Shown here piece by piece: positions 1 through 64,000 of a stretch of 64,000 nt of DNA. Source of the DNA: an uncultured Poribacteria bacterium. Its GTDB lineage: Bacteria > Poribacteria > WGA-4E > WGA-3G. How positions within the stretch are numbered: position 1 is the stretch's first letter; every line of letters starts with the position of its first letter. Made by a program: the position numbers and the translations under genes. The stretch spans positions 2,656,001-2,720,000 of the forward strand of contig OX638351.1 in assembly GCA_951813565.1 (NCBI GenBank), in the 5' to 3' direction. The notes beneath the pieces were generated by a model, which had not been told where the DNA came from, made no database searches, and saw nothing but the letters and a program-made list of their open reading frames with translations.

Positions 1-141
1 ATTGAACTGATAGACAGCGGAAAAGTGGATGCAACAAAGTTGGTGACACACTATTATCCGCTTGAAGATATTCAGGAAGCGTTCCGTGTTTCTGCCGATA
101 AAACCTCTGGCGCTATCAAGGTACATGTCTGTCAGGAGTAA
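1..141 (+). CDS. 3' end of a zinc-dependent alcohol dehydrogenase (MDR family), truncated by window edge
   Basis: Frame 1 reads IELIDSGKVDATKLVTHYYPLEDIQEAF...AIKVHV then TAA at 139-141, a typical MDR C-terminus. Confidence 0.7.
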   Translation: MELIDSGKVDATKLVTHYYPLEDIQEAFRVSADKTSGAIKVHVCQE

Positions 142-173
142 TACAATTCATACGATTTGGAAGGAATTTTACT

Positions 174-899
174 ATGTCAAATACAAACCATAAATTAAGT
201 CAAGAAGAGACGGATCAATTTCGGAAACAGGGATACCTCGGACCCTATACGCTCTGTAGTTCAGAAGATATGCTCAACATGCAGCCGGAAATTGAACATA
301 TACTCGAAACTGATGCACCTGACCACAAAAATAGGGTGCATAACCGCCATCTCGATTTTCCGATAATTCATGACCTCTCAACACATCCAACCATCGTTGA
401 ACGGATGGCATCGCTATACGGACCGGATCTACTGCTCTGGCGCACTAACTTCTTCGTCAAAGAACCCGGTGCAAAAGAGATTCCGTGGCATCAAGATTTC
501 AACTATTGGCCCCTTGAACCGCCAATCATCATATCAGCGTGGATTGCTATTGATTCGGCAACGCTCGAAAATAGTTGTCTCCAAATTGTGCCGGGATCGC
601 ATCGCAAAGTCATCCCGCATGTAAAAGCCACTTCCGAGATGGCATTCAATCAGATGGGCGATCTTGATTTTATTGACACGTCCAATTTCGTCAATCTGGA
701 GATGCAACCCGGTGAATTTGTGCTATTTAATGAACGCACACTACATCATTCAGAGGCAAACCGTTCAGACAAAAGACGTATCGGATTGGCTATTCGCGTC
801 ATTGTTCCGATTGTCAAAGTCTTTGATTGGGATTCGCCACAACACGAATTGATTGTAATTCACGGCAAAGACCCTGTCCAATTCAATAAAAGGAGTTAA
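174..899 (+). CDS. Phytanoyl-CoA dioxygenase family (PhyH) Fe(II)/2OG dioxygenase
   Basis: PWHQD motif, SAWIAID, LQIVPGSH and distal HHSEAN...RR. Confidence 0.9.
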   Translation: MSNTNHKLSQEETDQFRKQGYLGPYTLCSSEDMLNMQPEIEHILETDAPDHKNRVHNRHLDFPIIHDLSTHPTIVERMASLYGPDLLLWRTNFFVKEPGAKEIPWHQDFNYWPLEPPIIISAWIAIDSATLENSCLQIVPGSHRKVIPHVKATSEMAFNQMGDLDFIDTSNFVNLEMQPGEFVLFNERTLHHSEANRSDKRRIGLAIRVIVPIVKVFDWDSPQHELIVIHGKDPVQFNKRS

Positions 900-900
900 T

Positions 901-1902
901 ATGAATCGTCAAATAACCTTAGTCGCCCGACCTGTCGGATACCCCAAAGAATCGGATTTCAAACTGGTTGAAACCCCAATCCCTATACCAGAAGATGGAC
1001 AAGTGCTACTAAAAACCATCTACTTATCAGTTGATCCTTATATGCGAGGGAGAATGAATCAAAGGCGTTCTTACGCACCCAACGTCCAATTCAATGAAGT
1101 TATGGTAGGTGGTGTAATCGCACAGGTTATTGAATCAAAATATACCGATTTTCAGGTCGGGGATATAGTCAACGCGAGTATCGGATGGCAGGAATACGGT
1201 ATTGCTCAAGGCGAAGGATTGCGGAAAATTGATCCGTCAATCGCCCCAATATCAACGGGTGCGGGTATCCTCGGTATGCCGGGATTGACCGCATACTTCG
1301 GTTTACTTGAGGTTGGCAAACTTCAAGATAATGAGACAGTGTTCGTCTCTGGTGCTGCAGGCGCGGTCGGTTCAGTTGTCGGGCAGATTGCAAAAATCAA
1401 AGGATGTCGGGTTGTTGGGTCCGCAGGCTCAGACGAAAAGATTACTTATATTGTTGACAAACTCGGTTTTGATGCAGCATTCAACTACAAGAACGTCACA
1501 GATTATCCTGCGAAGTTGGCAGAACTTTGCCCCGATGGCATTGATGTGTATTTTGATAACGTTGGTGGGCGGATTACGGATGCTGTCTTTCCCAATTTAA
1601 GAGTTAAGGGGCGCGTTGTGATATGCGGACAGATTTCACAATACAACTTGGAAAATCCTGAGACGGGCCCACGCTTTCTCTGGCATCTGATTACACAACG
1701 TGCGAGAATTGAAGGTTTTCTTGTATTTGATTATGCCGACAGACATGCGGAGGCGCTCGTTCAAATGGCAGAATGGCTCAAACAAGGCAAACTAAAATAC
1801 CGAGAGACAATTGCTGCAGGCGGTATAGAAAACGCACCTGCAGCGTTTATTAGCATGCTCAAAGGGGGCAATATTGGAAAACAACTGGTCAAAATTGCTT
1901 AG
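901..1902 (+). CDS. NADP-dependent oxidoreductase (CurA/YncB, prostaglandin reductase-like)
   Basis: LSVDPYMRGRM, GMPGLTAYFGL, VSGAAGAVGS, YFDNVGG, GNIGKQLV. Confidence 0.92.
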   Translation: MNRQITLVARPVGYPKESDFKLVETPIPIPEDGQVLLKTIYLSVDPYMRGRMNQRRSYAPNVQFNEVMVGGVIAQVIESKYTDFQVGDIVNASIGWQEYGIAQGEGLRKIDPSIAPISTGAGILGMPGLTAYFGLLEVGKLQDNETVFVSGAAGAVGSVVGQIAKIKGCRVVGSAGSDEKITYIVDKLGFDAAFNYKNVTDYPAKLAELCPDGIDVYFDNVGGRITDAVFPNLRVKGRVVICGQISQYNLENPETGPRFLWHLITQRARIEGFLVFDYADRHAEALVQMAEWLKQGKLKYRETIAAGGIENAPAAFISMLKGGNIGKQLVKIA

Positions 1903-2035
1903 ATTAAGCAGCTTACCACTTCTTTGATTGCATCGCTTTCTGTAGAACTTTCCAAAACTTGTATAGTTAGGTGTTCAGAATTTGAATAGTCTGATACTGT
2001 TACTGCTTGAAATCAAGAGACTTACGCTTTATACT

Positions 2036-2936
2036 CAGGACTTACGCATTTTTATAAAATGGTGTATACTATTCTATTATGATTACATTTTCCCACTCTC
2101 AAAAGAAGGAAAACCTATTTTCCGATTATTGTCAGTTTTTGATAGCAAGTGTCACGAATTGGACACAAACCTACTTTGCTGCTCGGACAGAAAAATGGAG
2201 CCACGATCAACTCAATCGTTTCTTGAGAAATGAAAACATTTCTTCAAGCGAACTCTGGCAATCCGTAAAGGATGACATTGAGTATGATGATGAAGGATAC
2301 ATAGTTTTTGATGATTTTGTGCTTCCTAAACTCCATGCCAAAGAGATTGAAGCCCTTCGTTCTCAATGGAGTGGTAGCGACAAAAAAGTCGTTGTAGGCA
2401 TCGGTATTGTCACGTGTCTTTATGTCAATCCAAAGACGTAAGAATATTGGATCATTGATTATCGTATTTTTGACAAAGATCATGATGGTAAAACCAAAAT
2501 AGACCATTTACTGGATATGTTGCATAATGCTGTCTTGAAAAAACAACTCCCGTTTCGGACCGTGTTGATGGATGCTTGGTATGTTTGTATGCAAGTGATG
2601 AAAGCGATTGAGAAACTTTCCAAGGTTTACTATGCGCCTCTGAAACGAAACCGACTTGTGAATGATACGGATGGTGTTGAACCACACCAGCATGTAGAAG
2701 ATTTATCTTGGACACAGACAGAAAAGCAACAGGGGAAACGGGTTCACATCAAAAACTTTCCGAAAGGGCATCAAGTGAAGTTGTTCCGGATTGTATCTGA
2801 AAACGGACGCACGGAATATATTGTGACAAACGATTTATCTCAATCGGATGCGACTGCGACCAAAAACGAGTGTCGGGTTCGCTGGAAGATTGAGCAACTT
2901 CACCGTGAAATCAAACAGGTTACAGGTATTGATAAA
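2036..2936 (+). mobile_element. IS701-family element, left part; transposase pseudogene truncated by IS1595
   Basis: Left IR CAGGACTTACGCA at 2036; ORF 2079-2441 continues in frame after a TAA into 2517-2948 (VFDD, VLMDAWY, RWKIEQLHRE). Confidence 0.85.
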
Positions 2937-4344
2937 CGCAATAAGTAGTTTTGGACTTTCAAAAAGCCCTTAAGCGTTATGGAAATTTATACTTAATAGG
3001 GTATGAGAATTCGGAAAAGCACTAAACGGCGAAGACTAATTTCTAACTCTAATCTGCGAGAACTTCTGCCCCTCCACCTCACATCGGTATAAAAGTTGAG
3101 CGCGCTTGATAGATACTTTGCAACGGCAGACAATTCTTCTAATCGTTTTGCCGTTGTGATATGAGTGTGGTCCAGCTTGTCAAGACCTTATTCTCTAAGT
3201 TCTTCTGCCATCGTTGAGTGAGTCTTCATCTCATACTCTCATTGACAAACTTATCAAAAATGCTCTCAATGTTCCTATAGTTGTATTTATAGCACGCCTC
3301 TGCGACATATAGGGGCGTGTATTCAGTCCAATAGTGGTGATGACTTCCATACCAAGCACGTTTGAGAAGTGACCAGAAGCCTTCAATCGTATTGGTATGG
3401 ACATCACCGTCAACAAATTGTTCTTGATGATCAATGATATGGTGCTTCATCTCTTTACCGAGTGTGAGATAAGCCTTATACTCATCAGTCATCAACTGCG
3501 ATTTATCTACTTTAACAACTTCGCGAATAAAATTTAAGATAGTCCGTCCCGTCAAATCTTTTGCGAGTCTTGCCACAACTTTCCCACCGCGTTCAATCGC
3601 TCCGATGATAGCATCTTTATCAGTGCCACGCCCACGCTTAGCAGGATCCCTGTCCTCTTTTTTGTTCGCTTTGCGAGGTTTACCCCCGACATAAGTTTCG
3701 TCAGCCTCTATGATACCTTGTAAGAGGATATTATCTTTAGCCATTTCAGCACGGATGCATGTTCCCATACGCCACGCAGTCTTTTGATTCAAGTCCAAAT
3801 CTCTTGCCAACTGATGACTTGAAAGACTCTTTTTAGCATTCGTCATCAACGAGATAGCCAAAAACCACTTCTGAAGTGCTATCTTTGTCCCGTGAAACAC
3901 CGTGCCACAAGTAACCTTGAAAGTAGCAGTGCAATCGTGGCATTGCCAGCGCCCGATGCGTCCCAATTCCGTTTCTGTTCGTCTTGCAACGTTTGGGCAA
4001 TCACAATGTGGACACTTCGGTTTACCCTTCCACCGAATACTCTCTAAATGTTCAATACAACTCTCTTGATCAGGGAATCGTTCCATCACTTTCAACAAAT
4101 CCATCAGAAAACTCCTTTTTAGGAGTTGCTTTTTCTGACAGGTTTCTGATACAATAATTAGATAAGACAGAATGCCAGAAAAGCAACTCGCTTTTTTGTG
4201 TTCAATTAGGGGGTTAGCAGCCCTCTAATTTCTTATCTAAATTGTATCATATTTTCACAATTAAAACAAGCGAAAAATGTAGTCTACACAAGGATTTAGA
4301 GCGATTTTTAAAATTTTGTTGAAAGTCCAAAACTACTTATTGCG
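2937..4344 (-). mobile_element. IS1595-family insertion sequence
   Basis: Perfect 26-bp terminal inverted repeats CGCAATAAGTAGTTTTGGACTTTCAA (2937-2962 and 4319-4344); no target duplication visible. Confidence 0.92.
3226..4104 (-). CDS. IS1595 (ISXO2-like) DDE transposase with N-terminal zinc ribbon
   Basis: CPHC...CHDC, IEADETYVGG, MTDEY, HTNTIEGFWSLLKR. Confidence 0.95.
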   Translation of the reverse strand: MDLLKVMERFPDQESCIEHLESIRWKGKPKCPHCDCPNVARRTETELGRIGRWQCHDCTATFKVTCGTVFHGTKIALQKWFLAISLMTNAKKSLSSHQLARDLDLNQKTAWRMGTCIRAEMAKDNILLQGIIEADETYVGGKPRKANKKEDRDPAKRGRGTDKDAIIGAIERGGKVVARLAKDLTGRTILNFIREVVKVDKSQLMTDEYKAYLTLGKEMKHHIIDHQEQFVDGDVHTNTIEGFWSLLKRAWYGSHHHYWTEYTPLYVAEACYKYNYRNIESIFDKFVNESMR

Positions 4345-4397
4345 AAAAACTTTACACTCCCTACTCTTTTGCCAAACAATTTAAGGAGGTATCCAGC

Positions 4398-5147
4398 ATG
4401 TTCCATAAAAACATTAGAAAAATTCACTTGCTCTATGGGGGCGTGATTTGTATCCTATTGGTACCTTTAGTAATATTTTTCATCTCTTCTTGGAATTCCA
4501 TCCCACAGGAACCTATAAAAATCTACAAAGCCCCTGTGCTCAAGAAGCAAACGCCTGAAAAAGTAGAAAAAACACCCACACCTGAAGAACCATCGCGGGA
4601 CGAATCTGAAACGTGGGATAGTGAAGAACCAGAGATTACCGAAACAGAAACATCAGAGGAAGACTCCCAAGATGAGTTTTCAGAAACACTTCTTCCACAA
4701 ACAAAAACATCAGAGGAAGATCCAAAGGTAATCTTCCTCAAAGAGGTGTTTCCTAAACTCGACCATCACCTAAGCGAAGGAAAAAAACTAATGGAGGAAA
4801 TAGCGAAAGAAGGATGGAACGGCGGAAATTATGAAGTGTTTACAGCAAGAGGAGAAGCTCTAAACGCTGAATTCCAAAAGTACTGCAGGCAGATTGCTGA
4901 TGAATTTCCAGATGCTGTAACTTTTATTACTTTTGAGGGACAGCAATGGGCCTATGACGTTGATTTTCAGATATTACAAGACTCGCTTGAAGCTGTACCT
5001 TCTGAATTATCCGAATATTTTCGCCATACACGTTTGCGGGAATGGTTCGGACTCCCTGACGTTACACCCGAGCAATTGCAACAATTGCAACAAAGGCAAC
5101 AAAGGCAACAAAGGCAACAAAGGCAACAAAGGCAACAAAGGCAATGA
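4398..5147 (+). CDS. Hypothetical membrane-anchored protein with acidic linker and Gln/Arg repeat tail
   Basis: AAGGAGG RBS, N-terminal TM helix, ends (QRQ)6. Confidence 0.75.
   Translation: MFHKNIRKIHLLYGGVICILLVPLVIFFISSWNSIPQEPIKIYKAPVLKKQTPEKVEKTPTPEEPSRDESETWDSEEPEITETETSEEDSQDEFSETLLPQTKTSEEDPKVIFLKEVFPKLDHHLSEGKKLMEEIAKEGWNGGNYEVFTARGEALNAEFQKYCRQIADEFPDAVTFITFEGQQWAYDVDFQILQDSLEAVPSELSEYFRHTRLREWFGLPDVTPEQLQQLQQRQQRQQRQQRQQRQQRQ
5073..5144 (+). repeat. 9-bp tandem repeat: CAATTGCAA x2 then CAAAGGCAA x6
   Basis: Read directly from sequence. Confidence 0.95.
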
Positions 5148-6904
5148 AAGGAATCAACAAGTTAAAACAGCGTTCACTCTTTCTTTTTCTGATACTTGTT
5201 GGGCTTGCTGCCCTGAGTCTTCTGCCACGTGCGATTTCGCTCGGCCAACATTGGTCATCTGATGAAACCCTTTGGCTGAACCGTTCCCGTTTCTTCATTT
5301 TTTCTCTGCAGCATGGTGATTTTCAAGGGACACTACAGTCTTATCACCCCGGTGTAACTACGATGTGGATTACGGGCCTCCGTACTTTTTTTGTGGACGT
5401 TGGTGCTGATCTGCCTAACCTGATATTCGCTCGTTTTTTTATCAGTGTATCGGTGTGTATCGGCATAGGTATCTGCGGTCTTTTGTTATTCCGTTTGTTT
5501 GGGCGATGGGAAGCAATAACAAGTGTAGTTTTTTTGGCTTTTTCGCCATTCTTTTTGGCGCAAACGCGACGGGTCCACACGGATGCTTTAATGGTCATTT
5601 TTACATTACTAACCGTTCTATTATTCCTACTATATTGTAAAAATTGGCAAAGTTCCTGGTACCTTGTCCTGTCGGGTGTTACTTTTGGATTAGCCATTCT
5701 TTCTAAAAGCCATTCATTGATTCTGGTCGTATGGGCTCCGGTATGTCTATTTCTATTTTGGAAATATCGGGGAGAAATATCGGGGCATGCTTCGATATTT
5801 CTCGCCACGCTACTCTGCTTTCTGAGTTGTGGGATGCTTACCGTTATCGCTTTGTGGCCCGCCCTTTGGAATCCTACTTCTGGATTATTGGGGCTGTCGC
5901 TTTTAGGCACTATTGTTATTTCGTTAGATGTCATGAAAAAACAGGACGAACAGAAACAGAAGGGACACAGCCGAATCAAAACATCTATTCTACTACTTCT
6001 AACCGCAAGCATTGTGTTAGCTTTTGTTTCTCCCCATGTTATGCGTGCTGTGGGGTTGATCTGGGATAAAATCAGCTGGGCAGTCACGACACCGCATGAA
6101 GTAGAACACTTCTTTTTAGGCAAAGTTGTCAATGATCCCGGCTGACTTTTCTACCCCTTCGTGTTGACCATCAAGAGCACACCTTTGATGTTACCCTTCG
6201 CACTTGTCGGATGCTTACTGCTGTGGAAACATCGGAAACGTTCTGAGGAGACTAACCGACGGTTCCAGATAGCACTGTCTCTCGTTGCCGGAGTTATCCT
6301 ATTCATGATATGTCTCTCGGCAACAAGCAAAAAGTTCAGCCGGTATCTGTTACCCGTATTTCCAATGTTAGAAATATTGGCTGCTATCGGGTTTGTAGAA
6401 GGGATTAAATGGGTTTATACTATACTAAGCACTCACTTTGGAACAGAGCGAACTATCCCATATCCAAAAACTTTGGCTATCATCGCATGCATTGGACTGT
6501 TTTTCGTTCAAGTGTTTCCTGTTCTCGCTCTGCACCCGTATTATGGCACGTACTATAATCTCTGTTGGAAGGTGACGGACATAACGAAGATAATCACCGT
6601 CGGCGATGCCTCCGGATTAGATCTCGCCGCGGAATATTTGAACAAGAAACCGGATGCGGATCGCTTGGTGATTCAAGTATCCCCACTCGCCACTGAAATT
6701 GTAAAACATTATTTCCAGGGTGATGCTTACCGTGCAGGCAGAGGGCGTGGACATACTCCGGATTATGAAGTTGTTTATATCCGAGATTCACAAATAGGGC
6801 GTGTGCCGCAAACTGGCACACTAAAAGGTGAACTGGAACACCAAATATCTATTAACGGTATTGACCATGTCTGGATTTACCGAGTAAAACCCAAGGAGAA
6901 ATAG
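5144..6904 (+). pseudogene. GT-C fold glycosyltransferase (GT39/ArnT-PMT-like) interrupted by one in-frame TGA
   Basis: SSDETLW, YHPGVTTMW, many TM segments; ORFs 5144-6145 and 6161-6904 share a frame: DPG-TGA-LFYPFV. Confidence 0.75.
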
Positions 6905-7240
6905 ATGAAAGTTTGTCTACTGACGCATGGTTACCCTCTTTTTACCGCTAACACCACAGCCCCGTTTATTGAATCCATCGCGGAGACACTGCAGGAACAA
7001 AGAGTAAACGTCACTGTCGCTTATGCCAGACACCCCTCTGTTAGCGCGCACTCCGGAGGATCATAGCGTAAATCTACAAACGTATCGTTACTTTTTTCCA
7101 AGGCGTTGGCAGCAATTAGGATACTCAAACACACTTGTAAACGATTGCAAGATAAAAAATATGTATATCTGCTCGCACCTTTCATGTTCTTATCTGGTAT
7201 TTTCCATCTGATACAGTTACACCGCAAGTACCAATTTGAC
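6905..7240 (+). pseudogene. N-terminal remnant of a GT4-family glycosyltransferase, frameshifted and cut off near IS3
   Basis: ATG at 6905 reads MKVCLLTHGYP...APFIESIAETL..VNVTV, continuing in another frame as MPDTP...YRYFFPRRWQQLGY. Confidence 0.6.
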
Positions 7241-7319
7241 TGATATTTCTCACAATGGCTTATATGTCAACATAAACAAGTGAAGTGCTACCGTTTATTC
7301 AGACCAAAATTTAGCAAAG

Positions 7320-8159
7320 TTAAGACAAGTTTTTTTGCTCAAATTCCACAGGTGTCAAATACCCTAACGCTGAATGAGGGCGTTTGTGATTATACACTTG
7401 CGTAATAAAATGCCCAATGCGGGCTCTCGCTTCGTGGATGTTCTCATAGGCGTTGAGATGAACTTCTTCTTCCTTGAGCGTGCGGATAAGTCTTTCAGCA
7501 TATCCGTTCTCCCAAGGACACCCTCTTCGGGCGACTGAAATCTCTATCCCATGATACCTAAGCAGTGAGATATACGCATCTGAAAGATACTGAACGCCTT
7601 GATCAGAATGATGGATCTCTGGAACACTTTGACATAATGCTGTCTCTAAGGGTTTCAACGCCAGAGATTGCGTCAAGTGTCGACTGATATGCCACCCCCT
7701 GATCATGCGAGTGAAGACATCCATGAGCAGACAAACATAGATGAAGTGTCCTTTGAGACGGACGTAGGTAATATCGCCTACCCAGACCTGATCACATCGG
7801 GAGACATCAAGGTTTTCAAGGCGATTACCCCAGGGACGCACACCCGCAACGGATGTCGTGGTTTGACAGACACGTTTGACAGAAACCGAGAGGTTGGCGG
7901 ATTTCATCAATCGGGCAACACGCTTATACCCGATGGTGTATCCGCCACGCACTAACAACTGTGTGATACGTCTATATCCGTATGTTGGATATAGCAAAGA
8001 TAACTTCTCTATTTCATCCCGGAGGCCCGCTTCACACGGGTCCTGCTTGGGGTGATAATAGAGATTGCTTCGGTTGAAACCGAGCGTCTCACATATCTGC
8101 CGAACCGAAAAGTCTATCCGTAATGCTTCAACCATTTCTCGCTGCTCCATCGGGGTCAA
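7320..8159 (-). CDS. IS3 transposase OrfB (rve DDE integrase domain)
   Basis: WVGDITY, HHSDQGVQY, ENGYAER, YNHKRPHSALGY. Confidence 0.95.
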   Translation of the reverse strand: MTPMEQREMVEALRIDFSVRQICETLGFNRSNLYYHPKQDPCEAGLRDEIEKLSLLYPTYGYRRITQLLVRGGYTIGYKRVARLMKSANLSVSVKRVCQTTTSVAGVRPWGNRLENLDVSRCDQVWVGDITYVRLKGHFIYVCLLMDVFTRMIRGWHISRHLTQSLALKPLETALCQSVPEIHHSDQGVQYLSDAYISLLRYHGIEISVARRGCPWENGYAERLIRTLKEEEVHLNAYENIHEARARIGHFITQVYNHKRPHSALGYLTPVEFEQKNLS

Positions 8160-8446
8160 CTCAAGTAAGTTGAGGCTTTTTTTTGGATGTCAAGTGCCAG
8201 GGTCAACCGCCCAACGAGTTGCTCAAGTTGGGCGATCCGATCCGCAGAGGCATCAGACTGTTTATCAGCGGGTTCAAAGAGGGTCGCCGCATTTTCAAGA
8301 AGCTGTCGCTTCCACTTTGAAAGTTGTTCATCGCTGAGGCTATGTCGCCGACACACTTCTGCTTGGGAACTTTGACCGCTCAGTGCCTCAAGAACAACTT
8401 CGGCTTTAAACTCGGGAGTGAAGTTTCTTCGTTTTCGTTTCGCCAT
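8156..8446 (-). CDS. IS3 transposase OrfA (HTH)
   Basis: RRNFTPEFKAEVV...LSKWKRQ. Confidence 0.92.
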   Translation of the reverse strand: MAKRKRRNFTPEFKAEVVLEALSGQSSQAEVCRRHSLSDEQLSKWKRQLLENAATLFEPADKQSDASADRIAQLEQLVGRLTLALDIQKKASTYLS

Positions 8447-8560
8447 CGGATACTCCTTTCAAGTAGATGGATATTATACCATAATCTTGTCTTAGAGAGT
8501 GGCCCGAATTTCCGGTGGCAGTACAAATGTTAAGTTGGGTGTATGTAATTAGGAGGACAC

Positions 8561-10111
8561 ATGATTTGGTATAGGCTTGCTACTGTTCTACTTATTTTCT
8601 TTAGTTGTAGTAGTGAAGTGTTATTTATTTCAGCTGAAAGTAATTTTATCGATTCTATCCACAATAGAGGAATGGTATTTGCACGTCAAAAGTCAACATT
8701 CAGTTCTGAAAAACCTAAGTCAAAAAAGAATGCAATTCTTCAGGCTTCTTCACGATTCCCTAACACACGGGTTTGTACGGTCGACGGTAGTTATATTGGT
8801 ATTGATACTGATATAAAGCTGTCTACCTTTCGAACTGGGATTCAACGCTTTTATCGAAGTTTGCCAGATAGAACAGGTCTTTTCGGTTCAGGATGGAAAC
8901 TTAACTACGAGATACAGTTATACCCGTTGGATTTTGACGGTGCTCCCGCTATTGCGGTTGAGAAAGCTGATGGGCAAATTATTATTTTCCAACAGGGAAA
9001 AGCAGGTTTTATTTCTCCATGGGGAAATTTGTTCAAGCTCACTCAGAAAAACGACGGAACCTATCTACTTACAGAATTAGGAACCCGGCAGATTTTCTTT
9101 GACAAGCATGGACAGCTTTCCAAAATTATTGAAAACAAGAATGTTAAGCCGTTGGAAATGCTGTATAAGCCGACAACCAACCTCCTCACTGAAATTCGGA
9201 GTGGTTCTAAAACAATTGTCCGTTTCATGTATAACGCTAATGGCCACGTTGAGGCTGTAGAGGATTTCACTGGACGACGCTATTCATATCATTATGATGC
9301 GGCAAAACGTCTTATTAGAGTTATCGATCCGCTCCAGCAGAGTTTGCAGTACCAATACGATGAGAATGGCTACCTGCAAGCAATTATTGATAAACGCGGG
9401 AACTTCCAAACTGAAGTCACTTACACGCCAACGGGTATAGTAAAAAGTTATACACGGAACGGAGAAAAATATCAAGTCCAATACCTTAATGAAACACAGA
9501 CGAGTTTCACCGATTCTCAAGGACATCAATGGATTTATTCCTATTTGCCATCGGGGTTGATAACACAGACGCAAGACCCTTATGGGAATACATCTTCCCT
9601 GGAGTTTGATGGCTTCCTGCGCCCGATTCAAGTAACAGATAAGCGAGGTGCAATCACTAAATATATGTATGATGATGTAAATCGCACCCAACGCATCATT
9701 AATCCTTTAGGAAGTGTGACGACTCATTTCCATAAAGAGGGAGAATGGGTTATCAAGGCACCTACTGGGAAAATAATGACATTTCACTTCAACGAAAACG
9801 GAGATCTGGTTGAGGAAACGGTAGGGACTGACGAAAAAGTATTGTCTCGAAATCATTACGTTTATGATTCTACAGGAAATTTAGTTCAGCATATCGATCC
9901 GAACGGAAACACAACGCAATTTGCCTATAATTCCGATAGGTTCCTTGTACAGAAGATTGATGGTGCAGGCAATATAACTCACTGGCGATATGACAACCTT
10001 GGTCGGATTGTCTGGGAAAAAGATCCAACAGGTAGGATTACAGAAACGTCTTATGATTTGATGGGACGTGTCATTGAAAGAAATCGCTCTATCGGCTCGG
10101 CATCGGAATAA
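8561..10111 (+). CDS. Secreted YD-repeat (Rhs-like) protein
   Basis: AGGAGG RBS, signal peptide, DUF6531-like RFYRS...GLFGSGW, many YD repeats. Confidence 0.85.
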   Translation: MIWYRLATVLLIFFSCSSEVLFISAESNFIDSIHNRGMVFARQKSTFSSEKPKSKKNAILQASSRFPNTRVCTVDGSYIGIDTDIKLSTFRTGIQRFYRSLPDRTGLFGSGWKLNYEIQLYPLDFDGAPAIAVEKADGQIIIFQQGKAGFISPWGNLFKLTQKNDGTYLLTELGTRQIFFDKHGQLSKIIENKNVKPLEMLYKPTTNLLTEIRSGSKTIVRFMYNANGHVEAVEDFTGRRYSYHYDAAKRLIRVIDPLQQSLQYQYDENGYLQAIIDKRGNFQTEVTYTPTGIVKSYTRNGEKYQVQYLNETQTSFTDSQGHQWIYSYLPSGLITQTQDPYGNTSSLEFDGFLRPIQVTDKRGAITKYMYDDVNRTQRIINPLGSVTTHFHKEGEWVIKAPTGKIMTFHFNENGDLVEETVGTDEKVLSRNHYVYDSTGNLVQHIDPNGNTTQFAYNSDRFLVQKIDGAGNITHWRYDNLGRIVWEKDPTGRITETSYDLMGRVIERNRSIGSASE

Positions 10112-10126
10112 TCGTATTTATACGTT

Positions 10127-10212
10127 TCTATGTTTACACTTCAAATCTATGTTTACACTTCAAATCTATGTTTACACTTCAAACCAATTTTATTACACTT
10201 CAAACCAATTTT
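10127..10212 (+). repeat. 19-bp tandem repeat TCTATGTTTACACTTCAAA x3 followed by an overlapping 21-bp duplication
   Basis: Read directly; lies between two YD genes, just upstream of an RBS. Confidence 0.9.
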
Positions 10213-10224
10213 AGGAGGTTTACA

Positions 10225-10479
10225 ATGTTTTCACAGTTTAAGTTACCACTTCTGCTTCTATTAGTTATAGCTTTTTCACTACCTTTTAGTGTGTTGGCAG
10301 TTGATTCAGTAAAGTTTGTCTATGATGCGAATGGGAACCTTGTGGAAAGCGAGGCGGATGCGGAAACAGCCCGTTTTGAATATGATGTGTATAACCGCAA
10401 GGTGGGCGTTATTAATGCGGCAGGTGCTAAGCAAGTAATGGAATATGATGTACGTGGCAATCTCACAGCGAACTCATAG
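10225..10479 (+). CDS. Short secreted YD-repeat protein, possibly truncated
   Basis: AGGAGG RBS, signal peptide ending VLA, YDANGNL / YDVYNR / YDVRGNL. Confidence 0.65.
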   Translation: MFSQFKLPLLLLLVIAFSLPFSVLAVDSVKFVYDANGNLVESEADAETARFEYDVYNRKVGVINAAGAKQVMEYDVRGNLTANS

Positions 10480-10489
10480 CGAGTACGCG

Positions 10490-11358
10490 CTAAGAATCGT
10501 TGAAAGTCACTCGAAAGTTTATCATTGAATATGCTAAATAGCGAAAACCTAAACGGGTTTCTTTAAGTTTATCGTAGCTAAGGGCGAGTTTCCGATAAGT
10601 CCCTTGCCAACCGAATGTGCGTTCTACTTTAAATCTCTCTTTGTAGATATCTTTCTTAAACCAACGGAACTTGCGAGCAATAACGATAGGTTCTTTAGTA
10701 TTCCGTTTGTTCGGATAGATCACTGGGATCAGACCTTGTTCTTTGATAATCTTGTGATTCACCTTGGAATCAAAACCAGAATCCAGCGTTAGAGCGGAAC
10801 TCTCAAGTTCCAGTCCAATGCGATTGCTGAAGGAGATGAATTCAGTCAATGCCTCGGGCAAAATCGTTGTCTCATGTTGGTTAACCGGTTTGGTGGTTAT
10901 CGGACTAACGATGAACCCGTGATTGTCGGTGATGGTCAACTCTTTTTCACCTTTCTGATGTTTGTGTCCCGAATAACCGATGCCATCGCCCCTTTTTTTA
11001 CGACGGTATTTGACCCATCTCCATGAAGTTGAGAGGTGTCAAGTTGATCGGTATCAAGCAGATGTATCACTGATGCTTCAAAAAGTTTTTGATAAGAACC
11101 ATCTTTTGACCATCTATTATGCCATTTATAGACATTAGACCAATGGAGTTCATTCCGCCGGGTGCGGAGCCGCTCCCATTGAATGCCAGTATGCAAAACA
11201 TAAAGGATATAATTAAATATCTTATACGAAGATATTTTAGGTTTCGGTCCTTTATGCCTTTTAGACAAAAAGGGTTTAATATACCGGTTAAAATCCCTAA
11301 GCGAAACCTGTTTCGGAAGACAATTGGAATTCAGTTGTTTTTCAGTTGTGTCAGCCAT
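10490..11358 (-). mobile_element. IS5-family transposase in two ORFs joined by a programmed -1 frameshift
   Basis: ILYVLHTGIQW, W..VYKWHNRWSKDG, LDSGFDS, RFKVERTFGW; A7G4 slippery site near 10990-11000. Confidence 0.85.
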
Positions 11359-11439
11359 AAGAGAACCTCTCAAAAAAATAGGACTTACATTATTAACTTA
11401 TATACCTTTATTTTACTATATTTATAGGTTTTACTCAAT

Positions 11440-11967
11440 ATGACTTCGATTGAAAAACTTTCCAAGATTTACTATGTGCCTCTCAAGCGTAATCGTCTTG
11501 TCAATGATACGGATGGTGTTGAACAACACCAACAAGTCCAAGATTTATGTTGGACCCAAGCAGAAATACGACAAGGAAAACGAGTGCACATCAATAAGTT
11601 TCCAAATGGACATCAAGTGAAGTTGTTCCGGATAGCGTCCTCTAACGGACACACGGTATATATCGCTACAAACGATTTATCTCAATCAGATGCGGATGCC
11701 ACAATCCAAGAATGTAAAGTGCGTTGGAAGATTGAGCAATTTCATCGTGAGATCAAACAAGTCACTGGTATTGGTAAATGTCAATGTCGCAAGTTGCGTG
11801 CGCAAAGAAATCATATTGCGTGTTGTTTTCAAGTATGGGTCTGTTTGACACGCACTGCCCGTGCAGTTGGTAGAACAATTTATGAGCTTAAAGATAGCTT
11901 ATTGGACGATTATTTACGACATCAACTCTCAAATCCTTCAATAATCTTCAAGACTGCGTAAGTCCTG
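11440..11967 (+). mobile_element. IS701-family element, right-hand fragment of a second, diverged copy
   Basis: Protein overlaps and resembles 2517-2948 (RWKIEQFHREIKQVTG...CQCR); right IR TGCGTAAGTCCTG at 11955-11967. Confidence 0.85.
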
Positions 11968-12384
11968 ATTGCGAAAAAATTTGTCAATCTATAATAGTAG
12001 ATTTTGGAATTACTTGGACACTCTGCACCAGCGAGGTTAGGAAACCTCGCCTACCAGTGTTAATGTCCGAGGCGCAATGAATTGCGCGACTGCAAACACC
12101 ACAAATGCTAAGAAATGTTCACTTAATTTTACGACTTGTGCCAGTTAAGTGAAAGTTTTGTTGTTTTTCACAATTGTTCATATTTTGGAATCAACGCCAA
12201 ATACGCTTTTGGTATTTGGCCGGAGCGATCTCCGAATCGCGACACGTTTGCAGTCGGGAATCGGAGTTCCCTCCTACCTTGAGAACAGCAGCTATCGGAA
12301 AAGTTGCGGAATGCAAACCCAAACAAGAGGAACATGTGAAATATAAATATACCAAATGTTAACTGGCACAACGCGTTAATTTTA

Positions 12385-12605
12385 TAATTCACTATAAACG
12401 TTTTTGAACGCTGTTAACCTTATCTTCCATTGTTTGGGTTCTGTCAATCCGAGTGCCAAATTTGAGTGTAGTTGTAATTCGGGGTGCCCACATCTCATGC
12501 ATTATTTTATGACACCATTTAATCGCATCAAATACTGTATCCTATTTATCTTCAATATTAGTGCCGCAAGCATGGCGTTTCGTCTTTAAGCCTGTTTCTT
12601 TCAAT
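12385..12605 (-). pseudogene. Degenerate copy of the 3' part of the MTH1187-family gene at 14652-14957
   Basis: Collinear DNA similarity, e.g. TTTTTGAACGCT...ATCTTCCAT...TCAATCCG.GTGCCAAA...GTAATTCG, with frameshifts. Confidence 0.75.
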
Positions 12606-12622
12606 AACTTGAGTTTGATAAA

Positions 12623-13045
12623 TAACCCAAGTTGCTACCTACAAAATTTAGACCTACAGACGCCATTTTTAGTAGAGAACAGTTCATTATTCGGAAATAT
12701 CGTAGCGCAAACTTTATGAAGATTAAAAATATATTTCGGTATTTTCTAACCATAGACATCTTGTTTTATGTTTTTCTTGTGTGAGGTTCATTATCTTGTT
12801 GTCTGAATCACGGAAGGCACGGAGAACACTGAGTTCACGGAAGTCCTTTCTATTCATTTATGTTTCTTCTAATCAGAAATAGTAATGAAACGGAAATGCT
12901 TCTGCGTCTTCCGCGTTCTCTGCGCCTTCCGTGATTCAGACAGAAAAGGGATCAGATTACCGAATTAAAAAATTAATCTTCATTCAGTTTGCGTATTCAT
13001 AGGCACAAACTAAAAGTTTATGCTACATAGGTGGCAACTTAGTTA
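12623..13045. mobile_element. MITE family A (TAACCYAAGTTGC ends) carrying a nested MITE (12716-12983) and a long REP-like pair
   Basis: Terminal IRs; the copy at 14391-14562 lacks the internal insert. Confidence 0.75.
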
Positions 13046-13068
13046 TAAATAGTTAAAAAAGAAACGTG

Positions 13069-13110
13069 TAGACCCTGTAGCCACAAGTTCTAAATTGGGC
13101 TACAGGGTCA
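13069..13110 (-). terminator. Probable intrinsic terminator for 13148-14347
   Basis: Stem GACCCTGTAGCC / GGCTACAGGGTC downstream of the stop codon. Confidence 0.55.
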
Positions 13111-13147
13111 GATTTAACATGTTATATCACGTGTTGTATAAAGCCAA

Positions 13148-14347
13148 TTATTTCGCACTTTTCAATTTACCCCAGACGGTGATAAACTTACCTGCTGCTT
13201 CAACACTTTGGTATTCGTCGGAGGGTGTATAGGCAGTTTCTACGGACCCGCGAATACCGACGTGTACTCCCCATCCGCCACCAGCTTCACTGACTTTGAC
13301 CATCAACAAGTTGTTACCCCGTTTCAGATCAACTGTAAACTCATCTTGCCATCTGGATCTTCCACGGTTAACCGCGTTCGTGTGAACGACTTCACCATTG
13401 AGCCAGACTTTGATGGAATCATCACTCCCAACTAACATACTGACACCTTCCATCGCTTCTTCTGCGACAAGTGTAACGAGTCCATAAGCTGTTATGTGGT
13501 CCAAAGCACCTTGTTCTATTCCTGCTTGATTGACAAGAACATTAAGGTCACCGTTGTCAGGCAGATCAGCGAGAGTCCACTCATAATCTCCGACTTTGTC
13601 CCCTTCAGTTGCGCTATTATTAGCCACCCTTTTTTCAGTAACTTTATTATTGCTTGCATCTGCAAGGGAATCGATGTCGGTGGAAGCTGCTCCACCCTGA
13701 CCAGGTTCGGTTGGTGCGATCACCCAAAGCCAATCTGTCAAAATATCTTCTATAGGAACGAAGGGCGTTTCAGAAATACCTACGTGCATGCCCCAACCAC
13801 CACCAGCTTCACTGATTTTGACCATCAAAAAGTTGTCACCTTGTTTCAGATCAATTGCGAACTCATCTTGCCACATGCTCCGTCCACGGTTAACGGCATT
13901 CTTAAAAACGACTTCACCATTCAGCCAGACTTTGATGGAATCATCACTACCGGTTTTCATTGTCGCCTCTTGTGCCTTATCCGATTCGTATGTATAAAGT
14001 GCGTATGAAGTAATGTGATCCAACGCACCTTCCTCCATTCCTGATTGATTGACAACAGTATTGATGTCCCCGTTTGCTGGCAATTCAGCGAGTGTCCACT
14101 CATAATCTCCGACCTCGTCTCCTTCTTTTGCTCCATTTTTAGCCACCATTTCTTCGGTAACTTTGTCATCGCTTGCAACTGCAAGGGAATCGATATCGGT
14201 AGAATTAGCACCACCCTGTCCCGCTTCAGTTTTAGCGATCATCCAAAGCCATGGACCGAGAATTTGATCTTGCGCATCAGCAGTCAGCGTCATCACCGAA
14301 AGACTCATCAGACAAGCCAACGCTATTATACACAATTTTCTGAACAT
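13148..14347 (-). CDS. Secreted protein with two tandem jelly-roll (PA14-like) repeats and a conserved C-terminal motif
   Basis: Signal peptide; duplicated GSDDSIKVWLNGEVV...LMVK.SEAGGGWG; ends VEAAGKFITVWGKLKSAK. Confidence 0.8.
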   Translation of the reverse strand: MFRKLCIIALACLMSLSVMTLTADAQDQILGPWLWMIAKTEAGQGGANSTDIDSLAVASDDKVTEEMVAKNGAKEGDEVGDYEWTLAELPANGDINTVVNQSGMEEGALDHITSYALYTYESDKAQEATMKTGSDDSIKVWLNGEVVFKNAVNRGRSMWQDEFAIDLKQGDNFLMVKISEAGGGWGMHVGISETPFVPIEDILTDWLWVIAPTEPGQGGAASTDIDSLADASNNKVTEKRVANNSATEGDKVGDYEWTLADLPDNGDLNVLVNQAGIEQGALDHITAYGLVTLVAEEAMEGVSMLVGSDDSIKVWLNGEVVHTNAVNRGRSRWQDEFTVDLKRGNNLLMVKVSEAGGGWGVHVGIRGSVETAYTPSDEYQSVEAAGKFITVWGKLKSAK

Positions 14348-14390
14348 TAAATAACCTCCTATATAATTTTGTAGTAATTCTTAAGTATTC

Positions 14391-14562
14391 TAACCCAAGT
14401 TGCTACCTATAAGATTTTTGGCACACAGACACCATTTTTAACAGACACCATTTTTAATAGAGAACAGTTCGTTATTGGTGAAATATTGTAGCGCAAACTT
14501 TTAGTTTGTGGACTAATATGCGCAAACTAAAAGTTTGTGCTACTATGTGGCAACTTAGGTTA
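14391..14562. mobile_element. MITE family A copy
   Basis: TAACCCAAGTTGC ... GCAACTTAGGTTA terminal IRs with an internal REP pair. Confidence 0.75.
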
Positions 14563-14651
14563 TTTCATAGTAAAATGTAAATAATATTACATTCTATATC
14601 ATTTTAGCAGCATGTCAATAAAAGTCAAGGATAGTTTGATAAAAATTCTTG

Positions 14652-14957
14652 TCATTCTATTATGAACTGTTTTTGAACGCTATCAATTTTATCTTCCATC
14701 GTTTGGTTTCTATCAATCCGCGTGCCAAACTTTAGCGTTGTCGTAATTCGAGGCGCGCCCATCTCGTGCACTACCTCATGACACCTTCTTATGGCATCAA
14801 ACACGGCACTCCATTCACCTTCAATGTTGGTGCCGTAAGCGTGAAGTTTTGTCTTTAAACCTGCTGCTTTCAACACATTTTCACATGCGGTGACATATTT
14901 TGAGACAGATACGCCGACACCGATCGGAACAACACACAGATCAGCAATAACTTTCAT
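14652..14957 (-). CDS. MTH1187/YkoF-like thiamine-binding protein family
   Basis: ADLCVVPIG..SVSKYV, HAYGTNIEGEW, GTRIDR. Confidence 0.88.
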   Translation of the reverse strand: MKVIADLCVVPIGVGVSVSKYVTACENVLKAAGLKTKLHAYGTNIEGEWSAVFDAIRRCHEVVHEMGAPRITTTLKFGTRIDRNQTMEDKIDSVQKQFIIE

Positions 14958-14967
14958 GTGTTTCTCT

Positions 14968-15906
14968 CTAATTCTCGCGTAGTTTTTCCAGAATAGCGGT
15001 AGGTAGCGGCGCTGCGTCAGAGGTCGCGATACCGTCGTCAACTTGCGCGGGAGACATCATGCCCGGAATAACACAACAGACTGCCGAATGTGCTAAAATA
15101 AATTTTAAGGCGGCTTGCGGCAGGCTTCGTGCTTTATCGCCAATGATTGATTTAATCTGTTCAACCTGTTCTAAATCAGTGAGAAATTTCTCACGGGGCC
15201 ACGTTTTCCGATAATCGTTTTCAGCAAATTCTGTGTCTGCATTGAGTTGTCCTGAAAGTAAACCTGACGACAGTGGTTGACGCGCCACAACTGCGATCCC
15301 ATTTTCAGCAGCTGTTTTCATTACAGGTTTTGACATATCTTGATTGAGGATGTTATACGTTAGCATTAAGGAGGAAATACCGGTTTCAGCTATTGCCTTA
15401 AGTGCCTGCTCTTCATTTCCGAGACATAACCCATAAAAGCGAATTTTTCCTTCGGTTTTGAGTTCTTCCATTGTGCCGAATGCTTCGTCCCACACTTCTG
15501 CTGGCGGTGGTCCGTGAAATTGATAGATGTCTATCGCATCCTTTTTCAATCGTGTAAGACTACCTTCAACTGCTTGACGGATATAATCTCGGGAAGCATT
15601 GAACGCGGGAACTGTCCCGCCTTGACTAATCCAACCATCGGAGTCCAATTCATATCCGAGTTTCGTTGCGATGATAATTCTGTCACCGAGCACTGAAAAA
15701 GCTTCACCTAAGAAACGTTCCGCACGTCCGCCACCGTATTGGTCAGCGGTATCGTAAAAGGTTACACCTTTTTCAAAAGCGTATTGAAGGAGATCAACAG
15801 CCTCTTTTTCGCCTATGTCTCCCCATTCACGTCCCCCGAGTTCCCATGTTCCCATGCCGATTTCGGAGACGGTCAAACCCGTTTTTCCAAATTTGCGCTG
15901 TCGCAT
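14968..15906 (-). CDS. Aldo/keto reductase
   Basis: VSEIGMGTW, DTADQYGGG, IATKLG, IDIYQFH. Confidence 0.92.
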   Translation of the reverse strand: MRQRKFGKTGLTVSEIGMGTWELGGREWGDIGEKEAVDLLQYAFEKGVTFYDTADQYGGGRAERFLGEAFSVLGDRIIIATKLGYELDSDGWISQGGTVPAFNASRDYIRQAVEGSLTRLKKDAIDIYQFHGPPPAEVWDEAFGTMEELKTEGKIRFYGLCLGNEEQALKAIAETGISSLMLTYNILNQDMSKPVMKTAAENGIAVVARQPLSSGLLSGQLNADTEFAENDYRKTWPREKFLTDLEQVEQIKSIIGDKARSLPQAALKFILAHSAVCCVIPGMMSPAQVDDGIATSDAAPLPTAILEKLREN

Positions 15907-15984
15907 CAGTTTCTCCCACGTGGACTTGCTCCAATTTTACAAAATTTGGGTAATTTTGTCAATGATTAAATTTGCATTGTACAC

Positions 15985-16197
15985 GGGTGTGTAAAGTTTT
16001 TGTAGAAACCCGCACAACTCCTATTGTAGGGGCGGGTCTCCGGGGAATGCCAAAAGGCATTCGGACCGTTGATTTGGTGCCTGCCCGCTGCATGGCACGT
16101 CCTGCGCAGTGGCGGGGCACAGGGACCCCGCTCTACAGTGGAAAACGCCGCGTAATCATTGCAAATTGAACCTATGTAACCAAATATTTACACACCC
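15985..16197. mobile_element. MITE family B (GGGTGTGTAAA ends) with 9-bp target duplication
   Basis: ATTGTACAC on both sides (15976-15984, 16198-16206). Confidence 0.88.
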
Positions 16198-16314
16198 ATT
16201 GTACACAATTACATTGACACATCATTCCTGTTTCTGATAGGATATAGTTGTTCAAGTGCCAAAGAAATGCCTCTAACGCGCATTAAATAGATTAAAAACG
16301 CTCATAGATATTTT

Positions 16315-16661
16315 ACTATAGTTTGGGCAATTCTTGTCTCGTGGAAATTAAGTTTCAACGGAAAATCTATTTTCTACGAGTTTCGCATATCAGTGAAACA
16401 CAGCGAAAATACCGCACTCCAGCGGAGTGCTATGTCTATAGAAAATGGCACGTATCTTGCGCTCCAGCGGAGTGCTATGTGTTGGAAATCACGTACCGCT
16501 CCGCTGGAGCGGAGGGACGGTTCATCATGTGGCTATAAACATATTGCTCCGCTGGAGCAAAGAGGGTTTCTGTTTTGTTTGTCTTGTGTTGATTTAGCAA
16601 TATAAGTCGTGGGCCAATTTCTTATATCAACTCAAGTTTGAAAAATTGTCCAAACTATAGT
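16315..16661. mobile_element. MITE with ACTATAGTTTGG ends containing four CTCCAGCGGAG hairpins
   Basis: IRs ACTATAGTTTGGGCAATT / AATTGTCCAAACTATAGT; ATATTTT duplicated on both flanks. Confidence 0.78.
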
Positions 16662-16678
16662 ATATTTTAGGGACATAC

Positions 16679-17719
16679 ATGAAATTATTGGTCACTGGTG
16701 GTGCTGGATTTATCGGCACAAATTTTATTCGATACTGGCTCAAGGAGTATCCGAAAGATGTTGTGATTAACCTTGATCGGTTGACTTATGCTGGAAATCT
16801 TACAAACCTGACAGATATTGTCTTAGCTTATTCTGATCGATATGTTTTTGCGCATGGCGATATTCTGGATGACGTATTCGTTTCAGAACTTATAGAAACA
16901 CATCAACCTGATGTGATTGTGAATTTTGCGGCGGAATCACACAATAGTCGTGCAATTTTGCAGCCGCGCCAATTCTTTGAAACAAACGTGATCGGGACAC
17001 AAGTTTTATTGGATGCTGCTCGGCAATACGGCGTGTCTCGGTTTCACCATATCTCAACTTGTGAGGTCTACGGCGAACTGGAATTGGACTCACTCGATGC
17101 TTTCGCTGAAACCGCACCTTACCGACCACAGACCCCTTACAACGCATCAAAAGCAGCAGCAGACCATCTCGTAAACGCATATTTCCATAGCTTTGGACTA
17201 CCGATAACCATTTCTAATTGTTCCAATAATTATGGTGCATATCAGCACCCTGAGAAGTTGATTCCGCTTTTCACAACAAATGCTATGCAGGATTTGCCTC
17301 TGACGCTCTACCGTAGCAGTCACAACTGCAGAGAATGGCTACATGTTGATGACCATTGCCGTGCGATTGCCTCGGTAATCTACAACGGAAAAATTGGAGA
17401 AACATATAACATCGGCAGCGGTGTTGAAAAAAGTATTGAAGAGATTACCGATTTTATCTTAGATACGCTTGGTAAACCGCAACACCTGAAAACTTATGTG
17501 CCTGACAGACCCGGACATGATTGTCGGTATCTCTTGGATTCAGAAAAGATTGCTCGTGAACTCGGTTGGAAGCCTGAAATACCGTTTGAGAAAGGCATGC
17601 GGCAAACAATTCAGTGGTATGTCGAAAATCGGGAATGGTGGGAGAAAATACAGCAGAACGCAGATAAGGAAGTAGTACAAGAAGATAAATGGGACACGTT
17701 CTCTCAAGAAAAAAGGTGA
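16679..17719 (+). CDS. rfbB: dTDP-glucose 4,6-dehydratase
   Basis: VTGGAGFIG, LTYAGNL, FAAESH, YNASKAA, NCSNNYG..QHPEKLIP, DRPGHD. Confidence 0.92.
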   Translation: MKLLVTGGAGFIGTNFIRYWLKEYPKDVVINLDRLTYAGNLTNLTDIVLAYSDRYVFAHGDILDDVFVSELIETHQPDVIVNFAAESHNSRAILQPRQFFETNVIGTQVLLDAARQYGVSRFHHISTCEVYGELELDSLDAFAETAPYRPQTPYNASKAAADHLVNAYFHSFGLPITISNCSNNYGAYQHPEKLIPLFTTNAMQDLPLTLYRSSHNCREWLHVDDHCRAIASVIYNGKIGETYNIGSGVEKSIEEITDFILDTLGKPQHLKTYVPDRPGHDCRYLLDSEKIARELGWKPEIPFEKGMRQTIQWYVENREWWEKIQQNADKEVVQEDKWDTFSQEKR

Positions 17720-17724
17720 GATGT

Positions 17725-18693
17725 ATGAGATTGACAGACAACCAACTTGCAACTTGGAAACGTGACGGAATCATCGTTGTGCCGAACGTTTTTTCACATG
17801 AGGCAGTTTCTTCTGCGCTGGAAGCAGTTGAGCAAAACGCTTATGATGGTTTATCCTACGCGGAATATCGCGCAAAATGGGATGACCAACCTGATGAACT
17901 TGAAAGGGCTTATGAAAAAAATGATCCTATGAATCGACTCGCGGGTCCCTTTGGTAAAGTTTCGCACTTTCCAACAGGGTTAGAAGCAGTGGACAAACTT
18001 ATCGAAAATGAAACCTATCTGGGGATTGCGCAGCAGTTGTTAGGCACAGAAGAAATCCGGATCAGCTATGGGCAAATTTTTCTGAGAGAAGGGTTAACGG
18101 ATAAACGCTACAGTGAGCATCCTTGGCAAGGGTATCACATTGACAATGGCACGAATGCAGCGTTGCCGCCGCATCCTGATTGGCAACGTTACGGATATAT
18201 TCTATGCAGCATTATGCTGCACGATGTTGATTTGGACGGTGCCCCGATGCTTATCTGTCCGGGTTCACAAGACCAATTGGATATGATATGGGAAAAACAT
18301 CCCGGCAGTGCGGGTGGACTCGGCATTCCTGACTTGCGTGAGTTTAAGGAATTGGCAGAACCTGTTCCTCTCATAGCGAAAGCGGGGAGTGCTATTTATC
18401 GGTCAAGTTATATAGTTCATGCTGCACAACCGTTTGCGAACAGAAGTAAACAGCGGGTATGGATGGGATATCACTTCCATCGTGCTGACAATGCTGGCTG
18501 GTGTTTAACAACACGACCTACCCCACGGTCAAGTCCACATTATATGAATTTTATCACACAAACAACGCCCTCGGTGAGACGAGTGTTAGGTTGGCCTGCG
18601 CCTGGCGATCCCTACTACACATCCCAAGCCTTAGATCGTTTAGCGCAAGCGTATCCTGAAATTGATTTAGAACCTTATCAAAAGAGTGCTTAG
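17725..18693 (+). CDS. PhyH-family dioxygenase
   Basis: YHID motif, LHDVDLDGAPMLICPGS, VHAA. Confidence 0.8.
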   Translation: MRLTDNQLATWKRDGIIVVPNVFSHEAVSSALEAVEQNAYDGLSYAEYRAKWDDQPDELERAYEKNDPMNRLAGPFGKVSHFPTGLEAVDKLIENETYLGIAQQLLGTEEIRISYGQIFLREGLTDKRYSEHPWQGYHIDNGTNAALPPHPDWQRYGYILCSIMLHDVDLDGAPMLICPGSQDQLDMIWEKHPGSAGGLGIPDLREFKELAEPVPLIAKAGSAIYRSSYIVHAAQPFANRSKQRVWMGYHFHRADNAGWCLTTRPTPRSSPHYMNFITQTTPSVRRVLGWPAPGDPYYTSQALDRLAQAYPEIDLEPYQKSA

Positions 18694-18694
18694 G

Positions 18695-19405
18695 TTATTG
18701 TGGACACCACGCCATCACTGTACCAAAACTGGCGAAGGCGCTGTTTTCTCCACTTGTTAAAATCCGTGAACCTTGCACAACAATCCGCGTATCTCGGCTT
18801 GTGATTTTGTAACTGACTGGGGCATCTTTGGCAATCAACGGTTCTCCGTTCGCGTCCTTTAGTTTATCCAACCGATAATGCACCGACCTATGTGCAGGCA
18901 CGTCAAATTCACAAGAGACGTTTTCCAAATCAGTATCTTCATAAAGCACCTCTAACAGACAGCACGTCCCAATATCTGCAGTGTTGGAAATGCATATAGA
19001 TTCGTGTGAGAAATATCCGCCGCCATGCTGTTCCCATTCCTGCTCTGCTGCAGATAACCCTGCCATGTAGCCATCAGGAATTACCCAAACATAAGTCCCA
19101 TCCCCATCTGAGGTATAGGATTTAAGCGCATCTGCTACTGATTCTGGATTATCTTTGATTTCATTCAACGAAATTACCAGAAATCGGGAATATAGTTGAA
19201 TTCCTTTTGACGAATTGTCTTCTTTTCGTTGTCCTATCACATTCAAACATAATCTGTTTTCATCTAACATCTCAATATGACTCACGCCTTGTGACGTTAG
19301 CGAGTCACCGAACGTGTTGTTGAGAAGAGTTGTTAGCGTATCAAGATTTGAGATTCCTGCCTGTTTGTATTCTCGGATTGTTGCGAATAATACTTCATAA
19401 GTCAT
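18695..19405 (-). CDS. Protein with C-terminal sensory rhodopsin transducer (ASRT)-like domain
   Basis: WVIPDGY...SHESICISN...YED...VPAHRSVHYR...IVVQGSR pattern. Confidence 0.65.
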   Translation of the reverse strand: MTYEVLFATIREYKQAGISNLDTLTTLLNNTFGDSLTSQGVSHIEMLDENRLCLNVIGQRKEDNSSKGIQLYSRFLVISLNEIKDNPESVADALKSYTSDGDGTYVWVIPDGYMAGLSAAEQEWEQHGGGYFSHESICISNTADIGTCCLLEVLYEDTDLENVSCEFDVPAHRSVHYRLDKLKDANGEPLIAKDAPVSYKITSRDTRIVVQGSRILTSGENSAFASFGTVMAWCPQ

Positions 19406-19425
19406 AGATTTCTCCTTGAGAGATT

Positions 19426-19773
19426 TTATACCATCCATCTTCCATCAATACCGAGCAGTGCTCCTAACACTTGTAAAAGCACAACCTCTGCATCAGGTCC
19501 GACAAAATGCCGATGGGCGTCAATATAGGTGCCGTAATCTGCTGCCCATTCACGAAAGTAGGTTTCGTATTCCCATCCGTTTGCAGTGCGGCGGAAACTG
19601 GAACGTTCTGGGTAAGGAAGTTTTTGATTTAAAAGTTCGTGTAGTTGTTCAGCGGTAGGTAACCATAAGTCTCTGTTGTTTTCTGAGGTGGGTTGAAGTG
19701 CTTGAATTGCAGGGTGTCGGCACATCTGTAGGTATTCTTCAGAAGAATGGTTATGTTTTTCTGATGGGGTCAT
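19426..19773 (-). CDS. Hypothetical protein
   Basis: 115-aa ORF in an operon-like minus-strand run. Confidence 0.6.
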   Translation of the reverse strand: MTPSEKHNHSSEEYLQMCRHPAIQALQPTSENNRDLWLPTAEQLHELLNQKLPYPERSSFRRTANGWEYETYFREWAADYGTYIDAHRHFVGPDAEVVLLQVLGALLGIDGRWMV

Positions 19774-19803
19774 GGGATGGGATAACGTTAATTGTCAAAT
19801 ATT

Positions 19804-20097
19804 TTACATGATGCCGAGAATTTTCCATGCGCGATCGTATTTTTGTCGTATTTCGTCTGAGGCAACGATAATATCCATTTTCATTTGCCTCGCAGTTTCA
19901 ATATCTGATCTCGTTTTTTCCCGCTCTCCGAGGCGTAACCACGATCCGCCACGATAGTAGCATGCCTCCGCATAGTCAGGTTTGAGTTCTATCGATTTGG
20001 TATAGTCTTCAATAGCAAGGTCTACCTCACCATTTTTACTTTTTTCTATCCCGCTATTAAAATACTTTTTAGCAAGTTCCTGATCCTGTTTTGCCAT
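19804..20097 (-). CDS. Small tetratricopeptide repeat protein
   Basis: AIEDYTKSIELKPDYAEACYYRG. Confidence 0.75.
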   Translation of the reverse strand: MAKQDQELAKKYFNSGIEKSKNGEVDLAIEDYTKSIELKPDYAEACYYRGGSWLRLGEREKTRSDIETARQMKMDIIVASDEIRQKYDRAWKILGIM

Positions 20098-20254
20098 TAT
20101 ATTCTTCTCCACAATGCGAATTACTTGAGAGTATGATACCATACAAAAAAGACAGATTCAACAGAATTTCGGAGGGCGACCGAATTAAACTTGTCCCTGT
20201 GGACATTCTTTAGGTCACAATAATCCTTGCAAATCCTGTAAAACTCCATTATAA

Positions 20255-21061
20255 TACCAATTCTAAAATACAATGTCCCATTTAACATACTACAGTCTAT
20301 CTCATAAATCGTTAAATACGGTTCCTTACACAGGTTCTACATTCATTGTAGGGGCGGGTCCCTGTGCCCGCCCATTGTTTCCACTTATGAGAGAGATGGC
20401 GAGGCACCAAATCAACGGTCCGAATGCCTTATGGCATTCCCCGGGACCTCGCCCTACAAATGATTTATGAGATACGCTCTATAATAGACATTATAATGAT
20501 TTAATCTGCGTTGTGTTGTCAGAATCGCGGATTATCGCAGATTTATCGGATGACGCGGATTTTAAGAACTTTGTATCCGCACATTCAACGGACGCATGCA
20601 CGCCTTCTGTTATTGACCGGACATTATGAAAACGACTTGTTGTTACCAGTATCCAATAATCCGTGCCATCTGCGTCATCCGATAAATCCGCGATTCAGAA
20701 AGTTGCGCGCGATGCCTCATCTACCCAACGGACAAACATAAGATTTTTCCGTGGACCAATAACTCACAATTATAGTAAAAATCACAATTACCTTTACATT
20801 TGCGAGGTTAGGAAACCTCGCCAGCGCAAGCGTGTGGGGATTGCTGTTCATTGAAATGTGAACATATTTTCGGATTTTACTATAAAACGTTATAATGTCT
20901 AATTTAATGGAATATCAACAGAAGAAAGAATGTCCGAGGCGACAAGTCATGGCGAATACCACACGCGTATTCGCCCAAGTGCGCTTGGCGTTGATTTGGC
21001 AATGAATTGCGCGACTACGAACGCGTTTTTGTTAATGAGAAGCTATTATTTAGAAATGGTA
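20255..21061. mobile_element. Composite MITE (TACCAA...TGGTA ends, TAA duplication) holding nested MITEs at 20291-20481 and 20770-20885 plus REP-like pairs
   Basis: IRs TACCAATTCTAAAATA / TTATTTAGAAATGGTA; inner IR pairs read directly. Confidence 0.7.
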
Positions 21062-21114
21062 TAATATCCCACACCACCAATGAATGATCTTAGCAAGATG
21101 GAAAGAAATATTCA

Positions 21115-21945
21115 ATGAAATTGAGTTGTCTCCCCGTTTCTCTTTACGATGACATTTTCACCGGAAAAAGTACTGTTGCGGATTGGATCCGATTCGGTGC
21201 AAAATTGGGTTTAGATGCAGTTGACTTTAGTATCAAATTTTTTCCACATCGTGATGAAAAGATGACGCACATAGTCCGTACTATCCTTGCAAAACGCGGT
21301 TTAGAGGCATGCATGCTCGCGTGCTACTCCGACTTCACACATCCCGACCCTACGCAACGCGCACAAGAGTTAACTGAATTAAAAGCGGATATCGCATTAG
21401 CAAAAGCGTTGGGGGCAAAATTTGTTCGGGTGACAGCAGGACAAAATCACCCGGGAACTAAACGCGAAGAAGGGGTGCGTTGGGTTGTAGATGGATTTCG
21501 GCATGTGCTTGACGAAGCAGAAAAGCAGGGCATCACACTTGCTTATGAAAATCATACCAAAGGCGCGCCGTGGCAGTATTGGGATTTTTCACAACCGACA
21601 GAGATTTTTTTAGAAATCCTTGATGCCCTTTCGGACACACCACTCGGTGTTTGTTTCGACACCGCAAACCCTCTTGTCCTTAACGAAGATGTCTTGGAAC
21701 TGCTGGATAAAGTGATTGACCGTGTTGTTGTACTACATGTCTTTGACATGCGCGAAGCAGGGACGTTTGAACCTGTCCGTATCGGTACAGGCGCCTCACC
21801 TATACCACAAATCTTTTCCCGCACGCGGCAAGTTGGTTACAACGGTTGGCTCAGCATAGAGGAGGCAAGTCGTCAAGGACAACAAGGGTTTGAAGAAGCA
21901 ATCCAATATGTTAAGCAAGCATGGCAACAAGCATCATCCGCGTGA
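21115..21945 (+). CDS. Sugar phosphate isomerase/epimerase (TIM barrel, AP_endonuc_2 family)
   Basis: LAYENH, CFDTAN, LHVFD, GYNGWLSIEE. Confidence 0.88.
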   Translation: MKLSCLPVSLYDDIFTGKSTVADWIRFGAKLGLDAVDFSIKFFPHRDEKMTHIVRTILAKRGLEACMLACYSDFTHPDPTQRAQELTELKADIALAKALGAKFVRVTAGQNHPGTKREEGVRWVVDGFRHVLDEAEKQGITLAYENHTKGAPWQYWDFSQPTEIFLEILDALSDTPLGVCFDTANPLVLNEDVLELLDKVIDRVVVLHVFDMREAGTFEPVRIGTGASPIPQIFSRTRQVGYNGWLSIEEASRQGQQGFEEAIQYVKQAWQQASSA

Positions 21946-22785
21946 GGGTTCACTCATCCGCTCCCGCGCTTGACGTGACAATTCCGCAAGATGTCCATCA
22001 TTCGCCATCACCTGTTCAAGGTGTATCTGACGTTCCGATGTCGCAGTGTTTACCATCTTCTCACCATACTTCCGATCAATCCAGAACCGTGACGAACCCG
22101 CTATATATGCCTGCAACGCGTCCAACTTCTCTTCTGGATACCGTTGGCAAAGATTCATCGTAAACATACGTCGGCGTGTGCCACCGCCAAACGCAGCGTG
22201 TTTAGTATTGTGGTTAAACAACACAAGATCACCGGGTGTTGTTTCAAAGACTACTGCAGGCACATCTTTTCCATGTATTTCCCACGTTTCCTGACTTCTT
22301 CCAATCTGCTGACTCAGTCCATCAGCATAGTTATCGCCAAAGAGATGACTACCCGGTATAACACGAAGCGCGCCAGTATCACGCGTGAGTGGATCAAGAT
22401 AAAATGCAATCTTAATATGCATCGGATCTTCTAAGCGATGTCCACCATCCGAATGCCATCCTGTATCACCAACATAGAAGTTGCCATCACTTCCCATGTA
22501 GTTAAAATCGTCTCCGAGCAACGTTTTTGCAATTGCCAGGATACGCGGATCATCCAGTAGCGATGCCAACTCTTCGCTTTGGTCAATGAAAGGCACTATA
22601 CAAGAACGTGCAGTACCTTCGTGTGGTTTGCCGTTATGTCCACCGCCGCGTTCTGACCAAACATTTTCAAACGCGTCCTGAATCGCCTCAATCCTGTCTG
22701 CCATCAGTTGTGGAAAACTAAGATAACCGAATGTCTTGAAGAAATTGATCTCCGAATCGGTGAGGTTGTAATCTTGTTGGTTCAT
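21934..22785 (-). CDS. PhyH-family dioxygenase
   Basis: GWHSD, FYLDPLTRDTGALRVIPGSH, KHAAFGG..RRR. Confidence 0.88.
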   Translation of the reverse strand: MNQQDYNLTDSEINFFKTFGYLSFPQLMADRIEAIQDAFENVWSERGGGHNGKPHEGTARSCIVPFIDQSEELASLLDDPRILAIAKTLLGDDFNYMGSDGNFYVGDTGWHSDGGHRLEDPMHIKIAFYLDPLTRDTGALRVIPGSHLFGDNYADGLSQQIGRSQETWEIHGKDVPAVVFETTPGDLVLFNHNTKHAAFGGGTRRRMFTMNLCQRYPEEKLDALQAYIAGSSRFWIDRKYGEKMVNTATSERQIHLEQVMANDGHLAELSRQARERMSEPSRG

Positions 22786-22807
22786 TTTTTACATTCCTCC
22801 TTTATTA

Positions 22808-22963
22808 TAACCTAAGTTGCTACGGACAAGATTTCAAGCTTGTAGACATTGCTTTTTACTGAAAAACAAGGATTTCCAGCTAATTCTTATGCTTTCTTTT
22901 TTAAATCGGGGTTAGAAACCCCTCCTACAAGAGCATTCGCGATATAGGTAGCAACTTGGGTTA
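22808..22963. mobile_element. MITE family A copy
   Basis: TAACCTAAGTTGC ... GCAACTTGGGTTA; TTA on both flanks; near-identical inverted copy at 24527-24683. Confidence 0.8.
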
Positions 22964-23119
22964 TTATAGTGGATTTTACAATTAACTGGACATTGTCACT
23001 CGGCACGGACAAAGTGTTCTACAGTTTTAAAGTCGCGACCTGCGAATCAACGCCAAATCAAGAAATCAACGCTACAAATCATGGCGAATGCCATACGCGC
23101 ATTCGTCTTGAGGCATTTG

Positions 23120-23289
23120 GCCAAATCAACGCTGAATACGCTTTTGGTATTCAGCCAAATCAACGCTGAATACGCTTTTGGTATTCAGCCAAATCAACGC
23201 TGAATACGCTTTTGGTATTCAGCCAAATCAACGCTGAATACGCTTTTGGTATTCAGCCAAATCAACGCTGAATACGCTTTTGGTATTCA
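23120..23289 (+). repeat. Perfect 34-bp tandem repeat x5 (GCCAAATCAACGCTGAATACGCTTTTGGTATTCA)
   Basis: Five identical units with no spacers. Confidence 0.95.
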
Positions 23290-23499
23290 GCGGGTATGAA
23301 TGCCTTTTGACATTCCCCGTATGGCATTTGTCGGGTCGCTCCTACAGGAAGAGGCGCAATGAATTGCGCGACTACAAACGCCGCTAACCTAAAGAAAATG
23401 TCCAGGTATTTTTAGATTTTACTGTAATTCAACTATTGCAGATGTCTGTTTTATGGGATTGTCAAACCATAAGTCATAATTTGTGTGAGTTCTTACACA

Positions 23500-24360
23500 C
23501 TAATTTTCGGTTCGCTTGCTTTTCAGGTATCCCCACGTGGTTGTAAATTTGCCTTTCGGTTCAATGCTTAAGGGATGGGCGATTTTTGCAAAATCTGCCA
23601 TGGCAAATGCCGAATTGTAAACGATGACTTCATCAATGACACCGCCAAACCAGTCTACATTGGTGCCATCTTGAAGACCATCATGGTAAACCGTTTTCTG
23701 AGTGACGTGCCCAATTGAAATATTATTTCCGTGCATATGAAGTTGTCCGCCTTTTTCTTTGTCAATGAGTTGTCCATCTAACCACATTTCAAATTTATCG
23801 TTTTCAACTCTCCCAGAAGCATCCCGAATGACTAAAGCAATATGATGCCACCGATTTGCTCTAATTTTCGCAGACGGCCAAGCTCCATCCCAATTGTACT
23901 CTGCCTGATTCCAGCCACCAACGTAAACTTTTCCACTGTGCACATAGATGGCTAAACCTCGTGTGCCGCCGCCTTCCTGATAAATAACCTGCTTCTGATT
24001 TTTGCTGATGTCGGCACATTTAAAAAATGCTGCGACCGTTCGGTTAGTATACGGGCCACCTGTATTAATATTAACAGAATCCGGAATATTAACCGCGTCA
24101 CTTTTGCCATTAAACTGCAATGCTTTTCCAACAATACCGTTAACGGATTTCGGATCCCCCACAAACACGCCATGTAATCTTTTGTTTGAACTATCTTTAG
24201 CACTGCCATCATTAAACGTCCAATTTCCAGCAACCGTTGCTTCGTTACGCTGCGCGTCTACTCGCATAATCGGTAAAAAAGTAAATAGCAGCGAAGTAAA
24301 GCCTGATAGTACGATTATGCCAAACCTGTGAATTCTGATCTTATTTAATGCTTGAATCAT
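23500..24360 (-). CDS. Secreted LamG-like jellyroll domain protein
   Basis: GNWTFNDG, GKALQFNG, WHHIALV, FGGVIDEV; ends IEPKGKFTTTWGYLK. Confidence 0.88.
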   Translation of the reverse strand: MIQALNKIRIHRFGIIVLSGFTSLLFTFLPIMRVDAQRNEATVAGNWTFNDGSAKDSSNKRLHGVFVGDPKSVNGIVGKALQFNGKSDAVNIPDSVNINTGGPYTNRTVAAFFKCADISKNQKQVIYQEGGGTRGLAIYVHSGKVYVGGWNQAEYNWDGAWPSAKIRANRWHHIALVIRDASGRVENDKFEMWLDGQLIDKEKGGQLHMHGNNISIGHVTQKTVYHDGLQDGTNVDWFGGVIDEVIVYNSAFAMADFAKIAHPLSIEPKGKFTTTWGYLKSKRTEN

Positions 24361-24484
24361 CTCCCATCTCCTTTGGAACATTTGTTTTCTTATTTCCACA
24401 GTCAATCTTCTTGAAACAGATGTCCTCAAACTTTAAGGTATTATGGCAAATTAGCAAAATTTTATCAATTACTTGTTTTGTTTC

Positions 24485-24764
24485 GGGTGTGTAAAGTTTT
24501 TGTAGAAATCCGCACAACTCCTATTGTAACCAAAGTTGCCACCTATTTCGCAAATGCTCTTGTAGGAGGGGTTTCTAACCCCGATTTAGAACAAAAAACA
24601 TAAGAATCAGCGAAAAAGCCTTGTTTTTTCAGTAAAAAGCAGTGTTTGCTAACTTGAAATCTTGTCCGTAGCAACTTAGGTTATTGTAGGGACCCTGCTC
24701 TACAGTGGAAAACGCCGCGTAATCATTGCAAATTGAACCTATGTAACCAAATATTTACACACCC
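24485..24764. mobile_element. MITE family B copy with nested family A MITE (24527-24683, TTG duplicated)
   Basis: Same ends and body as 15985-16197 with an insert at CTATTG/TAGGG. Confidence 0.82.
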
Positions 24765-24781
24765 TTCTCAATCAATCTTTC

Positions 24782-24810
24782 TTGACAAAAAAGCGGATAT
24801 TCGGTATACT
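24782..24810 (+). promoter_or_regulatory. Sigma70-type promoter of helicase gene
   Basis: TTGACA-N17-TATACT. Confidence 0.75.
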
Positions 24811-24841
24811 AAATATAGGATTCGTAGTATAGGGGGTTTAG

Positions 24842-27235
24842 ATGCTTTACAAAGGCTTAGAGCTTGATCAATTCCAAGAGGAAGCAATTGCAGCAATTAA
24901 TGACGACCATTCTGTGATAGTGACAGCTCCTACTGGTGCCGGTAAAACTGTTATAGCAGAATATGCTGTTGAAAAATGTCTTCAGACAAATAAACGCGTT
25001 ATCTACACAGCACCGATTAAAGCCCTTAGCAATCAAAAATATAGAGATTTTCAATCTGAATACGGTGATAAAATTGGTATCGTAACCGGTGATGTGGTCT
25101 TAAATCCTTATGCTCAAGTCCTATTGATGACCACTGAGATATTCCGAAATACCATCTTTGATGATATAGAAAGATTACAGGACGTTTCCTATGTCATCTT
25201 TGATGAAATTCACTATATCAACGATATTGAGCGTGGCACCGTCTGGGAAGAAAGCATTATTTTTGCACCGCAGCATATCAAATTTGTCAGTCTCAGTGCG
25301 ACAATTCCAAACATCAACTCTTTTGCGGAGTGGATGCAAAGTGTTAGAGAAATTGACATTAAAGTTGTTGAAGAGTTAGAACGTCCTGTGCCTTTAGAAC
25401 ATCACCTTTATTTTTCGGGCTTCGGTATAGGTAAATTGGGCCACCTTAATGATCTTCGTCAGACAGCAAAACGACAGAAACGTAAAGATGAAAATCGGAG
25501 GGATGATACATCTAAAAAACCAAAAGGTATAATCAACACAGAGTTGATTCCTTACCTGACCAAGCAAAATCGTCTGCCGTGTCTCTATTTCTGTTTCAGC
25601 CGTAAAAGATGTGAAGGCAATGCCCACTATTACGCATCTTCGGGGCAACACGAGTTGCTTGATACAGAAAAACAGGAACAGATTTTAGAAAAATTTGACG
25701 CGCTTTGTATTCAATTTGATATTGTTGAAGAGCAGGTAATTACCGATTTTCGCCAATTAATCAGTTGCGGAATAGCCTATCATCATGCGGGCATGTTACC
25801 TACACTCAAAGAAGTAGTTGAGCGGTTATTTACTTCAGGATTAATTCAACTCCTATTTACCACTGAGACGTTTGCTGTTGGAATCAACATGCCTGCATGT
25901 ACAGTCGTGTTTGATAGTTTAGAAAAATTTGACGGTGTTAGTTTCCGTTATCTTGAGGCTCGTGAATATCACCAAATGGCGGGCAGAGCAGGCAGACGCG
26001 GGATTGATACTGTCGGTTATGTGTATGCCCAAGTTAACCCGAAATATGCAACACATGACGATGTTAGCAAAGCCATTTCCAATACCATTGAACCCATCAC
26101 AAGCCAGTTCAATCTCTCATATTCCAGTATCCTTAATCTATATGAAAAATATGGCGACGAGATTTACGATGTTTACACGATGAGTCTAAGCAATCACCAA
26201 AATTATAAACGCCTGAGCGATCTCAATAAACAGATTGCTCTCTTAGATGAGAAACGTGAAGCCTTACCCCTTCCTACCTGTATCCACGATAACATTGAGG
26301 GTATGAAACAAATTGAAAGTTATCATAGACATAAGCATAAAAATCAAAAGAACCTTGAAAGGTTGCAGTTGGAATTAGCATCTCTTAAATCATTGCGCGG
26401 AAGATCAAAGAAAAATGAACAAAAAAAGAGAACAGTACTAATTCACGACAAAATGCAAAGTCTCCATGCTGAACTCGCTAAAAACTTGTGCCACGAATGC
26501 TACGAGCGCAAACAATGCACCAATAGATATCAGGCAATCCGTAAACAGGAACAACGTATTCAAAATTTAAAGCAAAAACAGACATCAATTGAGAATTATC
26601 AGCAAGGTCAGATAGCTGCTCGTCTTAATGTTCTTGAGACGCTTGGGTACATTGAATCACAAACACTGCTACCGCGCGGGAACACCGCATCACATATTTA
26701 TGGATACGAACTCCAATTGACGCAACTTCTCTTTAATGGATTTTTCGAACGGTTAACTGAAGATGAAATCAATTGTCTCATGGTAGCGATAGTGTCTGAA
26801 CCTCGCAAAGATGGTTATTTTAAAAGGCTAAAAAATAAAAGATTGTTATCAGTTTTGGGGGCAGCTTGGAGCGAAATTTTAGACATTCAAGAGTTAGAAA
26901 GCAAACTCAAAGTCTCTGAGTTTGTTCCGCTGTTGGAACCTCGTTTGTGTTCAGCTATGTTAGCGTGGAGCCGTGGGTGCGAATTTGATAAATTGACCGA
27001 CTATGCGGCACTTGATCCGGGAGACTTTGTCAGAACGTTCCGACTTGTCATTGACCAACTACGTCAAATTCGTCGTGCTATGGCAGGACACACTGCCCTC
27101 ACAGATAAATTGAATAGTTGTATTAATAAAATTAATCGTGATGTTGTTGATGCTGAACGTCAGCTGCGAATCGGGCAGGAGGAACCGTTTGAAGAGGAAG
27201 ATAACACAGTAAACATCAATGATAGTTCAGGATAG
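24842..27235 (+). CDS. Ski2/HelY-like DExH-box helicase with DSHCT C-terminal domain
   Basis: APTGAGKT, PIKALSNQKY, DEIH, HHAGMLP, TETFAVGINMPA, QMAGRAGRRG. Confidence 0.92.
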   Translation: MLYKGLELDQFQEEAIAAINDDHSVIVTAPTGAGKTVIAEYAVEKCLQTNKRVIYTAPIKALSNQKYRDFQSEYGDKIGIVTGDVVLNPYAQVLLMTTEIFRNTIFDDIERLQDVSYVIFDEIHYINDIERGTVWEESIIFAPQHIKFVSLSATIPNINSFAEWMQSVREIDIKVVEELERPVPLEHHLYFSGFGIGKLGHLNDLRQTAKRQKRKDENRRDDTSKKPKGIINTELIPYLTKQNRLPCLYFCFSRKRCEGNAHYYASSGQHELLDTEKQEQILEKFDALCIQFDIVEEQVITDFRQLISCGIAYHHAGMLPTLKEVVERLFTSGLIQLLFTTETFAVGINMPACTVVFDSLEKFDGVSFRYLEAREYHQMAGRAGRRGIDTVGYVYAQVNPKYATHDDVSKAISNTIEPITSQFNLSYSSILNLYEKYGDEIYDVYTMSLSNHQNYKRLSDLNKQIALLDEKREALPLPTCIHDNIEGMKQIESYHRHKHKNQKNLERLQLELASLKSLRGRSKKNEQKKRTVLIHDKMQSLHAELAKNLCHECYERKQCTNRYQAIRKQEQRIQNLKQKQTSIENYQQGQIAARLNVLETLGYIESQTLLPRGNTASHIYGYELQLTQLLFNGFFERLTEDEINCLMVAIVSEPRKDGYFKRLKNKRLLSVLGAAWSEILDIQELESKLKVSEFVPLLEPRLCSAMLAWSRGCEFDKLTDYAALDPGDFVRTFRLVIDQLRQIRRAMAGHTALTDKLNSCINKINRDVVDAERQLRIGQEEPFEEEDNTVNINDSSG

Positions 27236-27464
27236 TCTATAGGCGGGTTCGCTTACGCTCAATTTATAAGCGTCAATTTAAGAAAAACCTATCGTAGTGA
27301 ATCAACACCTCATGCACGTCTGGCATTCGGTGGGTAGAACGGAACTGAGAAAGAGGGACTGATAACTAAACTTATCTCAAAACTACCTACTGACACCTAT
27401 CATCAAGGAGGTAGTGAAATCCAACAATGGACTTACTAAAGTCGGGTTTCGCTTCGCTCTACCC

Positions 27465-27795
27465 ATAGGTGTCAACTTAAGCACAAAATGCTGGATTATC
27501 TCTTGTGGGAGGGAGACCTTGTCCGCCCGATTTTTGAGATTTAAACAGGTAAATCCAAATCAACGATGAATGCGCCAAATCAAGAAATCAACGGTATGAA
27601 TCATGGCGAATCATGTAGAATACCAAAAGCGTATTCTACCAAGCGCATTCGTCTTTAGTCATTCACCGGGTATGAATGCCATTTAGGCATTCCCCGTATG
27701 GCATGCTGCGGGGTTGAAAACCCGCCAAATGCCAAAAAGCGCATTTGACGTTGATTCACTCCCACAAGAGGATATATTCTTAAATTGACGCCTAT
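27465..27795. mobile_element. MITE with 17-bp IRs and a 21-bp target duplication of a REP-like hairpin
   Basis: ATAGGTGTCAACTTAAG / CTTAAATTGACGCCTAT; flanks GGGTTTCGCTTCGCTCTA(C/T)CC. Confidence 0.82.
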
Positions 27796-27948
27796 GGGTT
27801 TCGCTTCGCTCTATCCGACCTACGTAACTGTTGCAATATCGGTTATTTTAGCACTCCCCGTCAAACCCCCTGCCTTTAGGTAAGGGATGTAGACGGCGAA
27901 AGTTTTGATTTAAAATATACTTTTCAATCTAATCACAATGTGGTATAA

Positions 27949-28037
27949 TACCAAATTACCCTAAATCGTAGGGGCGGGTCTCTGTGCCCGCCCTTACCAT
28001 CGGCAATGAAAACAATGCAATTCTCGTTAATTTGGTA
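27949..28037. mobile_element. Short MITE (TACCAAATTA ends, TAA duplication) inside the tnpB promoter
   Basis: Perfect 10-bp IR, contains one REP hairpin. Confidence 0.75.
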
Positions 28038-28103
28038 TAATATATCATACTATAGTGTAACTCTTGAAGTGATAAAAGACTATATTGAAGGTCAAAGTGG
28101 ACA

Positions 28104-29216
28104 ATGAGAAAATCTCACAAGTTCAAACTTCAACACCAATCTAACACAATCAAACTCGGCAATATGCTTGATGATATGTGGGAAATCCATCTACATATCA
28201 TGCGTTTGGCACGTAGGTATTATCGCATGTTCGGCAAAAATTTGTCTGCGTATCGTCTGAAGGCACATGTTGCGAAACTCAAAAAAACAACTAAACCACA
28301 CTGGGCGGACTTGCCGAGTCAAGTTGTTCAAGACGTTGTCCTACGTTATGGTAAATCTCAAGACGCTTTCTTTGAGAATATCGAAGACCGAAAAGCGGGC
28401 AAAACAACGCGTAAAGTGGGTAGACCGAAAATCAAACCGAGACACAAATACAACTCCATGACCTTCACACAAGCGGGCTACAAACTTGAAGATAACCGTA
28501 TCAAAATCAACTGTATAGATACATGGTTTTCCTTTCATAAACACCGTGAAATCAAAGGGCTAATCAAGACGATCACGATCAAACGTGACAGGTGCGGTGA
28601 CTATTGGATATGCTTTTCGTGCGAGAATGTTGAGGATTCCGAACCCAAACCCAAGACGGGTAAGAGCGCAGGATTTGATTACGGAAACAAAACATTCCTC
28701 ACAAGCGACGAAGGGGACACAATAGAATCCCCGCAGTTTTTCAAACAATCACTCAACACGTTGCGATCTCTCAACAAAGCACTCAGTCGTAAAGTCAAAG
28801 GTTCTAACAACTATTATCGTGCGTGCCGTGCTTTAGCAAGGCAACACAGAAAAGTTGCCCGACAAAGAGAAGATTGGCAATGGAAACTTGCCTCAAAACT
28901 TTGTGTAGAGTTTGACACACTCATTTTGGAAACGCTGAACCTTGACGGTATGAAACGATTATGGGGGCGTAAAGTTTCTGACCATTCTTTCTACCAGTTT
29001 CTTCAGATATTGGAACAGAAGTGTGCGAAGCACGGCAAAAAACTTGTGCAAATCTCGCAATGGATAGCAACAACAAAACCTTGTAGTGATTGTGGATACC
29101 ATAACAAAGAACTCTCTCTCGCAGATAGACAGTGGACATGTCCCGAATGTGGTTCACACCACGACAGAGACATCAATGCTGCTATCAATATCAAACAGGC
29201 AGGCTTGGCTGCCTAA
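28104..29216 (+). CDS. tnpB: RNA-guided endonuclease TnpB
   Basis: RuvC residues GFDYG, ILETL, DRDINAA; zinc ribbon CSDCG/CPECG. Confidence 0.93.
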   Translation: MRKSHKFKLQHQSNTIKLGNMLDDMWEIHLHIMRLARRYYRMFGKNLSAYRLKAHVAKLKKTTKPHWADLPSQVVQDVVLRYGKSQDAFFENIEDRKAGKTTRKVGRPKIKPRHKYNSMTFTQAGYKLEDNRIKINCIDTWFSFHKHREIKGLIKTITIKRDRCGDYWICFSCENVEDSEPKPKTGKSAGFDYGNKTFLTSDEGDTIESPQFFKQSLNTLRSLNKALSRKVKGSNNYYRACRALARQHRKVARQREDWQWKLASKLCVEFDTLILETLNLDGMKRLWGRKVSDHSFYQFLQILEQKCAKHGKKLVQISQWIATTKPCSDCGYHNKELSLADRQWTCPECGSHHDRDINAAINIKQAGLAA

Positions 29217-29328
29217 AGTGGAGCGACAATAAGACGGTGGACGCTAAGCGAAAACCGCAGTCGCAAGGAAGCACAAGCCCCTACCTTTAGGTAGTGGGTA
29301 CCTATGACAACATAATAAGGAGAGAAAA

Positions 29329-29859
29329 ATGGAAAATAAGGACTTTGACTTGAGAGGTAAACTTAACGTCCGCTCGGCTAAAGAGGACGATGCTAATCAT
29401 TTACAGGCATACTGCTTCCCCGAAAAAACCAGAGAACAGGTAGCTGATGAACTGAAAGCCGATTTAGATGCAGACAGCCAAACGACCCGACTCGTCGCTG
29501 ATGCAAGTGGTTATGCTGTCGGACACATCACTGTAAAACAGCATCCGCTAAATGATGAGGTAGGTCAAATTAGTGACCTTGCAGTATCCGGTCCCTTTCG
29601 ACTGTTAGGCGTTGCAGACCATCTGATTGCTGCTGCCGAAACAGCAGCAATAGAAAACGGTTTGAAAATCCTTGAAATTGAACTTGCAACTACAGATACA
29701 CCCGTTATACAAAGGTATAAGGATTGGGGATTCTCAGAAAAACCGATCGTCACGCTCCAAAAAGACCTAAACACTGAAGAAGAGAGTGATGAAGAAGAGG
29801 AGAACGAGGAAACTCAGGTAAATGAGGCAGACGCAGAACAGCAAAGTCTCTTGAATTAA
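29329..29859 (+). CDS. GNAT family N-acetyltransferase with acidic tail
   Basis: AAGGAG RBS; LAVSGPFRLLGVADHLI, RYKDWGF. Confidence 0.8.
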   Translation: MENKDFDLRGKLNVRSAKEDDANHLQAYCFPEKTREQVADELKADLDADSQTTRLVADASGYAVGHITVKQHPLNDEVGQISDLAVSGPFRLLGVADHLIAAAETAAIENGLKILEIELATTDTPVIQRYKDWGFSEKPIVTLQKDLNTEEESDEEEENEETQVNEADAEQQSLLN

Positions 29860-29929
29860 AATAGATCGTTTGACGGTGGTTTCCATATATGCCTATAAAC
29901 GTCAATTTGACAACATGGATAAACAACGT

Positions 29930-30817
29930 ATGAAAAAAATATTTCTTATTATTACACTTGCTTTATTTATAGTTGGATGCGGCAACCAGAACGAACACCT
30001 TGCCAAAGGAAAAGAATTGATAAAATCCGACAAACGGAGAAAAGAGGAACGCGCTGTCCGTGAATTTAAACTTGCTATTGAACAAGAAAGTGATAATGCT
30101 GAAGCGCATTATCTGCTTGGATTCTACGATTCGCAGGAGTTCTACGAAGCCAACCAATCGGAGTGGAATCAGGCATCAATTGCGCAGAGAGGGCAGCACA
30201 TGTTTAAAGCGTATCAAGAAGACTCGCGTGAATACCTTGAAATTCTTATTTTTGATACGCTTCGAGACGACGACGTGAGTGTGCAAAACGCTGCATTAGA
30301 AGCTCTGACACTTGTTTACCAGAAGGGCGACCGCAAACAACTTCTCAAGCAACTCGAAAAAGCGATTAAGTCCAAAGACAATCGTGACAGACATGATGCA
30401 CATTGGGTCATGGCGAACATCGGCAGGTCTGATCCAACGACTATGGTACCGATTCTAATTGAATTGCTAAAACACAATCAGATGGGCACCCGTTTGAATG
30501 CTGTTAAAGCACTTGGTGAAATAGGGAGTGAAGATGCTATTCCTGTCCTTGCTGCTCTCGTTGAATCTGGTTCTGCAAAGCGAGAACGTGATCGTGAAGA
30601 ACCTGAAGTGCGTCAGTTGGCTGTCGCAGCACTTGGAAAAATCGGAGGCAAAGCGGTCCCTGAACTTGTCAAAATTACACAGAACAAAGGTTCTTCCCTC
30701 CGAGTTGATGCGATTCGGGCGCTATCCACGCTCGGCGATGAGAAAGCTGTACAACCCCTTTTGGATGCGTTGAAAGAAAAAAGTAGTCGGGAAGTTGTTG
30801 TAAATTTAAGAAATTAA
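29930..30817 (+). CDS. Lipoprotein with TPR-like and HEAT repeats
   Basis: Lipobox IVGC; AEAHYLLG; RLNAVKALGEIG, RQLAVAALGKIG. Confidence 0.8.
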   Translation: MKKIFLIITLALFIVGCGNQNEHLAKGKELIKSDKRRKEERAVREFKLAIEQESDNAEAHYLLGFYDSQEFYEANQSEWNQASIAQRGQHMFKAYQEDSREYLEILIFDTLRDDDVSVQNAALEALTLVYQKGDRKQLLKQLEKAIKSKDNRDRHDAHWVMANIGRSDPTTMVPILIELLKHNQMGTRLNAVKALGEIGSEDAIPVLAALVESGSAKRERDREEPEVRQLAVAALGKIGGKAVPELVKITQNKGSSLRVDAIRALSTLGDEKAVQPLLDALKEKSSREVVVNLRN

Positions 30818-30888
30818 AACCAATTTTGTCCGTTATGTGTGGACAGAAATGCCATCACTTCGTATCCGAATGATTGAAAGGAACGTGA

Positions 30889-32313
30889 ATGTTTAGAAAT
30901 GTACCGATAATATTCATTTTAGTTATCTTAGCATTTGCGCTTGGATGTGATAACTACTATTACGATGAACACTTAAAAATGGAAGTGCAACAACTTGATA
31001 GTGACCTCGAAAATAGATGGTCAACGAGCGGTGTCGTCATAAAAGTTATTAGACCGAATGGTCCTGCCGATAAAGCAGAATTATCATCTGGAGAACTCAT
31101 TTCTTATGTAATAGGTGAGTATCCCATTCAGAATCCTCGCGATTTCAAGCGTGCAGTGAAAAAATCTATGGTTGATGACAATAACATGCTGCTGCACCTC
31201 AAAGGTAAGGATCCACTCCGTATTGCGACGCGGAAAATTGGTGATAAAGTAGGTTTGGAGGTTGAAGGTAGCGGCACCGTTCGTATCAAGAAAATTATTC
31301 CCGGTACTCCCGCTGCAAATAGTGACGCTATTCAGGTTGGTGATGTTGTAGAAAAGATTGTTGATGAGCGAAGAATCCACAGTTTAAACGACTACAAAAA
31401 AACTGTCAATGAGTTTGCGGAATTGAATGTAAACTTGACCTTCAGGACAACCGAACTCATTGGCGTAAAAATAGCAGCTGTTACTGCTCTCGGCAATTTA
31501 GGCGATACCCGTGCTGTTGAATCTTTAATAGAGATTCTTAAGAATAGTAAAGAACTTTCACTCCGTAAAGCAGCAGCACGGAGTTTAGAACGGCTTGTCG
31601 CCCTAAGCGAACTCAATTCACTCTTTCAGCAGTTTCAACAAGAAAATGTGAATCAACTTCCCGCGGATACACTTGATAGTCAACAACGCGATTCTGCTGA
31701 AATTCTCGGATTACTTCTCGTTGACCCCGCTGCAAATACGGCAACACTTGAAGCACCGTTCGGAATCCAATTCCGTTACCGTTCAGAAGCACTGTATCAG
31801 AAAGTAAACGAAGGTCCCCTTGTTGAACTTGCCGAACAATATATCCAAATTGTTACTGAACCGGAACAAGAAATTCGTCGCGCATGTCTCTTCATTCTCG
31901 GCACCCTTAAGCCTATCTCCGCGATTGAACCTCTCATCAAAGTGCTCAGAGACCAAAATGAAATTCCCGGTATCCGTTTCCAAGCTGGCTTAGCGCTTAG
32001 CCAGATCGGCACCCCCGCTGTTGATGCTCTCATCGCTGCATTTAATGAAGCTGATACTACTGCGAAAGACATTGCCGCTTCTGCCCTCGGTAATATAGGT
32101 GGAATACAGACACGCGACTTTTTGATTAATGCCTTAGAAACCACTGACGATCCAGCGATACAATTAACGTTGGTAGACGCAATCGCTAAAATTGGAGATG
32201 AATCCGCACTCAGTGCCCTTGAGCGCCAACGCCAACGTTTTCAAGAAGATGATTCCGCCATCCGCATCTTTCTTGATGAGGTTTTTAGCAGCTTGACGGA
32301 TCCCTCTCAGTAG
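30889..32313 (+). CDS. Lipoprotein with two PDZ-like domains and HEAT repeats
   Basis: Lipobox ALGC; GVVIKVIRPNGPADKA, IKKIIPGTPAA; AASALGNIG repeats. Confidence 0.8.
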   Translation: MFRNVPIIFILVILAFALGCDNYYYDEHLKMEVQQLDSDLENRWSTSGVVIKVIRPNGPADKAELSSGELISYVIGEYPIQNPRDFKRAVKKSMVDDNNMLLHLKGKDPLRIATRKIGDKVGLEVEGSGTVRIKKIIPGTPAANSDAIQVGDVVEKIVDERRIHSLNDYKKTVNEFAELNVNLTFRTTELIGVKIAAVTALGNLGDTRAVESLIEILKNSKELSLRKAAARSLERLVALSELNSLFQQFQQENVNQLPADTLDSQQRDSAEILGLLLVDPAANTATLEAPFGIQFRYRSEALYQKVNEGPLVELAEQYIQIVTEPEQEIRRACLFILGTLKPISAIEPLIKVLRDQNEIPGIRFQAGLALSQIGTPAVDALIAAFNEADTTAKDIAASALGNIGGIQTRDFLINALETTDDPAIQLTLVDAIAKIGDESALSALERQRQRFQEDDSAIRIFLDEVFSSLTDPSQ

Positions 32314-32414
32314 ACACCGTTTTCTTCTTTGAATACTACACAAAATTTGAAATGTAACTGACAAAAGTTACGGAATTTTTAAGAATACGCTACAAGCTGG
32401 CATACACAAGATTA

Positions 32415-33260
32415 ATGAAAATTGGACTAATTTCCGACTTGCATGCGGAAGCAACCGAAGCCAATAGAGCGATTGTTCCATTTCTCATTGATGCGATCAT
32501 ATCTGCTGAACTTGATGTTTTTGTCCTCGCAGGTGATGTAACCCCCAATTTATCTGAATTCTACGAAATACTCGGTGAATTTGACAAGGCTGAATTGCCT
32601 TGTCAAAAATTGTTTGTTCCGGGTAATCACGATATTTGGGTCAGCAAGGATGCGAACATGACGAGTCAACAGAAATGCCGTGTGATTTCAGAAATTTGCC
32701 AAGATCACAGGTTTTATCCACTTATTGATGCGCCATATATCGCTGAAAAAATAGGTTTCTGCGGCACCATAGGTTGGTACGATTATACGTTTGCTTCGGA
32801 TGAATACGATTTTTCTGCTGAGCAATATGCTAAAAAACAGTTGATGGGAACAGTCTGGAATGATAAGCGGTATGCAAGGTGGTCAGATACGGACCAGAAA
32901 GTCGCACACCGCTTTGAGGCTGAGCTTGATAAGCAGATCGCTTTCTTGAAGGATAGGGTGCAACGCATCATTGTCGTCACACATCATGTTCCGTTTCGGA
33001 AGTGTATTCACTACCGTGGGGAATTGCCTTGGGACTATTTTCGTGCGTTTTACGGAAGTGAAGGGCTTGGTATGTTATGTTTACAGGAACCGCTTGTTAC
33101 GCATGTCCTTTTTGGACATGTGCATTATGCTGTTAATCAACAGGTCGAGAACGTAAAAGCAATTTGTGCACCTATCGGTTATCTTCACAAACAACCGACT
33201 GAAGGCTTGCAGGCTTATGCTGAACGAAGTTTGACCTGTTTCACTTTAGCAACGGTTTAA
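32415..33260 (+). CDS. Calcineurin-like metallophosphoesterase
   Basis: SDLH, AGD, GNHD, THHVP, GHVH. Confidence 0.9.
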   Translation: MKIGLISDLHAEATEANRAIVPFLIDAIISAELDVFVLAGDVTPNLSEFYEILGEFDKAELPCQKLFVPGNHDIWVSKDANMTSQQKCRVISEICQDHRFYPLIDAPYIAEKIGFCGTIGWYDYTFASDEYDFSAEQYAKKQLMGTVWNDKRYARWSDTDQKVAHRFEAELDKQIAFLKDRVQRIIVVTHHVPFRKCIHYRGELPWDYFRAFYGSEGLGMLCLQEPLVTHVLFGHVHYAVNQQVENVKAICAPIGYLHKQPTEGLQAYAERSLTCFTLATV

Positions 33261-33287
33261 AATATAAATAGAGTAGAGGAGAACAAT

Positions 33288-33647
33288 ATGGAAATTACGC
33301 TAACAAATAGTAACGAATTTGGTGCACTTGAATTTCCGTGGGGTGCAATTAAATGGTTGTGTAATGATCAGATTGATCCAGATGCTGAAATGACATTCGG
33401 TGTTGTTTACATTAATGCTGGTGAAGGTAACCCAACCCACTATCATCCGAATTGCGAGGAACTTATCTATGTGCTTTCAGGTGAATGCGACCATAAGTTA
33501 GGAGATGAAACAATTCCACTCAAGCAAGGGATGATGCTGCGCATTCCACGTAATGTCAAACACAACGCTATCAATACGGGTTGGCAACCGGTAACGATGA
33601 TTATCTGTTATTCAGATGCTGACAGACAAACAGTGTTTTGTGATTAA
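33288..33647 (+). CDS. Cupin domain protein
   Basis: HYHPNCEELIYVLSGE, IPRNVKH. Confidence 0.88.
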   Translation: MEITLTNSNEFGALEFPWGAIKWLCNDQIDPDAEMTFGVVYINAGEGNPTHYHPNCEELIYVLSGECDHKLGDETIPLKQGMMLRIPRNVKHNAINTGWQPVTMIICYSDADRQTVFCD

Positions 33648-33699
33648 ACGGATGCAGAACATTAAACTTTTTAAAATCGGCAAACAGGAATTATGATCC

Positions 33700-34395
33700 A
33701 TGCCCAATGAATCCAAGTGCAAAGTCAAAATCTGCGGCACGACCTCAATCCACGATGCTTGTCTTGCTGCTGATGCTGGTGCGAATTACTCTGGCGTATT
33801 AGTTGAAGTTGCTTCTTCAGAACGATCGCTAACCACTACCCAAGCAGTAGAAATCGCCAATGGAAGCCCTATCCCGACAGTGTTGTTACTATACAATCGG
33901 ACAACGTCAGACATCCAAGAAAAAGTAAGACAAATTCAACCGTTTGCGGTGCAACTTCTTGGACAAGAGCCACCACAACACGTTGAAAAACTCAAACGTG
34001 TTGTAACATGTCAACTCTGGAAATCTGTCTATCTGCCTGCAGGCAGTCCAGAAAATGTGGACATGCAAGCAGTCCGAGCACAGATGCAAGCATACTGTGA
34101 TGCTGGCGCGGATTTTCTCCTATTTGATACTGTTGATACCAGCATTGATCCGCCTCGGTACGGTGGGACAGGAAAGACCTGTGATTGGCATGTAGCGGCT
34201 GAGTTAATTGCTGATAGTCCGCTACCTGTCTTTTTTGCAGGTGGAATTCGTCCTGATAACGTCAAAGATGCTATTGAGACAATTAAACCTCACGGTATTG
34301 ACCTCTGCTCTGGTGTAGAAGCGTCAAAGGGAGTTAAAGAGAAGCAGAAACTTGAACGACTTATGGAACAAGTCAAACTTGCAGAGGAAATGTAA
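33700..34395 (+). CDS. trpF: Phosphoribosylanthranilate isomerase
   Basis: KVKICG, GGTGKTCDW, FAGGIRPDNV, DLCSGVE. Confidence 0.85.
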   Translation: MPNESKCKVKICGTTSIHDACLAADAGANYSGVLVEVASSERSLTTTQAVEIANGSPIPTVLLLYNRTTSDIQEKVRQIQPFAVQLLGQEPPQHVEKLKRVVTCQLWKSVYLPAGSPENVDMQAVRAQMQAYCDAGADFLLFDTVDTSIDPPRYGGTGKTCDWHVAAELIADSPLPVFFAGGIRPDNVKDAIETIKPHGIDLCSGVEASKGVKEKQKLERLMEQVKLAEEM

Positions 34396-34516
34396 CCTTA
34401 ATCTACAAACAGTGGTTCGGGTAGAGCAAGCGAAACCCGACAAAACATTATAGTGAATAAGAACAGATAGAATTCTATAACAAAGAGAACAAGCACCTAT
34501 TGTTGTCCCAAAATAG

Positions 34517-34545
34517 TTGAAATCAGTTGTATAATAGGGTATACT
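34517..34545 (+). promoter_or_regulatory. Sigma70-type promoter
   Basis: TTGAAA-N17-TATACT upstream of 34622. Confidence 0.55.
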
Positions 34546-34621
34546 TGTTTCATACTGCAATGTGAAGTGCTCTCACTCTGGGCACATCTTATTACTTTGC
34601 ACAACCTAAGGAGACTTTTAT

Positions 34622-35350
34622 ATGAAGATCAAAGTACTTCAGTTAACCTTTATCTTTCTAATGATCTGTATAATTTCCGTTGCCGCCCCTTCCGCTGTCT
34701 TTGCAGACGCACATGAGACTGAAGGGGAAATGGCGCCTGAAGCCGAAATGGCAGAAGAAAAACCAGGTGTTTCAGGGTGGTTCCAAGTTGATGTTGATAG
34801 TTTAGGGACGTATTTCTTGATTGGTGCCAGCCATCCGATTGGCGGTGTCTCAATCGCTTCTAACATCTATGTCAATGATCATCTCGGCGAATTTGACCTC
34901 GGTGTCTCATTACCCGCAGTGAAAAGTGACAGTGTGTCACTTGATTTGGTCCCGATGCTCGGAGTTGGGTTTGACTACACTGGAGCGGATGGTCCCGATG
35001 CTCTATTTCCGCAATTTTTTGCTTTTCTGACCACACCTAAAATCTATTTTTTTCACTGGACCATTGGAACAGTTTCTACGATATTTGATGATACCGCTGT
35101 CAACGAACTCTACACCCGTAATTTTCTCACATATTCCATAAACGATACCATCGCTATTGGTCCGCAGGCTGAAGCAGTTTTCGTTTTTGCTGATGAGCTG
35201 GATAAACCTCTGAAACTAAATTTCGGTGGACGCATTAACATCGGCTACGGAACAGCTAATTTACTCGGTTTATACATCGGGTATGAAACAAAGAAAGAGG
35301 AAGGGGAAACTGGTCTTACGGGTAGAATGAATTTCACTCGTTTCTGGTAG
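34622..35350 (+). CDS. Putative outer-membrane beta-barrel protein (paralog of 37154-37885)
   Basis: Signal peptide, alternating amphipathic strands, C-terminal aromatic residue (FTRFW). Confidence 0.65.
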   Translation: MKIKVLQLTFIFLMICIISVAAPSAVFADAHETEGEMAPEAEMAEEKPGVSGWFQVDVDSLGTYFLIGASHPIGGVSIASNIYVNDHLGEFDLGVSLPAVKSDSVSLDLVPMLGVGFDYTGADGPDALFPQFFAFLTTPKIYFFHWTIGTVSTIFDDTAVNELYTRNFLTYSINDTIAIGPQAEAVFVFADELDKPLKLNFGGRINIGYGTANLLGLYIGYETKKEEGETGLTGRMNFTRFW

Positions 35351-35393
35351 TACAAATTCGAAAATAAGGGCGCGGTTACAAGCCGCGCCACCT

Positions 35394-36815
35394 CTACTCC
35401 ACCAAATAAATATGAATTGTTCTATCTTTTGCCCGTGAGAACGCTGGTAACGTTTCTATCATGCGTCCTCGTTTGCGAATCCAATTACGAACAGTCATAT
35501 CCGCATCAAAGACGTTAAAACTCGCCACGTCTACGATAAACCATATTCGTTTACCATCTGAACTTTCCCATTCTTTCTCAAAAGATACTTTATCCTTTAC
35601 CAATTTGTCAACGTCAATCGATTCCGATGTTGGCATATAATACCTTGTCATTTCTGGTTCTGATAGTACCAATTGATCGGTTGGTTTGCGCTTAACTTTG
35701 ATAACTTCAAATGCCTCCCTCCATTTCGGTCTACCACCATTTTCAAATCGAAAGTAGAGATAATTTTGAGATAACAATACAACAATGAGCAGGCAAGGAA
35801 GCAGGGCCTTGAACAAGTTATATTTGTCCGCAGTTACTGCTTCCCAAAGATAAGTACATGCAACTGCGGCAAGGATAAAATAGGCAGGTGTTGTCCAAAA
35901 CAGATAATAGCCCGCTACATTCTGAAACTGAGACGCTATGAGGAGAAGCACCAACGGCACGCCAGCGAAACACATTAAAAATCGAGTAGCACGATCATGT
36001 GGATTTACGATAGCAGCAAAAAAAGCAGTAACGGCTATCGGAATGCTAACCCCTTGGACAAGTGTGAGAACAATATAGATAGGACTCCGTCCCCACTCAT
36101 TGTGTCCCCACCCGGAAGATACGTAGCCGCGAATCTGTGGGAGGGCAAGCATTAGGACAGGTAGAGCAAATGGTACAAAAAATAGAAGCAGATTTATCCA
36201 TCGCTTTCGGTTACGTTCTTCTAACAGCCGAAGTGTTGCATAGACCGCCAACGCAGGCACGATTGCTGCAGCAAGCAAGTGCGACAAGATAAGGCAAATA
36301 CAGGAAAAGAGCGCACATATTGTTAATAACGTTGAATCGTTTTCAAGGGAGCGATAGAAAAACCATGCTGTCAATGCAGCAAAAAGAAAAGTGAAGATAT
36401 ACGAACGCGCATTTTGCGACCAAAATAGATGCCAGCTTGACAAGGCAACAAATGCCGTTGCCAATAATCCTACTCTGCTATTGTATAAGGTCTGCCCCAA
36501 ACTAAAGATTATCGGAATTGATAGAATACCTGCAATACAAAAAATTAGACGGTTATCCCATTCCTCCCCTCCCTCAATCAAAAATGATAACTTCTCACTT
36601 ATAAAAACGGAAAACTTCGCTGCGATATAAGGTATTGGATTAATTGGAGAATTGGAAAGAGAAAATTCTTTGGCATCCAGTACTGTCAGAACTTCGTCAA
36701 TCCAGAAACTCCACTGTCCCAGAGACCAAAACCGAAGGAGTGCCCCGATACTGACTATACAGATAAGCAAAATATGCCTATTTTTTAGGCAGTTTTGTGA
36801 TGAAAATTTCAGCAT
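35394..36815 (-). CDS. GT39/ArnT-like membrane glycosyltransferase
   Basis: LRFWSLGQWSFWIDE, WSQNARSY, many TM helices. Confidence 0.85.
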   Translation of the reverse strand: MLKFSSQNCLKNRHILLICIVSIGALLRFWSLGQWSFWIDEVLTVLDAKEFSLSNSPINPIPYIAAKFSVFISEKLSFLIEGGEEWDNRLIFCIAGILSIPIIFSLGQTLYNSRVGLLATAFVALSSWHLFWSQNARSYIFTFLFAALTAWFFYRSLENDSTLLTICALFSCICLILSHLLAAAIVPALAVYATLRLLEERNRKRWINLLLFFVPFALPVLMLALPQIRGYVSSGWGHNEWGRSPIYIVLTLVQGVSIPIAVTAFFAAIVNPHDRATRFLMCFAGVPLVLLLIASQFQNVAGYYLFWTTPAYFILAAVACTYLWEAVTADKYNLFKALLPCLLIVVLLSQNYLYFRFENGGRPKWREAFEVIKVKRKPTDQLVLSEPEMTRYYMPTSESIDVDKLVKDKVSFEKEWESSDGKRIWFIVDVASFNVFDADMTVRNWIRKRGRMIETLPAFSRAKDRTIHIYLVE

Positions 36816-36983
36816 TTTTAGCAGAAAATGATCTCCTCAAACTATGTAAATTTACGGACTATTTACCGGCACTCTATCTAACTGTATGAAGGTTATTGTA
36901 AGGATGCGTCTAATGTTGGTCTTATGCCAATAAGGCATCAAACCTTCACATCAAATTACATAATGTTTGCATCATAACACAAT

Positions 36984-36999
36984 TGGCACGCATATTGCT
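36984..36999 (+). promoter_or_regulatory. Sigma54 (-24/-12) promoter
   Basis: TGGCACGCATATTGCT matches TGGCAC-N5-TTGC with GG-N10-GC spacing, upstream of an amt operon. Confidence 0.8.
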
Positions 37000-37153
37000 T
37001 TAACTGAGGCAGTGCAACTAAGCACAGATTCTATCACAAGTTGATGCCGCGTTCAATAAAAATTGGGCAAGTTGAGTTTCTCAAACTGGCACACAACTTA
37101 TTCTGGCACAACATAAGTAGTGCTTGAATTATTATTCTATTAAGGAGATTTTA

Positions 37154-37885
37154 ATGAAAATTAAAGCGTTTTGGTTACCCCAATTATTGGCAATAGTTTG
37201 TATCCTTGCAGTTGGTAGTGTCCCGATGGTTTACGGTGATGCTCACGAAGCGGGTGAAGAGATGGAAATGGAAATGGAAATGGAAGAAGAGTCAGGTGTT
37301 TCCGGTTGGTTCCGGACCGATACAGATAGTTTAGGAACACAAATCTGGGTTGGTGCAAGCCATCCGGTTGGAAGTATCTCTATAGACAGTGATATTTATG
37401 TCGTGGATACCTTCGGTGAGTTTGACCTCGGTCTCGGTATTCCAGTTGCAGACAGCGACAGTCTGTCACTCAGTTTTCTTCCCATGGTTGGTATTGGATT
37501 TGACTACGGCACAGCGAATGGTCCAACAACATTGATTGCACCGCAGTTGTTCACCTATCTTACCGCTGGTTCCATCTATTTTGAATCGTGGATCCAAGGT
37601 TTTTTCAATTCGCCTTTTGATGAAGAGGGGGCAGATTCGCTCTATACACGCGATTTTATTCTCTATTCTATCAATGATACCGTTGCTATCGGCCCACAAG
37701 TTGAAGCGACAATTGATTTAGGTGATGATGGCGGACTCGGAAGCCTCGTTGTTGGTGGACGCATCAATCTCGGCTACGGTGAAAATAACACGCTTGGACT
37801 CTTTGTCGGTTTTGAAACCCAGCTTGAAGAAGATTCGGAAGATACGGGAATAACGGGTAGAATGACGTTCGTCCGCAGTTGGTAA
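37154..37885 (+). CDS. Putative outer-membrane beta-barrel protein upstream of amt
   Basis: AAGGAG RBS, signal peptide, ends FVRSW; shares GVSGWF, GASHP, GEFDLG, AIGPQ with 34622. Confidence 0.65.
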   Translation: MKIKAFWLPQLLAIVCILAVGSVPMVYGDAHEAGEEMEMEMEMEEESGVSGWFRTDTDSLGTQIWVGASHPVGSISIDSDIYVVDTFGEFDLGLGIPVADSDSLSLSFLPMVGIGFDYGTANGPTTLIAPQLFTYLTAGSIYFESWIQGFFNSPFDEEGADSLYTRDFILYSINDTVAIGPQVEATIDLGDDGGLGSLVVGGRINLGYGENNTLGLFVGFETQLEEDSEDTGITGRMTFVRSW

Positions 37886-38066
37886 AGGATATATTTGTGA
37901 GGACAGTAGGTTTGCTGTCCTTTGCGTAGGTTAAAATCATCGCGAATCAGAAAAAGCGCTTGATTCGCGATGTATCCAAAATATTATTGAACACGACGAA
38001 ACGGATGTAAACTCTCAGTTCCCAGAGTTCTAAGAAGCAGTTTTATTGAAATATAGGAGATTTCAA

Positions 38067-39497
38067 ATGAAAAAAGTGGTTATAATAACGGTTCTGATCT
38101 TAACCTGCCTACTAAGCCTAAATGCTTTTGCCTTGAATGGAAATGTTGATGACTTGGAAGCTGAAGGTGAAAAGGTAATGGCTTACGAAGGCACTCCGTA
38201 TGAAAAAGAGATGGTTAAGATTCCAGCAGGAAAATATAGCGCAGACACGCTGTGGGTACTTGTCGCTGCATTCCTCGTTTTCTTTATGCAGGCTGGTTTC
38301 GCTATGGTGGAATCTGGATTCACACGTGCCAAAAATGCTGTCAACATTCTCATGAAAAACCTCATGGACTTCTCAATGGGTTCAATCGCTTATTGGGCAA
38401 TCGGTTTTGCCATTATGTTTGGTGCTGGTAATGCATTCATGGGAACAAGTGGTTGGTTCGTCCCAGCTGAATCCGGCGTGTTTAGTTCGTTAGAGTGGAG
38501 TTCTGTTCCAACACACGCGGCATGGCTCTTCCAACTTGTTTTTGCTGCAACGGCTGCGACTATTGTTTCCGGTGCTATGGCAGAACGAACACAGTTCAAA
38601 AGTTATCTGATTTATAGTGTTTTTATCACCGGTATCATCTATCCGATTGTTGGTCACTGGATTTGGGGTGGCGGTTGGTTATCAAGTCTGGGCATGTCCG
38701 ATTTTGCTGGCTCAACAGTCGTCCATTCAACAGGCGGTTGGCTTGCATTGACAGGAGCTATTGTCTTAGGACCGCGGCTCGGTAAATATGATAGCGAAGG
38801 CAAACCGAGACCTATTGCTGGTCATAACCTGCCACTTGCAGCACTTGGTGTCTTTATTTTATGGCTCGGTTGGTTCGGATTCAATCCTGGAAGTGAAATG
38901 GGCGCGAATGCAGGAGCTATTTCCAGCATCGCAGTAACTACGAACCTCGCAGCTGCTGCAGGTGCTATTACAGCTATGATTACTGCATGGATATTTCTTG
39001 GCAAACCTGATGCAGGCATGTCCCTTAACGGTGCGCTCGCTGGGTTGGTAACAATTACTGCTGGTTGCGCTTCCGTTAGTCCGACATCCGCTGCTATTAT
39101 GGGTGCACTCGGTGGTATCGTAGTTGTTTTGAGCGTGCTGTTGTTAGAACGTTTCCGAATTGACGATCCTGTCGGTGCTGTCTCTGTTCACGGTACGTGT
39201 GGTGCTTTAGGCACACTCCTACTTGGATTTTTCCATAGCAAGCAAGGCATTTTCTATGCACACACAGTACTTACAAAAAATCCTGATACCGTATATGGGT
39301 TCGGATTTCTCTGGGCACAATTCGTCGGTGTTATCGCTGTTCTGGTATGGTGTCTCGTTACTGGGTTTATTCTCTTCTATGCAATCAAAGCGGTTACTGG
39401 CTTGCGGGTTACACAAGAAGAAGAACAAGCAGGTCTTGACTATGAAGAACACGGTGCAAGTGCCTATCCGGACTTTAATGTTTCATCCATACGTTAG
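38067..39497 (+). CDS. amt: Ammonium transporter (Amt1-type)
   Basis: FFMQAGFAMVESG, DFAGSTVVH, GWFGFNPGS, DDPVGAVSVHG. Confidence 0.95.
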   Translation: MKKVVIITVLILTCLLSLNAFALNGNVDDLEAEGEKVMAYEGTPYEKEMVKIPAGKYSADTLWVLVAAFLVFFMQAGFAMVESGFTRAKNAVNILMKNLMDFSMGSIAYWAIGFAIMFGAGNAFMGTSGWFVPAESGVFSSLEWSSVPTHAAWLFQLVFAATAATIVSGAMAERTQFKSYLIYSVFITGIIYPIVGHWIWGGGWLSSLGMSDFAGSTVVHSTGGWLALTGAIVLGPRLGKYDSEGKPRPIAGHNLPLAALGVFILWLGWFGFNPGSEMGANAGAISSIAVTTNLAAAAGAITAMITAWIFLGKPDAGMSLNGALAGLVTITAGCASVSPTSAAIMGALGGIVVVLSVLLLERFRIDDPVGAVSVHGTCGALGTLLLGFFHSKQGIFYAHTVLTKNPDTVYGFGFLWAQFVGVIAVLVWCLVTGFILFYAIKAVTGLRVTQEEEQAGLDYEEHGASAYPDFNVSSIR

Positions 39498-39547
39498 ACA
39501 TATTTTCAGATAACCTTCAATTGGAAGATTCAAGGTTACAAACTCAA

Positions 39548-39619
39548 AATAGGGTGCCCATAAGAAGTTTACTTATATCCCTGAGTTTTACTTCTTGGCT
39601 TATGGGCGTTCCTATTTTA
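39548..39619 (+). terminator. Long hairpin between the two amt genes, probable terminator
   Basis: AAAATAGGGTGCCCATAAG / CTTATGGGCGTTCCTATTTT. Confidence 0.55.
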
Positions 39620-39663
39620 CTGTTTGTATGGCGTTATCTTGTTTTGCCGTTGATTGTAATCAC

Positions 39664-39692
39664 TTGAAACCTTAATGTTATTCTGATAGAAT
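39664..39692 (+). promoter_or_regulatory. Sigma70-type promoter for the second amt
   Basis: TTGAAA-N17-TAGAAT with TG extension. Confidence 0.55.
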
Positions 39693-39852
39693 GCTAAATC
39701 AATACTCGTAGAAGTTAGACCCTTTAAGAAGCGTTAGTAGGACGGATAATTTTTTTCTTCAAATTGAAATTGGAAGGTGGACAAGGTTGTCTACCTTTAT
39801 AGAAAATAACTGAACAAGTACCATCACTTGTTTAATACTAAGGAGGATACAG

Positions 39853-41265
39853 ATGCAACAAAGATGTGCATCGCATTGGACAAGGAAGCGTTTTAGTTAC
39901 GCATTAATTGGAACGCTCATACTATTTTTATTGATATCTGGTGTGTCAAGTCTAATTCTGACACAAGATGTGTTTGCAGACCAGCATGAGACAACTGAAG
40001 TGGAGGCAGAATCATCACTCAATTCCGGTGACACCGCTTGGATGCTAACTTCAACTGCACTCGTGCTGTTTATGACTATTCCGGGACTCGCGCTCTTCTA
40101 CGGGGGACTTGTGCGCGTACAGAATGTACTCTCTGTGCTCATGCAGTGTTTCGCATTGACAGGGATTATCACAATCTTATGGATTATTATTGGGTATAGT
40201 CTTGCTTTTAACACCGCTGGCATGGTGAAAGGGACAATTACATTCAACTCTTTTGTTGGAGGACTCGGTACATTTTTCTTGACAGGTATCGGCGTAGAGA
40301 GTTTATACGACGACAATATTCCCGAAACAGTTTTTGTTACCTTCCAGTTGACGTTTGCGATTATCACACCGGCACTGATAGCCGGGGCATTCGCTGAACG
40401 GATGAAGTTCTCTGCGATGTTGATTTTCTCTGCAATCTGGTCGTTAATTGTTTATGCTCCTATATGCCACATGGCATGGGCAAACGCCGGCGTTGGTGGT
40501 GCCTTATTTGGTGATATTATCGGTGCCCTTGATTTCGCTGGCGGAACCGTTGTGCATATTAACGCAGGGATCGCGGCATTAGTTGCTGCTATATTGGTTG
40601 GAAAACGACTCGGTTACCAGACAACAGCGATGCCACCACATAGTTTGACGCTAACTGTCGTCGGGGCATCAATGCTTTGGGTCGGCTGGTTCGGTTTCAA
40701 CGCCGGTAGTGCTGTTGCTGCTGATGGTACTGCAGGTATGGCGATGCTCGTGACGCAGATTTCGACTGCTACTGCTGCTGTCACATGGATGTTCATTGAA
40801 TGGGGCAAACACGGCAAACCGAGTGCCTTAGGTATTGTTACAGGTGCTGTTGGAGGATTAGTTGCAATTACACCTGCTTCAGGCACAGTTGGTCCGATTG
40901 GTGCGCTTGTTATCGGATTCGTCTCCGGTGCTGTCTGTTTCTGGGGTGCAACAAGTTTAAAAGCGAAACTCGGTTATGACGATTCGCTTGATGCGTTTGG
41001 TGTTCACGGAATCGGTGGAATTGTCGGTGCCTTGTTGACAGGTGTTTTTTCGGCTACAGTTTTAGGTGGTTCTGAAGATATAATGATTGGAAGTCAGCTC
41101 TGGGCACAGTTCCTTAGCATTGTTATCACTATTGTTTGGAGTGGTGTGCTTTCGTTCATAATCCTTAAAATCGTTGATGCAATAGTCGGTTTACGCGTTG
41201 AAGAGGACGATGAACGCATGGGTCTTGACCTCTCACAGCACAACGAACGTGGTTATAACCTCTAA
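39853..41265 (+). CDS. amtB: Ammonium transporter AmtB
   Basis: GDTAWML, PGLALFYGGLVR, DFAGGTVVHINAG, YDDSLDAFGVHG. Confidence 0.95.
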   Translation: MQQRCASHWTRKRFSYALIGTLILFLLISGVSSLILTQDVFADQHETTEVEAESSLNSGDTAWMLTSTALVLFMTIPGLALFYGGLVRVQNVLSVLMQCFALTGIITILWIIIGYSLAFNTAGMVKGTITFNSFVGGLGTFFLTGIGVESLYDDNIPETVFVTFQLTFAIITPALIAGAFAERMKFSAMLIFSAIWSLIVYAPICHMAWANAGVGGALFGDIIGALDFAGGTVVHINAGIAALVAAILVGKRLGYQTTAMPPHSLTLTVVGASMLWVGWFGFNAGSAVAADGTAGMAMLVTQISTATAAVTWMFIEWGKHGKPSALGIVTGAVGGLVAITPASGTVGPIGALVIGFVSGAVCFWGATSLKAKLGYDDSLDAFGVHGIGGIVGALLTGVFSATVLGGSEDIMIGSQLWAQFLSIVITIVWSGVLSFIILKIVDAIVGLRVEEDDERMGLDLSQHNERGYNL

Positions 41266-41364
41266 ACGAGGTAAAATTCCTAACAAGAATAGGCGCGCTT
41301 ATAAAGCGCGCCTACAAATAGATAGAGGCAGGCGGGAAATTCTGTCTGTCCAATTTTTACCAGA

Positions 41365-43374
41365 TTATAACTCAGCTATCCTTCCTGCTATTTCCGCGTC
41401 TGACATAATTTCGTTTCTCACAAGCAGATGTTGTTCTGCCCCAATATTCTGATACACCTCTTCAATCCACGCGGTATTAAAAGCATCACCGGTGTTGTGG
41501 ATAATAAGATTTCGTGGTGCTACAAGTGTCCCCGCAGTACGGAAATCACCTACTTTGCGCAGACTTGGAATCGGTAAAGTTTTCAAATAAGCTTCATCGT
41601 TACCATTATCAAATTGTGCCGCATCCACGACGACGTTTTTGATATTCGTGAATCCCGCTGCAAGCAATGCCCATAAACCTGCTTCACCTATTCCGATTAA
41701 GCTGACTTCTGAAACATCACCTCTGGTTGAGAAATACAGCAACGTTGTCAAAATATCCTGCGCGCGTAATGCCGCAGTTGTGCGGTTGTAGGTGGTGAAA
41801 AAGTTTGTATTCTCCGACCTCTCATACTCACCATGTTCCCCTGTTCCAAACACATCAATAATGAGAACTTTACGATCAGAACTTACCAAATCAGTTATAA
41901 TTGGCAAAGGTTTACCCGTCTCCAAATCTATTAACTTTTCTTTCCCTTCAGGATGCACGATGACAACGACAGGGTCATGTCCTACAAGTGGTTCTGTCCG
42001 AAATAGAACGGCAGGAATAGCGTCTCCGATACCTTTTCTACCAATAACAACGTGCTGCGCAGAATAGTGTGTCTGATAGGTTGTTGGAAAAGCACCTTCT
42101 GGCTCAACAAGGGTTACCTCACTGCTGTTAGGTAAGTGCAATCCAAGTGAATGTTGCAAGGCACTACTCATCTCCTCCGTAAACTTCTGATGCTCAGCTT
42201 CATTTGTCGGTTTACGTTTTTCAATCGTATCTTGGGAATGTTTTACCCAAGCGGGCAGAATTTCGTCCTGTTTCAGTGCATGTGCAGGCATATCACGATC
42301 AGAAAAAACTAACAATGCTTCATCCGATTCGACCTCATAAGACACCTCTTTGAACGCAGACGTATCCGCTGCCCCCAAAAGCCATTTTGCAAACCATGCA
42401 TATACTGCCTCGCGGCTCTCCTTATTGTAGTTATGTTCAGCATCTACCTGAACCTGATGCACTTTGTCTGCTGCATCAAAGTGAGCATAGATGCTTCGGA
42501 TAGCGGGATATTCAACCGTTGGTGTTTTCACTGTCCAATCACCCGTGCATGAAACAAGCAGAAGTGGACGCGGTGCCATCAACGCCCCAATTTCAAGGTT
42601 GCTTGCTTCCAACCGCAAATTCGGTGCGTTTTCGCATAGACAACCGCCCTGCATCGTTGCAGAAATCATATTGACAGGCGCGGAAACCTTGATACGTTCG
42701 TCAACTGCTGTCAAAATAAAGGTTTGCGTTCCACCACCCGACGCACCTGTGCAACCGATGCGTTCTTTATCAACATCTGGTAGGTTTTGCAAGAAATCAA
42801 TGGCACGAATGCCGTTTTGAAGTTGGAGTCCCATCGCGCTCAAACCCCAAAGACCTTCTCGCGCACCACCAAAACGGTGTTCTATCTGTTTGCCACTATC
42901 ATTGTAGCCTATCATATCATAGGCAAAGATAACGTAACCCTGTTTAGCGAAATTGATACAACGGGCAGGAATCGAACCACGTTCTATATCTTCTAACCTG
43001 CCATGTTCCCAATGCCCATGAGGACTTACAATACCCGGAAACGGACCAGTTTTCCCTTTTGGACGGTAGAGATTTCCCGTAGTAAAGAAGCCGGGAAAAG
43101 GTTCAAAATGGACCTTTTCTACGGTGTAATCTTCATGTTCAATTTTTCCAAAGATTTGCGCGTTGAGTGGAGTCGGTTCTTGCGTTGGGAGCAAACCGTT
43201 TGCAACACGAATCTGTTGGCGTAATGCGGCAGCTTTTTCAGTCCATTCTGCTTTGGTGTAGTTTGGAAAAGTGTACGGTGTGTTGAGGTCGCGTGAAGCA
43301 GCACCCCGTGCATCGTTAACTGTTTGTGATGATTCAGTAAATACATGAGCAAGTTCGTGGTGTTGTTCAGCCAT
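41365..43374 (-). CDS. Acetylxylan esterase-like alpha/beta hydrolase with two hydrolase-type domains
   Basis: PHGHW, GCTGASGGGTQT, GGCLCEN, APRPLL, HNYN. Confidence 0.82.
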   Translation of the reverse strand: MAEQHHELAHVFTESSQTVNDARGAASRDLNTPYTFPNYTKAEWTEKAAALRQQIRVANGLLPTQEPTPLNAQIFGKIEHEDYTVEKVHFEPFPGFFTTGNLYRPKGKTGPFPGIVSPHGHWEHGRLEDIERGSIPARCINFAKQGYVIFAYDMIGYNDSGKQIEHRFGGAREGLWGLSAMGLQLQNGIRAIDFLQNLPDVDKERIGCTGASGGGTQTFILTAVDERIKVSAPVNMISATMQGGCLCENAPNLRLEASNLEIGALMAPRPLLLVSCTGDWTVKTPTVEYPAIRSIYAHFDAADKVHQVQVDAEHNYNKESREAVYAWFAKWLLGAADTSAFKEVSYEVESDEALLVFSDRDMPAHALKQDEILPAWVKHSQDTIEKRKPTNEAEHQKFTEEMSSALQHSLGLHLPNSSEVTLVEPEGAFPTTYQTHYSAQHVVIGRKGIGDAIPAVLFRTEPLVGHDPVVVIVHPEGKEKLIDLETGKPLPIITDLVSSDRKVLIIDVFGTGEHGEYERSENTNFFTTYNRTTAALRAQDILTTLLYFSTRGDVSEVSLIGIGEAGLWALLAAGFTNIKNVVVDAAQFDNGNDEAYLKTLPIPSLRKVGDFRTAGTLVAPRNLIIHNTGDAFNTAWIEEVYQNIGAEQHLLVRNEIMSDAEIAGRIAEL

Positions 43375-44059
43375 TATTTATTGCCTCCAAGTGCTTCGCA
43401 ACGATAAACTTCAAAAGTCGGACGATATGTTCCGCATCCCATATTCCGTTGTATACTGGTGAAAATTCAAGTGTGAAGGTTGGTTTTTCGGTTTCAATGT
43501 CGCTGACGGCACCGCGAACGAACGCCCAGCTGTCATTGACGGTGTAACATCCAAAAATTTCTTGTTCTGTTACGGAATCAGGGTTGACGGCTGTTTCACT
43601 GCTTTTTTGCCAAGTGAGCCACGCAGCGGCGAGCATTTCCCCGTAGAGTTGGAATTGGGGTTCGGGTGCCTGAATGCCGCGTTTTGCCCCGTGTACGATA
43701 AGATAAGGTGGACGTATCTGCCCGCCGAGCGCGGGGGCGAGTGCACCATCTGCTTCACCTTCCAATTTAAACGTAGGGTAGATAGCTTTGAGCGGTACGC
43801 TGCTCCATGCTTGAATATGTTCCCGTTCTGCAAGCATCAACATTGGATAAATCGCGCGTGCCCAGAGCGTCGTCTCGTTCATGACGACCAGATGACGACG
43901 GTACAGGGTCGATTTGATATCTTCAAGCCGTCTGCACTCCTCTGCAGTGAGGGCTATTTGCATTTTCTCCCATTTTTCTGGAGAAATATACTTTTCGTTC
44001 AATGTTACAAGTGTCTTAAGTATTTCTTCTGTAAGTTGCGAGAATATATATGTGTCCAT
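43367..44059 (-). CDS. Hypothetical protein with restriction endonuclease-like (PD-(D/E)XK) pattern
   Basis: GEADG...IVHGAKRG...QLYGEMLAA...FGCYTV..W.F. Confidence 0.55.
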   Translation of the reverse strand: MDTYIFSQLTEEILKTLVTLNEKYISPEKWEKMQIALTAEECRRLEDIKSTLYRRHLVVMNETTLWARAIYPMLMLAEREHIQAWSSVPLKAIYPTFKLEGEADGALAPALGGQIRPPYLIVHGAKRGIQAPEPQFQLYGEMLAAAWLTWQKSSETAVNPDSVTEQEIFGCYTVNDSWAFVRGAVSDIETEKPTFTLEFSPVYNGIWDAEHIVRLLKFIVAKHLEAINNG

Positions 44060-44237
44060 CGTTCAAAACCTATATTGCATTAGTTTGTAGGTCAAGGAGA
44101 ACTTTGCGATATCCGCTAAATCATGCCGAATCCTGGGAATGCTACATTGCATTTTCTTTAATACGCGCACGCTGCGGATTTCGCTGTGCTCAACCCGACC
44201 TAAAAGCTGTTTATACTAAAAACAGTGTGAAAGCACA

Positions 44238-44795
44238 TCAGGGAACTACTTTTCCATCCTTATAGATTTTTCGGGAAACCTCTTGTCCGTTTTCGTCCCA
44301 TTCGATCCACAGACCTTCCTGTTCATTGTTTTTATAGGTGCCTTCCTGCTCTTTCTGACCATTGTCATGCCACAAGGTCGACAGACCCTCTCGCTTTCCG
44401 TTTTTTATGGTACCTTTCTTCCTAATTTGCCCATGGTCACTGTGCCACTCAATATAAATTCCGTTCACTTTACCATGTTGAACCTGAATAAGAATCGGAC
44501 CATCAAAAAGCTCTGTTTTTACCCACCCGGTATAAGGTTGTTCCTGATTAGGCGCATAACCTAACTCTTCTCCTGACGGTGATTTTCGAGTTTGTAGGTT
44601 ATCTGCGTCTATAGCTTCAGCGAGAATTTTCTCGCGAACTTTCGGATCATCCCAGTTCGGCTCCCCGCTGCAACCGACAAGTAACGTGAGTGCTAAACAA
44701 AAGGTTATGACCAATTTCATCACTTTCCATACACTATGCATATTTATCACAGACTCTGCGGTCTGCCTTTTTTCTATGATATATTGATTAACCAT
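44238..44795 (-). CDS. Lipoprotein with MORN-variant/YwqK-like repeats
   Basis: LVGC lipobox; KNGKREGLSTLWHDNGQKEQEGTY. Confidence 0.78.
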   Translation of the reverse strand: MVNQYIIEKRQTAESVINMHSVWKVMKLVITFCLALTLLVGCSGEPNWDDPKVREKILAEAIDADNLQTRKSPSGEELGYAPNQEQPYTGWVKTELFDGPILIQVQHGKVNGIYIEWHSDHGQIRKKGTIKNGKREGLSTLWHDNGQKEQEGTYKNNEQEGLWIEWDENGQEVSRKIYKDGKVVP

Positions 44796-44853
44796 TCTTC
44801 TCCTCCATGAGTAAGGGTATTGCCTGACACGGCAAGCAATACCCTCCAAGATT

Positions 44854-45516
44854 TTATGAATTTGAAGTTGTTTCCTCAGTCGAATCTGAGGTAACTTCCT
44901 CAGTTGATAAAGTCGTTTCAATCTTCCTGAGATTGGTTGCCATATCTACAAATAGATTGATTAACTCCGCTATGAAATAGTGGGTAATCAATAATATTGC
45001 CCCACTGAGAACAGACGTAACTAACGAGATCACTCCTATGATAAAACTGACATTCATCCATTGGTCGCTCAGGAAAAATGCCAGAATACCAGGAAATCCA
45101 GAACCGAAAATTGAAGACACTAATCCTTGAATACCTATTCCAACGAGTGAGAGGAATCCTACTTCGCCAAACAATCGAATTAGGATCACTGCAATTGGTA
45201 TCAAAGTGAGATGTGACTCCTCGCCAAGCGCGCGGATTTTATTGGCTCTGTTCCAAAACAACATGGTGAGGACTGCCCCAACAATAAGGTTGATGCAAAG
45301 CACCAAAATTGATCCAATTACGGCAAGTGTCTGAGGGCCTGTTCCCATAAAGTTTCTCGCAGCTATTGAACCAATCAAGATCATAATACCCCATACAATC
45401 GCACCAATCAAAGTAAGCAAGCCCAGAATCTTGAGAAGAATTGATACCCACTTCCGAAATTGGCTTCCGGATTCAAACGAAGCAATCCAATTTACAATAC
45501 TACGTAAAAAGTTCAT
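44854..45516 (-). CDS. Hypothetical membrane protein
   Basis: Several TM helices; ELINLFVDMATNLRKI. Confidence 0.7.
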   Translation of the reverse strand: MNFLRSIVNWIASFESGSQFRKWVSILLKILGLLTLIGAIVWGIMILIGSIAARNFMGTGPQTLAVIGSILVLCINLIVGAVLTMLFWNRANKIRALGEESHLTLIPIAVILIRLFGEVGFLSLVGIGIQGLVSSIFGSGFPGILAFFLSDQWMNVSFIIGVISLVTSVLSGAILLITHYFIAELINLFVDMATNLRKIETTLSTEEVTSDSTEETTSNS

Positions 45517-45636
45517 AAAGTACCCCCTAAAGATGTCAAGGTTTTGTGTGGAATAGTATATCAAATTTCAAGATTATTCTCAATTAATTTAGTTTTATGA
45601 ATTGCCAGTTGACAAGTATTACTGAAAGTTTATATC

Positions 45637-45713
45637 GTCCGTCGGGTAGAGCGTTTTCGAAACCCGATACGTTTAGTCATTGTCGGGTGTTGCAAGCTCT
45701 ACCCGACGGACAA
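45637..45713. repeat. Inverted REP-like doublet
   Basis: GTCCGTCGGGTAGAGC ... GCTCTACCCGACGGAC. Confidence 0.7.
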
Positions 45714-45787
45714 TGCTATTATAGAATATTAACATTTGTGATAAAATGTGCCCGAAAAACCGAAAGCTAAATAACCTTGTATTCTCA

Positions 45788-46333
45788 GGGTGTATAAATA
45801 TTTTGTCACCAGGACTTACGCAAAATGAGCAGAAAAAGGAAATATTGGACTTAAAAAGCCGTAATTTCGGTATTTTATCTCCCCATACGCTATCGCTATG
45901 GGGGCCCGCCCCCTAAATCCCCCTTATCAGAGGACTTTAAGAAAAGGTGCGTAAGTCCTGGTCACTTACTTATTCACGGATTACGCGGATTCTGTAGGAA
46001 CGACCTCGAATTAACGCCAAATGTGCTTGGCAGCATACGCGTATGGTATGCTGCATTCAGTGGGTCGCGACCTGGAGGTCGCTCCTACAAAAAGAAATCG
46101 GGCGGACAAAGCCCTCCAACAAGAGATAATCCAGCATTTTTTCTTAAGTTTACACCCGCAGCATGCCATACGGGAATGCCATAAGGCATTCATATCCGGT
46201 GAATGACTAAAGACGAATGCGCCAAATCAACGGTATGAATGCCCTTTGGCATTCCCCGGGACCCCGCCCTACAGTGGAAAACGCCGCGTAATCATTGCAA
46301 ATTGAACCTATGTAACCAAATATTTACACACCC
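45788..46333. mobile_element. Family B composite MITE with nested elements
   Basis: GGGTGTATAAA ... TTTACACACCC; right-hand 60 bp identical to other family B copies. Confidence 0.72.
45810..45960. mobile_element. 151-bp MITE with IS701 ends
   Basis: CAGGACTTACGCA ... TGCGTAAGTCCTG; 5-bp duplication GTCAC. Confidence 0.9.
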
Positions 46334-46369
46334 CCATACCGTTTACGTATACGGTAAAAACGACAAATC

Positions 46370-48574
46370 CTAATTCATATAATGGTCGCAAGGTTCATCT
46401 AATTCGGCAAGGATTTTTGTTCCAACTTTAAGATACCTCGCATTAAGCATCACGAATTTGTATCCACGCAAAAACAGATATTCTCCTTCAAATTCAATAT
46501 TTTCGTCTGTCTCAGAAGTTGACATCGCTGCGAAACCATCATCAGAGATTAGATATGTATCAGTTACGCCATTAGATTGGACAGTGAAACCTGTAGCCAA
46601 TACATCTGGATCAGCATTGACAGAAACGGCATTAGTCGTGGGACGTTGTTCCATGTTGGGTTTCATTGGAAACAGAATTATATTCAAAACTACAGGCAAT
46701 TCACGCTGGAAGTGATAAGTAAGCCGATTACCATTCAACTTAACGTGAAGGTTAGTCGCATCAACTGCACCGATAAATATATTACTATGCCCAGGTTCTC
46801 GCGTCAATGCCTGCCCAATATCTGGCACAATATATGGCGTAGTAAATTGTTCACGGCATGTGTTAAGGTGAAAAACCTGTTCCAGCAGATGTTCTCCGAC
46901 ACCGAGAACGACATCATGCAAAACAAAGTATTCGCCTTTAACATGAAAAATGGATCGTTTATGCTGATAATCAGATGTTTTATACCATCCCTCCACGAAA
47001 TCAAATACATAAGTCGTTATCCATCGTGTATCAGGATCTGGCACAATTGCCGGTTCAGTCGGTTGTCTTTTTCTATCAATCAGAATCACGTTGTGTCTTT
47101 CGCTTACCGTGCGGGAAGAATCGCCATATCTATTTCCATGGTCGTGTGTAATCAGTTGTCGTCCATGTGCGTACAACACAAAGCTCAACTTATCTTCATA
47201 CCCCGGTTTTCCCAACGGACCGCTATCAAAAAGTAGATATTGTGCGTCAGATTCCCAACTATCTCTCATTACATAGTAGCCAGTATAGGGTAGCGCGTAG
47301 GATAATGTCTGCGGTTCACTATCTCTCTGATTAAAATTATTGATATTACACAGTTCAACAACATCTAAGTTATCAGGAACATTAGCACCGAAAGGTGGGA
47401 AAGACAGATCGGGTTGGCTAATATAGATACAGGCTTCTAACTGCTTCTCTAACAACGCTTTCATATCTTCAGCACACTCAAAATGGCAGGAGTGCTTGAC
47501 TCTGTCATAAGTATGCAAAAATCTGGCAAAATCTGTAATTGCTTCTGTTTGGGAATGCAGCGAGGTATCTTTGTGAAAACCATCTGGGTAGAAGAACGTA
47601 TCAACTATCCATTTGTAGCGACGAGATGCCAACTTGAGAAGTTGGTCACTACGCCGAAATTCTGGGAAGAGGAGTGCTGCAATACCGATTTGCGTAGTTG
47701 CAGAAATTGAGGGTGTTGGATAAATGGACAATTTCAGCAAACATTCAAGGGACACTTTGGCAGTACTAAAGGTATCTGTTCTCTCTAAGTGTGAAATATC
47801 CTTAAAATTCTTTGAGTACTCCTTGCGATAGATTGTATATTCGGACATTGCAGCCGCTATGTTACCCGCTAATACATTATATTTAACACCTTCCAACCCG
47901 CCAAACTCCAAGTTCAGATAATGGAAGAACGTCTTATCACTTAACGGAAACTTTAGCCTGTTATTAGCAGTAAAATTGCAGTTCAGAACCGTGTTATAGC
48001 ATTCAATTGCGGGATCCAGAATTGGAAGGTTTAGTTTATTGGCAAGGGTCAATGCTGCTTCAATTGGATGAATAACATGGGAATCGGCAGATTTTGGGAC
48101 AACTTCAGCGAGATTCGCAGCAATCCGTCCAAATCCTGCGAGGTGCCATAGTTCGGATTGTGGCAACATTGCACAAACGCTACCTGCTAATGCCAACGCA
48201 CTCCCCGCTGCCAATTTTTCACGTGCTGTAGGAGCTTCCGGATATGTATAGAGATACTCTACATGTTCTAAAAGTATTTGGGTAAACGTTTCCCATTCTG
48301 CTTTGTCAAGGGTTTCATGCGCTGCAATAGCAATCGCTTCAATTACACGTGCTGCTACCGATTCAAGTCGCCATGCGGGATGTTGTTCAGCAAATTCAAT
48401 TGGTGTGGGATTTGATTCCGCAAAGGTAAGGAGTTCTTCAAAATCGGCAATTGGCTCAAAGTGGTCAATTACCGGTAACTTTCGTTTTGCGAGTTCTGAT
48501 GCTAACAATTCAACATGTTTGGGTTGAACCGTCGTATATCCGCCTAACGGCATAAATACCACTCTTGATTTCAT
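46370..48574 (-). CDS. Heparinase II/III family protein
   Basis: FYPDGFHKD, TGYYVMRDSW, YLLFDSGPLG, DKLSFVLYAHGR, HNVILID. Confidence 0.8.
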   Translation of the reverse strand: MKSRVVFMPLGGYTTVQPKHVELLASELAKRKLPVIDHFEPIADFEELLTFAESNPTPIEFAEQHPAWRLESVAARVIEAIAIAAHETLDKAEWETFTQILLEHVEYLYTYPEAPTAREKLAAGSALALAGSVCAMLPQSELWHLAGFGRIAANLAEVVPKSADSHVIHPIEAALTLANKLNLPILDPAIECYNTVLNCNFTANNRLKFPLSDKTFFHYLNLEFGGLEGVKYNVLAGNIAAAMSEYTIYRKEYSKNFKDISHLERTDTFSTAKVSLECLLKLSIYPTPSISATTQIGIAALLFPEFRRSDQLLKLASRRYKWIVDTFFYPDGFHKDTSLHSQTEAITDFARFLHTYDRVKHSCHFECAEDMKALLEKQLEACIYISQPDLSFPPFGANVPDNLDVVELCNINNFNQRDSEPQTLSYALPYTGYYVMRDSWESDAQYLLFDSGPLGKPGYEDKLSFVLYAHGRQLITHDHGNRYGDSSRTVSERHNVILIDRKRQPTEPAIVPDPDTRWITTYVFDFVEGWYKTSDYQHKRSIFHVKGEYFVLHDVVLGVGEHLLEQVFHLNTCREQFTTPYIVPDIGQALTREPGHSNIFIGAVDATNLHVKLNGNRLTYHFQRELPVVLNIILFPMKPNMEQRPTTNAVSVNADPDVLATGFTVQSNGVTDTYLISDDGFAAMSTSETDENIEFEGEYLFLRGYKFVMLNARYLKVGTKILAELDEPCDHYMN

Positions 48575-48633
48575 TTATCGTATGTGGTATAATAACAGCA
48601 TTTATAAGTTTTGTCAAAGGTGCTTTAGGGAAT

Positions 48634-48728
48634 GGGTGTGTAAAGTTTTTGTAGAAATCCGCCCTACAGTGGAAAACGCCGCGTAATCATTGCAAATTGA
48701 ACCTATGTAACCAAATATTTACACACCC
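48634..48728. mobile_element. Minimal 95-bp family B MITE
   Basis: 9-bp duplication TTAGGGAAT on both sides. Confidence 0.9.
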
Positions 48729-48819
48729 TTAGGGAATTGCATTATCCTGACCGTTAGAATACTTAGCAAGCAAAGTAGTTTATACAACACATTGACATTT
48801 TTAGATGAGGAGTCCTTTT

Positions 48820-49191
48820 ATGGCATTTACATTTCATCATATACATCTCAGATGTGAAGACCTTGACGGTGCAATCGAATATTATGAAAAGATGTTTGAC
48901 GGAAAGGTTACCGATACCGTTGAAGTCAGAGGATTAAAAATTGTGCGAATGGAAATCGGTGGTGAACGAATCTTTCTCTCACCCAAATTTGGCGATATAG
49001 ATGTTGAACCGACGAGCGGCAATCCCCGATGGGGTGTCTATCAACTGGCTTTCACGGTAGAAGACCTTGACGCTGCCGTTGCCGAATTACAAGAAAAAGG
49101 CGCAGAACTTGAAGACCTAAAACCTTCCGGACTCATGATGGCATTTTTCAAGGGGCCAGATAACGTTCAGATTGAACTCATTGAGGCTTAG
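48820..49191 (+). CDS. VOC/glyoxalase family protein
   Basis: FHHIHLRCEDL, LAFTVEDL, FFKGPDNVQIELIE. Confidence 0.9.
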   Translation: MAFTFHHIHLRCEDLDGAIEYYEKMFDGKVTDTVEVRGLKIVRMEIGGERIFLSPKFGDIDVEPTSGNPRWGVYQLAFTVEDLDAAVAELQEKGAELEDLKPSGLMMAFFKGPDNVQIELIEA

Positions 49192-49248
49192 GTAACTCTT
49201 GGTGGATAATGCACATCCTTGTTCCTAATTCCAACAGTGAGATCTCCT

Positions 49249-49929
49249 ATGAAATATAGCGAACTTTTCCATACAATTCAGGGAGAAGGGCAGCTCATAG
49301 GGGTTCCATCTGTTTTCTTTCGAACGAGTTACTGCAATCTCAGGTGTATTTGGTGCGACACACCATACACATCTTGGCAACCTGAAAACAGAAGTATTAC
49401 AGTTGCCGAAAGCGTTGCAGCAATTACACAATTCGGATGTAAGCATGTCGTCATCACTGGCGGTGAACCGTTCATTCAAACCAAGGAATTGATAGCCCTT
49501 TGTCGCGAGTTAGATCAACAAGGACACCATATCACAATTGAAACAAATGCAACGCTTTTCGCAGAAGTTGCTGCACACCTAATTTCGATGAGTCCAAAGT
49601 TGCACAATTCCAATCCCTCCTCAGATAATCGTTTTTATAAACGACACGAACGAGGACGGATCTGCCCCGATGTTATCCGTAAGTTTTTAGACACTTATCC
49701 GTGTCAAGTAAAGTTTGTCGTAGATACACCGGATGACCTTTCAGAAATTCAAACCTTGCAAGCAGATATTGGTATTCCGTCTGAAACAATCATGTTGATG
49801 CCTCAAGGCAAAAAGCCACAGGTGCTAAATCAGAAGCAGGAATGGTTAGTTGAACTTTGCAAAGAAAATGGGTATCGCTATTCACCGCGCGTGCATGTTG
49901 ATATCTGGGGTGAAAAACGTGGTGTATAG
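49249..49929 (+). CDS. queE: 7-carboxy-7-deazaguanine synthase (radical SAM)
   Basis: TIQGEG, CNLRCIWCDT, VITGGEP, IETN, SMSPKL, PRVH. Confidence 0.9.
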   Translation: MKYSELFHTIQGEGQLIGVPSVFFRTSYCNLRCIWCDTPYTSWQPENRSITVAESVAAITQFGCKHVVITGGEPFIQTKELIALCRELDQQGHHITIETNATLFAEVAAHLISMSPKLHNSNPSSDNRFYKRHERGRICPDVIRKFLDTYPCQVKFVVDTPDDLSEIQTLQADIGIPSETIMLMPQGKKPQVLNQKQEWLVELCKENGYRYSPRVHVDIWGEKRGV

Positions 49930-49932
49930 CAC

Positions 49933-51051
49933 ATGAAATATGATATTCTACTTAAGAGCGGAACTGTCATTGACCCTGCACAAGGATTGAATGCGTTTCG
50001 TGATGTTGCGATTAAAGATGGAATTATTACCGCAATTGACCAAGATATTCCAAAAACCGAGGCTAAACAGACTATCTCTGTCAAAAATCGATACATTACA
50101 CCAGGGTTAATTGACATCCATACGCATGTATATTATGGTGTCACAACGTGGGGTATCAAAGCAGACAACGTATGTTCCACTTCAGGCACAACAACTTTTG
50201 TTGATGCTGGTAGTGCCAGTTGGGCAACCTTCCCAGGCTTCCGTGAATTCATCGCGGAACCTGCGCAAACGAACATATTAAACTACATCCACATTTCTGG
50301 TATTGGGCTTGTCTACGGTCCTGTCGGAGAGATGCATGACCTCGCCTATGCCGATCCAGATCGCGTTGCTGATACGTTAAAAGCTAATCGGGACATCACC
50401 GTCGGTGTGAAAGTGCGACAAGGCAAAATGCAGGTAGGTGATAACGGCGTAGAACCACTAAAACTTGCTATCCAAGCAGCCGAGCAGGCTGGAACGCCTA
50501 TGATGTGTCACATCGGTCAAGGTGTTCCGCTTCCAGATGTTTTAGAATTGATGCGACCGGGTGATGTAATTACGCACTGCTTTCAAGGAAATGGCGATAA
50601 CATCGTTGACGAAAAAGGCAAGGTAATTCCAGAAGCCTGGCAGGCACAGCAGGATGGTGTGATCTTTGATGTTGGACACGGTGCAGGAAGTTTCCATTAT
50701 GAAATCGCACAACGTGCTATGGAACAGGGTTTTATTTCTGATGTTATCAGCACCGACCTACATACGGGCAATATCAATGGCCCCGTTTATGACTTGCCAT
50801 CGACATTATCAAAACTGATGCATCTTGGACTTTCATTTGAGGAAGTGATTGAAAAAGCAACCTTCAATGCTGCCAAAGCCATCAAACGCGAAAAACAACT
50901 CGGCAATCTGAAAATTGGGACAATAGCGGATGTTGCTGTTTTGGAACAGATTGATGGCGAATTTGAATTCTATGATGCACACGACACAAAATTTACCGGC
51001 ACTCAGAAAATCAATGCCGTTTTAACGATTCGTGAAGGAAAAATTCTATAG
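49933..51051 (+). CDS. Amidohydrolase/deacetylase family metallohydrolase (dihydroorotase-like)
   Basis: PGLIDIHTH, GVKVR, DVGHGAGSF, ISTDLH. Confidence 0.88.
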   Translation: MKYDILLKSGTVIDPAQGLNAFRDVAIKDGIITAIDQDIPKTEAKQTISVKNRYITPGLIDIHTHVYYGVTTWGIKADNVCSTSGTTTFVDAGSASWATFPGFREFIAEPAQTNILNYIHISGIGLVYGPVGEMHDLAYADPDRVADTLKANRDITVGVKVRQGKMQVGDNGVEPLKLAIQAAEQAGTPMMCHIGQGVPLPDVLELMRPGDVITHCFQGNGDNIVDEKGKVIPEAWQAQQDGVIFDVGHGAGSFHYEIAQRAMEQGFISDVISTDLHTGNINGPVYDLPSTLSKLMHLGLSFEEVIEKATFNAAKAIKREKQLGNLKIGTIADVAVLEQIDGEFEFYDAHDTKFTGTQKINAVLTIREGKIL

Positions 51052-51462
51052 ATGTCACTCATAGCACAGAAGATTAGCGGTTGTTACCGACGTGTTCTTA
51101 TTTTTTTCTTTGTAATTCTCATTGCAGGTATAGGTATCGGATTATTTGTTTACAACCGAGTCGGAGGTGCTGAAGGCATGCGGTACTGGATGGCAATACG
51201 CGCCTTAAACGGCACTGAAAAACTTCTCATAGCAAACCGCCCAGACGGTGTGCCACAAGAAACAGTAGAGGAACAATTTGACAATGTTCGTGATGCTATT
51301 CACAATCGGCAAATTGACCTAAAACCTCTTTATGAGTTACTCAATTCATATCAAACAAAATTTCACAACCCTGGATTATCAACAGAAAAAATTAAGCCGT
51401 CAACCCCTGAAGTAGAGGCGTTTCTGACAGAACTTAGAAAGACAATTTTCCTTGATGAGTAG
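51052..51462 (+). CDS. Hypothetical membrane-anchored protein
   Basis: Abuts previous gene; single N-terminal TM helix. Confidence 0.65.
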   Translation: MSLIAQKISGCYRRVLIFFFVILIAGIGIGLFVYNRVGGAEGMRYWMAIRALNGTEKLLIANRPDGVPQETVEEQFDNVRDAIHNRQIDLKPLYELLNSYQTKFHNPGLSTEKIKPSTPEVEAFLTELRKTIFLDE

Positions 51463-51471
51463 GTTTCCATT

Positions 51472-52566
51472 CTACGAAATATCCGCGTGAAATCCGCCAA
51501 TCATTTCACGGATCTGCGTAGTATAGACATCATCACTCAAATCAGTATCAACAATCAGTGAAATCGCCCGTTGAAACCTCAACCGTGCATCTCCCCAAGC
51601 TTCCAATAGAATCTGACTTTCAGACGTTTCTGGTCTTGCAACCGCGTGTAAAATGCGATGCAGAATTGAGAGATAAAAAAGTAGTTGATGTGCATCAACA
51701 CGCGCAGCAACATCAGCAGTGGAACATTTTTCGCGATGTTGGACTACCCATTCTGCGTAGACATCAACCAATTCACGGTTCAATAAAGAAACAAAGTTTG
51801 CCTCTTCCTGGGACGCGCCAATACTATTAAAAAATTGCACTAACCTTCGTTCCTGCCAATCCCAACCAACACTCGCAAAATCAATGAAATATGGGAGTTC
51901 CCTGTCAAACACAATATTACGTGCTTGGTAATCAAGACCACCCAGAGTCGGCTGTGCTTCAAGCAGCCGATTTGAAAGAGAATCCCATGCTGTGTCAAGC
52001 TGCGCTACTTGTGGTGCGGTGAGCGGTATCTTACTCAGATGTTGCAGATAACTGACTGTTTTCCTGCCTTGTTTAAGTAGGTGTCGTAAGGTCTGCATGA
52101 GTTCAAAACGGAATACATAAGGTCTGAATTGTGTCTCGTTTTTTCTAAAGACTTCCTCAATATGACAGAATACAGAAAGGACAGTGTATAGATCAGGCAT
52201 GAGATTTGACACTGATTCAAGCTGTGCTAAAGAATCAAGTGTCTGCTCCCCACGCCATTCCAGTAACAACGCATGATGCTGTTCAGATTCCCAAATAATT
52301 CGCGGTACGAGACACCCACCCTTATAGAGTGTCGACAATGTGAACTGCTCAATCTGAAATGGTGTGAAACCCGATTTGGTAACTGGGGCGGTAATCTCGT
52401 GCTGTTTGAGTAGATAATTCTTCCTTCTGATTCTCAGGCGGCAGACGTTCTGCTTTTGTCGTTTACCGTGGTGAATCGATTGAACTGCAATCGCAGCTAA
52501 ATTGATTTGGAAATGTGCTGCTATTTGCTTAAGTAATTCTTGCATTTTGGACTCCAGATTTTGCAA
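51472..52566 (-). CDS. Aminoglycoside phosphotransferase/kinase-like protein
   Basis: YLLKQ, DYQARNI, FIDFAS. Confidence 0.7.
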   Translation of the reverse strand: MQNLESKMQELLKQIAAHFQINLAAIAVQSIHHGKRQKQNVCRLRIRRKNYLLKQHEITAPVTKSGFTPFQIEQFTLSTLYKGGCLVPRIIWESEQHHALLLEWRGEQTLDSLAQLESVSNLMPDLYTVLSVFCHIEEVFRKNETQFRPYVFRFELMQTLRHLLKQGRKTVSYLQHLSKIPLTAPQVAQLDTAWDSLSNRLLEAQPTLGGLDYQARNIVFDRELPYFIDFASVGWDWQERRLVQFFNSIGASQEEANFVSLLNRELVDVYAEWVVQHREKCSTADVAARVDAHQLLFYLSILHRILHAVARPETSESQILLEAWGDARLRFQRAISLIVDTDLSDDVYTTQIREMIGGFHADIS

Positions 52567-52661
52567 AATAGACGTTGTAGCAGTATTTAGGTTGAGAGTA
52601 GATTTGGAACGTCTCTAACAAAATTCACACCACGCAAATAGTTGCTAACGAAAGAAAAATG

Positions 52662-52690
52662 TTGCATGCCTGCTACAAACGTGGTATAAT
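52662..52690 (+). promoter_or_regulatory. rpsB promoter
   Basis: TTGCAT-N17-TATAAT with extended TG. Confidence 0.75.
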
Positions 52691-52733
52691 TATTAAAATT
52701 TGATCACATGTATAAAATGGTATTACCAGAGAT

Positions 52734-52812
52734 ACACACCTCCAGATTTGCACGGCGGGTTCTCTCATTATGAGAGTCTGATGCAAATATGAAGGGGGTG
52801 GAAGTATAAACC
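52734..52812 (+). ncRNA. rpsB leader RNA (t44-like S2 autoregulatory element)
   Basis: ACACACC...GGGGTGGAAGTATAAACCC hairpin directly upstream of rpsB. Confidence 0.7.
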
Positions 52813-52855
52813 CAATGAGGAGTCTTGCGGCTCCAGTAAACCCAGGAGGTTATTT

Positions 52856-53752
52856 TTGGCAGTTACAATGAAAGAACTCCTTGAATGCGGCGTTCACTTT
52901 GGTCACCAAACCAGACGCTGGAACCCGAAGATGGCAGAGTACATCTTCGCTGAACGGAACGGAATTTATATAATTGATTTACAGAAGACGTTGAGAATGC
53001 TTGAAACCGCGGTGGAATTTGTCCAAGGCGTTGCTGCAAGCGGCGGCACAGCACTTTTTGTAGGAACAAAACGACAATCTCAAGAAGCTGTTTTAGAGGA
53101 AGCAGTTCGATGTAGCATGTATTATGTCAATCACCGCTGGCTCGGCGGCATGTTGACAAACTTCCAAACAATCCGTCAAAGCATTAGCAGACTTGAAGAA
53201 CTTGACGCTGAAGAAACAAGTGGTGAATTTGAAAAACGTCCGAAAAAAGAGGTTATCCGGCTGATGCGAGAAAAAGGGAAATTGGCGAATAACCTCACTG
53301 GCATCAAAGATATGTCTATCCTCCCCGAAGTCGTTATTGTCACGGATACCCGAAAAGAACACACTGCTATTGCGGAAGCAAATAAACTCGGCATTCCGAT
53401 AATTGCAATAGTAGATACGAACTGTGATCCTGATCCGATTGATTTACCGATCCCAGGCAATGATGATGCTATCCGTTCAATTCGGTTAATTTGTGCTGTT
53501 TTAGCAGAGGCAGTAATTGAGGGCCGTGGCGATGCGTTAGAAGGCGAACAGACTGAAGAAGAAAAAATGCAGTCTGAAGAAAATCAGATTGATAAAGTTG
53601 CTGAAGCTGAACGACATGAGGAGCAAACAGCACAGATTTTAGATGCAGAGCAGCTTTCTGCTGAACCTGAAGCAATTGGTGATGGAGAACAACGGCAACC
53701 GCGTCAACCGCGTCCAAAAAGAAGAATAGGACGACCACGAAGGACCTCATAG
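52856..53752 (+). CDS. rpsB: 30S ribosomal protein S2
   Basis: [37 protein letters not shown] start after GGAGG. Confidence 0.98.
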
Positions 53753-53878
53753 TAGTTTCATACTCAGAAATTTTCAGAATGGTAGTTACAAACAACTAAA
53801 TACGAAACTATAGGTCTTTAACTTTAGTGTTCAAAATATGGTGGTTGAAAAACCATTTGAATCTAAACCGGAGGAAAT

Positions 53879-54472
53879 ATGGCAATTACAGCAAAAATGG
53901 TCAGTGAACTACGTTCACGTACTGGTGCCGGAATTATGGACTGCAAAAAAGCGTTAGCAGAAACGGATGGAGATATAGACGCTGCGATTAAGAAATTGCG
54001 CGAGCAAGGCTTGCGCGCTTCTGAAATCAAAGGTGGTCGTGCAACTGAAGAAGGGCTTGTTATCTCTTACATCCATCCAGGGAACCGCATTGGGACTTTA
54101 GTTGAATTAAATTGCGAAACCGACTTCGTTGCTCGGACAGAGCAGTTTCAAAAATTAGCAACTGAGATCGCAATGCAAGTCGCCGCTGCAAAACCCCGAT
54201 ATGTCAGCGAAGATGATGTTCCCGCCGGTGAACTTGATGCTGAAAAAGCAATTTTGAAAACGCAGGCACTACAAGAGGGTAAACCTGACCATATTGTTGA
54301 TAAAATTGTTGAAGGACGGCTTTCTAAATTTTACTCGGAAGCGTGTCTACTAAAACAACCGTACATTCGCGATGCCGATAAAACTATTGAGGATCTTGTC
54401 AAAGATGCGATCGCGCAACTCGGTGAAAACATCGTTGTAAAACGTTTTGTGCTCTACGTCCTCGGACAGTAA
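53879..54472 (+). CDS. tsf: Elongation factor Ts (short form)
   Basis: LRSRTGAGIMDCKKAL, ELNCETDFVA. Confidence 0.97.
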   Translation: MAITAKMVSELRSRTGAGIMDCKKALAETDGDIDAAIKKLREQGLRASEIKGGRATEEGLVISYIHPGNRIGTLVELNCETDFVARTEQFQKLATEIAMQVAAAKPRYVSEDDVPAGELDAEKAILKTQALQEGKPDHIVDKIVEGRLSKFYSEACLLKQPYIRDADKTIEDLVKDAIAQLGENIVVKRFVLYVLGQ

Positions 54473-54535
54473 AACCATTACAGACAAGACACCTTACATC
54501 GGAATCAGCGAAACAGAAAGGAAAAGGGAATTCAG

Positions 54536-55123
54536 ATGCAAGAAGTACTGAAAAATGCTGAATCACGAATGAAGAAAACGGTCGAGTCGACAGCAACAAA
54601 GTTGTCACATGTCCAAACAGGTCGTGCTACTACGGCGTTGTTAGACCAAGTTACGATCAATTACTACGGTAGTAAAACCCCATTAAATCAGGTCGGGACA
54701 ATTACCACACCGGAACCACATCAGCTCGTTATTCAGCCTTGGGATAAAACGTTAATTACAGAAATAGAAAAAGCAATCGCACATTCTGATTTAGGACTTG
54801 CCACAAGCAACGATGGTAGCATTGTTCGAGTCCAAGTGCCAGAATTGACAACCGAAAGACGCGTTGAACTCACGAAATTAGTAAAAAAATTAGCTGAAGA
54901 AGGCAGAGTCGCTATTCGGAATATACGCCGCGATGCAAACGATGCCATTCGCAAACTTGAAGGCGGTGATGCGGGTTCAGGCAGCCGAAGAAGCAAAGGC
55001 AGAGGCGGTGATAAAAAAGGTGGACGCAGTGATGCTGACCCGATCCAGAAGTTAACCGATATCTACGTTAACCAAATTAACGATTTAGCTGATGCAAAAG
55101 AATCTGAACTGTTAGAGAACTAA
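54536..55123 (+). CDS. frr: Ribosome recycling factor
   Basis: TGRA, YYGSKTPLNQV, PELTTERR, RVAIRNIRRDA. Confidence 0.95.
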   Translation: MQEVLKNAESRMKKTVESTATKLSHVQTGRATTALLDQVTINYYGSKTPLNQVGTITTPEPHQLVIQPWDKTLITEIEKAIAHSDLGLATSNDGSIVRVQVPELTTERRVELTKLVKKLAEEGRVAIRNIRRDANDAIRKLEGGDAGSGSRRSKGRGGDKKGGRSDADPIQKLTDIYVNQINDLADAKESELLEN

Positions 55124-55125
55124 TT

Positions 55126-55959
55126 ATGTTTTGGCGGCGAACTCTGAGCGTTGTTGTACTGGTTCCGCTTATCCTGCTGCTTATCTATTTGGGAAGTTGG
55201 TTTTATCTGCTCCTCATCACCGCCGCGGTTCTAATGATGCAAGTTGAGTACTGTAGGTTAGCGGGTAATTTCGGGGGGAAGTTGAATCCTATTATCCCTA
55301 CGATTTTAACGGTGGCATTCTGTTTGTTCGCGTTTTTCCTACCTACACCGATAGAAAATGCAAACACCTCGCTCTTAATGTTCAGTTTCTTTATCGTTGT
55401 GTTTATCTATGCTTTTGCATCAAGCATATACCGAGGAAAAGTTGCAGGCGAGTTACTTGCCGTCACTTTAAAACTTACAGGTATCCTTACAATTGGATGG
55501 GCATTCGGTTACCACTGTATCTTGTTAAGAAAAGCAGATGCTGTGGGCATGCAGCTTATTTTCTTGCTAATTGGAACAATTTGGTGTAGTGATACTGGTG
55601 CTTATCTAATCGGTAGAGCTGTCGGCAAACATAAACTCAGCACACCAATCAGTCCTCGTAAAACAGTTGAAGGCACTATTGCAGGTTTAGTCGTGGGAAC
55701 CTTGATCAGCATAGGATTTGGTGCGATCTTCTTATCTGAAACCCTTTCATTGGCAAACGCAGCTTTTATAGGATTACTATTGAGTATTTTGGGACAACTT
55801 GGTGATTTGAGCGTATCGCTGATGAAACGCACCGCTGGCGTCAAAGACTCCGGCGATTTCATACCTGGACACGGTGGCTTTCTTGATAGGTGTGATAGCT
55901 TAATTTTTAGCGCACCTATCCTTTATTATTATCTCGCATTAACGGGGACTCTTACATAA
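55126..55959 (+). CDS. cdsA: Phosphatidate cytidylyltransferase
   Basis: SDTGAY, ISPRKTVEG, GVKDSGDFIPGHGGFLDRCDS. Confidence 0.95.
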   Translation: MFWRRTLSVVVLVPLILLLIYLGSWFYLLLITAAVLMMQVEYCRLAGNFGGKLNPIIPTILTVAFCLFAFFLPTPIENANTSLLMFSFFIVVFIYAFASSIYRGKVAGELLAVTLKLTGILTIGWAFGYHCILLRKADAVGMQLIFLLIGTIWCSDTGAYLIGRAVGKHKLSTPISPRKTVEGTIAGLVVGTLISIGFGAIFLSETLSLANAAFIGLLLSILGQLGDLSVSLMKRTAGVKDSGDFIPGHGGFLDRCDSLIFSAPILYYYLALTGTLT

Positions 55960-56088
55960 GTCCGCTCAAAGCAGATTTTGTTTGCTTGTCTCACCCATCT
56001 TCACAGTAAAGGTCGGCAACACGGACAAAAATGTGGATCCCCAATAAAAAAGGCGTGTGCTACGGCACTGCCACCACAGTCAATACAT

Positions 56089-57255
56089 ATGAAGCACATC
56101 GCCATTTTGGGTAGTACCGGTTCTATTGGGAAAAATGCACTTAATGTTGTTGAAACACATCGCGAAGAATTTAAGGTTGTCGCGCTCGCCGCAAACAAGG
56201 ATGTTGACACACTTGAACACCAAATCCGCCAGTTTCATCCAAGGTTAGCAGCGCTTAATGAACCAGATGCAGCTGCTCGTCTTCGTGAACGTCTTCATGA
56301 TCTCAACAGCACTGAAATCCTTTCTGGCACTGAAGGGATTCAAGCCGTAGCAACTATTCAAGAAGCGGACCAGGTCTTGGACGGAATGGGTGGAAGCGCA
56401 GGTTTGTTACCCACACTATCTGCCATCAACGCGGGGAAAGACATTGCCTTTGTGAACAAAGAGGTGATGGTGATGTGTGGTCCCATAGTGATGGACGCAG
56501 TTCAAAAAAACAGGGTGAACTTAATACCTATAGATGGCGAAATGAGTGCCATCTTTCAATGTTTAGAAGGAGCACGAGACAGGCAAGTTGACATTCATCG
56601 GTTGATATTAACTGCTTCAGGTGGACCGTTTCGTGATACGCCAAAAGATAAACTTTACACAGTAACACTGCAACAGGCGCTTCGTCATCCCAATTGGGAT
56701 ATGGGAGCGAAAATTACGATTGATTCTGCTACCATGATGAACAAGGGACTGGAAGTTATTGAAGCCAAGTGGTTGTTTGATATTGAACTTGATAAAATTG
56801 ACATTGTTATCCACCGAGAAAGTATCGTTCATTCTATGGTTGAATGGACAGACGGCTCAACACTTGCCCAATTGGGCCCTACGGATATGCGAATTATGAT
56901 TCAATACGCTTTAACATACCCGAACAGGTTTTCAACACCGGTACCACGGTTAGACTTATGTGAATCTCGGACGCTGCATTTTGAACCGGTTGATAAAGAT
57001 AAGTTTCCATGTATCTCACTTGCCTACACGGCTGCAGAAGTAGGCGGCACACTTCCTGTGGTATTGAGCAGTGCGGATGAAGTTGTGGTAGACGCTTTTC
57101 TTGAGGAACGGATCGGATTTATGGAAATTCCTGCTATTTTAGAATGTGTTATGGACAAACATGTTGTGATTGCTGATCCTTCACTTGAGGACGTTCTTGA
57201 AGTTGACCAATGGGCAAAATCCACTACCCGTTCAGTCATAAAAGACAAAAGATAA
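56089..57255 (+). CDS. dxr: 1-deoxy-D-xylulose 5-phosphate reductoisomerase
   Basis: ILGSTGSIG, LTASGGPFR, HPNWDMGAKITIDSATMMNKGLEVIEA. Confidence 0.96.
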   Translation: MKHIAILGSTGSIGKNALNVVETHREEFKVVALAANKDVDTLEHQIRQFHPRLAALNEPDAAARLRERLHDLNSTEILSGTEGIQAVATIQEADQVLDGMGGSAGLLPTLSAINAGKDIAFVNKEVMVMCGPIVMDAVQKNRVNLIPIDGEMSAIFQCLEGARDRQVDIHRLILTASGGPFRDTPKDKLYTVTLQQALRHPNWDMGAKITIDSATMMNKGLEVIEAKWLFDIELDKIDIVIHRESIVHSMVEWTDGSTLAQLGPTDMRIMIQYALTYPNRFSTPVPRLDLCESRTLHFEPVDKDKFPCISLAYTAAEVGGTLPVVLSSADEVVVDAFLEERIGFMEIPAILECVMDKHVVIADPSLEDVLEVDQWAKSTTRSVIKDKR

Positions 57256-57317
57256 ATCACATTGTTTCAAATACTGAAATAAATACCAAATTTTGCAATC
57301 ATAAATAGGAGATAATA

Positions 57318-59000
57318 ATGGAATTTTTTGAACCAATTCTCGCAATTATTCCGGGCATCAAAGCAGTACTTCTTGCAATTATTGCGCTCGGTTTTCTTAT
57401 TTTTATTCATGAACTCGGACACTTTCTCGCTGCAAAACGGGCGGGGATTAAGGTAAACACTTTCTCGATCGGTTTTGGTCCAAGAATTGTTGGGTTTAAA
57501 CGAGGAGAAACAGAATATAAAATCTCTTGGTTGCCGTTTGGTGGGTATGTACAAATGGAAGGTGAAAATCCAAGTGAACAGACAGGTGCTGAAGGCGAAT
57601 TCGCAAGTGCTTCGCTCGGTAAGCGTGCATTTGTTGTTATCGCCGGTCCTGCTGTGAATCTTTTGTTTGGTTTATTGGCATATTGGTTTGTCTTCGGTGT
57701 TGGTCTTAACGCTGATGCTGTCAGGTTTTACAACGTATTTACGGGGCAATCTATTGACAAAACTCAAGAGGGTGTTCAGATAGGTTGGTTCGCTGATGAT
57801 GGTCCCGCTGCTGTCGGAGGTGTGATGTCTGGAGACACAATTGTTTCAGTAAATGGGTACCGAATTTCAAATTGGGCAACTTTCAGCCAGGAAATTCAAC
57901 TTAACCCTGAAAAGGAATTGGAACTTGTTGTGCAACGAGATGGAAATCTGAAAACCCTCATTGTAGTGCCTGAAGCAGTATCTAATCCAAGAGGTGAATA
58001 CGGCAGGCTTAATGTGCTGAAACAAGACGATGTCATCGTGGCAGAAATTGATGAGGGAAGTTTGGCTGCGCAAGAAGGCATCAAAGTAGGGGATCAAATT
58101 GATACCATCAACGGAGAGAAAATATATAGCGTTCCATATTTTGTACCAGGAATTTGGCAACCTGAATCTGATTGGCTTATAAAAAAATACCAAACTATTT
58201 ATGAAAATATTAATCAGAATAGAGATTCACTTAATCTTGGGATTCGACGTGGTGATGATACACTTTCCTTTCAACTTCCTGTGCAATTGCAAATGAAGGT
58301 AGATGTTGAGAAAAATAGCACCGCACAAAAGGCGGGTATAAAAACGGGGGATATCCTTGCCACTTTTAATGGAAAAGTGGTTGATAGTAAATCCCTTCAT
58401 TCTGAACTAAAAGCAATAGGGGATAATTCGGTAACGCTTGGATTAATACGAGAGGGAGTTGAAAAAACAGTAACGCTTTCGCCTGCAGACGTTACAAAAC
58501 CTGACGTAGAAGGAACTTTTTACGGGTTAAAATGGAACCCCTCTCTGAGTGGTATGATACTAAATGCCCCAGAAATACCGACGCAAAAGTATAACTTATT
58601 CTCTGCATTTGGAAAAGGACTTGAAACCACTTGGCTTACGTGTACAGCTATCACTCGAATCCTAAAACGGTTACTCAACGGAGAAGTGTCACCGAATCAA
58701 CTTTCGGGACCGATCGGTATTGTACATATTACTAGTGAGACAGCAAAGGTCGGCTTAACCAGTGTTCTGTTTTTCATTGGGTTTATCAGTATTAATCTCG
58801 CTATCGTTAATTTACTACCAATTCCAATTGCTGATGGTGGACATCTCCTCTTTTTTGCTATGGAGAAAATCCGTGGACGACCTGTACCACGGAAAGCGCA
58901 GGAAATCATTCAACAAGTCAGCTTTATCCTTCTCATTGCATTTTTTCTATATATCACCTGGTTTGATAGCTTAACCTTGTTTCATGGCCTGCGCAACTGA
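57318..59000 (+). CDS. rseP: RIP metalloprotease RseP with several PDZ domains
   Basis: HELGH, AGPAVN, NLLPIPIADGGH. Confidence 0.95.
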   Translation: MEFFEPILAIIPGIKAVLLAIIALGFLIFIHELGHFLAAKRAGIKVNTFSIGFGPRIVGFKRGETEYKISWLPFGGYVQMEGENPSEQTGAEGEFASASLGKRAFVVIAGPAVNLLFGLLAYWFVFGVGLNADAVRFYNVFTGQSIDKTQEGVQIGWFADDGPAAVGGVMSGDTIVSVNGYRISNWATFSQEIQLNPEKELELVVQRDGNLKTLIVVPEAVSNPRGEYGRLNVLKQDDVIVAEIDEGSLAAQEGIKVGDQIDTINGEKIYSVPYFVPGIWQPESDWLIKKYQTIYENINQNRDSLNLGIRRGDDTLSFQLPVQLQMKVDVEKNSTAQKAGIKTGDILATFNGKVVDSKSLHSELKAIGDNSVTLGLIREGVEKTVTLSPADVTKPDVEGTFYGLKWNPSLSGMILNAPEIPTQKYNLFSAFGKGLETTWLTCTAITRILKRLLNGEVSPNQLSGPIGIVHITSETAKVGLTSVLFFIGFISINLAIVNLLPIPIADGGHLLFFAMEKIRGRPVPRKAQEIIQQVSFILLIAFFLYITWFDSLTLFHGLRN

Positions 59001-59019
59001 TAGACGTATAAGGGAAAAA

Positions 59020-59724
59020 ATGGATAGAGATCACCTCAGAGAAGAATATCTACAACTTGTTGCAACTGTGAGGGAACACGTGGCAGAACAACTTCAACTC
59101 GGTTTGTTTGAAACAGAAAAAAATGAAACTGAACCAGAATCTAAATTCGCTGGCTTAGACTTATCTGCCTTAGATGCGGATGCGCGAGGTTGTACCAAAT
59201 GTGGATTACATGAAGGACGAAATACCGTCGTTTTTGGCGTAGGAAACCCGGATGCTGATCTGATGTTTATCGGCGAAGCACCCGGTGCCGATGAAGACAA
59301 GCAAGGTGAACCTTTTGTCGGCAGAGCGGGGCAATTGCTCACAAAAATCATTGAGGCGATGAAATTAGCTCGTAATGATGTCTACATTGCTAACGTTCTT
59401 AAATGTCGTCCCCCTGGCAACAGAAACCCCAAACCAGATGAGGTTGAAACATGCAGCCCCTACCTAATACGACAAATAGAGCTAATTCAACCAAAGGTCA
59501 TTGTAGCGCTTGGTAGTTTTGCAGCTAAGATGTTGCTTGATACGAAAACAGGGATTACGGCACTCCGCGGGCAATTCCATGAGTATGCTCTCGCCCAACA
59601 GAGCGATAGTCCACCTGTCATTATGCCGACCTATCATCCAGCATACTTGCTCCGAAATCCAAACGCGAAGCGCGAAGTTTGGGAAGATATGCAACAGGTG
59701 ATGGAACTTTTAAATAAAAATTGA
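59020..59724 (+). CDS. Family 4 uracil-DNA glycosylase
   Basis: [29 protein letters not shown]. Confidence 0.93.
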
Positions 59725-59748
59725 TATGTCCTCTGACACGTAAACCAA

Positions 59749-62253
59749 ATGAGTTACGCCAACGTCGCTTTTCCTATATCAGTCAACCAACTTTTTACTT
59801 ATTCCGTTCCGCAACATCTGGATGCGGTTGTGCAGCCGGGTGTCCGTGTATTAGCCTCTTTCCACCAGAGTAATCAGGAAGGGGTTGTTGTTGAACGTGT
59901 AGATGAAACCGATGTGGAATCTGAAAAACTCAAGAAAATCTCAGATTGTCTTGATGCGGAACCAACATATTCCGAAGAACTACTCGAACTCACCAAATGG
60001 ATGGCAGACTACTACCTATCATCGTGGGGAAACGCGCTTTTTTGTGCTGTTCCAGGAGTTGTGCGAAACCAAAAACAACAACTTATACAACTGCGGTCTG
60101 AATATATTGCCCCCACAGGAAAAGTCCAAAAACAGATAGTTACACTTTTGGAAACGGAAGGCGCTCTCTCTCCACATCAACTTGCACATCATATTAACAG
60201 GAGTCCCGCAAAACTCCGCCCTCAAATTACAGCACTTCAAAAAAATGGTGTTGTTGATGTTAAAGTTACCCACAAACCAAAAGCGACTGCTCAGTTTACC
60301 AATGTTACCTCTTTAGCGTTACCACCTGCTGATATTGCGGCTGAGATTGCTGCATTAACATCCGGCGAAGATGGGTATGGAAGCTCAACTCATCAGGACG
60401 CCAAACGTATCCCACATGCAGCTGCTGTTAAACATGCTGAAATCCTACAAATCTTGCTGGACGAAGATATACCAGTAGCCACATCTCAATTGACAAAACG
60501 GGTAAAGACAAGCGATTCACTCCTTCGTACACTTGAAAGGCGTGGATTCATTAAAATTACGCGCGCCGCAGCAGTACGCAACCCATTGAGTGCCCAACCT
60601 GTCCCGCCTACTCAACCACTCCCTTTAAATCCAGCACAATCTGCTGCATTCAGAGAACTTCAATCCGAAAACCGTTCAAATCAGACTTTCTTACTTCACG
60701 GCGTAACGGGTAGTGGCAAAACCGAAGTATATATGCAGGCAATGGCACAAATACTTGACAGTGGCAAATCGGTTATCGTCCTTGTACCAGAGATTTCTCT
60801 TACACCGCAAACCGCATCACGGTTCATCGGACGTTTCGGAGACCGTGTGGCTGTGCTTCACAGTCGTCTCAGCGACGGCGAACGTTTTGACCAGTGGCAC
60901 CGCATCCAAAAAGGGGATGCTGATATTGTCATTGGACCCCGTTCTGCTGTTTTCGCACCGGTCAAGGAACTCGGTTTACTGATTATTGATGAAGAACATT
61001 CAGATTCCTACAAATCAGATACAGCACCACGTTACCATGCCAGAGAAGTAGCGCAAAAACGTACCGAACTTGCCAACTGTCCATTAATACTCGGCAGTGC
61101 AACGCCTTCTCTTGAAAGTTTTTTTCATGCACAGAAAGGCACATACAAACTCCTTAGCCTTCCTTCCCGTATCTTGGACCGAAAAATGCCTGAAGTTCAC
61201 ATCATTGATATGCGAAATGAGTTAAAAAAAGGGAATCGCACAATCTTTTCCGAACGTCTTAGAAGTGCAATTGCTGACCGACTCAAAAAACGTGAGCAAA
61301 TTATCCTATTTCTTAATAGGCGCGGGCATTCAAAATATGTTTTCTGTCGGACTTGTGGTTATGCAGAAAAGTGTGAAAACTGCTCCATTTCATTGACATT
61401 CCACTTCGAAACAAAAAAGTTGGTTTGTCATCATTGCGGTCATAAACGCGATACGCACCCCACATGCCCAGATTGTGGCAGCCCTGCAATTGACTATTTC
61501 GGACGTAGAGGGTTCGGCACTGAAACCGTAGAACGAGAAGTACAAAAAGCGTTTCCAACAGCAAACATCAAGAGATTTGATGCTGATTCTACGGCAAAGA
61601 AAAACGCACATCAGCATATTTTAGAGGATTTCCAACATCAGAAAATTGATATATTAATAGGCACTCAGATGGTGGCAAAAGGCTTAGATTTTCCAAACGT
61701 GACGCTTGTTGGCGTCATTGTAGCGGACACAGCCTTAAATCTACCCGATTTCCGAGCGGGGGAACATACATTTAGTTTGCTCACGCAAGTTGCTGGACGT
61801 TCGGGCCGTGCCGAAGTCGCAGGTGAGGTTATTATACAAACCTATATGCCAGATCACTATTGCATTTCAGCCGCACAGACGCACGACTATGTCGGTTTTT
61901 ATGAACAAGAGGTTGAAGCACGAAGTGTCTTTGAGTATCCGCCTTTTTCACACGTCGCCACGCTTTTACTACGAGGCAAAAATGAGAATGAAGTAATTGA
62001 TGCTGCGAACACTGTGAGTGGTCATCTAAAAATCTGGCAAACCGACGAGTTTCCAGAGGTAATAATTTTAGGACCTGCCCCCGCACCACTCTCAAAAATT
62101 GATGGAAAGTTTAGGTGGCGTTTCCTACTCCGAAGTAAGAATGTGGAAAAAATCTCTCAACTCCTTCAATGCTTAAATGATGATCTGCCACCAGCAATAA
62201 AATCAAACGCTGTTGAATGTGTTATAGATATTGATCCAACCAATACGTTGTAA
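59749..62253 (+). CDS. priA: Primosomal protein N'
   Basis: GVTGSGKTEVY, DEEH, LNRRG, Cys-rich zinc cluster, GTQMVAKGLDFP, QVAGRSGR. Confidence 0.96.
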   Translation: MSYANVAFPISVNQLFTYSVPQHLDAVVQPGVRVLASFHQSNQEGVVVERVDETDVESEKLKKISDCLDAEPTYSEELLELTKWMADYYLSSWGNALFCAVPGVVRNQKQQLIQLRSEYIAPTGKVQKQIVTLLETEGALSPHQLAHHINRSPAKLRPQITALQKNGVVDVKVTHKPKATAQFTNVTSLALPPADIAAEIAALTSGEDGYGSSTHQDAKRIPHAAAVKHAEILQILLDEDIPVATSQLTKRVKTSDSLLRTLERRGFIKITRAAAVRNPLSAQPVPPTQPLPLNPAQSAAFRELQSENRSNQTFLLHGVTGSGKTEVYMQAMAQILDSGKSVIVLVPEISLTPQTASRFIGRFGDRVAVLHSRLSDGERFDQWHRIQKGDADIVIGPRSAVFAPVKELGLLIIDEEHSDSYKSDTAPRYHAREVAQKRTELANCPLILGSATPSLESFFHAQKGTYKLLSLPSRILDRKMPEVHIIDMRNELKKGNRTIFSERLRSAIADRLKKREQIILFLNRRGHSKYVFCRTCGYAEKCENCSISLTFHFETKKLVCHHCGHKRDTHPTCPDCGSPAIDYFGRRGFGTETVEREVQKAFPTANIKRFDADSTAKKNAHQHILEDFQHQKIDILIGTQMVAKGLDFPNVTLVGVIVADTALNLPDFRAGEHTFSLLTQVAGRSGRAEVAGEVIIQTYMPDHYCISAAQTHDYVGFYEQEVEARSVFEYPPFSHVATLLLRGKNENEVIDAANTVSGHLKIWQTDEFPEVIILGPAPAPLSKIDGKFRWRFLLRSKNVEKISQLLQCLNDDLPPAIKSNAVECVIDIDPTNTL

Positions 62254-62326
62254 TACTAAATTAACTTGGTGTATAGGGAAATCACGCAGAATCACCCTAC
62301 ACTTATTTTAAAGGAATTAATCATAT

Positions 62327-63283
62327 ATGGGTAACCGGATATTTGAAAAACTTGCTGATACAGAACTACTTGGGAAAAGTCCTATTCTTGTTTTTGCTGC
62401 TGATCCACTTGCATCCGCAGGCATTAAAGGACTGGGACAAGTCCAACATCCAAAACCGCACTATCGCACCCACGCGGAGTTTTTACAACTGCAACGTGAC
62501 CTCGCCGCAGATGGGCAGCTTGATGGGTTATTAATGACACCTGCAGATGCAGAGACATTGGCACTTGATGAAAACCTTTTTGAAAGCACTCCCATCACAC
62601 CTATTGTCCGAATGAATTCGGAAACCGCTATTTGGAACCCGCGTTTTGGTGTTTACACTTCGCGACCATCAATGCCTTTTCAAACAGTTTTCCCAGAAGA
62701 TATGCAGCGGTATTGTGAAAATCTTATCGGTCCGGCATTGGATTGCCGAGTCAGTCTCGGGTTATATTCAATCACCCTCAATAATGATCCGATTGTTGAT
62801 GAGCGGATGCTACAGGCGTATGTGCAATTTGCCCATGTTGTTGGTGAAATCGAAGGGTTTGATCATCTATTAGAGGTTTTTCTACCAAATGTTAAATTAC
62901 CGGGAATGGATGAAGAAAAACGTGGTATGTACGTTGCCGATTCAATTGTTCGCACGATGAGTTATCTTCGCAAACACCAACGACCTCGGTTTATCAAAAC
63001 TGCCTACACAACGGTTGACGTCTGGACTGAGTTATGTCAGTTTGATACGACTCTTGTAATTGGAGCTTTAGGTGGACCACGGCAGAATGCACGCAGTACC
63101 TTTGCCCTTGCACATAACGTTGTGCAGAACGGTGGGCGCGCCATCTTATTTGGTCGCACTATCTTCGGTGAAGATGATCCCATCAGTTTTGTGCAGTGCC
63201 TTCGCTGTGTGCTTGATGGAGAGTTTGATCCGCAGACTGCCCATGCTGAGTATCAGAAACACCTCCGAACTCAGGCACAGTAA
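62327..63283 (+). CDS. Class I aldolase-like TIM-barrel protein
   Basis: HLLEVF, FIKTAY, ALGGP, GGRAILFGRTI. Confidence 0.6.
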   Translation: MGNRIFEKLADTELLGKSPILVFAADPLASAGIKGLGQVQHPKPHYRTHAEFLQLQRDLAADGQLDGLLMTPADAETLALDENLFESTPITPIVRMNSETAIWNPRFGVYTSRPSMPFQTVFPEDMQRYCENLIGPALDCRVSLGLYSITLNNDPIVDERMLQAYVQFAHVVGEIEGFDHLLEVFLPNVKLPGMDEEKRGMYVADSIVRTMSYLRKHQRPRFIKTAYTTVDVWTELCQFDTTLVIGALGGPRQNARSTFALAHNVVQNGGRAILFGRTIFGEDDPISFVQCLRCVLDGEFDPQTAHAEYQKHLRTQAQ

Positions 63284-63303
63284 TATAAAACAATTATCTG
63301 GCA

Positions 63304-63362
63304 TAGGGCGGGTCCTGGGACGATTACTAATCGTTCCATTGTTGGCACCCGCCTATTTTTTT
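63304..63362 (+). terminator. Hairpin plus U-tract, probable terminator
   Basis: GGCGGGT...ACCCGCC followed by T8. Confidence 0.6.
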
Positions 63363-63380
63363 CGTCACACAGGTTTCCAC

Positions 63381-64000
63381 ATGTCACAGCAACCTTCCAA
63401 AAAACTGAGAATCCTCCTACTCCTTCCGACACGTACCTACCGCGCAACCGATTTCCTTAACGCCGCGCTCAAGCTTGATGTAGAGGTTGCTGTTGCATCG
63501 GAAAAGCCCGCTACGACAGCAGAACTTTCCCCACGCGACACTTTGATGCTTGACTTTCGCAACCCAACAGTCGCAACACAAACAATCGTTGAATTTGCTG
63601 AGACACACCCTATTGCAGCTGTTATTGGTGTTGATGATGATACAACTATGCTCGCGACAACTGCCTCCACAGCGCTTGGGCTTCCGCACAACCCAATTTC
63701 ATCTGCAAAAGCCACACGCGATAAATACCTCTTACGACAGGCACTTGAGAAAAACGGTGTGCCTGTGCCGAACTACAGACGTTTTTCGATTCAAGACGAT
63801 GTCAAGAAAATTAGCACACAGATTAATTTTCCGTGTGTCATCAAACCGCTGTCACTCTCAGCGAGCCGTGGCGTAATCCGAGCAGACAATCCAACTGAAT
63901 TTACAGAGGCTTTCCATCGTATCACTACACTTCTCAACAGAGTAAAAGAATCCAGAAATATAAACAACGATTCTTTCCAATATCTCTTGGTTGAAGACTA
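63381..64000 (+). CDS. ATP-grasp domain protein, runs off window end
   Basis: ATG at 63381: LLLLPTRTYRATDF...TRDKYLLR...FPCVIKPLSLSASRGVIRAD. Confidence 0.85.
   Translation, partial: MSQQPSKKLRILLLLPTRTYRATDFLNAALKLDVEVAVASEKPATTAELSPRDTLMLDFRNPTVATQTIVEFAETHPIAAVIGVDDDTTMLATTASTALGLPHNPISSAKATRDKYLLRQALEKNGVPVPNYRRFSIQDDVKKISTQINFPCVIKPLSLSASRGVIRADNPTEFTEAFHRITTLLNRVKESRNINNDSFQYLLVED

Follow-up and report, generated by a model that had tools for sequence, protein, structure and literature searches.

Tag-and-hairpin units of 34-36 nt in Poribacteria: mobile DNA within REPs and at other sites

Copies in the window and anatomy of the unit

The window, the 64-kb stretch of the Poribacteria genome G000 that was analysed, carries copies of a short tag-and-hairpin module together with filled and empty copies of the REPs that receive it. 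Used as a pattern, the consensus proposed for this module in the first-pass annotation gave 10 matches here, whereas 200 dinucleotide shuffles yielded none (mean and maximum both 0); the module recurs as described, except that a terminal G belongs to the unit. Intact, nested or decayed copies were present at the positions reported, apart from 44115, where only an AATCATG with no family hairpin is seen, and the empty host REPs lie where they had been placed.

12069..12090, second copy 23352-23373, no strand given: empty host REP GAGGCGCAATGAATTGCGCGAC
12188..12221, plus strand: class 1 unit with a G head at the GTAG end of a GTAGGAGCGATCTCC REP; C, not G, after the stem
15985..16197, no strand given: MITE-like host repeat GGGTGTGTAAA...TTTACACACCC with a 9-bp target duplication ATTGTACAC, carrying the 16041 unit as cargo
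16041..16076, minus strand: class 2 (bulged-stem) unit with a CA head, occupying the loop of a GTAGGGGCGGGTCTC-type REP
20348..20373, second copy 27968-27993, plus strand: empty host REP GTAGGGGCGGGTC(C/T)CTGTGCCCGCCC
20408..20443, plus strand: class 2 unit with a CA head in a GTAGGGCGAGGTC-type REP
20940..20998, minus strand: composite, a class 1 unit at ATTGC|GCCTC of a GTAGTCGCGCAAT REP, carrying a CAT-type unit (20948-20975)
23043..23333, plus strand: nested stack in a GTCGCGACC...GGTCGCTCCTAC REP, with an outer class 1 unit, a double-tag unit, a CAT-type unit, a tandem run and a class 2 remnant
23122..23292, plus strand: head-to-tail array of five identical 34-nt class 1 units, closed by the terminal G
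24562..24587, plus strand: empty host REP GTAGGAGGGGTTTCTAACCCCGATTT
27298..27332, plus strand: decayed class 1 unit
27556..27710, plus strand: large nested composite at ATC|GGGGTT of a AACCCCGAT REP, with an outer class 1 unit, a double tag, a class 2 unit and two CAT-type units
27723..27758, minus strand: class 1 unit with a TG head in the other arm of the AACCCCGAT REP
46008..46062, plus strand: decayed nested unit with the tag AATTAAC
46159..46258, plus strand: composite fragments, then a class 2 unit that is still intact (46223-46258), with the 3' portion of the MITE-like repeat attached

The unit is 34-36 nt long and consists of a tag, (N)R-AATCAA, followed by a 10-bp bulged hairpin whose first base is C and which ends in the terminal G. 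The hairpin reads C-[9-bp stem with bulge and loop]-G, the terminal G pairing with the C of AAC, and the bases directly 5' of the 10-bp stem are TCAA (CAAC if the stem is taken as 9 bp). The tag is invariant, whereas the stem varies in sequence with its pairing kept. Among 22 class 1 stems each seen at least twice, compensatory changes keep the structure at position 3 (C-G 16, T-A 5), position 4 (A-T 14, G-C 8) and position 8 (G-C 15, A-T 4; all raw counts). Covariation between the first stem base and the base preceding the insert was looked for and found no support. Only 14 double-tagged palindromes occur in the genome, 2 of them not family-like, and Rfam gave 0 matches to the unit.

G000 holds 433 intact copies. 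Genome-wide, a 9-bp hairpin follows 600 of the 15,085 heads of the form AAT[CT]A(A[CT]|T), compared to 25-91 for five control heads (7,804-13,066 sites). The unit was found in two Poribacteria genera (30/30 and 33/38 genomes) and in 1 of 47 genomes from other families; copy numbers range from 3 to 364, and the dominant stems differ between genomes. The copies show no bias between leading and lagging strand (232 vs 201), and there were 0 matches among the viral contigs searched for carriage by phage.

Mobility, junctions and passengers

The unit is mobile, its insertion being shown by filled and empty orthologues. Four such orthologous sites were found among relatives, three of them in frame within genes, so that the family is polymorphic for insertion; the unit is not part of one fixed larger repeat, an alternative raised with its first description. 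Orthologue comparison also identified single hairpins gained at unique sites. The insertion at L366 is old and common to relatives, and no alignable orthologue was found for the unique sites L360 and L361. In-frame gene insertions, a small minority of cases, amount to 33 and 36 nt net, in bacteria that are sponge symbionts. The initial view of non-autonomous units smaller than REPINs or MITEs is borne out; the units occupy a wide variety of hosts, differ in presence between relatives and are among the smallest mobile DNAs.

Insertion into REP loops, as first proposed, holds insofar as most copies lie within repeats (low-copy flanks on both sides in only 26 of 433), but stem bases, the GTAG tag, the unit's own tag, unique intergenic sites and genes are entered too. 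Likewise, insertions do occur without target duplication, but about one host base is typically replaced and the site lies directly 5' of GG, giving a G|GG junction. G follows the stem at 132 of 143 distinct non-tandem sites, and 80 of these 132 continue with GG, vs 4.3% in flanks. The only conserved target bases are C at -1 (for CA heads) and the downstream GG, with 1-3 bases usually lost. The hairpin-side junction is sharp, whereas the tag side is ragged: about 1 host base (0-3) is replaced there, and microhomology extends over 1-2 nt. In the 84 junction classes with an empty allele, which are not independent and whose empty alleles are mostly paralogues rather than the true pre-insertion allele, one host base was lost in 50, two in 14, none in 4 and at least three in 16; the other 38 of 122 classes had been excluded for a mismatch in the two bases that follow the junction on its right. 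In 39 of the 84 classes the empty allele has A, T or C in place of the terminal G, and CT precedes the junction in 5. At the orthologous site L362, the host's A, not G, follows the stem in four/five filled genomes.

Junctions of this kind might arise by template switching during host replication or repair: a nascent or nicked strand ending in CC at a REP hairpin would jump to another (or a free single-stranded) copy, read hairpin and tag and return a few bases on, while a host hairpin-binding protein would conserve tag and stem. The small deletions and microhomology at the tag end fit such a process, as do head bases (CA, TG, CG, GA, TA) inherited from earlier flanks, a GG flank common to donors and targets, and the existence of rich genomes with no Y1 or RT match at all. 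We nevertheless regard it as rather unlikely, since it explains neither why copying should stop at most 2 bases from the tag at hundreds of sites, nor the G in those 39 classes whose host has none, nor the restriction to two genera.

Units insert into themselves, and composites move with cargo in the loop. As one composite was found in 14 left contexts and double-tag units in 59, it is the ends and not the length that define the unit. Amplified REPs or MITEs carry many of the copies as passengers. The 433 copies collapse to 195 short contexts, and 16 of the 33 copies of one composite sit in the same host. A single loop base distinguishes the unit at 16042 from that at 20407, and the two sit in different REP variants, as had been noticed, but these variants carry 10 and 6 unit copies in matching contexts, and therefore the two units need not be independent insertions. 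In conspecific contigs (runs X8 and X9) 222 bases of the MITE-like repeat 15985-16197 are wholly missing; joints that skip the unit alone at 16036-16077 have sides of 26-27 bases, possibly from paralogous REPs, and were excluded (contigs, not reads). A few old insertions multiplied via REPs, MITEs and tandem slippage, with the unit itself no longer mobile, would agree with the collapse into contexts, with the shared host of the composite, with conspecific contigs lacking the whole MITE and not the unit alone, and with unique-site insertions that are common to different species and are therefore old. That most copies are passive in this sense appears improbable: it accounts for copy number and not for origin, unique sites in genes required real insertion, and both the dominant stem and the copy number change from genome to genome.

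Search for an enzyme or a parent element

IS200/IS605 TnpA or a RAYT had been proposed as the mover, and direct tests gave this no support: no unit-flanked Y1 gene was found, the guide and cut rules are not followed, and no Y1 match was obtained in three genomes that hold 70-97 copies. The search for Y1 genes with the unit as their own flanking repeat covered 10 loci of G000 and, out of 54 non-IS605-type loci in relatives, the 46 that showed an HUH frame. Across the Y1 loci of G000 and relatives every RAYT type is accompanied by a REP of its own, of GTAG type or another, and unit copies near Y1 genes lie within these usual REPs of the RAYT or at distances of hundreds of bases. Of 40 genomes in the genus, 36 have Y1 genes; G001, G010 and G023 gave no match although they hold 70, 81 and 97 unit copies, respectively. 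Within the genus the RAYT type of locus L010 was found in no more than 16 of 30 genomes, and families without the unit often have it (7/11 and 19/29). Searching G000 by tblastn with the relatives' Y1 frames yielded no further Y1 gene, only tnpA remnants and repeat-derived matches, and an HUH motif scan of G000 gave 9 frames, all known Y1 loci. The window encodes no HUH enzyme, in keeping with the earlier statement that it holds no candidate; it does contain a tnpB without intact tnpA (28104-29216).

In IS605 elements the cut site is set by pairing with a guide, and this pairing holds for seven IS605 end types of G000 (AAAT-TTAA, AAAC-TTAG, AAAA-TTAT, GAGA-TCAT, GAAT-TCAA, CAAG-TGAC, GAAG-TCAC). 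It fits no unit junction, which weighs against the unit being a terminal-only PATE, that is, fused IS200/IS605 ends moved by ordinary TnpA peel-and-paste. Such an origin would account for the lack of target duplication and the subterminal hairpin, has a precedent in the 52-bp single-palindrome PATE of Haloquadratum (PMC3119063), and one IS1341-type family in G000 has TCAA as the cut site of its right end. It is very improbable all the same, as there is no fixed 4-5-nt paired target, host bases are lost, and neither homologous ends nor a parent were found among the 5 tnpA and 18 tnpB loci of G000 (by eye), nor a parent among the tags that did not close. The unit is not the end of any IS605/TnpB element in the genome, contrary to the IS-end alternative considered at the outset.

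Of 807 traced tags with family arms, 149 did not close within 400 bases; by eye these 149 were nested, decayed or chance, and none encloses a gene. Tags flank 35 of 4,284 ORFs on both sides, and judged by first residues these are ordinary genes or pseudo-ORFs, except cas1. Among the multi-copy ORF families listed, the one with 5/5 members near tags is tnpB, where the match is a promoter-region GTTGATT without hairpin. IS110 derivatives and integron cassettes were rejected as well. The DEDD transposase of IS110/IS1111 was found in 0/40 genomes (control positive in 6/14). For integron attC cassettes, IntI was found in 0/73 family genomes (control silent; 3 matches in another family), and the crossover G|TT is not matched by the G|GG junction. 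An IS607-type GG core was discarded by reasoning because GG is present at only one junction. IS91/Helitron-like Y2 transposases matched in 0/40 genomes, with the control silent as well.

An RNA route was also considered, in which a short RNA, resembling a CRISPR RNA that lacks a spacer, with the tag at its 5' end and a 3' end produced by a cut at the foot of the hairpin, would be reverse-transcribed onto a nicked target. The ragged 5' and sharp 3' end at the hairpin base would suit target-primed reverse transcription, and G000 encodes two RTs, one of them adjacent to cas1 in a type III-like CRISPR locus. However, RT (PF00078) matched in 18 of 40 genomes but not in G034, G006, G017 or G061 (240-364 unit copies), Rfam returned nothing, and the tag differs from the CRISPR repeat end of G000, so we hold this route to be improbable.

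Precedents and a possible route of transfer

No earlier description of this Poribacteria family was found in the literature searched, whose coverage left out most subscription papers. Very small mobile repeats do have precedents, of which Nostoc SDRs and the terminal-only PATEs and SMRs of Haloquadratum are the closest known. In 2008 Elhai and colleagues reportedly described Nostoc SDR1-8 as 21-27 nt long, with compensatory stem changes, nesting and gains in orthologous genes, the enzyme being unknown. By these features SDRs resemble the unit, which shares stem compensation, gain or loss at orthologous sites and nesting in repeats; compared by description only, they are shorter, and the Poribacteria unit has a one-sided fixed tag and a terminal G, replaces host bases, carries loop cargo and belongs to another phylum. 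SDR5 inserts precisely between bases 3 and 4 of HIP1 (PMC4390886), and is like the unit in being a very small structured non-coding element placed at defined steps within other repeats; SDRs are also mentioned in PMC3116915.

In Haloquadratum walsbyi, the terminal-only PATE (52 bp, a single palindrome) has six strain-specific insertions, and SMR-A/B are 80-110 bp; SMR-A, whose route is unknown, enters the palindromes that other mobile elements contain (PMC3119063). The unit shares with both the absence of a transposase and of target duplication, and with terminal-only PATEs the single palindrome. It is shorter than either, has neither a parent IS605 nor a fixed target oligonucleotide, unlike PATEs, and lacks terminal inverted repeats at both ends, unlike SMRs. 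With REPs and REPINs it has in common a bulged hairpin immediately preceded by a fixed short motif and hundreds of mainly intergenic copies with tandem clusters (PMC3116915 and PMC8266576). Yet its motif is TCAA/AATCAA instead of GTAG/GTRG, the mobile unit is a single hairpin and not a doublet, no cognate RAYT gene flanked by it was found, and CT is rare at its junctions. From MITEs, which have inverted repeats at both termini and a target duplication, the unit differs by its one-sided tag and the lack of a duplication. Palindromic elements of Rickettsia and intragenic REPs insert in frame in genes (PMC3733652); the unit is likewise a palindromic repeat found in frame, but only in a small minority of cases, and it self-nests.

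The reading that we tentatively prefer, while granting that it may well be wrong, is that of non-autonomous 34-36-nt units moved as folded single-stranded DNA by a trans-acting HUH (Y1)-type enzyme, with the tag end closed by host repair. The hairpin would serve as a protein-binding site and the tag as a cut or stop signal. Reading the strand as CC|C-hairpin-GTTGATT-YN, a nick after CC would leave a 5'-phosphotyrosine end at the hairpin foot; this end would be joined with precision to the 3'-OH that follows CC in a target, and host repair at the tag end would remove the base that carried the adduct. According to PMC8266576, RAYTs recognise bulged hairpins with a fixed short 5' motif on single strands, their 5'-phosphotyrosine link can be resolved by a free 3'-OH oligonucleotide, and a GTGG guide moved cutting to CC; a cut at CC on the other strand would fit a guide of this type. 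A borrowed RAYT is the leading candidate mover only because RAYTs nick single strands in or near REPs, where most copies lie.

Observations on the side of HUH-type transfer are the invariant tag next to a variable but paired stem, the likeness to the hairpins that RAYTs recognise, the junction asymmetry, the non-host G, units defined by their ends whatever their length, Y1 in 36/40 genomes, IS110 in 0/40 and the lack of RT in the four richest relatives. Those on the other side are the absence of a Y1-flanking unit at the loci covered, the distribution of the L010 RAYT type, rich genomes without a Y1 match, the rarity of CT, the lack of strand bias, the A at L362 and the mostly paralogous, non-independent empty alleles behind the junction counts.

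A broader proposal, which we consider doubtful, is that of a self-contained class of ~35-nt mobile DNA with one-ended transfer: an unrecognised or borrowed nicking enzyme would join the foot at CC/GG, host repair would act at the tag, and the unit would recreate its own target and carry loop DNA with no dedicated transposase gene. If true, this would be a minimal cargo-carrying insertion system.

The spread of bacterial repeats below 50 bases is an open question: PMC8266576 says of REP dissemination that it 'remains to be elucidated', and PMC3119063 calls SMR mobilisation 'enigmatic'. The family offers thousands of junctions in more than 60 genomes, and its defined tag, stem and simple target rule allow short oligonucleotide substrates for direct tests of candidate enzymes. 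The unit also occasionally adds 11-12 residues to proteins.

Anatomy and distribution of the unit

The consensus proposed in the first-pass annotation recurs in the window (10 matches against 0 in 200 shuffles), and intact, nested or decayed copies were found at all the sites it listed except 44115, where there is none. Read tag first, the unit consists of 1-2 variable head bases, the tag AATCAA and a hairpin with a C at its opening and a G at its close. In the genome holding the window (G000; 5.43 Mb, a single contig), 433 copies are strictly intact: 281 of class 1, in which the inner stem spans 9 bp and the 7-8-nt loop region contains an unpaired G, and 152 of class 2, with a 2-3-nt bulge near the hairpin base. 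The head bases of these 433 copies are CA in 278, TG in 61, GG in 38, TA in 19, GA in 15, CG in 13 and others in 9. When the unit is folded as DNA, the C of AAC forms a pair with the base that follows the stem; pairing is kept at the varying stem positions 3, 4 and 8, and the tag is invariant. Altogether, the genome carries 982 family tags grouped in 503 clusters, and only 6 of the 433 copies lie wholly within ORFs of at least 150 aa, which make up 78% of the genome.

A minor variant, the CAT-type, which makes up 91 of 493 matches when the scan is relaxed, carries its hairpin in reverse orientation with respect to the tag. Its insertions are confined to the family's own stems with the loss of 2-4 bases, a rule unlike that of the main class. 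CAT-type copies are found in the window at:

20948-20975, CAT-type
23080-23107, CAT-type
27602-27654, CAT-type

The general unit pattern is present in all 30 genomes of the genus, with 3-364 copies each, in 33 of 38 genomes of the sister genus and in 1 of 5 from three small genera of the same family; outside the family only 1 of 47 genomes carries it, and the reversed control gave 0. When one unit was compared with a genome collection, the matches listed came from 78 Candidatus Poribacteria and 2 'uncultured bacterium' entries among at least 80 loci; for a second unit, all of the at least 80 loci listed were from Poribacteria. Viral contigs gave 0 matches.

Insertion sites and junctions

The unit family is real and has moved, at least in the past. 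For 223 of the 433 copies, an empty paralogous site matches over 30 bases or more on either side, and at unique sites clean filled/empty pairs occur among relatives. Within a gene that we take to be a lipoate-ligase family member, an in-frame 36-nt unit at GTC|GGA is present in 3 and absent from 27 of 30 genomes. Six extra unique sites were searched for orthologues and three were informative: units of net 33 nt near the starts of two genes are present in 5 of 6 genomes at one and 2 of 6 at the other, and an intergenic 35-nt unit is filled in one of two genomes.

Larger repeats accompany the units in the window:

15985-16197, MITE-like family with ends GGGTGTGTAAA...TTTACACACCC
24484-24764, same family
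46257-46333, same family
48633-48728, same family
20478-20900, MITE-like repeat of ~295-400 bp with TAGACATTATAA ends (11 copies, 96-99% identity)

The first family carries REPs and units as cargo. Its 15985 copy, flanked by a 9-bp target duplication, is missing from a conspecific contig in sequencing runs X8 and X9, which joins 15974 directly to 16197; contigs of runs X3 and X4 reach into this MITE. The polymorphism seen within the species at 16041 is that of the whole MITE and not of the unit alone. The intergenic stretch 20260-21100 measures 841 bases in G000 against 31-51 in 8 of 9 relatives with both anchors and 208 in the ninth. Its TAGACATTATAA-ended repeat is broken up by another repeat, and joints skipping 20289-20900 occur in contigs of all four runs.

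The insert had been described as following a C and starting with G. For CA heads such a C|G junction was recovered at 80 of 90 distinct non-tandem sites, but the picture changes once all heads and the relatives are included. From 488 distinct sites, 146 with an empty allele were grouped into 122 classes, 84 of them matching on the right side. The G after the stem stands for a host A, T or C in 39 of these 84 classes; as the terminal G often replaces a host base, 'precise insertion at C|G' is the case in which the replaced base was already G. When the terminal G is counted as part of the unit, one host base is lost in 50 classes, two in 14, none in 4 and at least three in 16, flank polymorphism accounting for part of these 16; the empty alleles are mostly paralogues and the classes are related. 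At one orthologous site the host's A follows the stem in 4 of 5 filled genomes, contrary to this reading. GG follows the terminal G at 80 of 132 sites, compared with 4.3% in flanks.

Targeting of REP loops, also proposed initially, does take place, but insertions also lie at stem bases, in the GTAG tag, in genes, in intergenic DNA and in the unit itself (loop, tag and 3' end). Insertion at the unit's own 3' end recreates the target and thus produces head-to-tail stacks. Double tags number 122, in 59 contexts. One composite has 33 copies in 14 left contexts, and because 16 of the 33 share one common host, copy numbers are inflated by block copying with REPs. Passive amplification of old insertions is an improbable account of the family.

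Mechanism and candidate enzymes

A fixed tag beside a bulged hairpin, together with one sharp and one ragged end, is best fitted, if tentatively, by single-strand, one-ended transfer of the unit by an HUH-type enzyme, the second end being closed by host repair. All steps beyond the anatomy and the junction counts we infer. Published work on RAYTs shows their 5'-phosphotyrosine link to be resolvable by a free 3'-OH, and CC cuts to be given by a GTGG guide (PMC8266576). Host template switching, by which the host itself would generate the copies, is rather unlikely.

G000 contains five IS605-type tnpA loci, three RAYT loci that exceed the NCBIfam cut-off and two Y1 loci of other kinds; a stop is present in one of the RAYT loci and in one of the last two. 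Intact Y1 genes of G000 are of RAYT type at 242023-242496, about 5070800-5071330 and 3097995-3098471, and an IS605 TnpA lies at 228389-228808. The ends and REPs of the Y1 loci bear no relation to the unit. Among relatives, none of the Y1 types is bordered by the unit as a flanking repeat of its own. RAYT of the L010 type (named after a catalogued locus) is patchily distributed within the genus and common in families without the unit, and three genomes with 70-97 copies gave no Y1 match. In G000, no gene-bearing parent of the unit was seen and a simple motif scan returned no tyrosine recombinase ORF. IS110 was not found in 40 genomes; searches for IS91 and IntI gave no matches, the controls for both being silent. 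Transposition through RNA and a reverse transcriptase (RT) is about as improbable as passive amplification; the four richest relatives yielded no RT.

The unit behaves like the SDRs of Nostoc, and like the SMRs and terminal-only PATEs of Haloquadratum. That it is itself a terminal-only PATE is the least probable reading, as the guide rule that fits G000's own IS605 ends fails for the unit. Membership tests did not place it as a REPIN, PATE, MITE, IS110 derivative or attC cassette, and a literature search found no prior description of the family.

Neighbouring genes and other repeats

An IS605-type gene lies in the window:

28104-29308, IS605-type tnpB, one of 28 similar ORFs; of tnpA, only the 3' tail is present upstream

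The right end of this tnpB element carries CAAG, a hairpin and TGAC. Many RAYT types exist in Poribacteria, often several in one genome, and every type goes with a GTAG/GTGG or short GC-rich REP of its own (L001-L010, L163-L216). Elsewhere in G000, a type III-like CRISPR locus (C1:3988991-4009690; L145, L147) has a stand-alone RT beside cas1 and an array of ~50 repeats, and RT-linked spacer acquisition is possible there. A 511-aa RT at C1:811749-813284 (L146) is presumably of the abortive-infection type. An RHS-repeat/DUF6531 protein (window 8561-10111) precedes a tandem repeat of 19 bp at 10127-10213, and a 9-bp tandem repeat (5064-5153) lies at the end of ORF 4398-5147.
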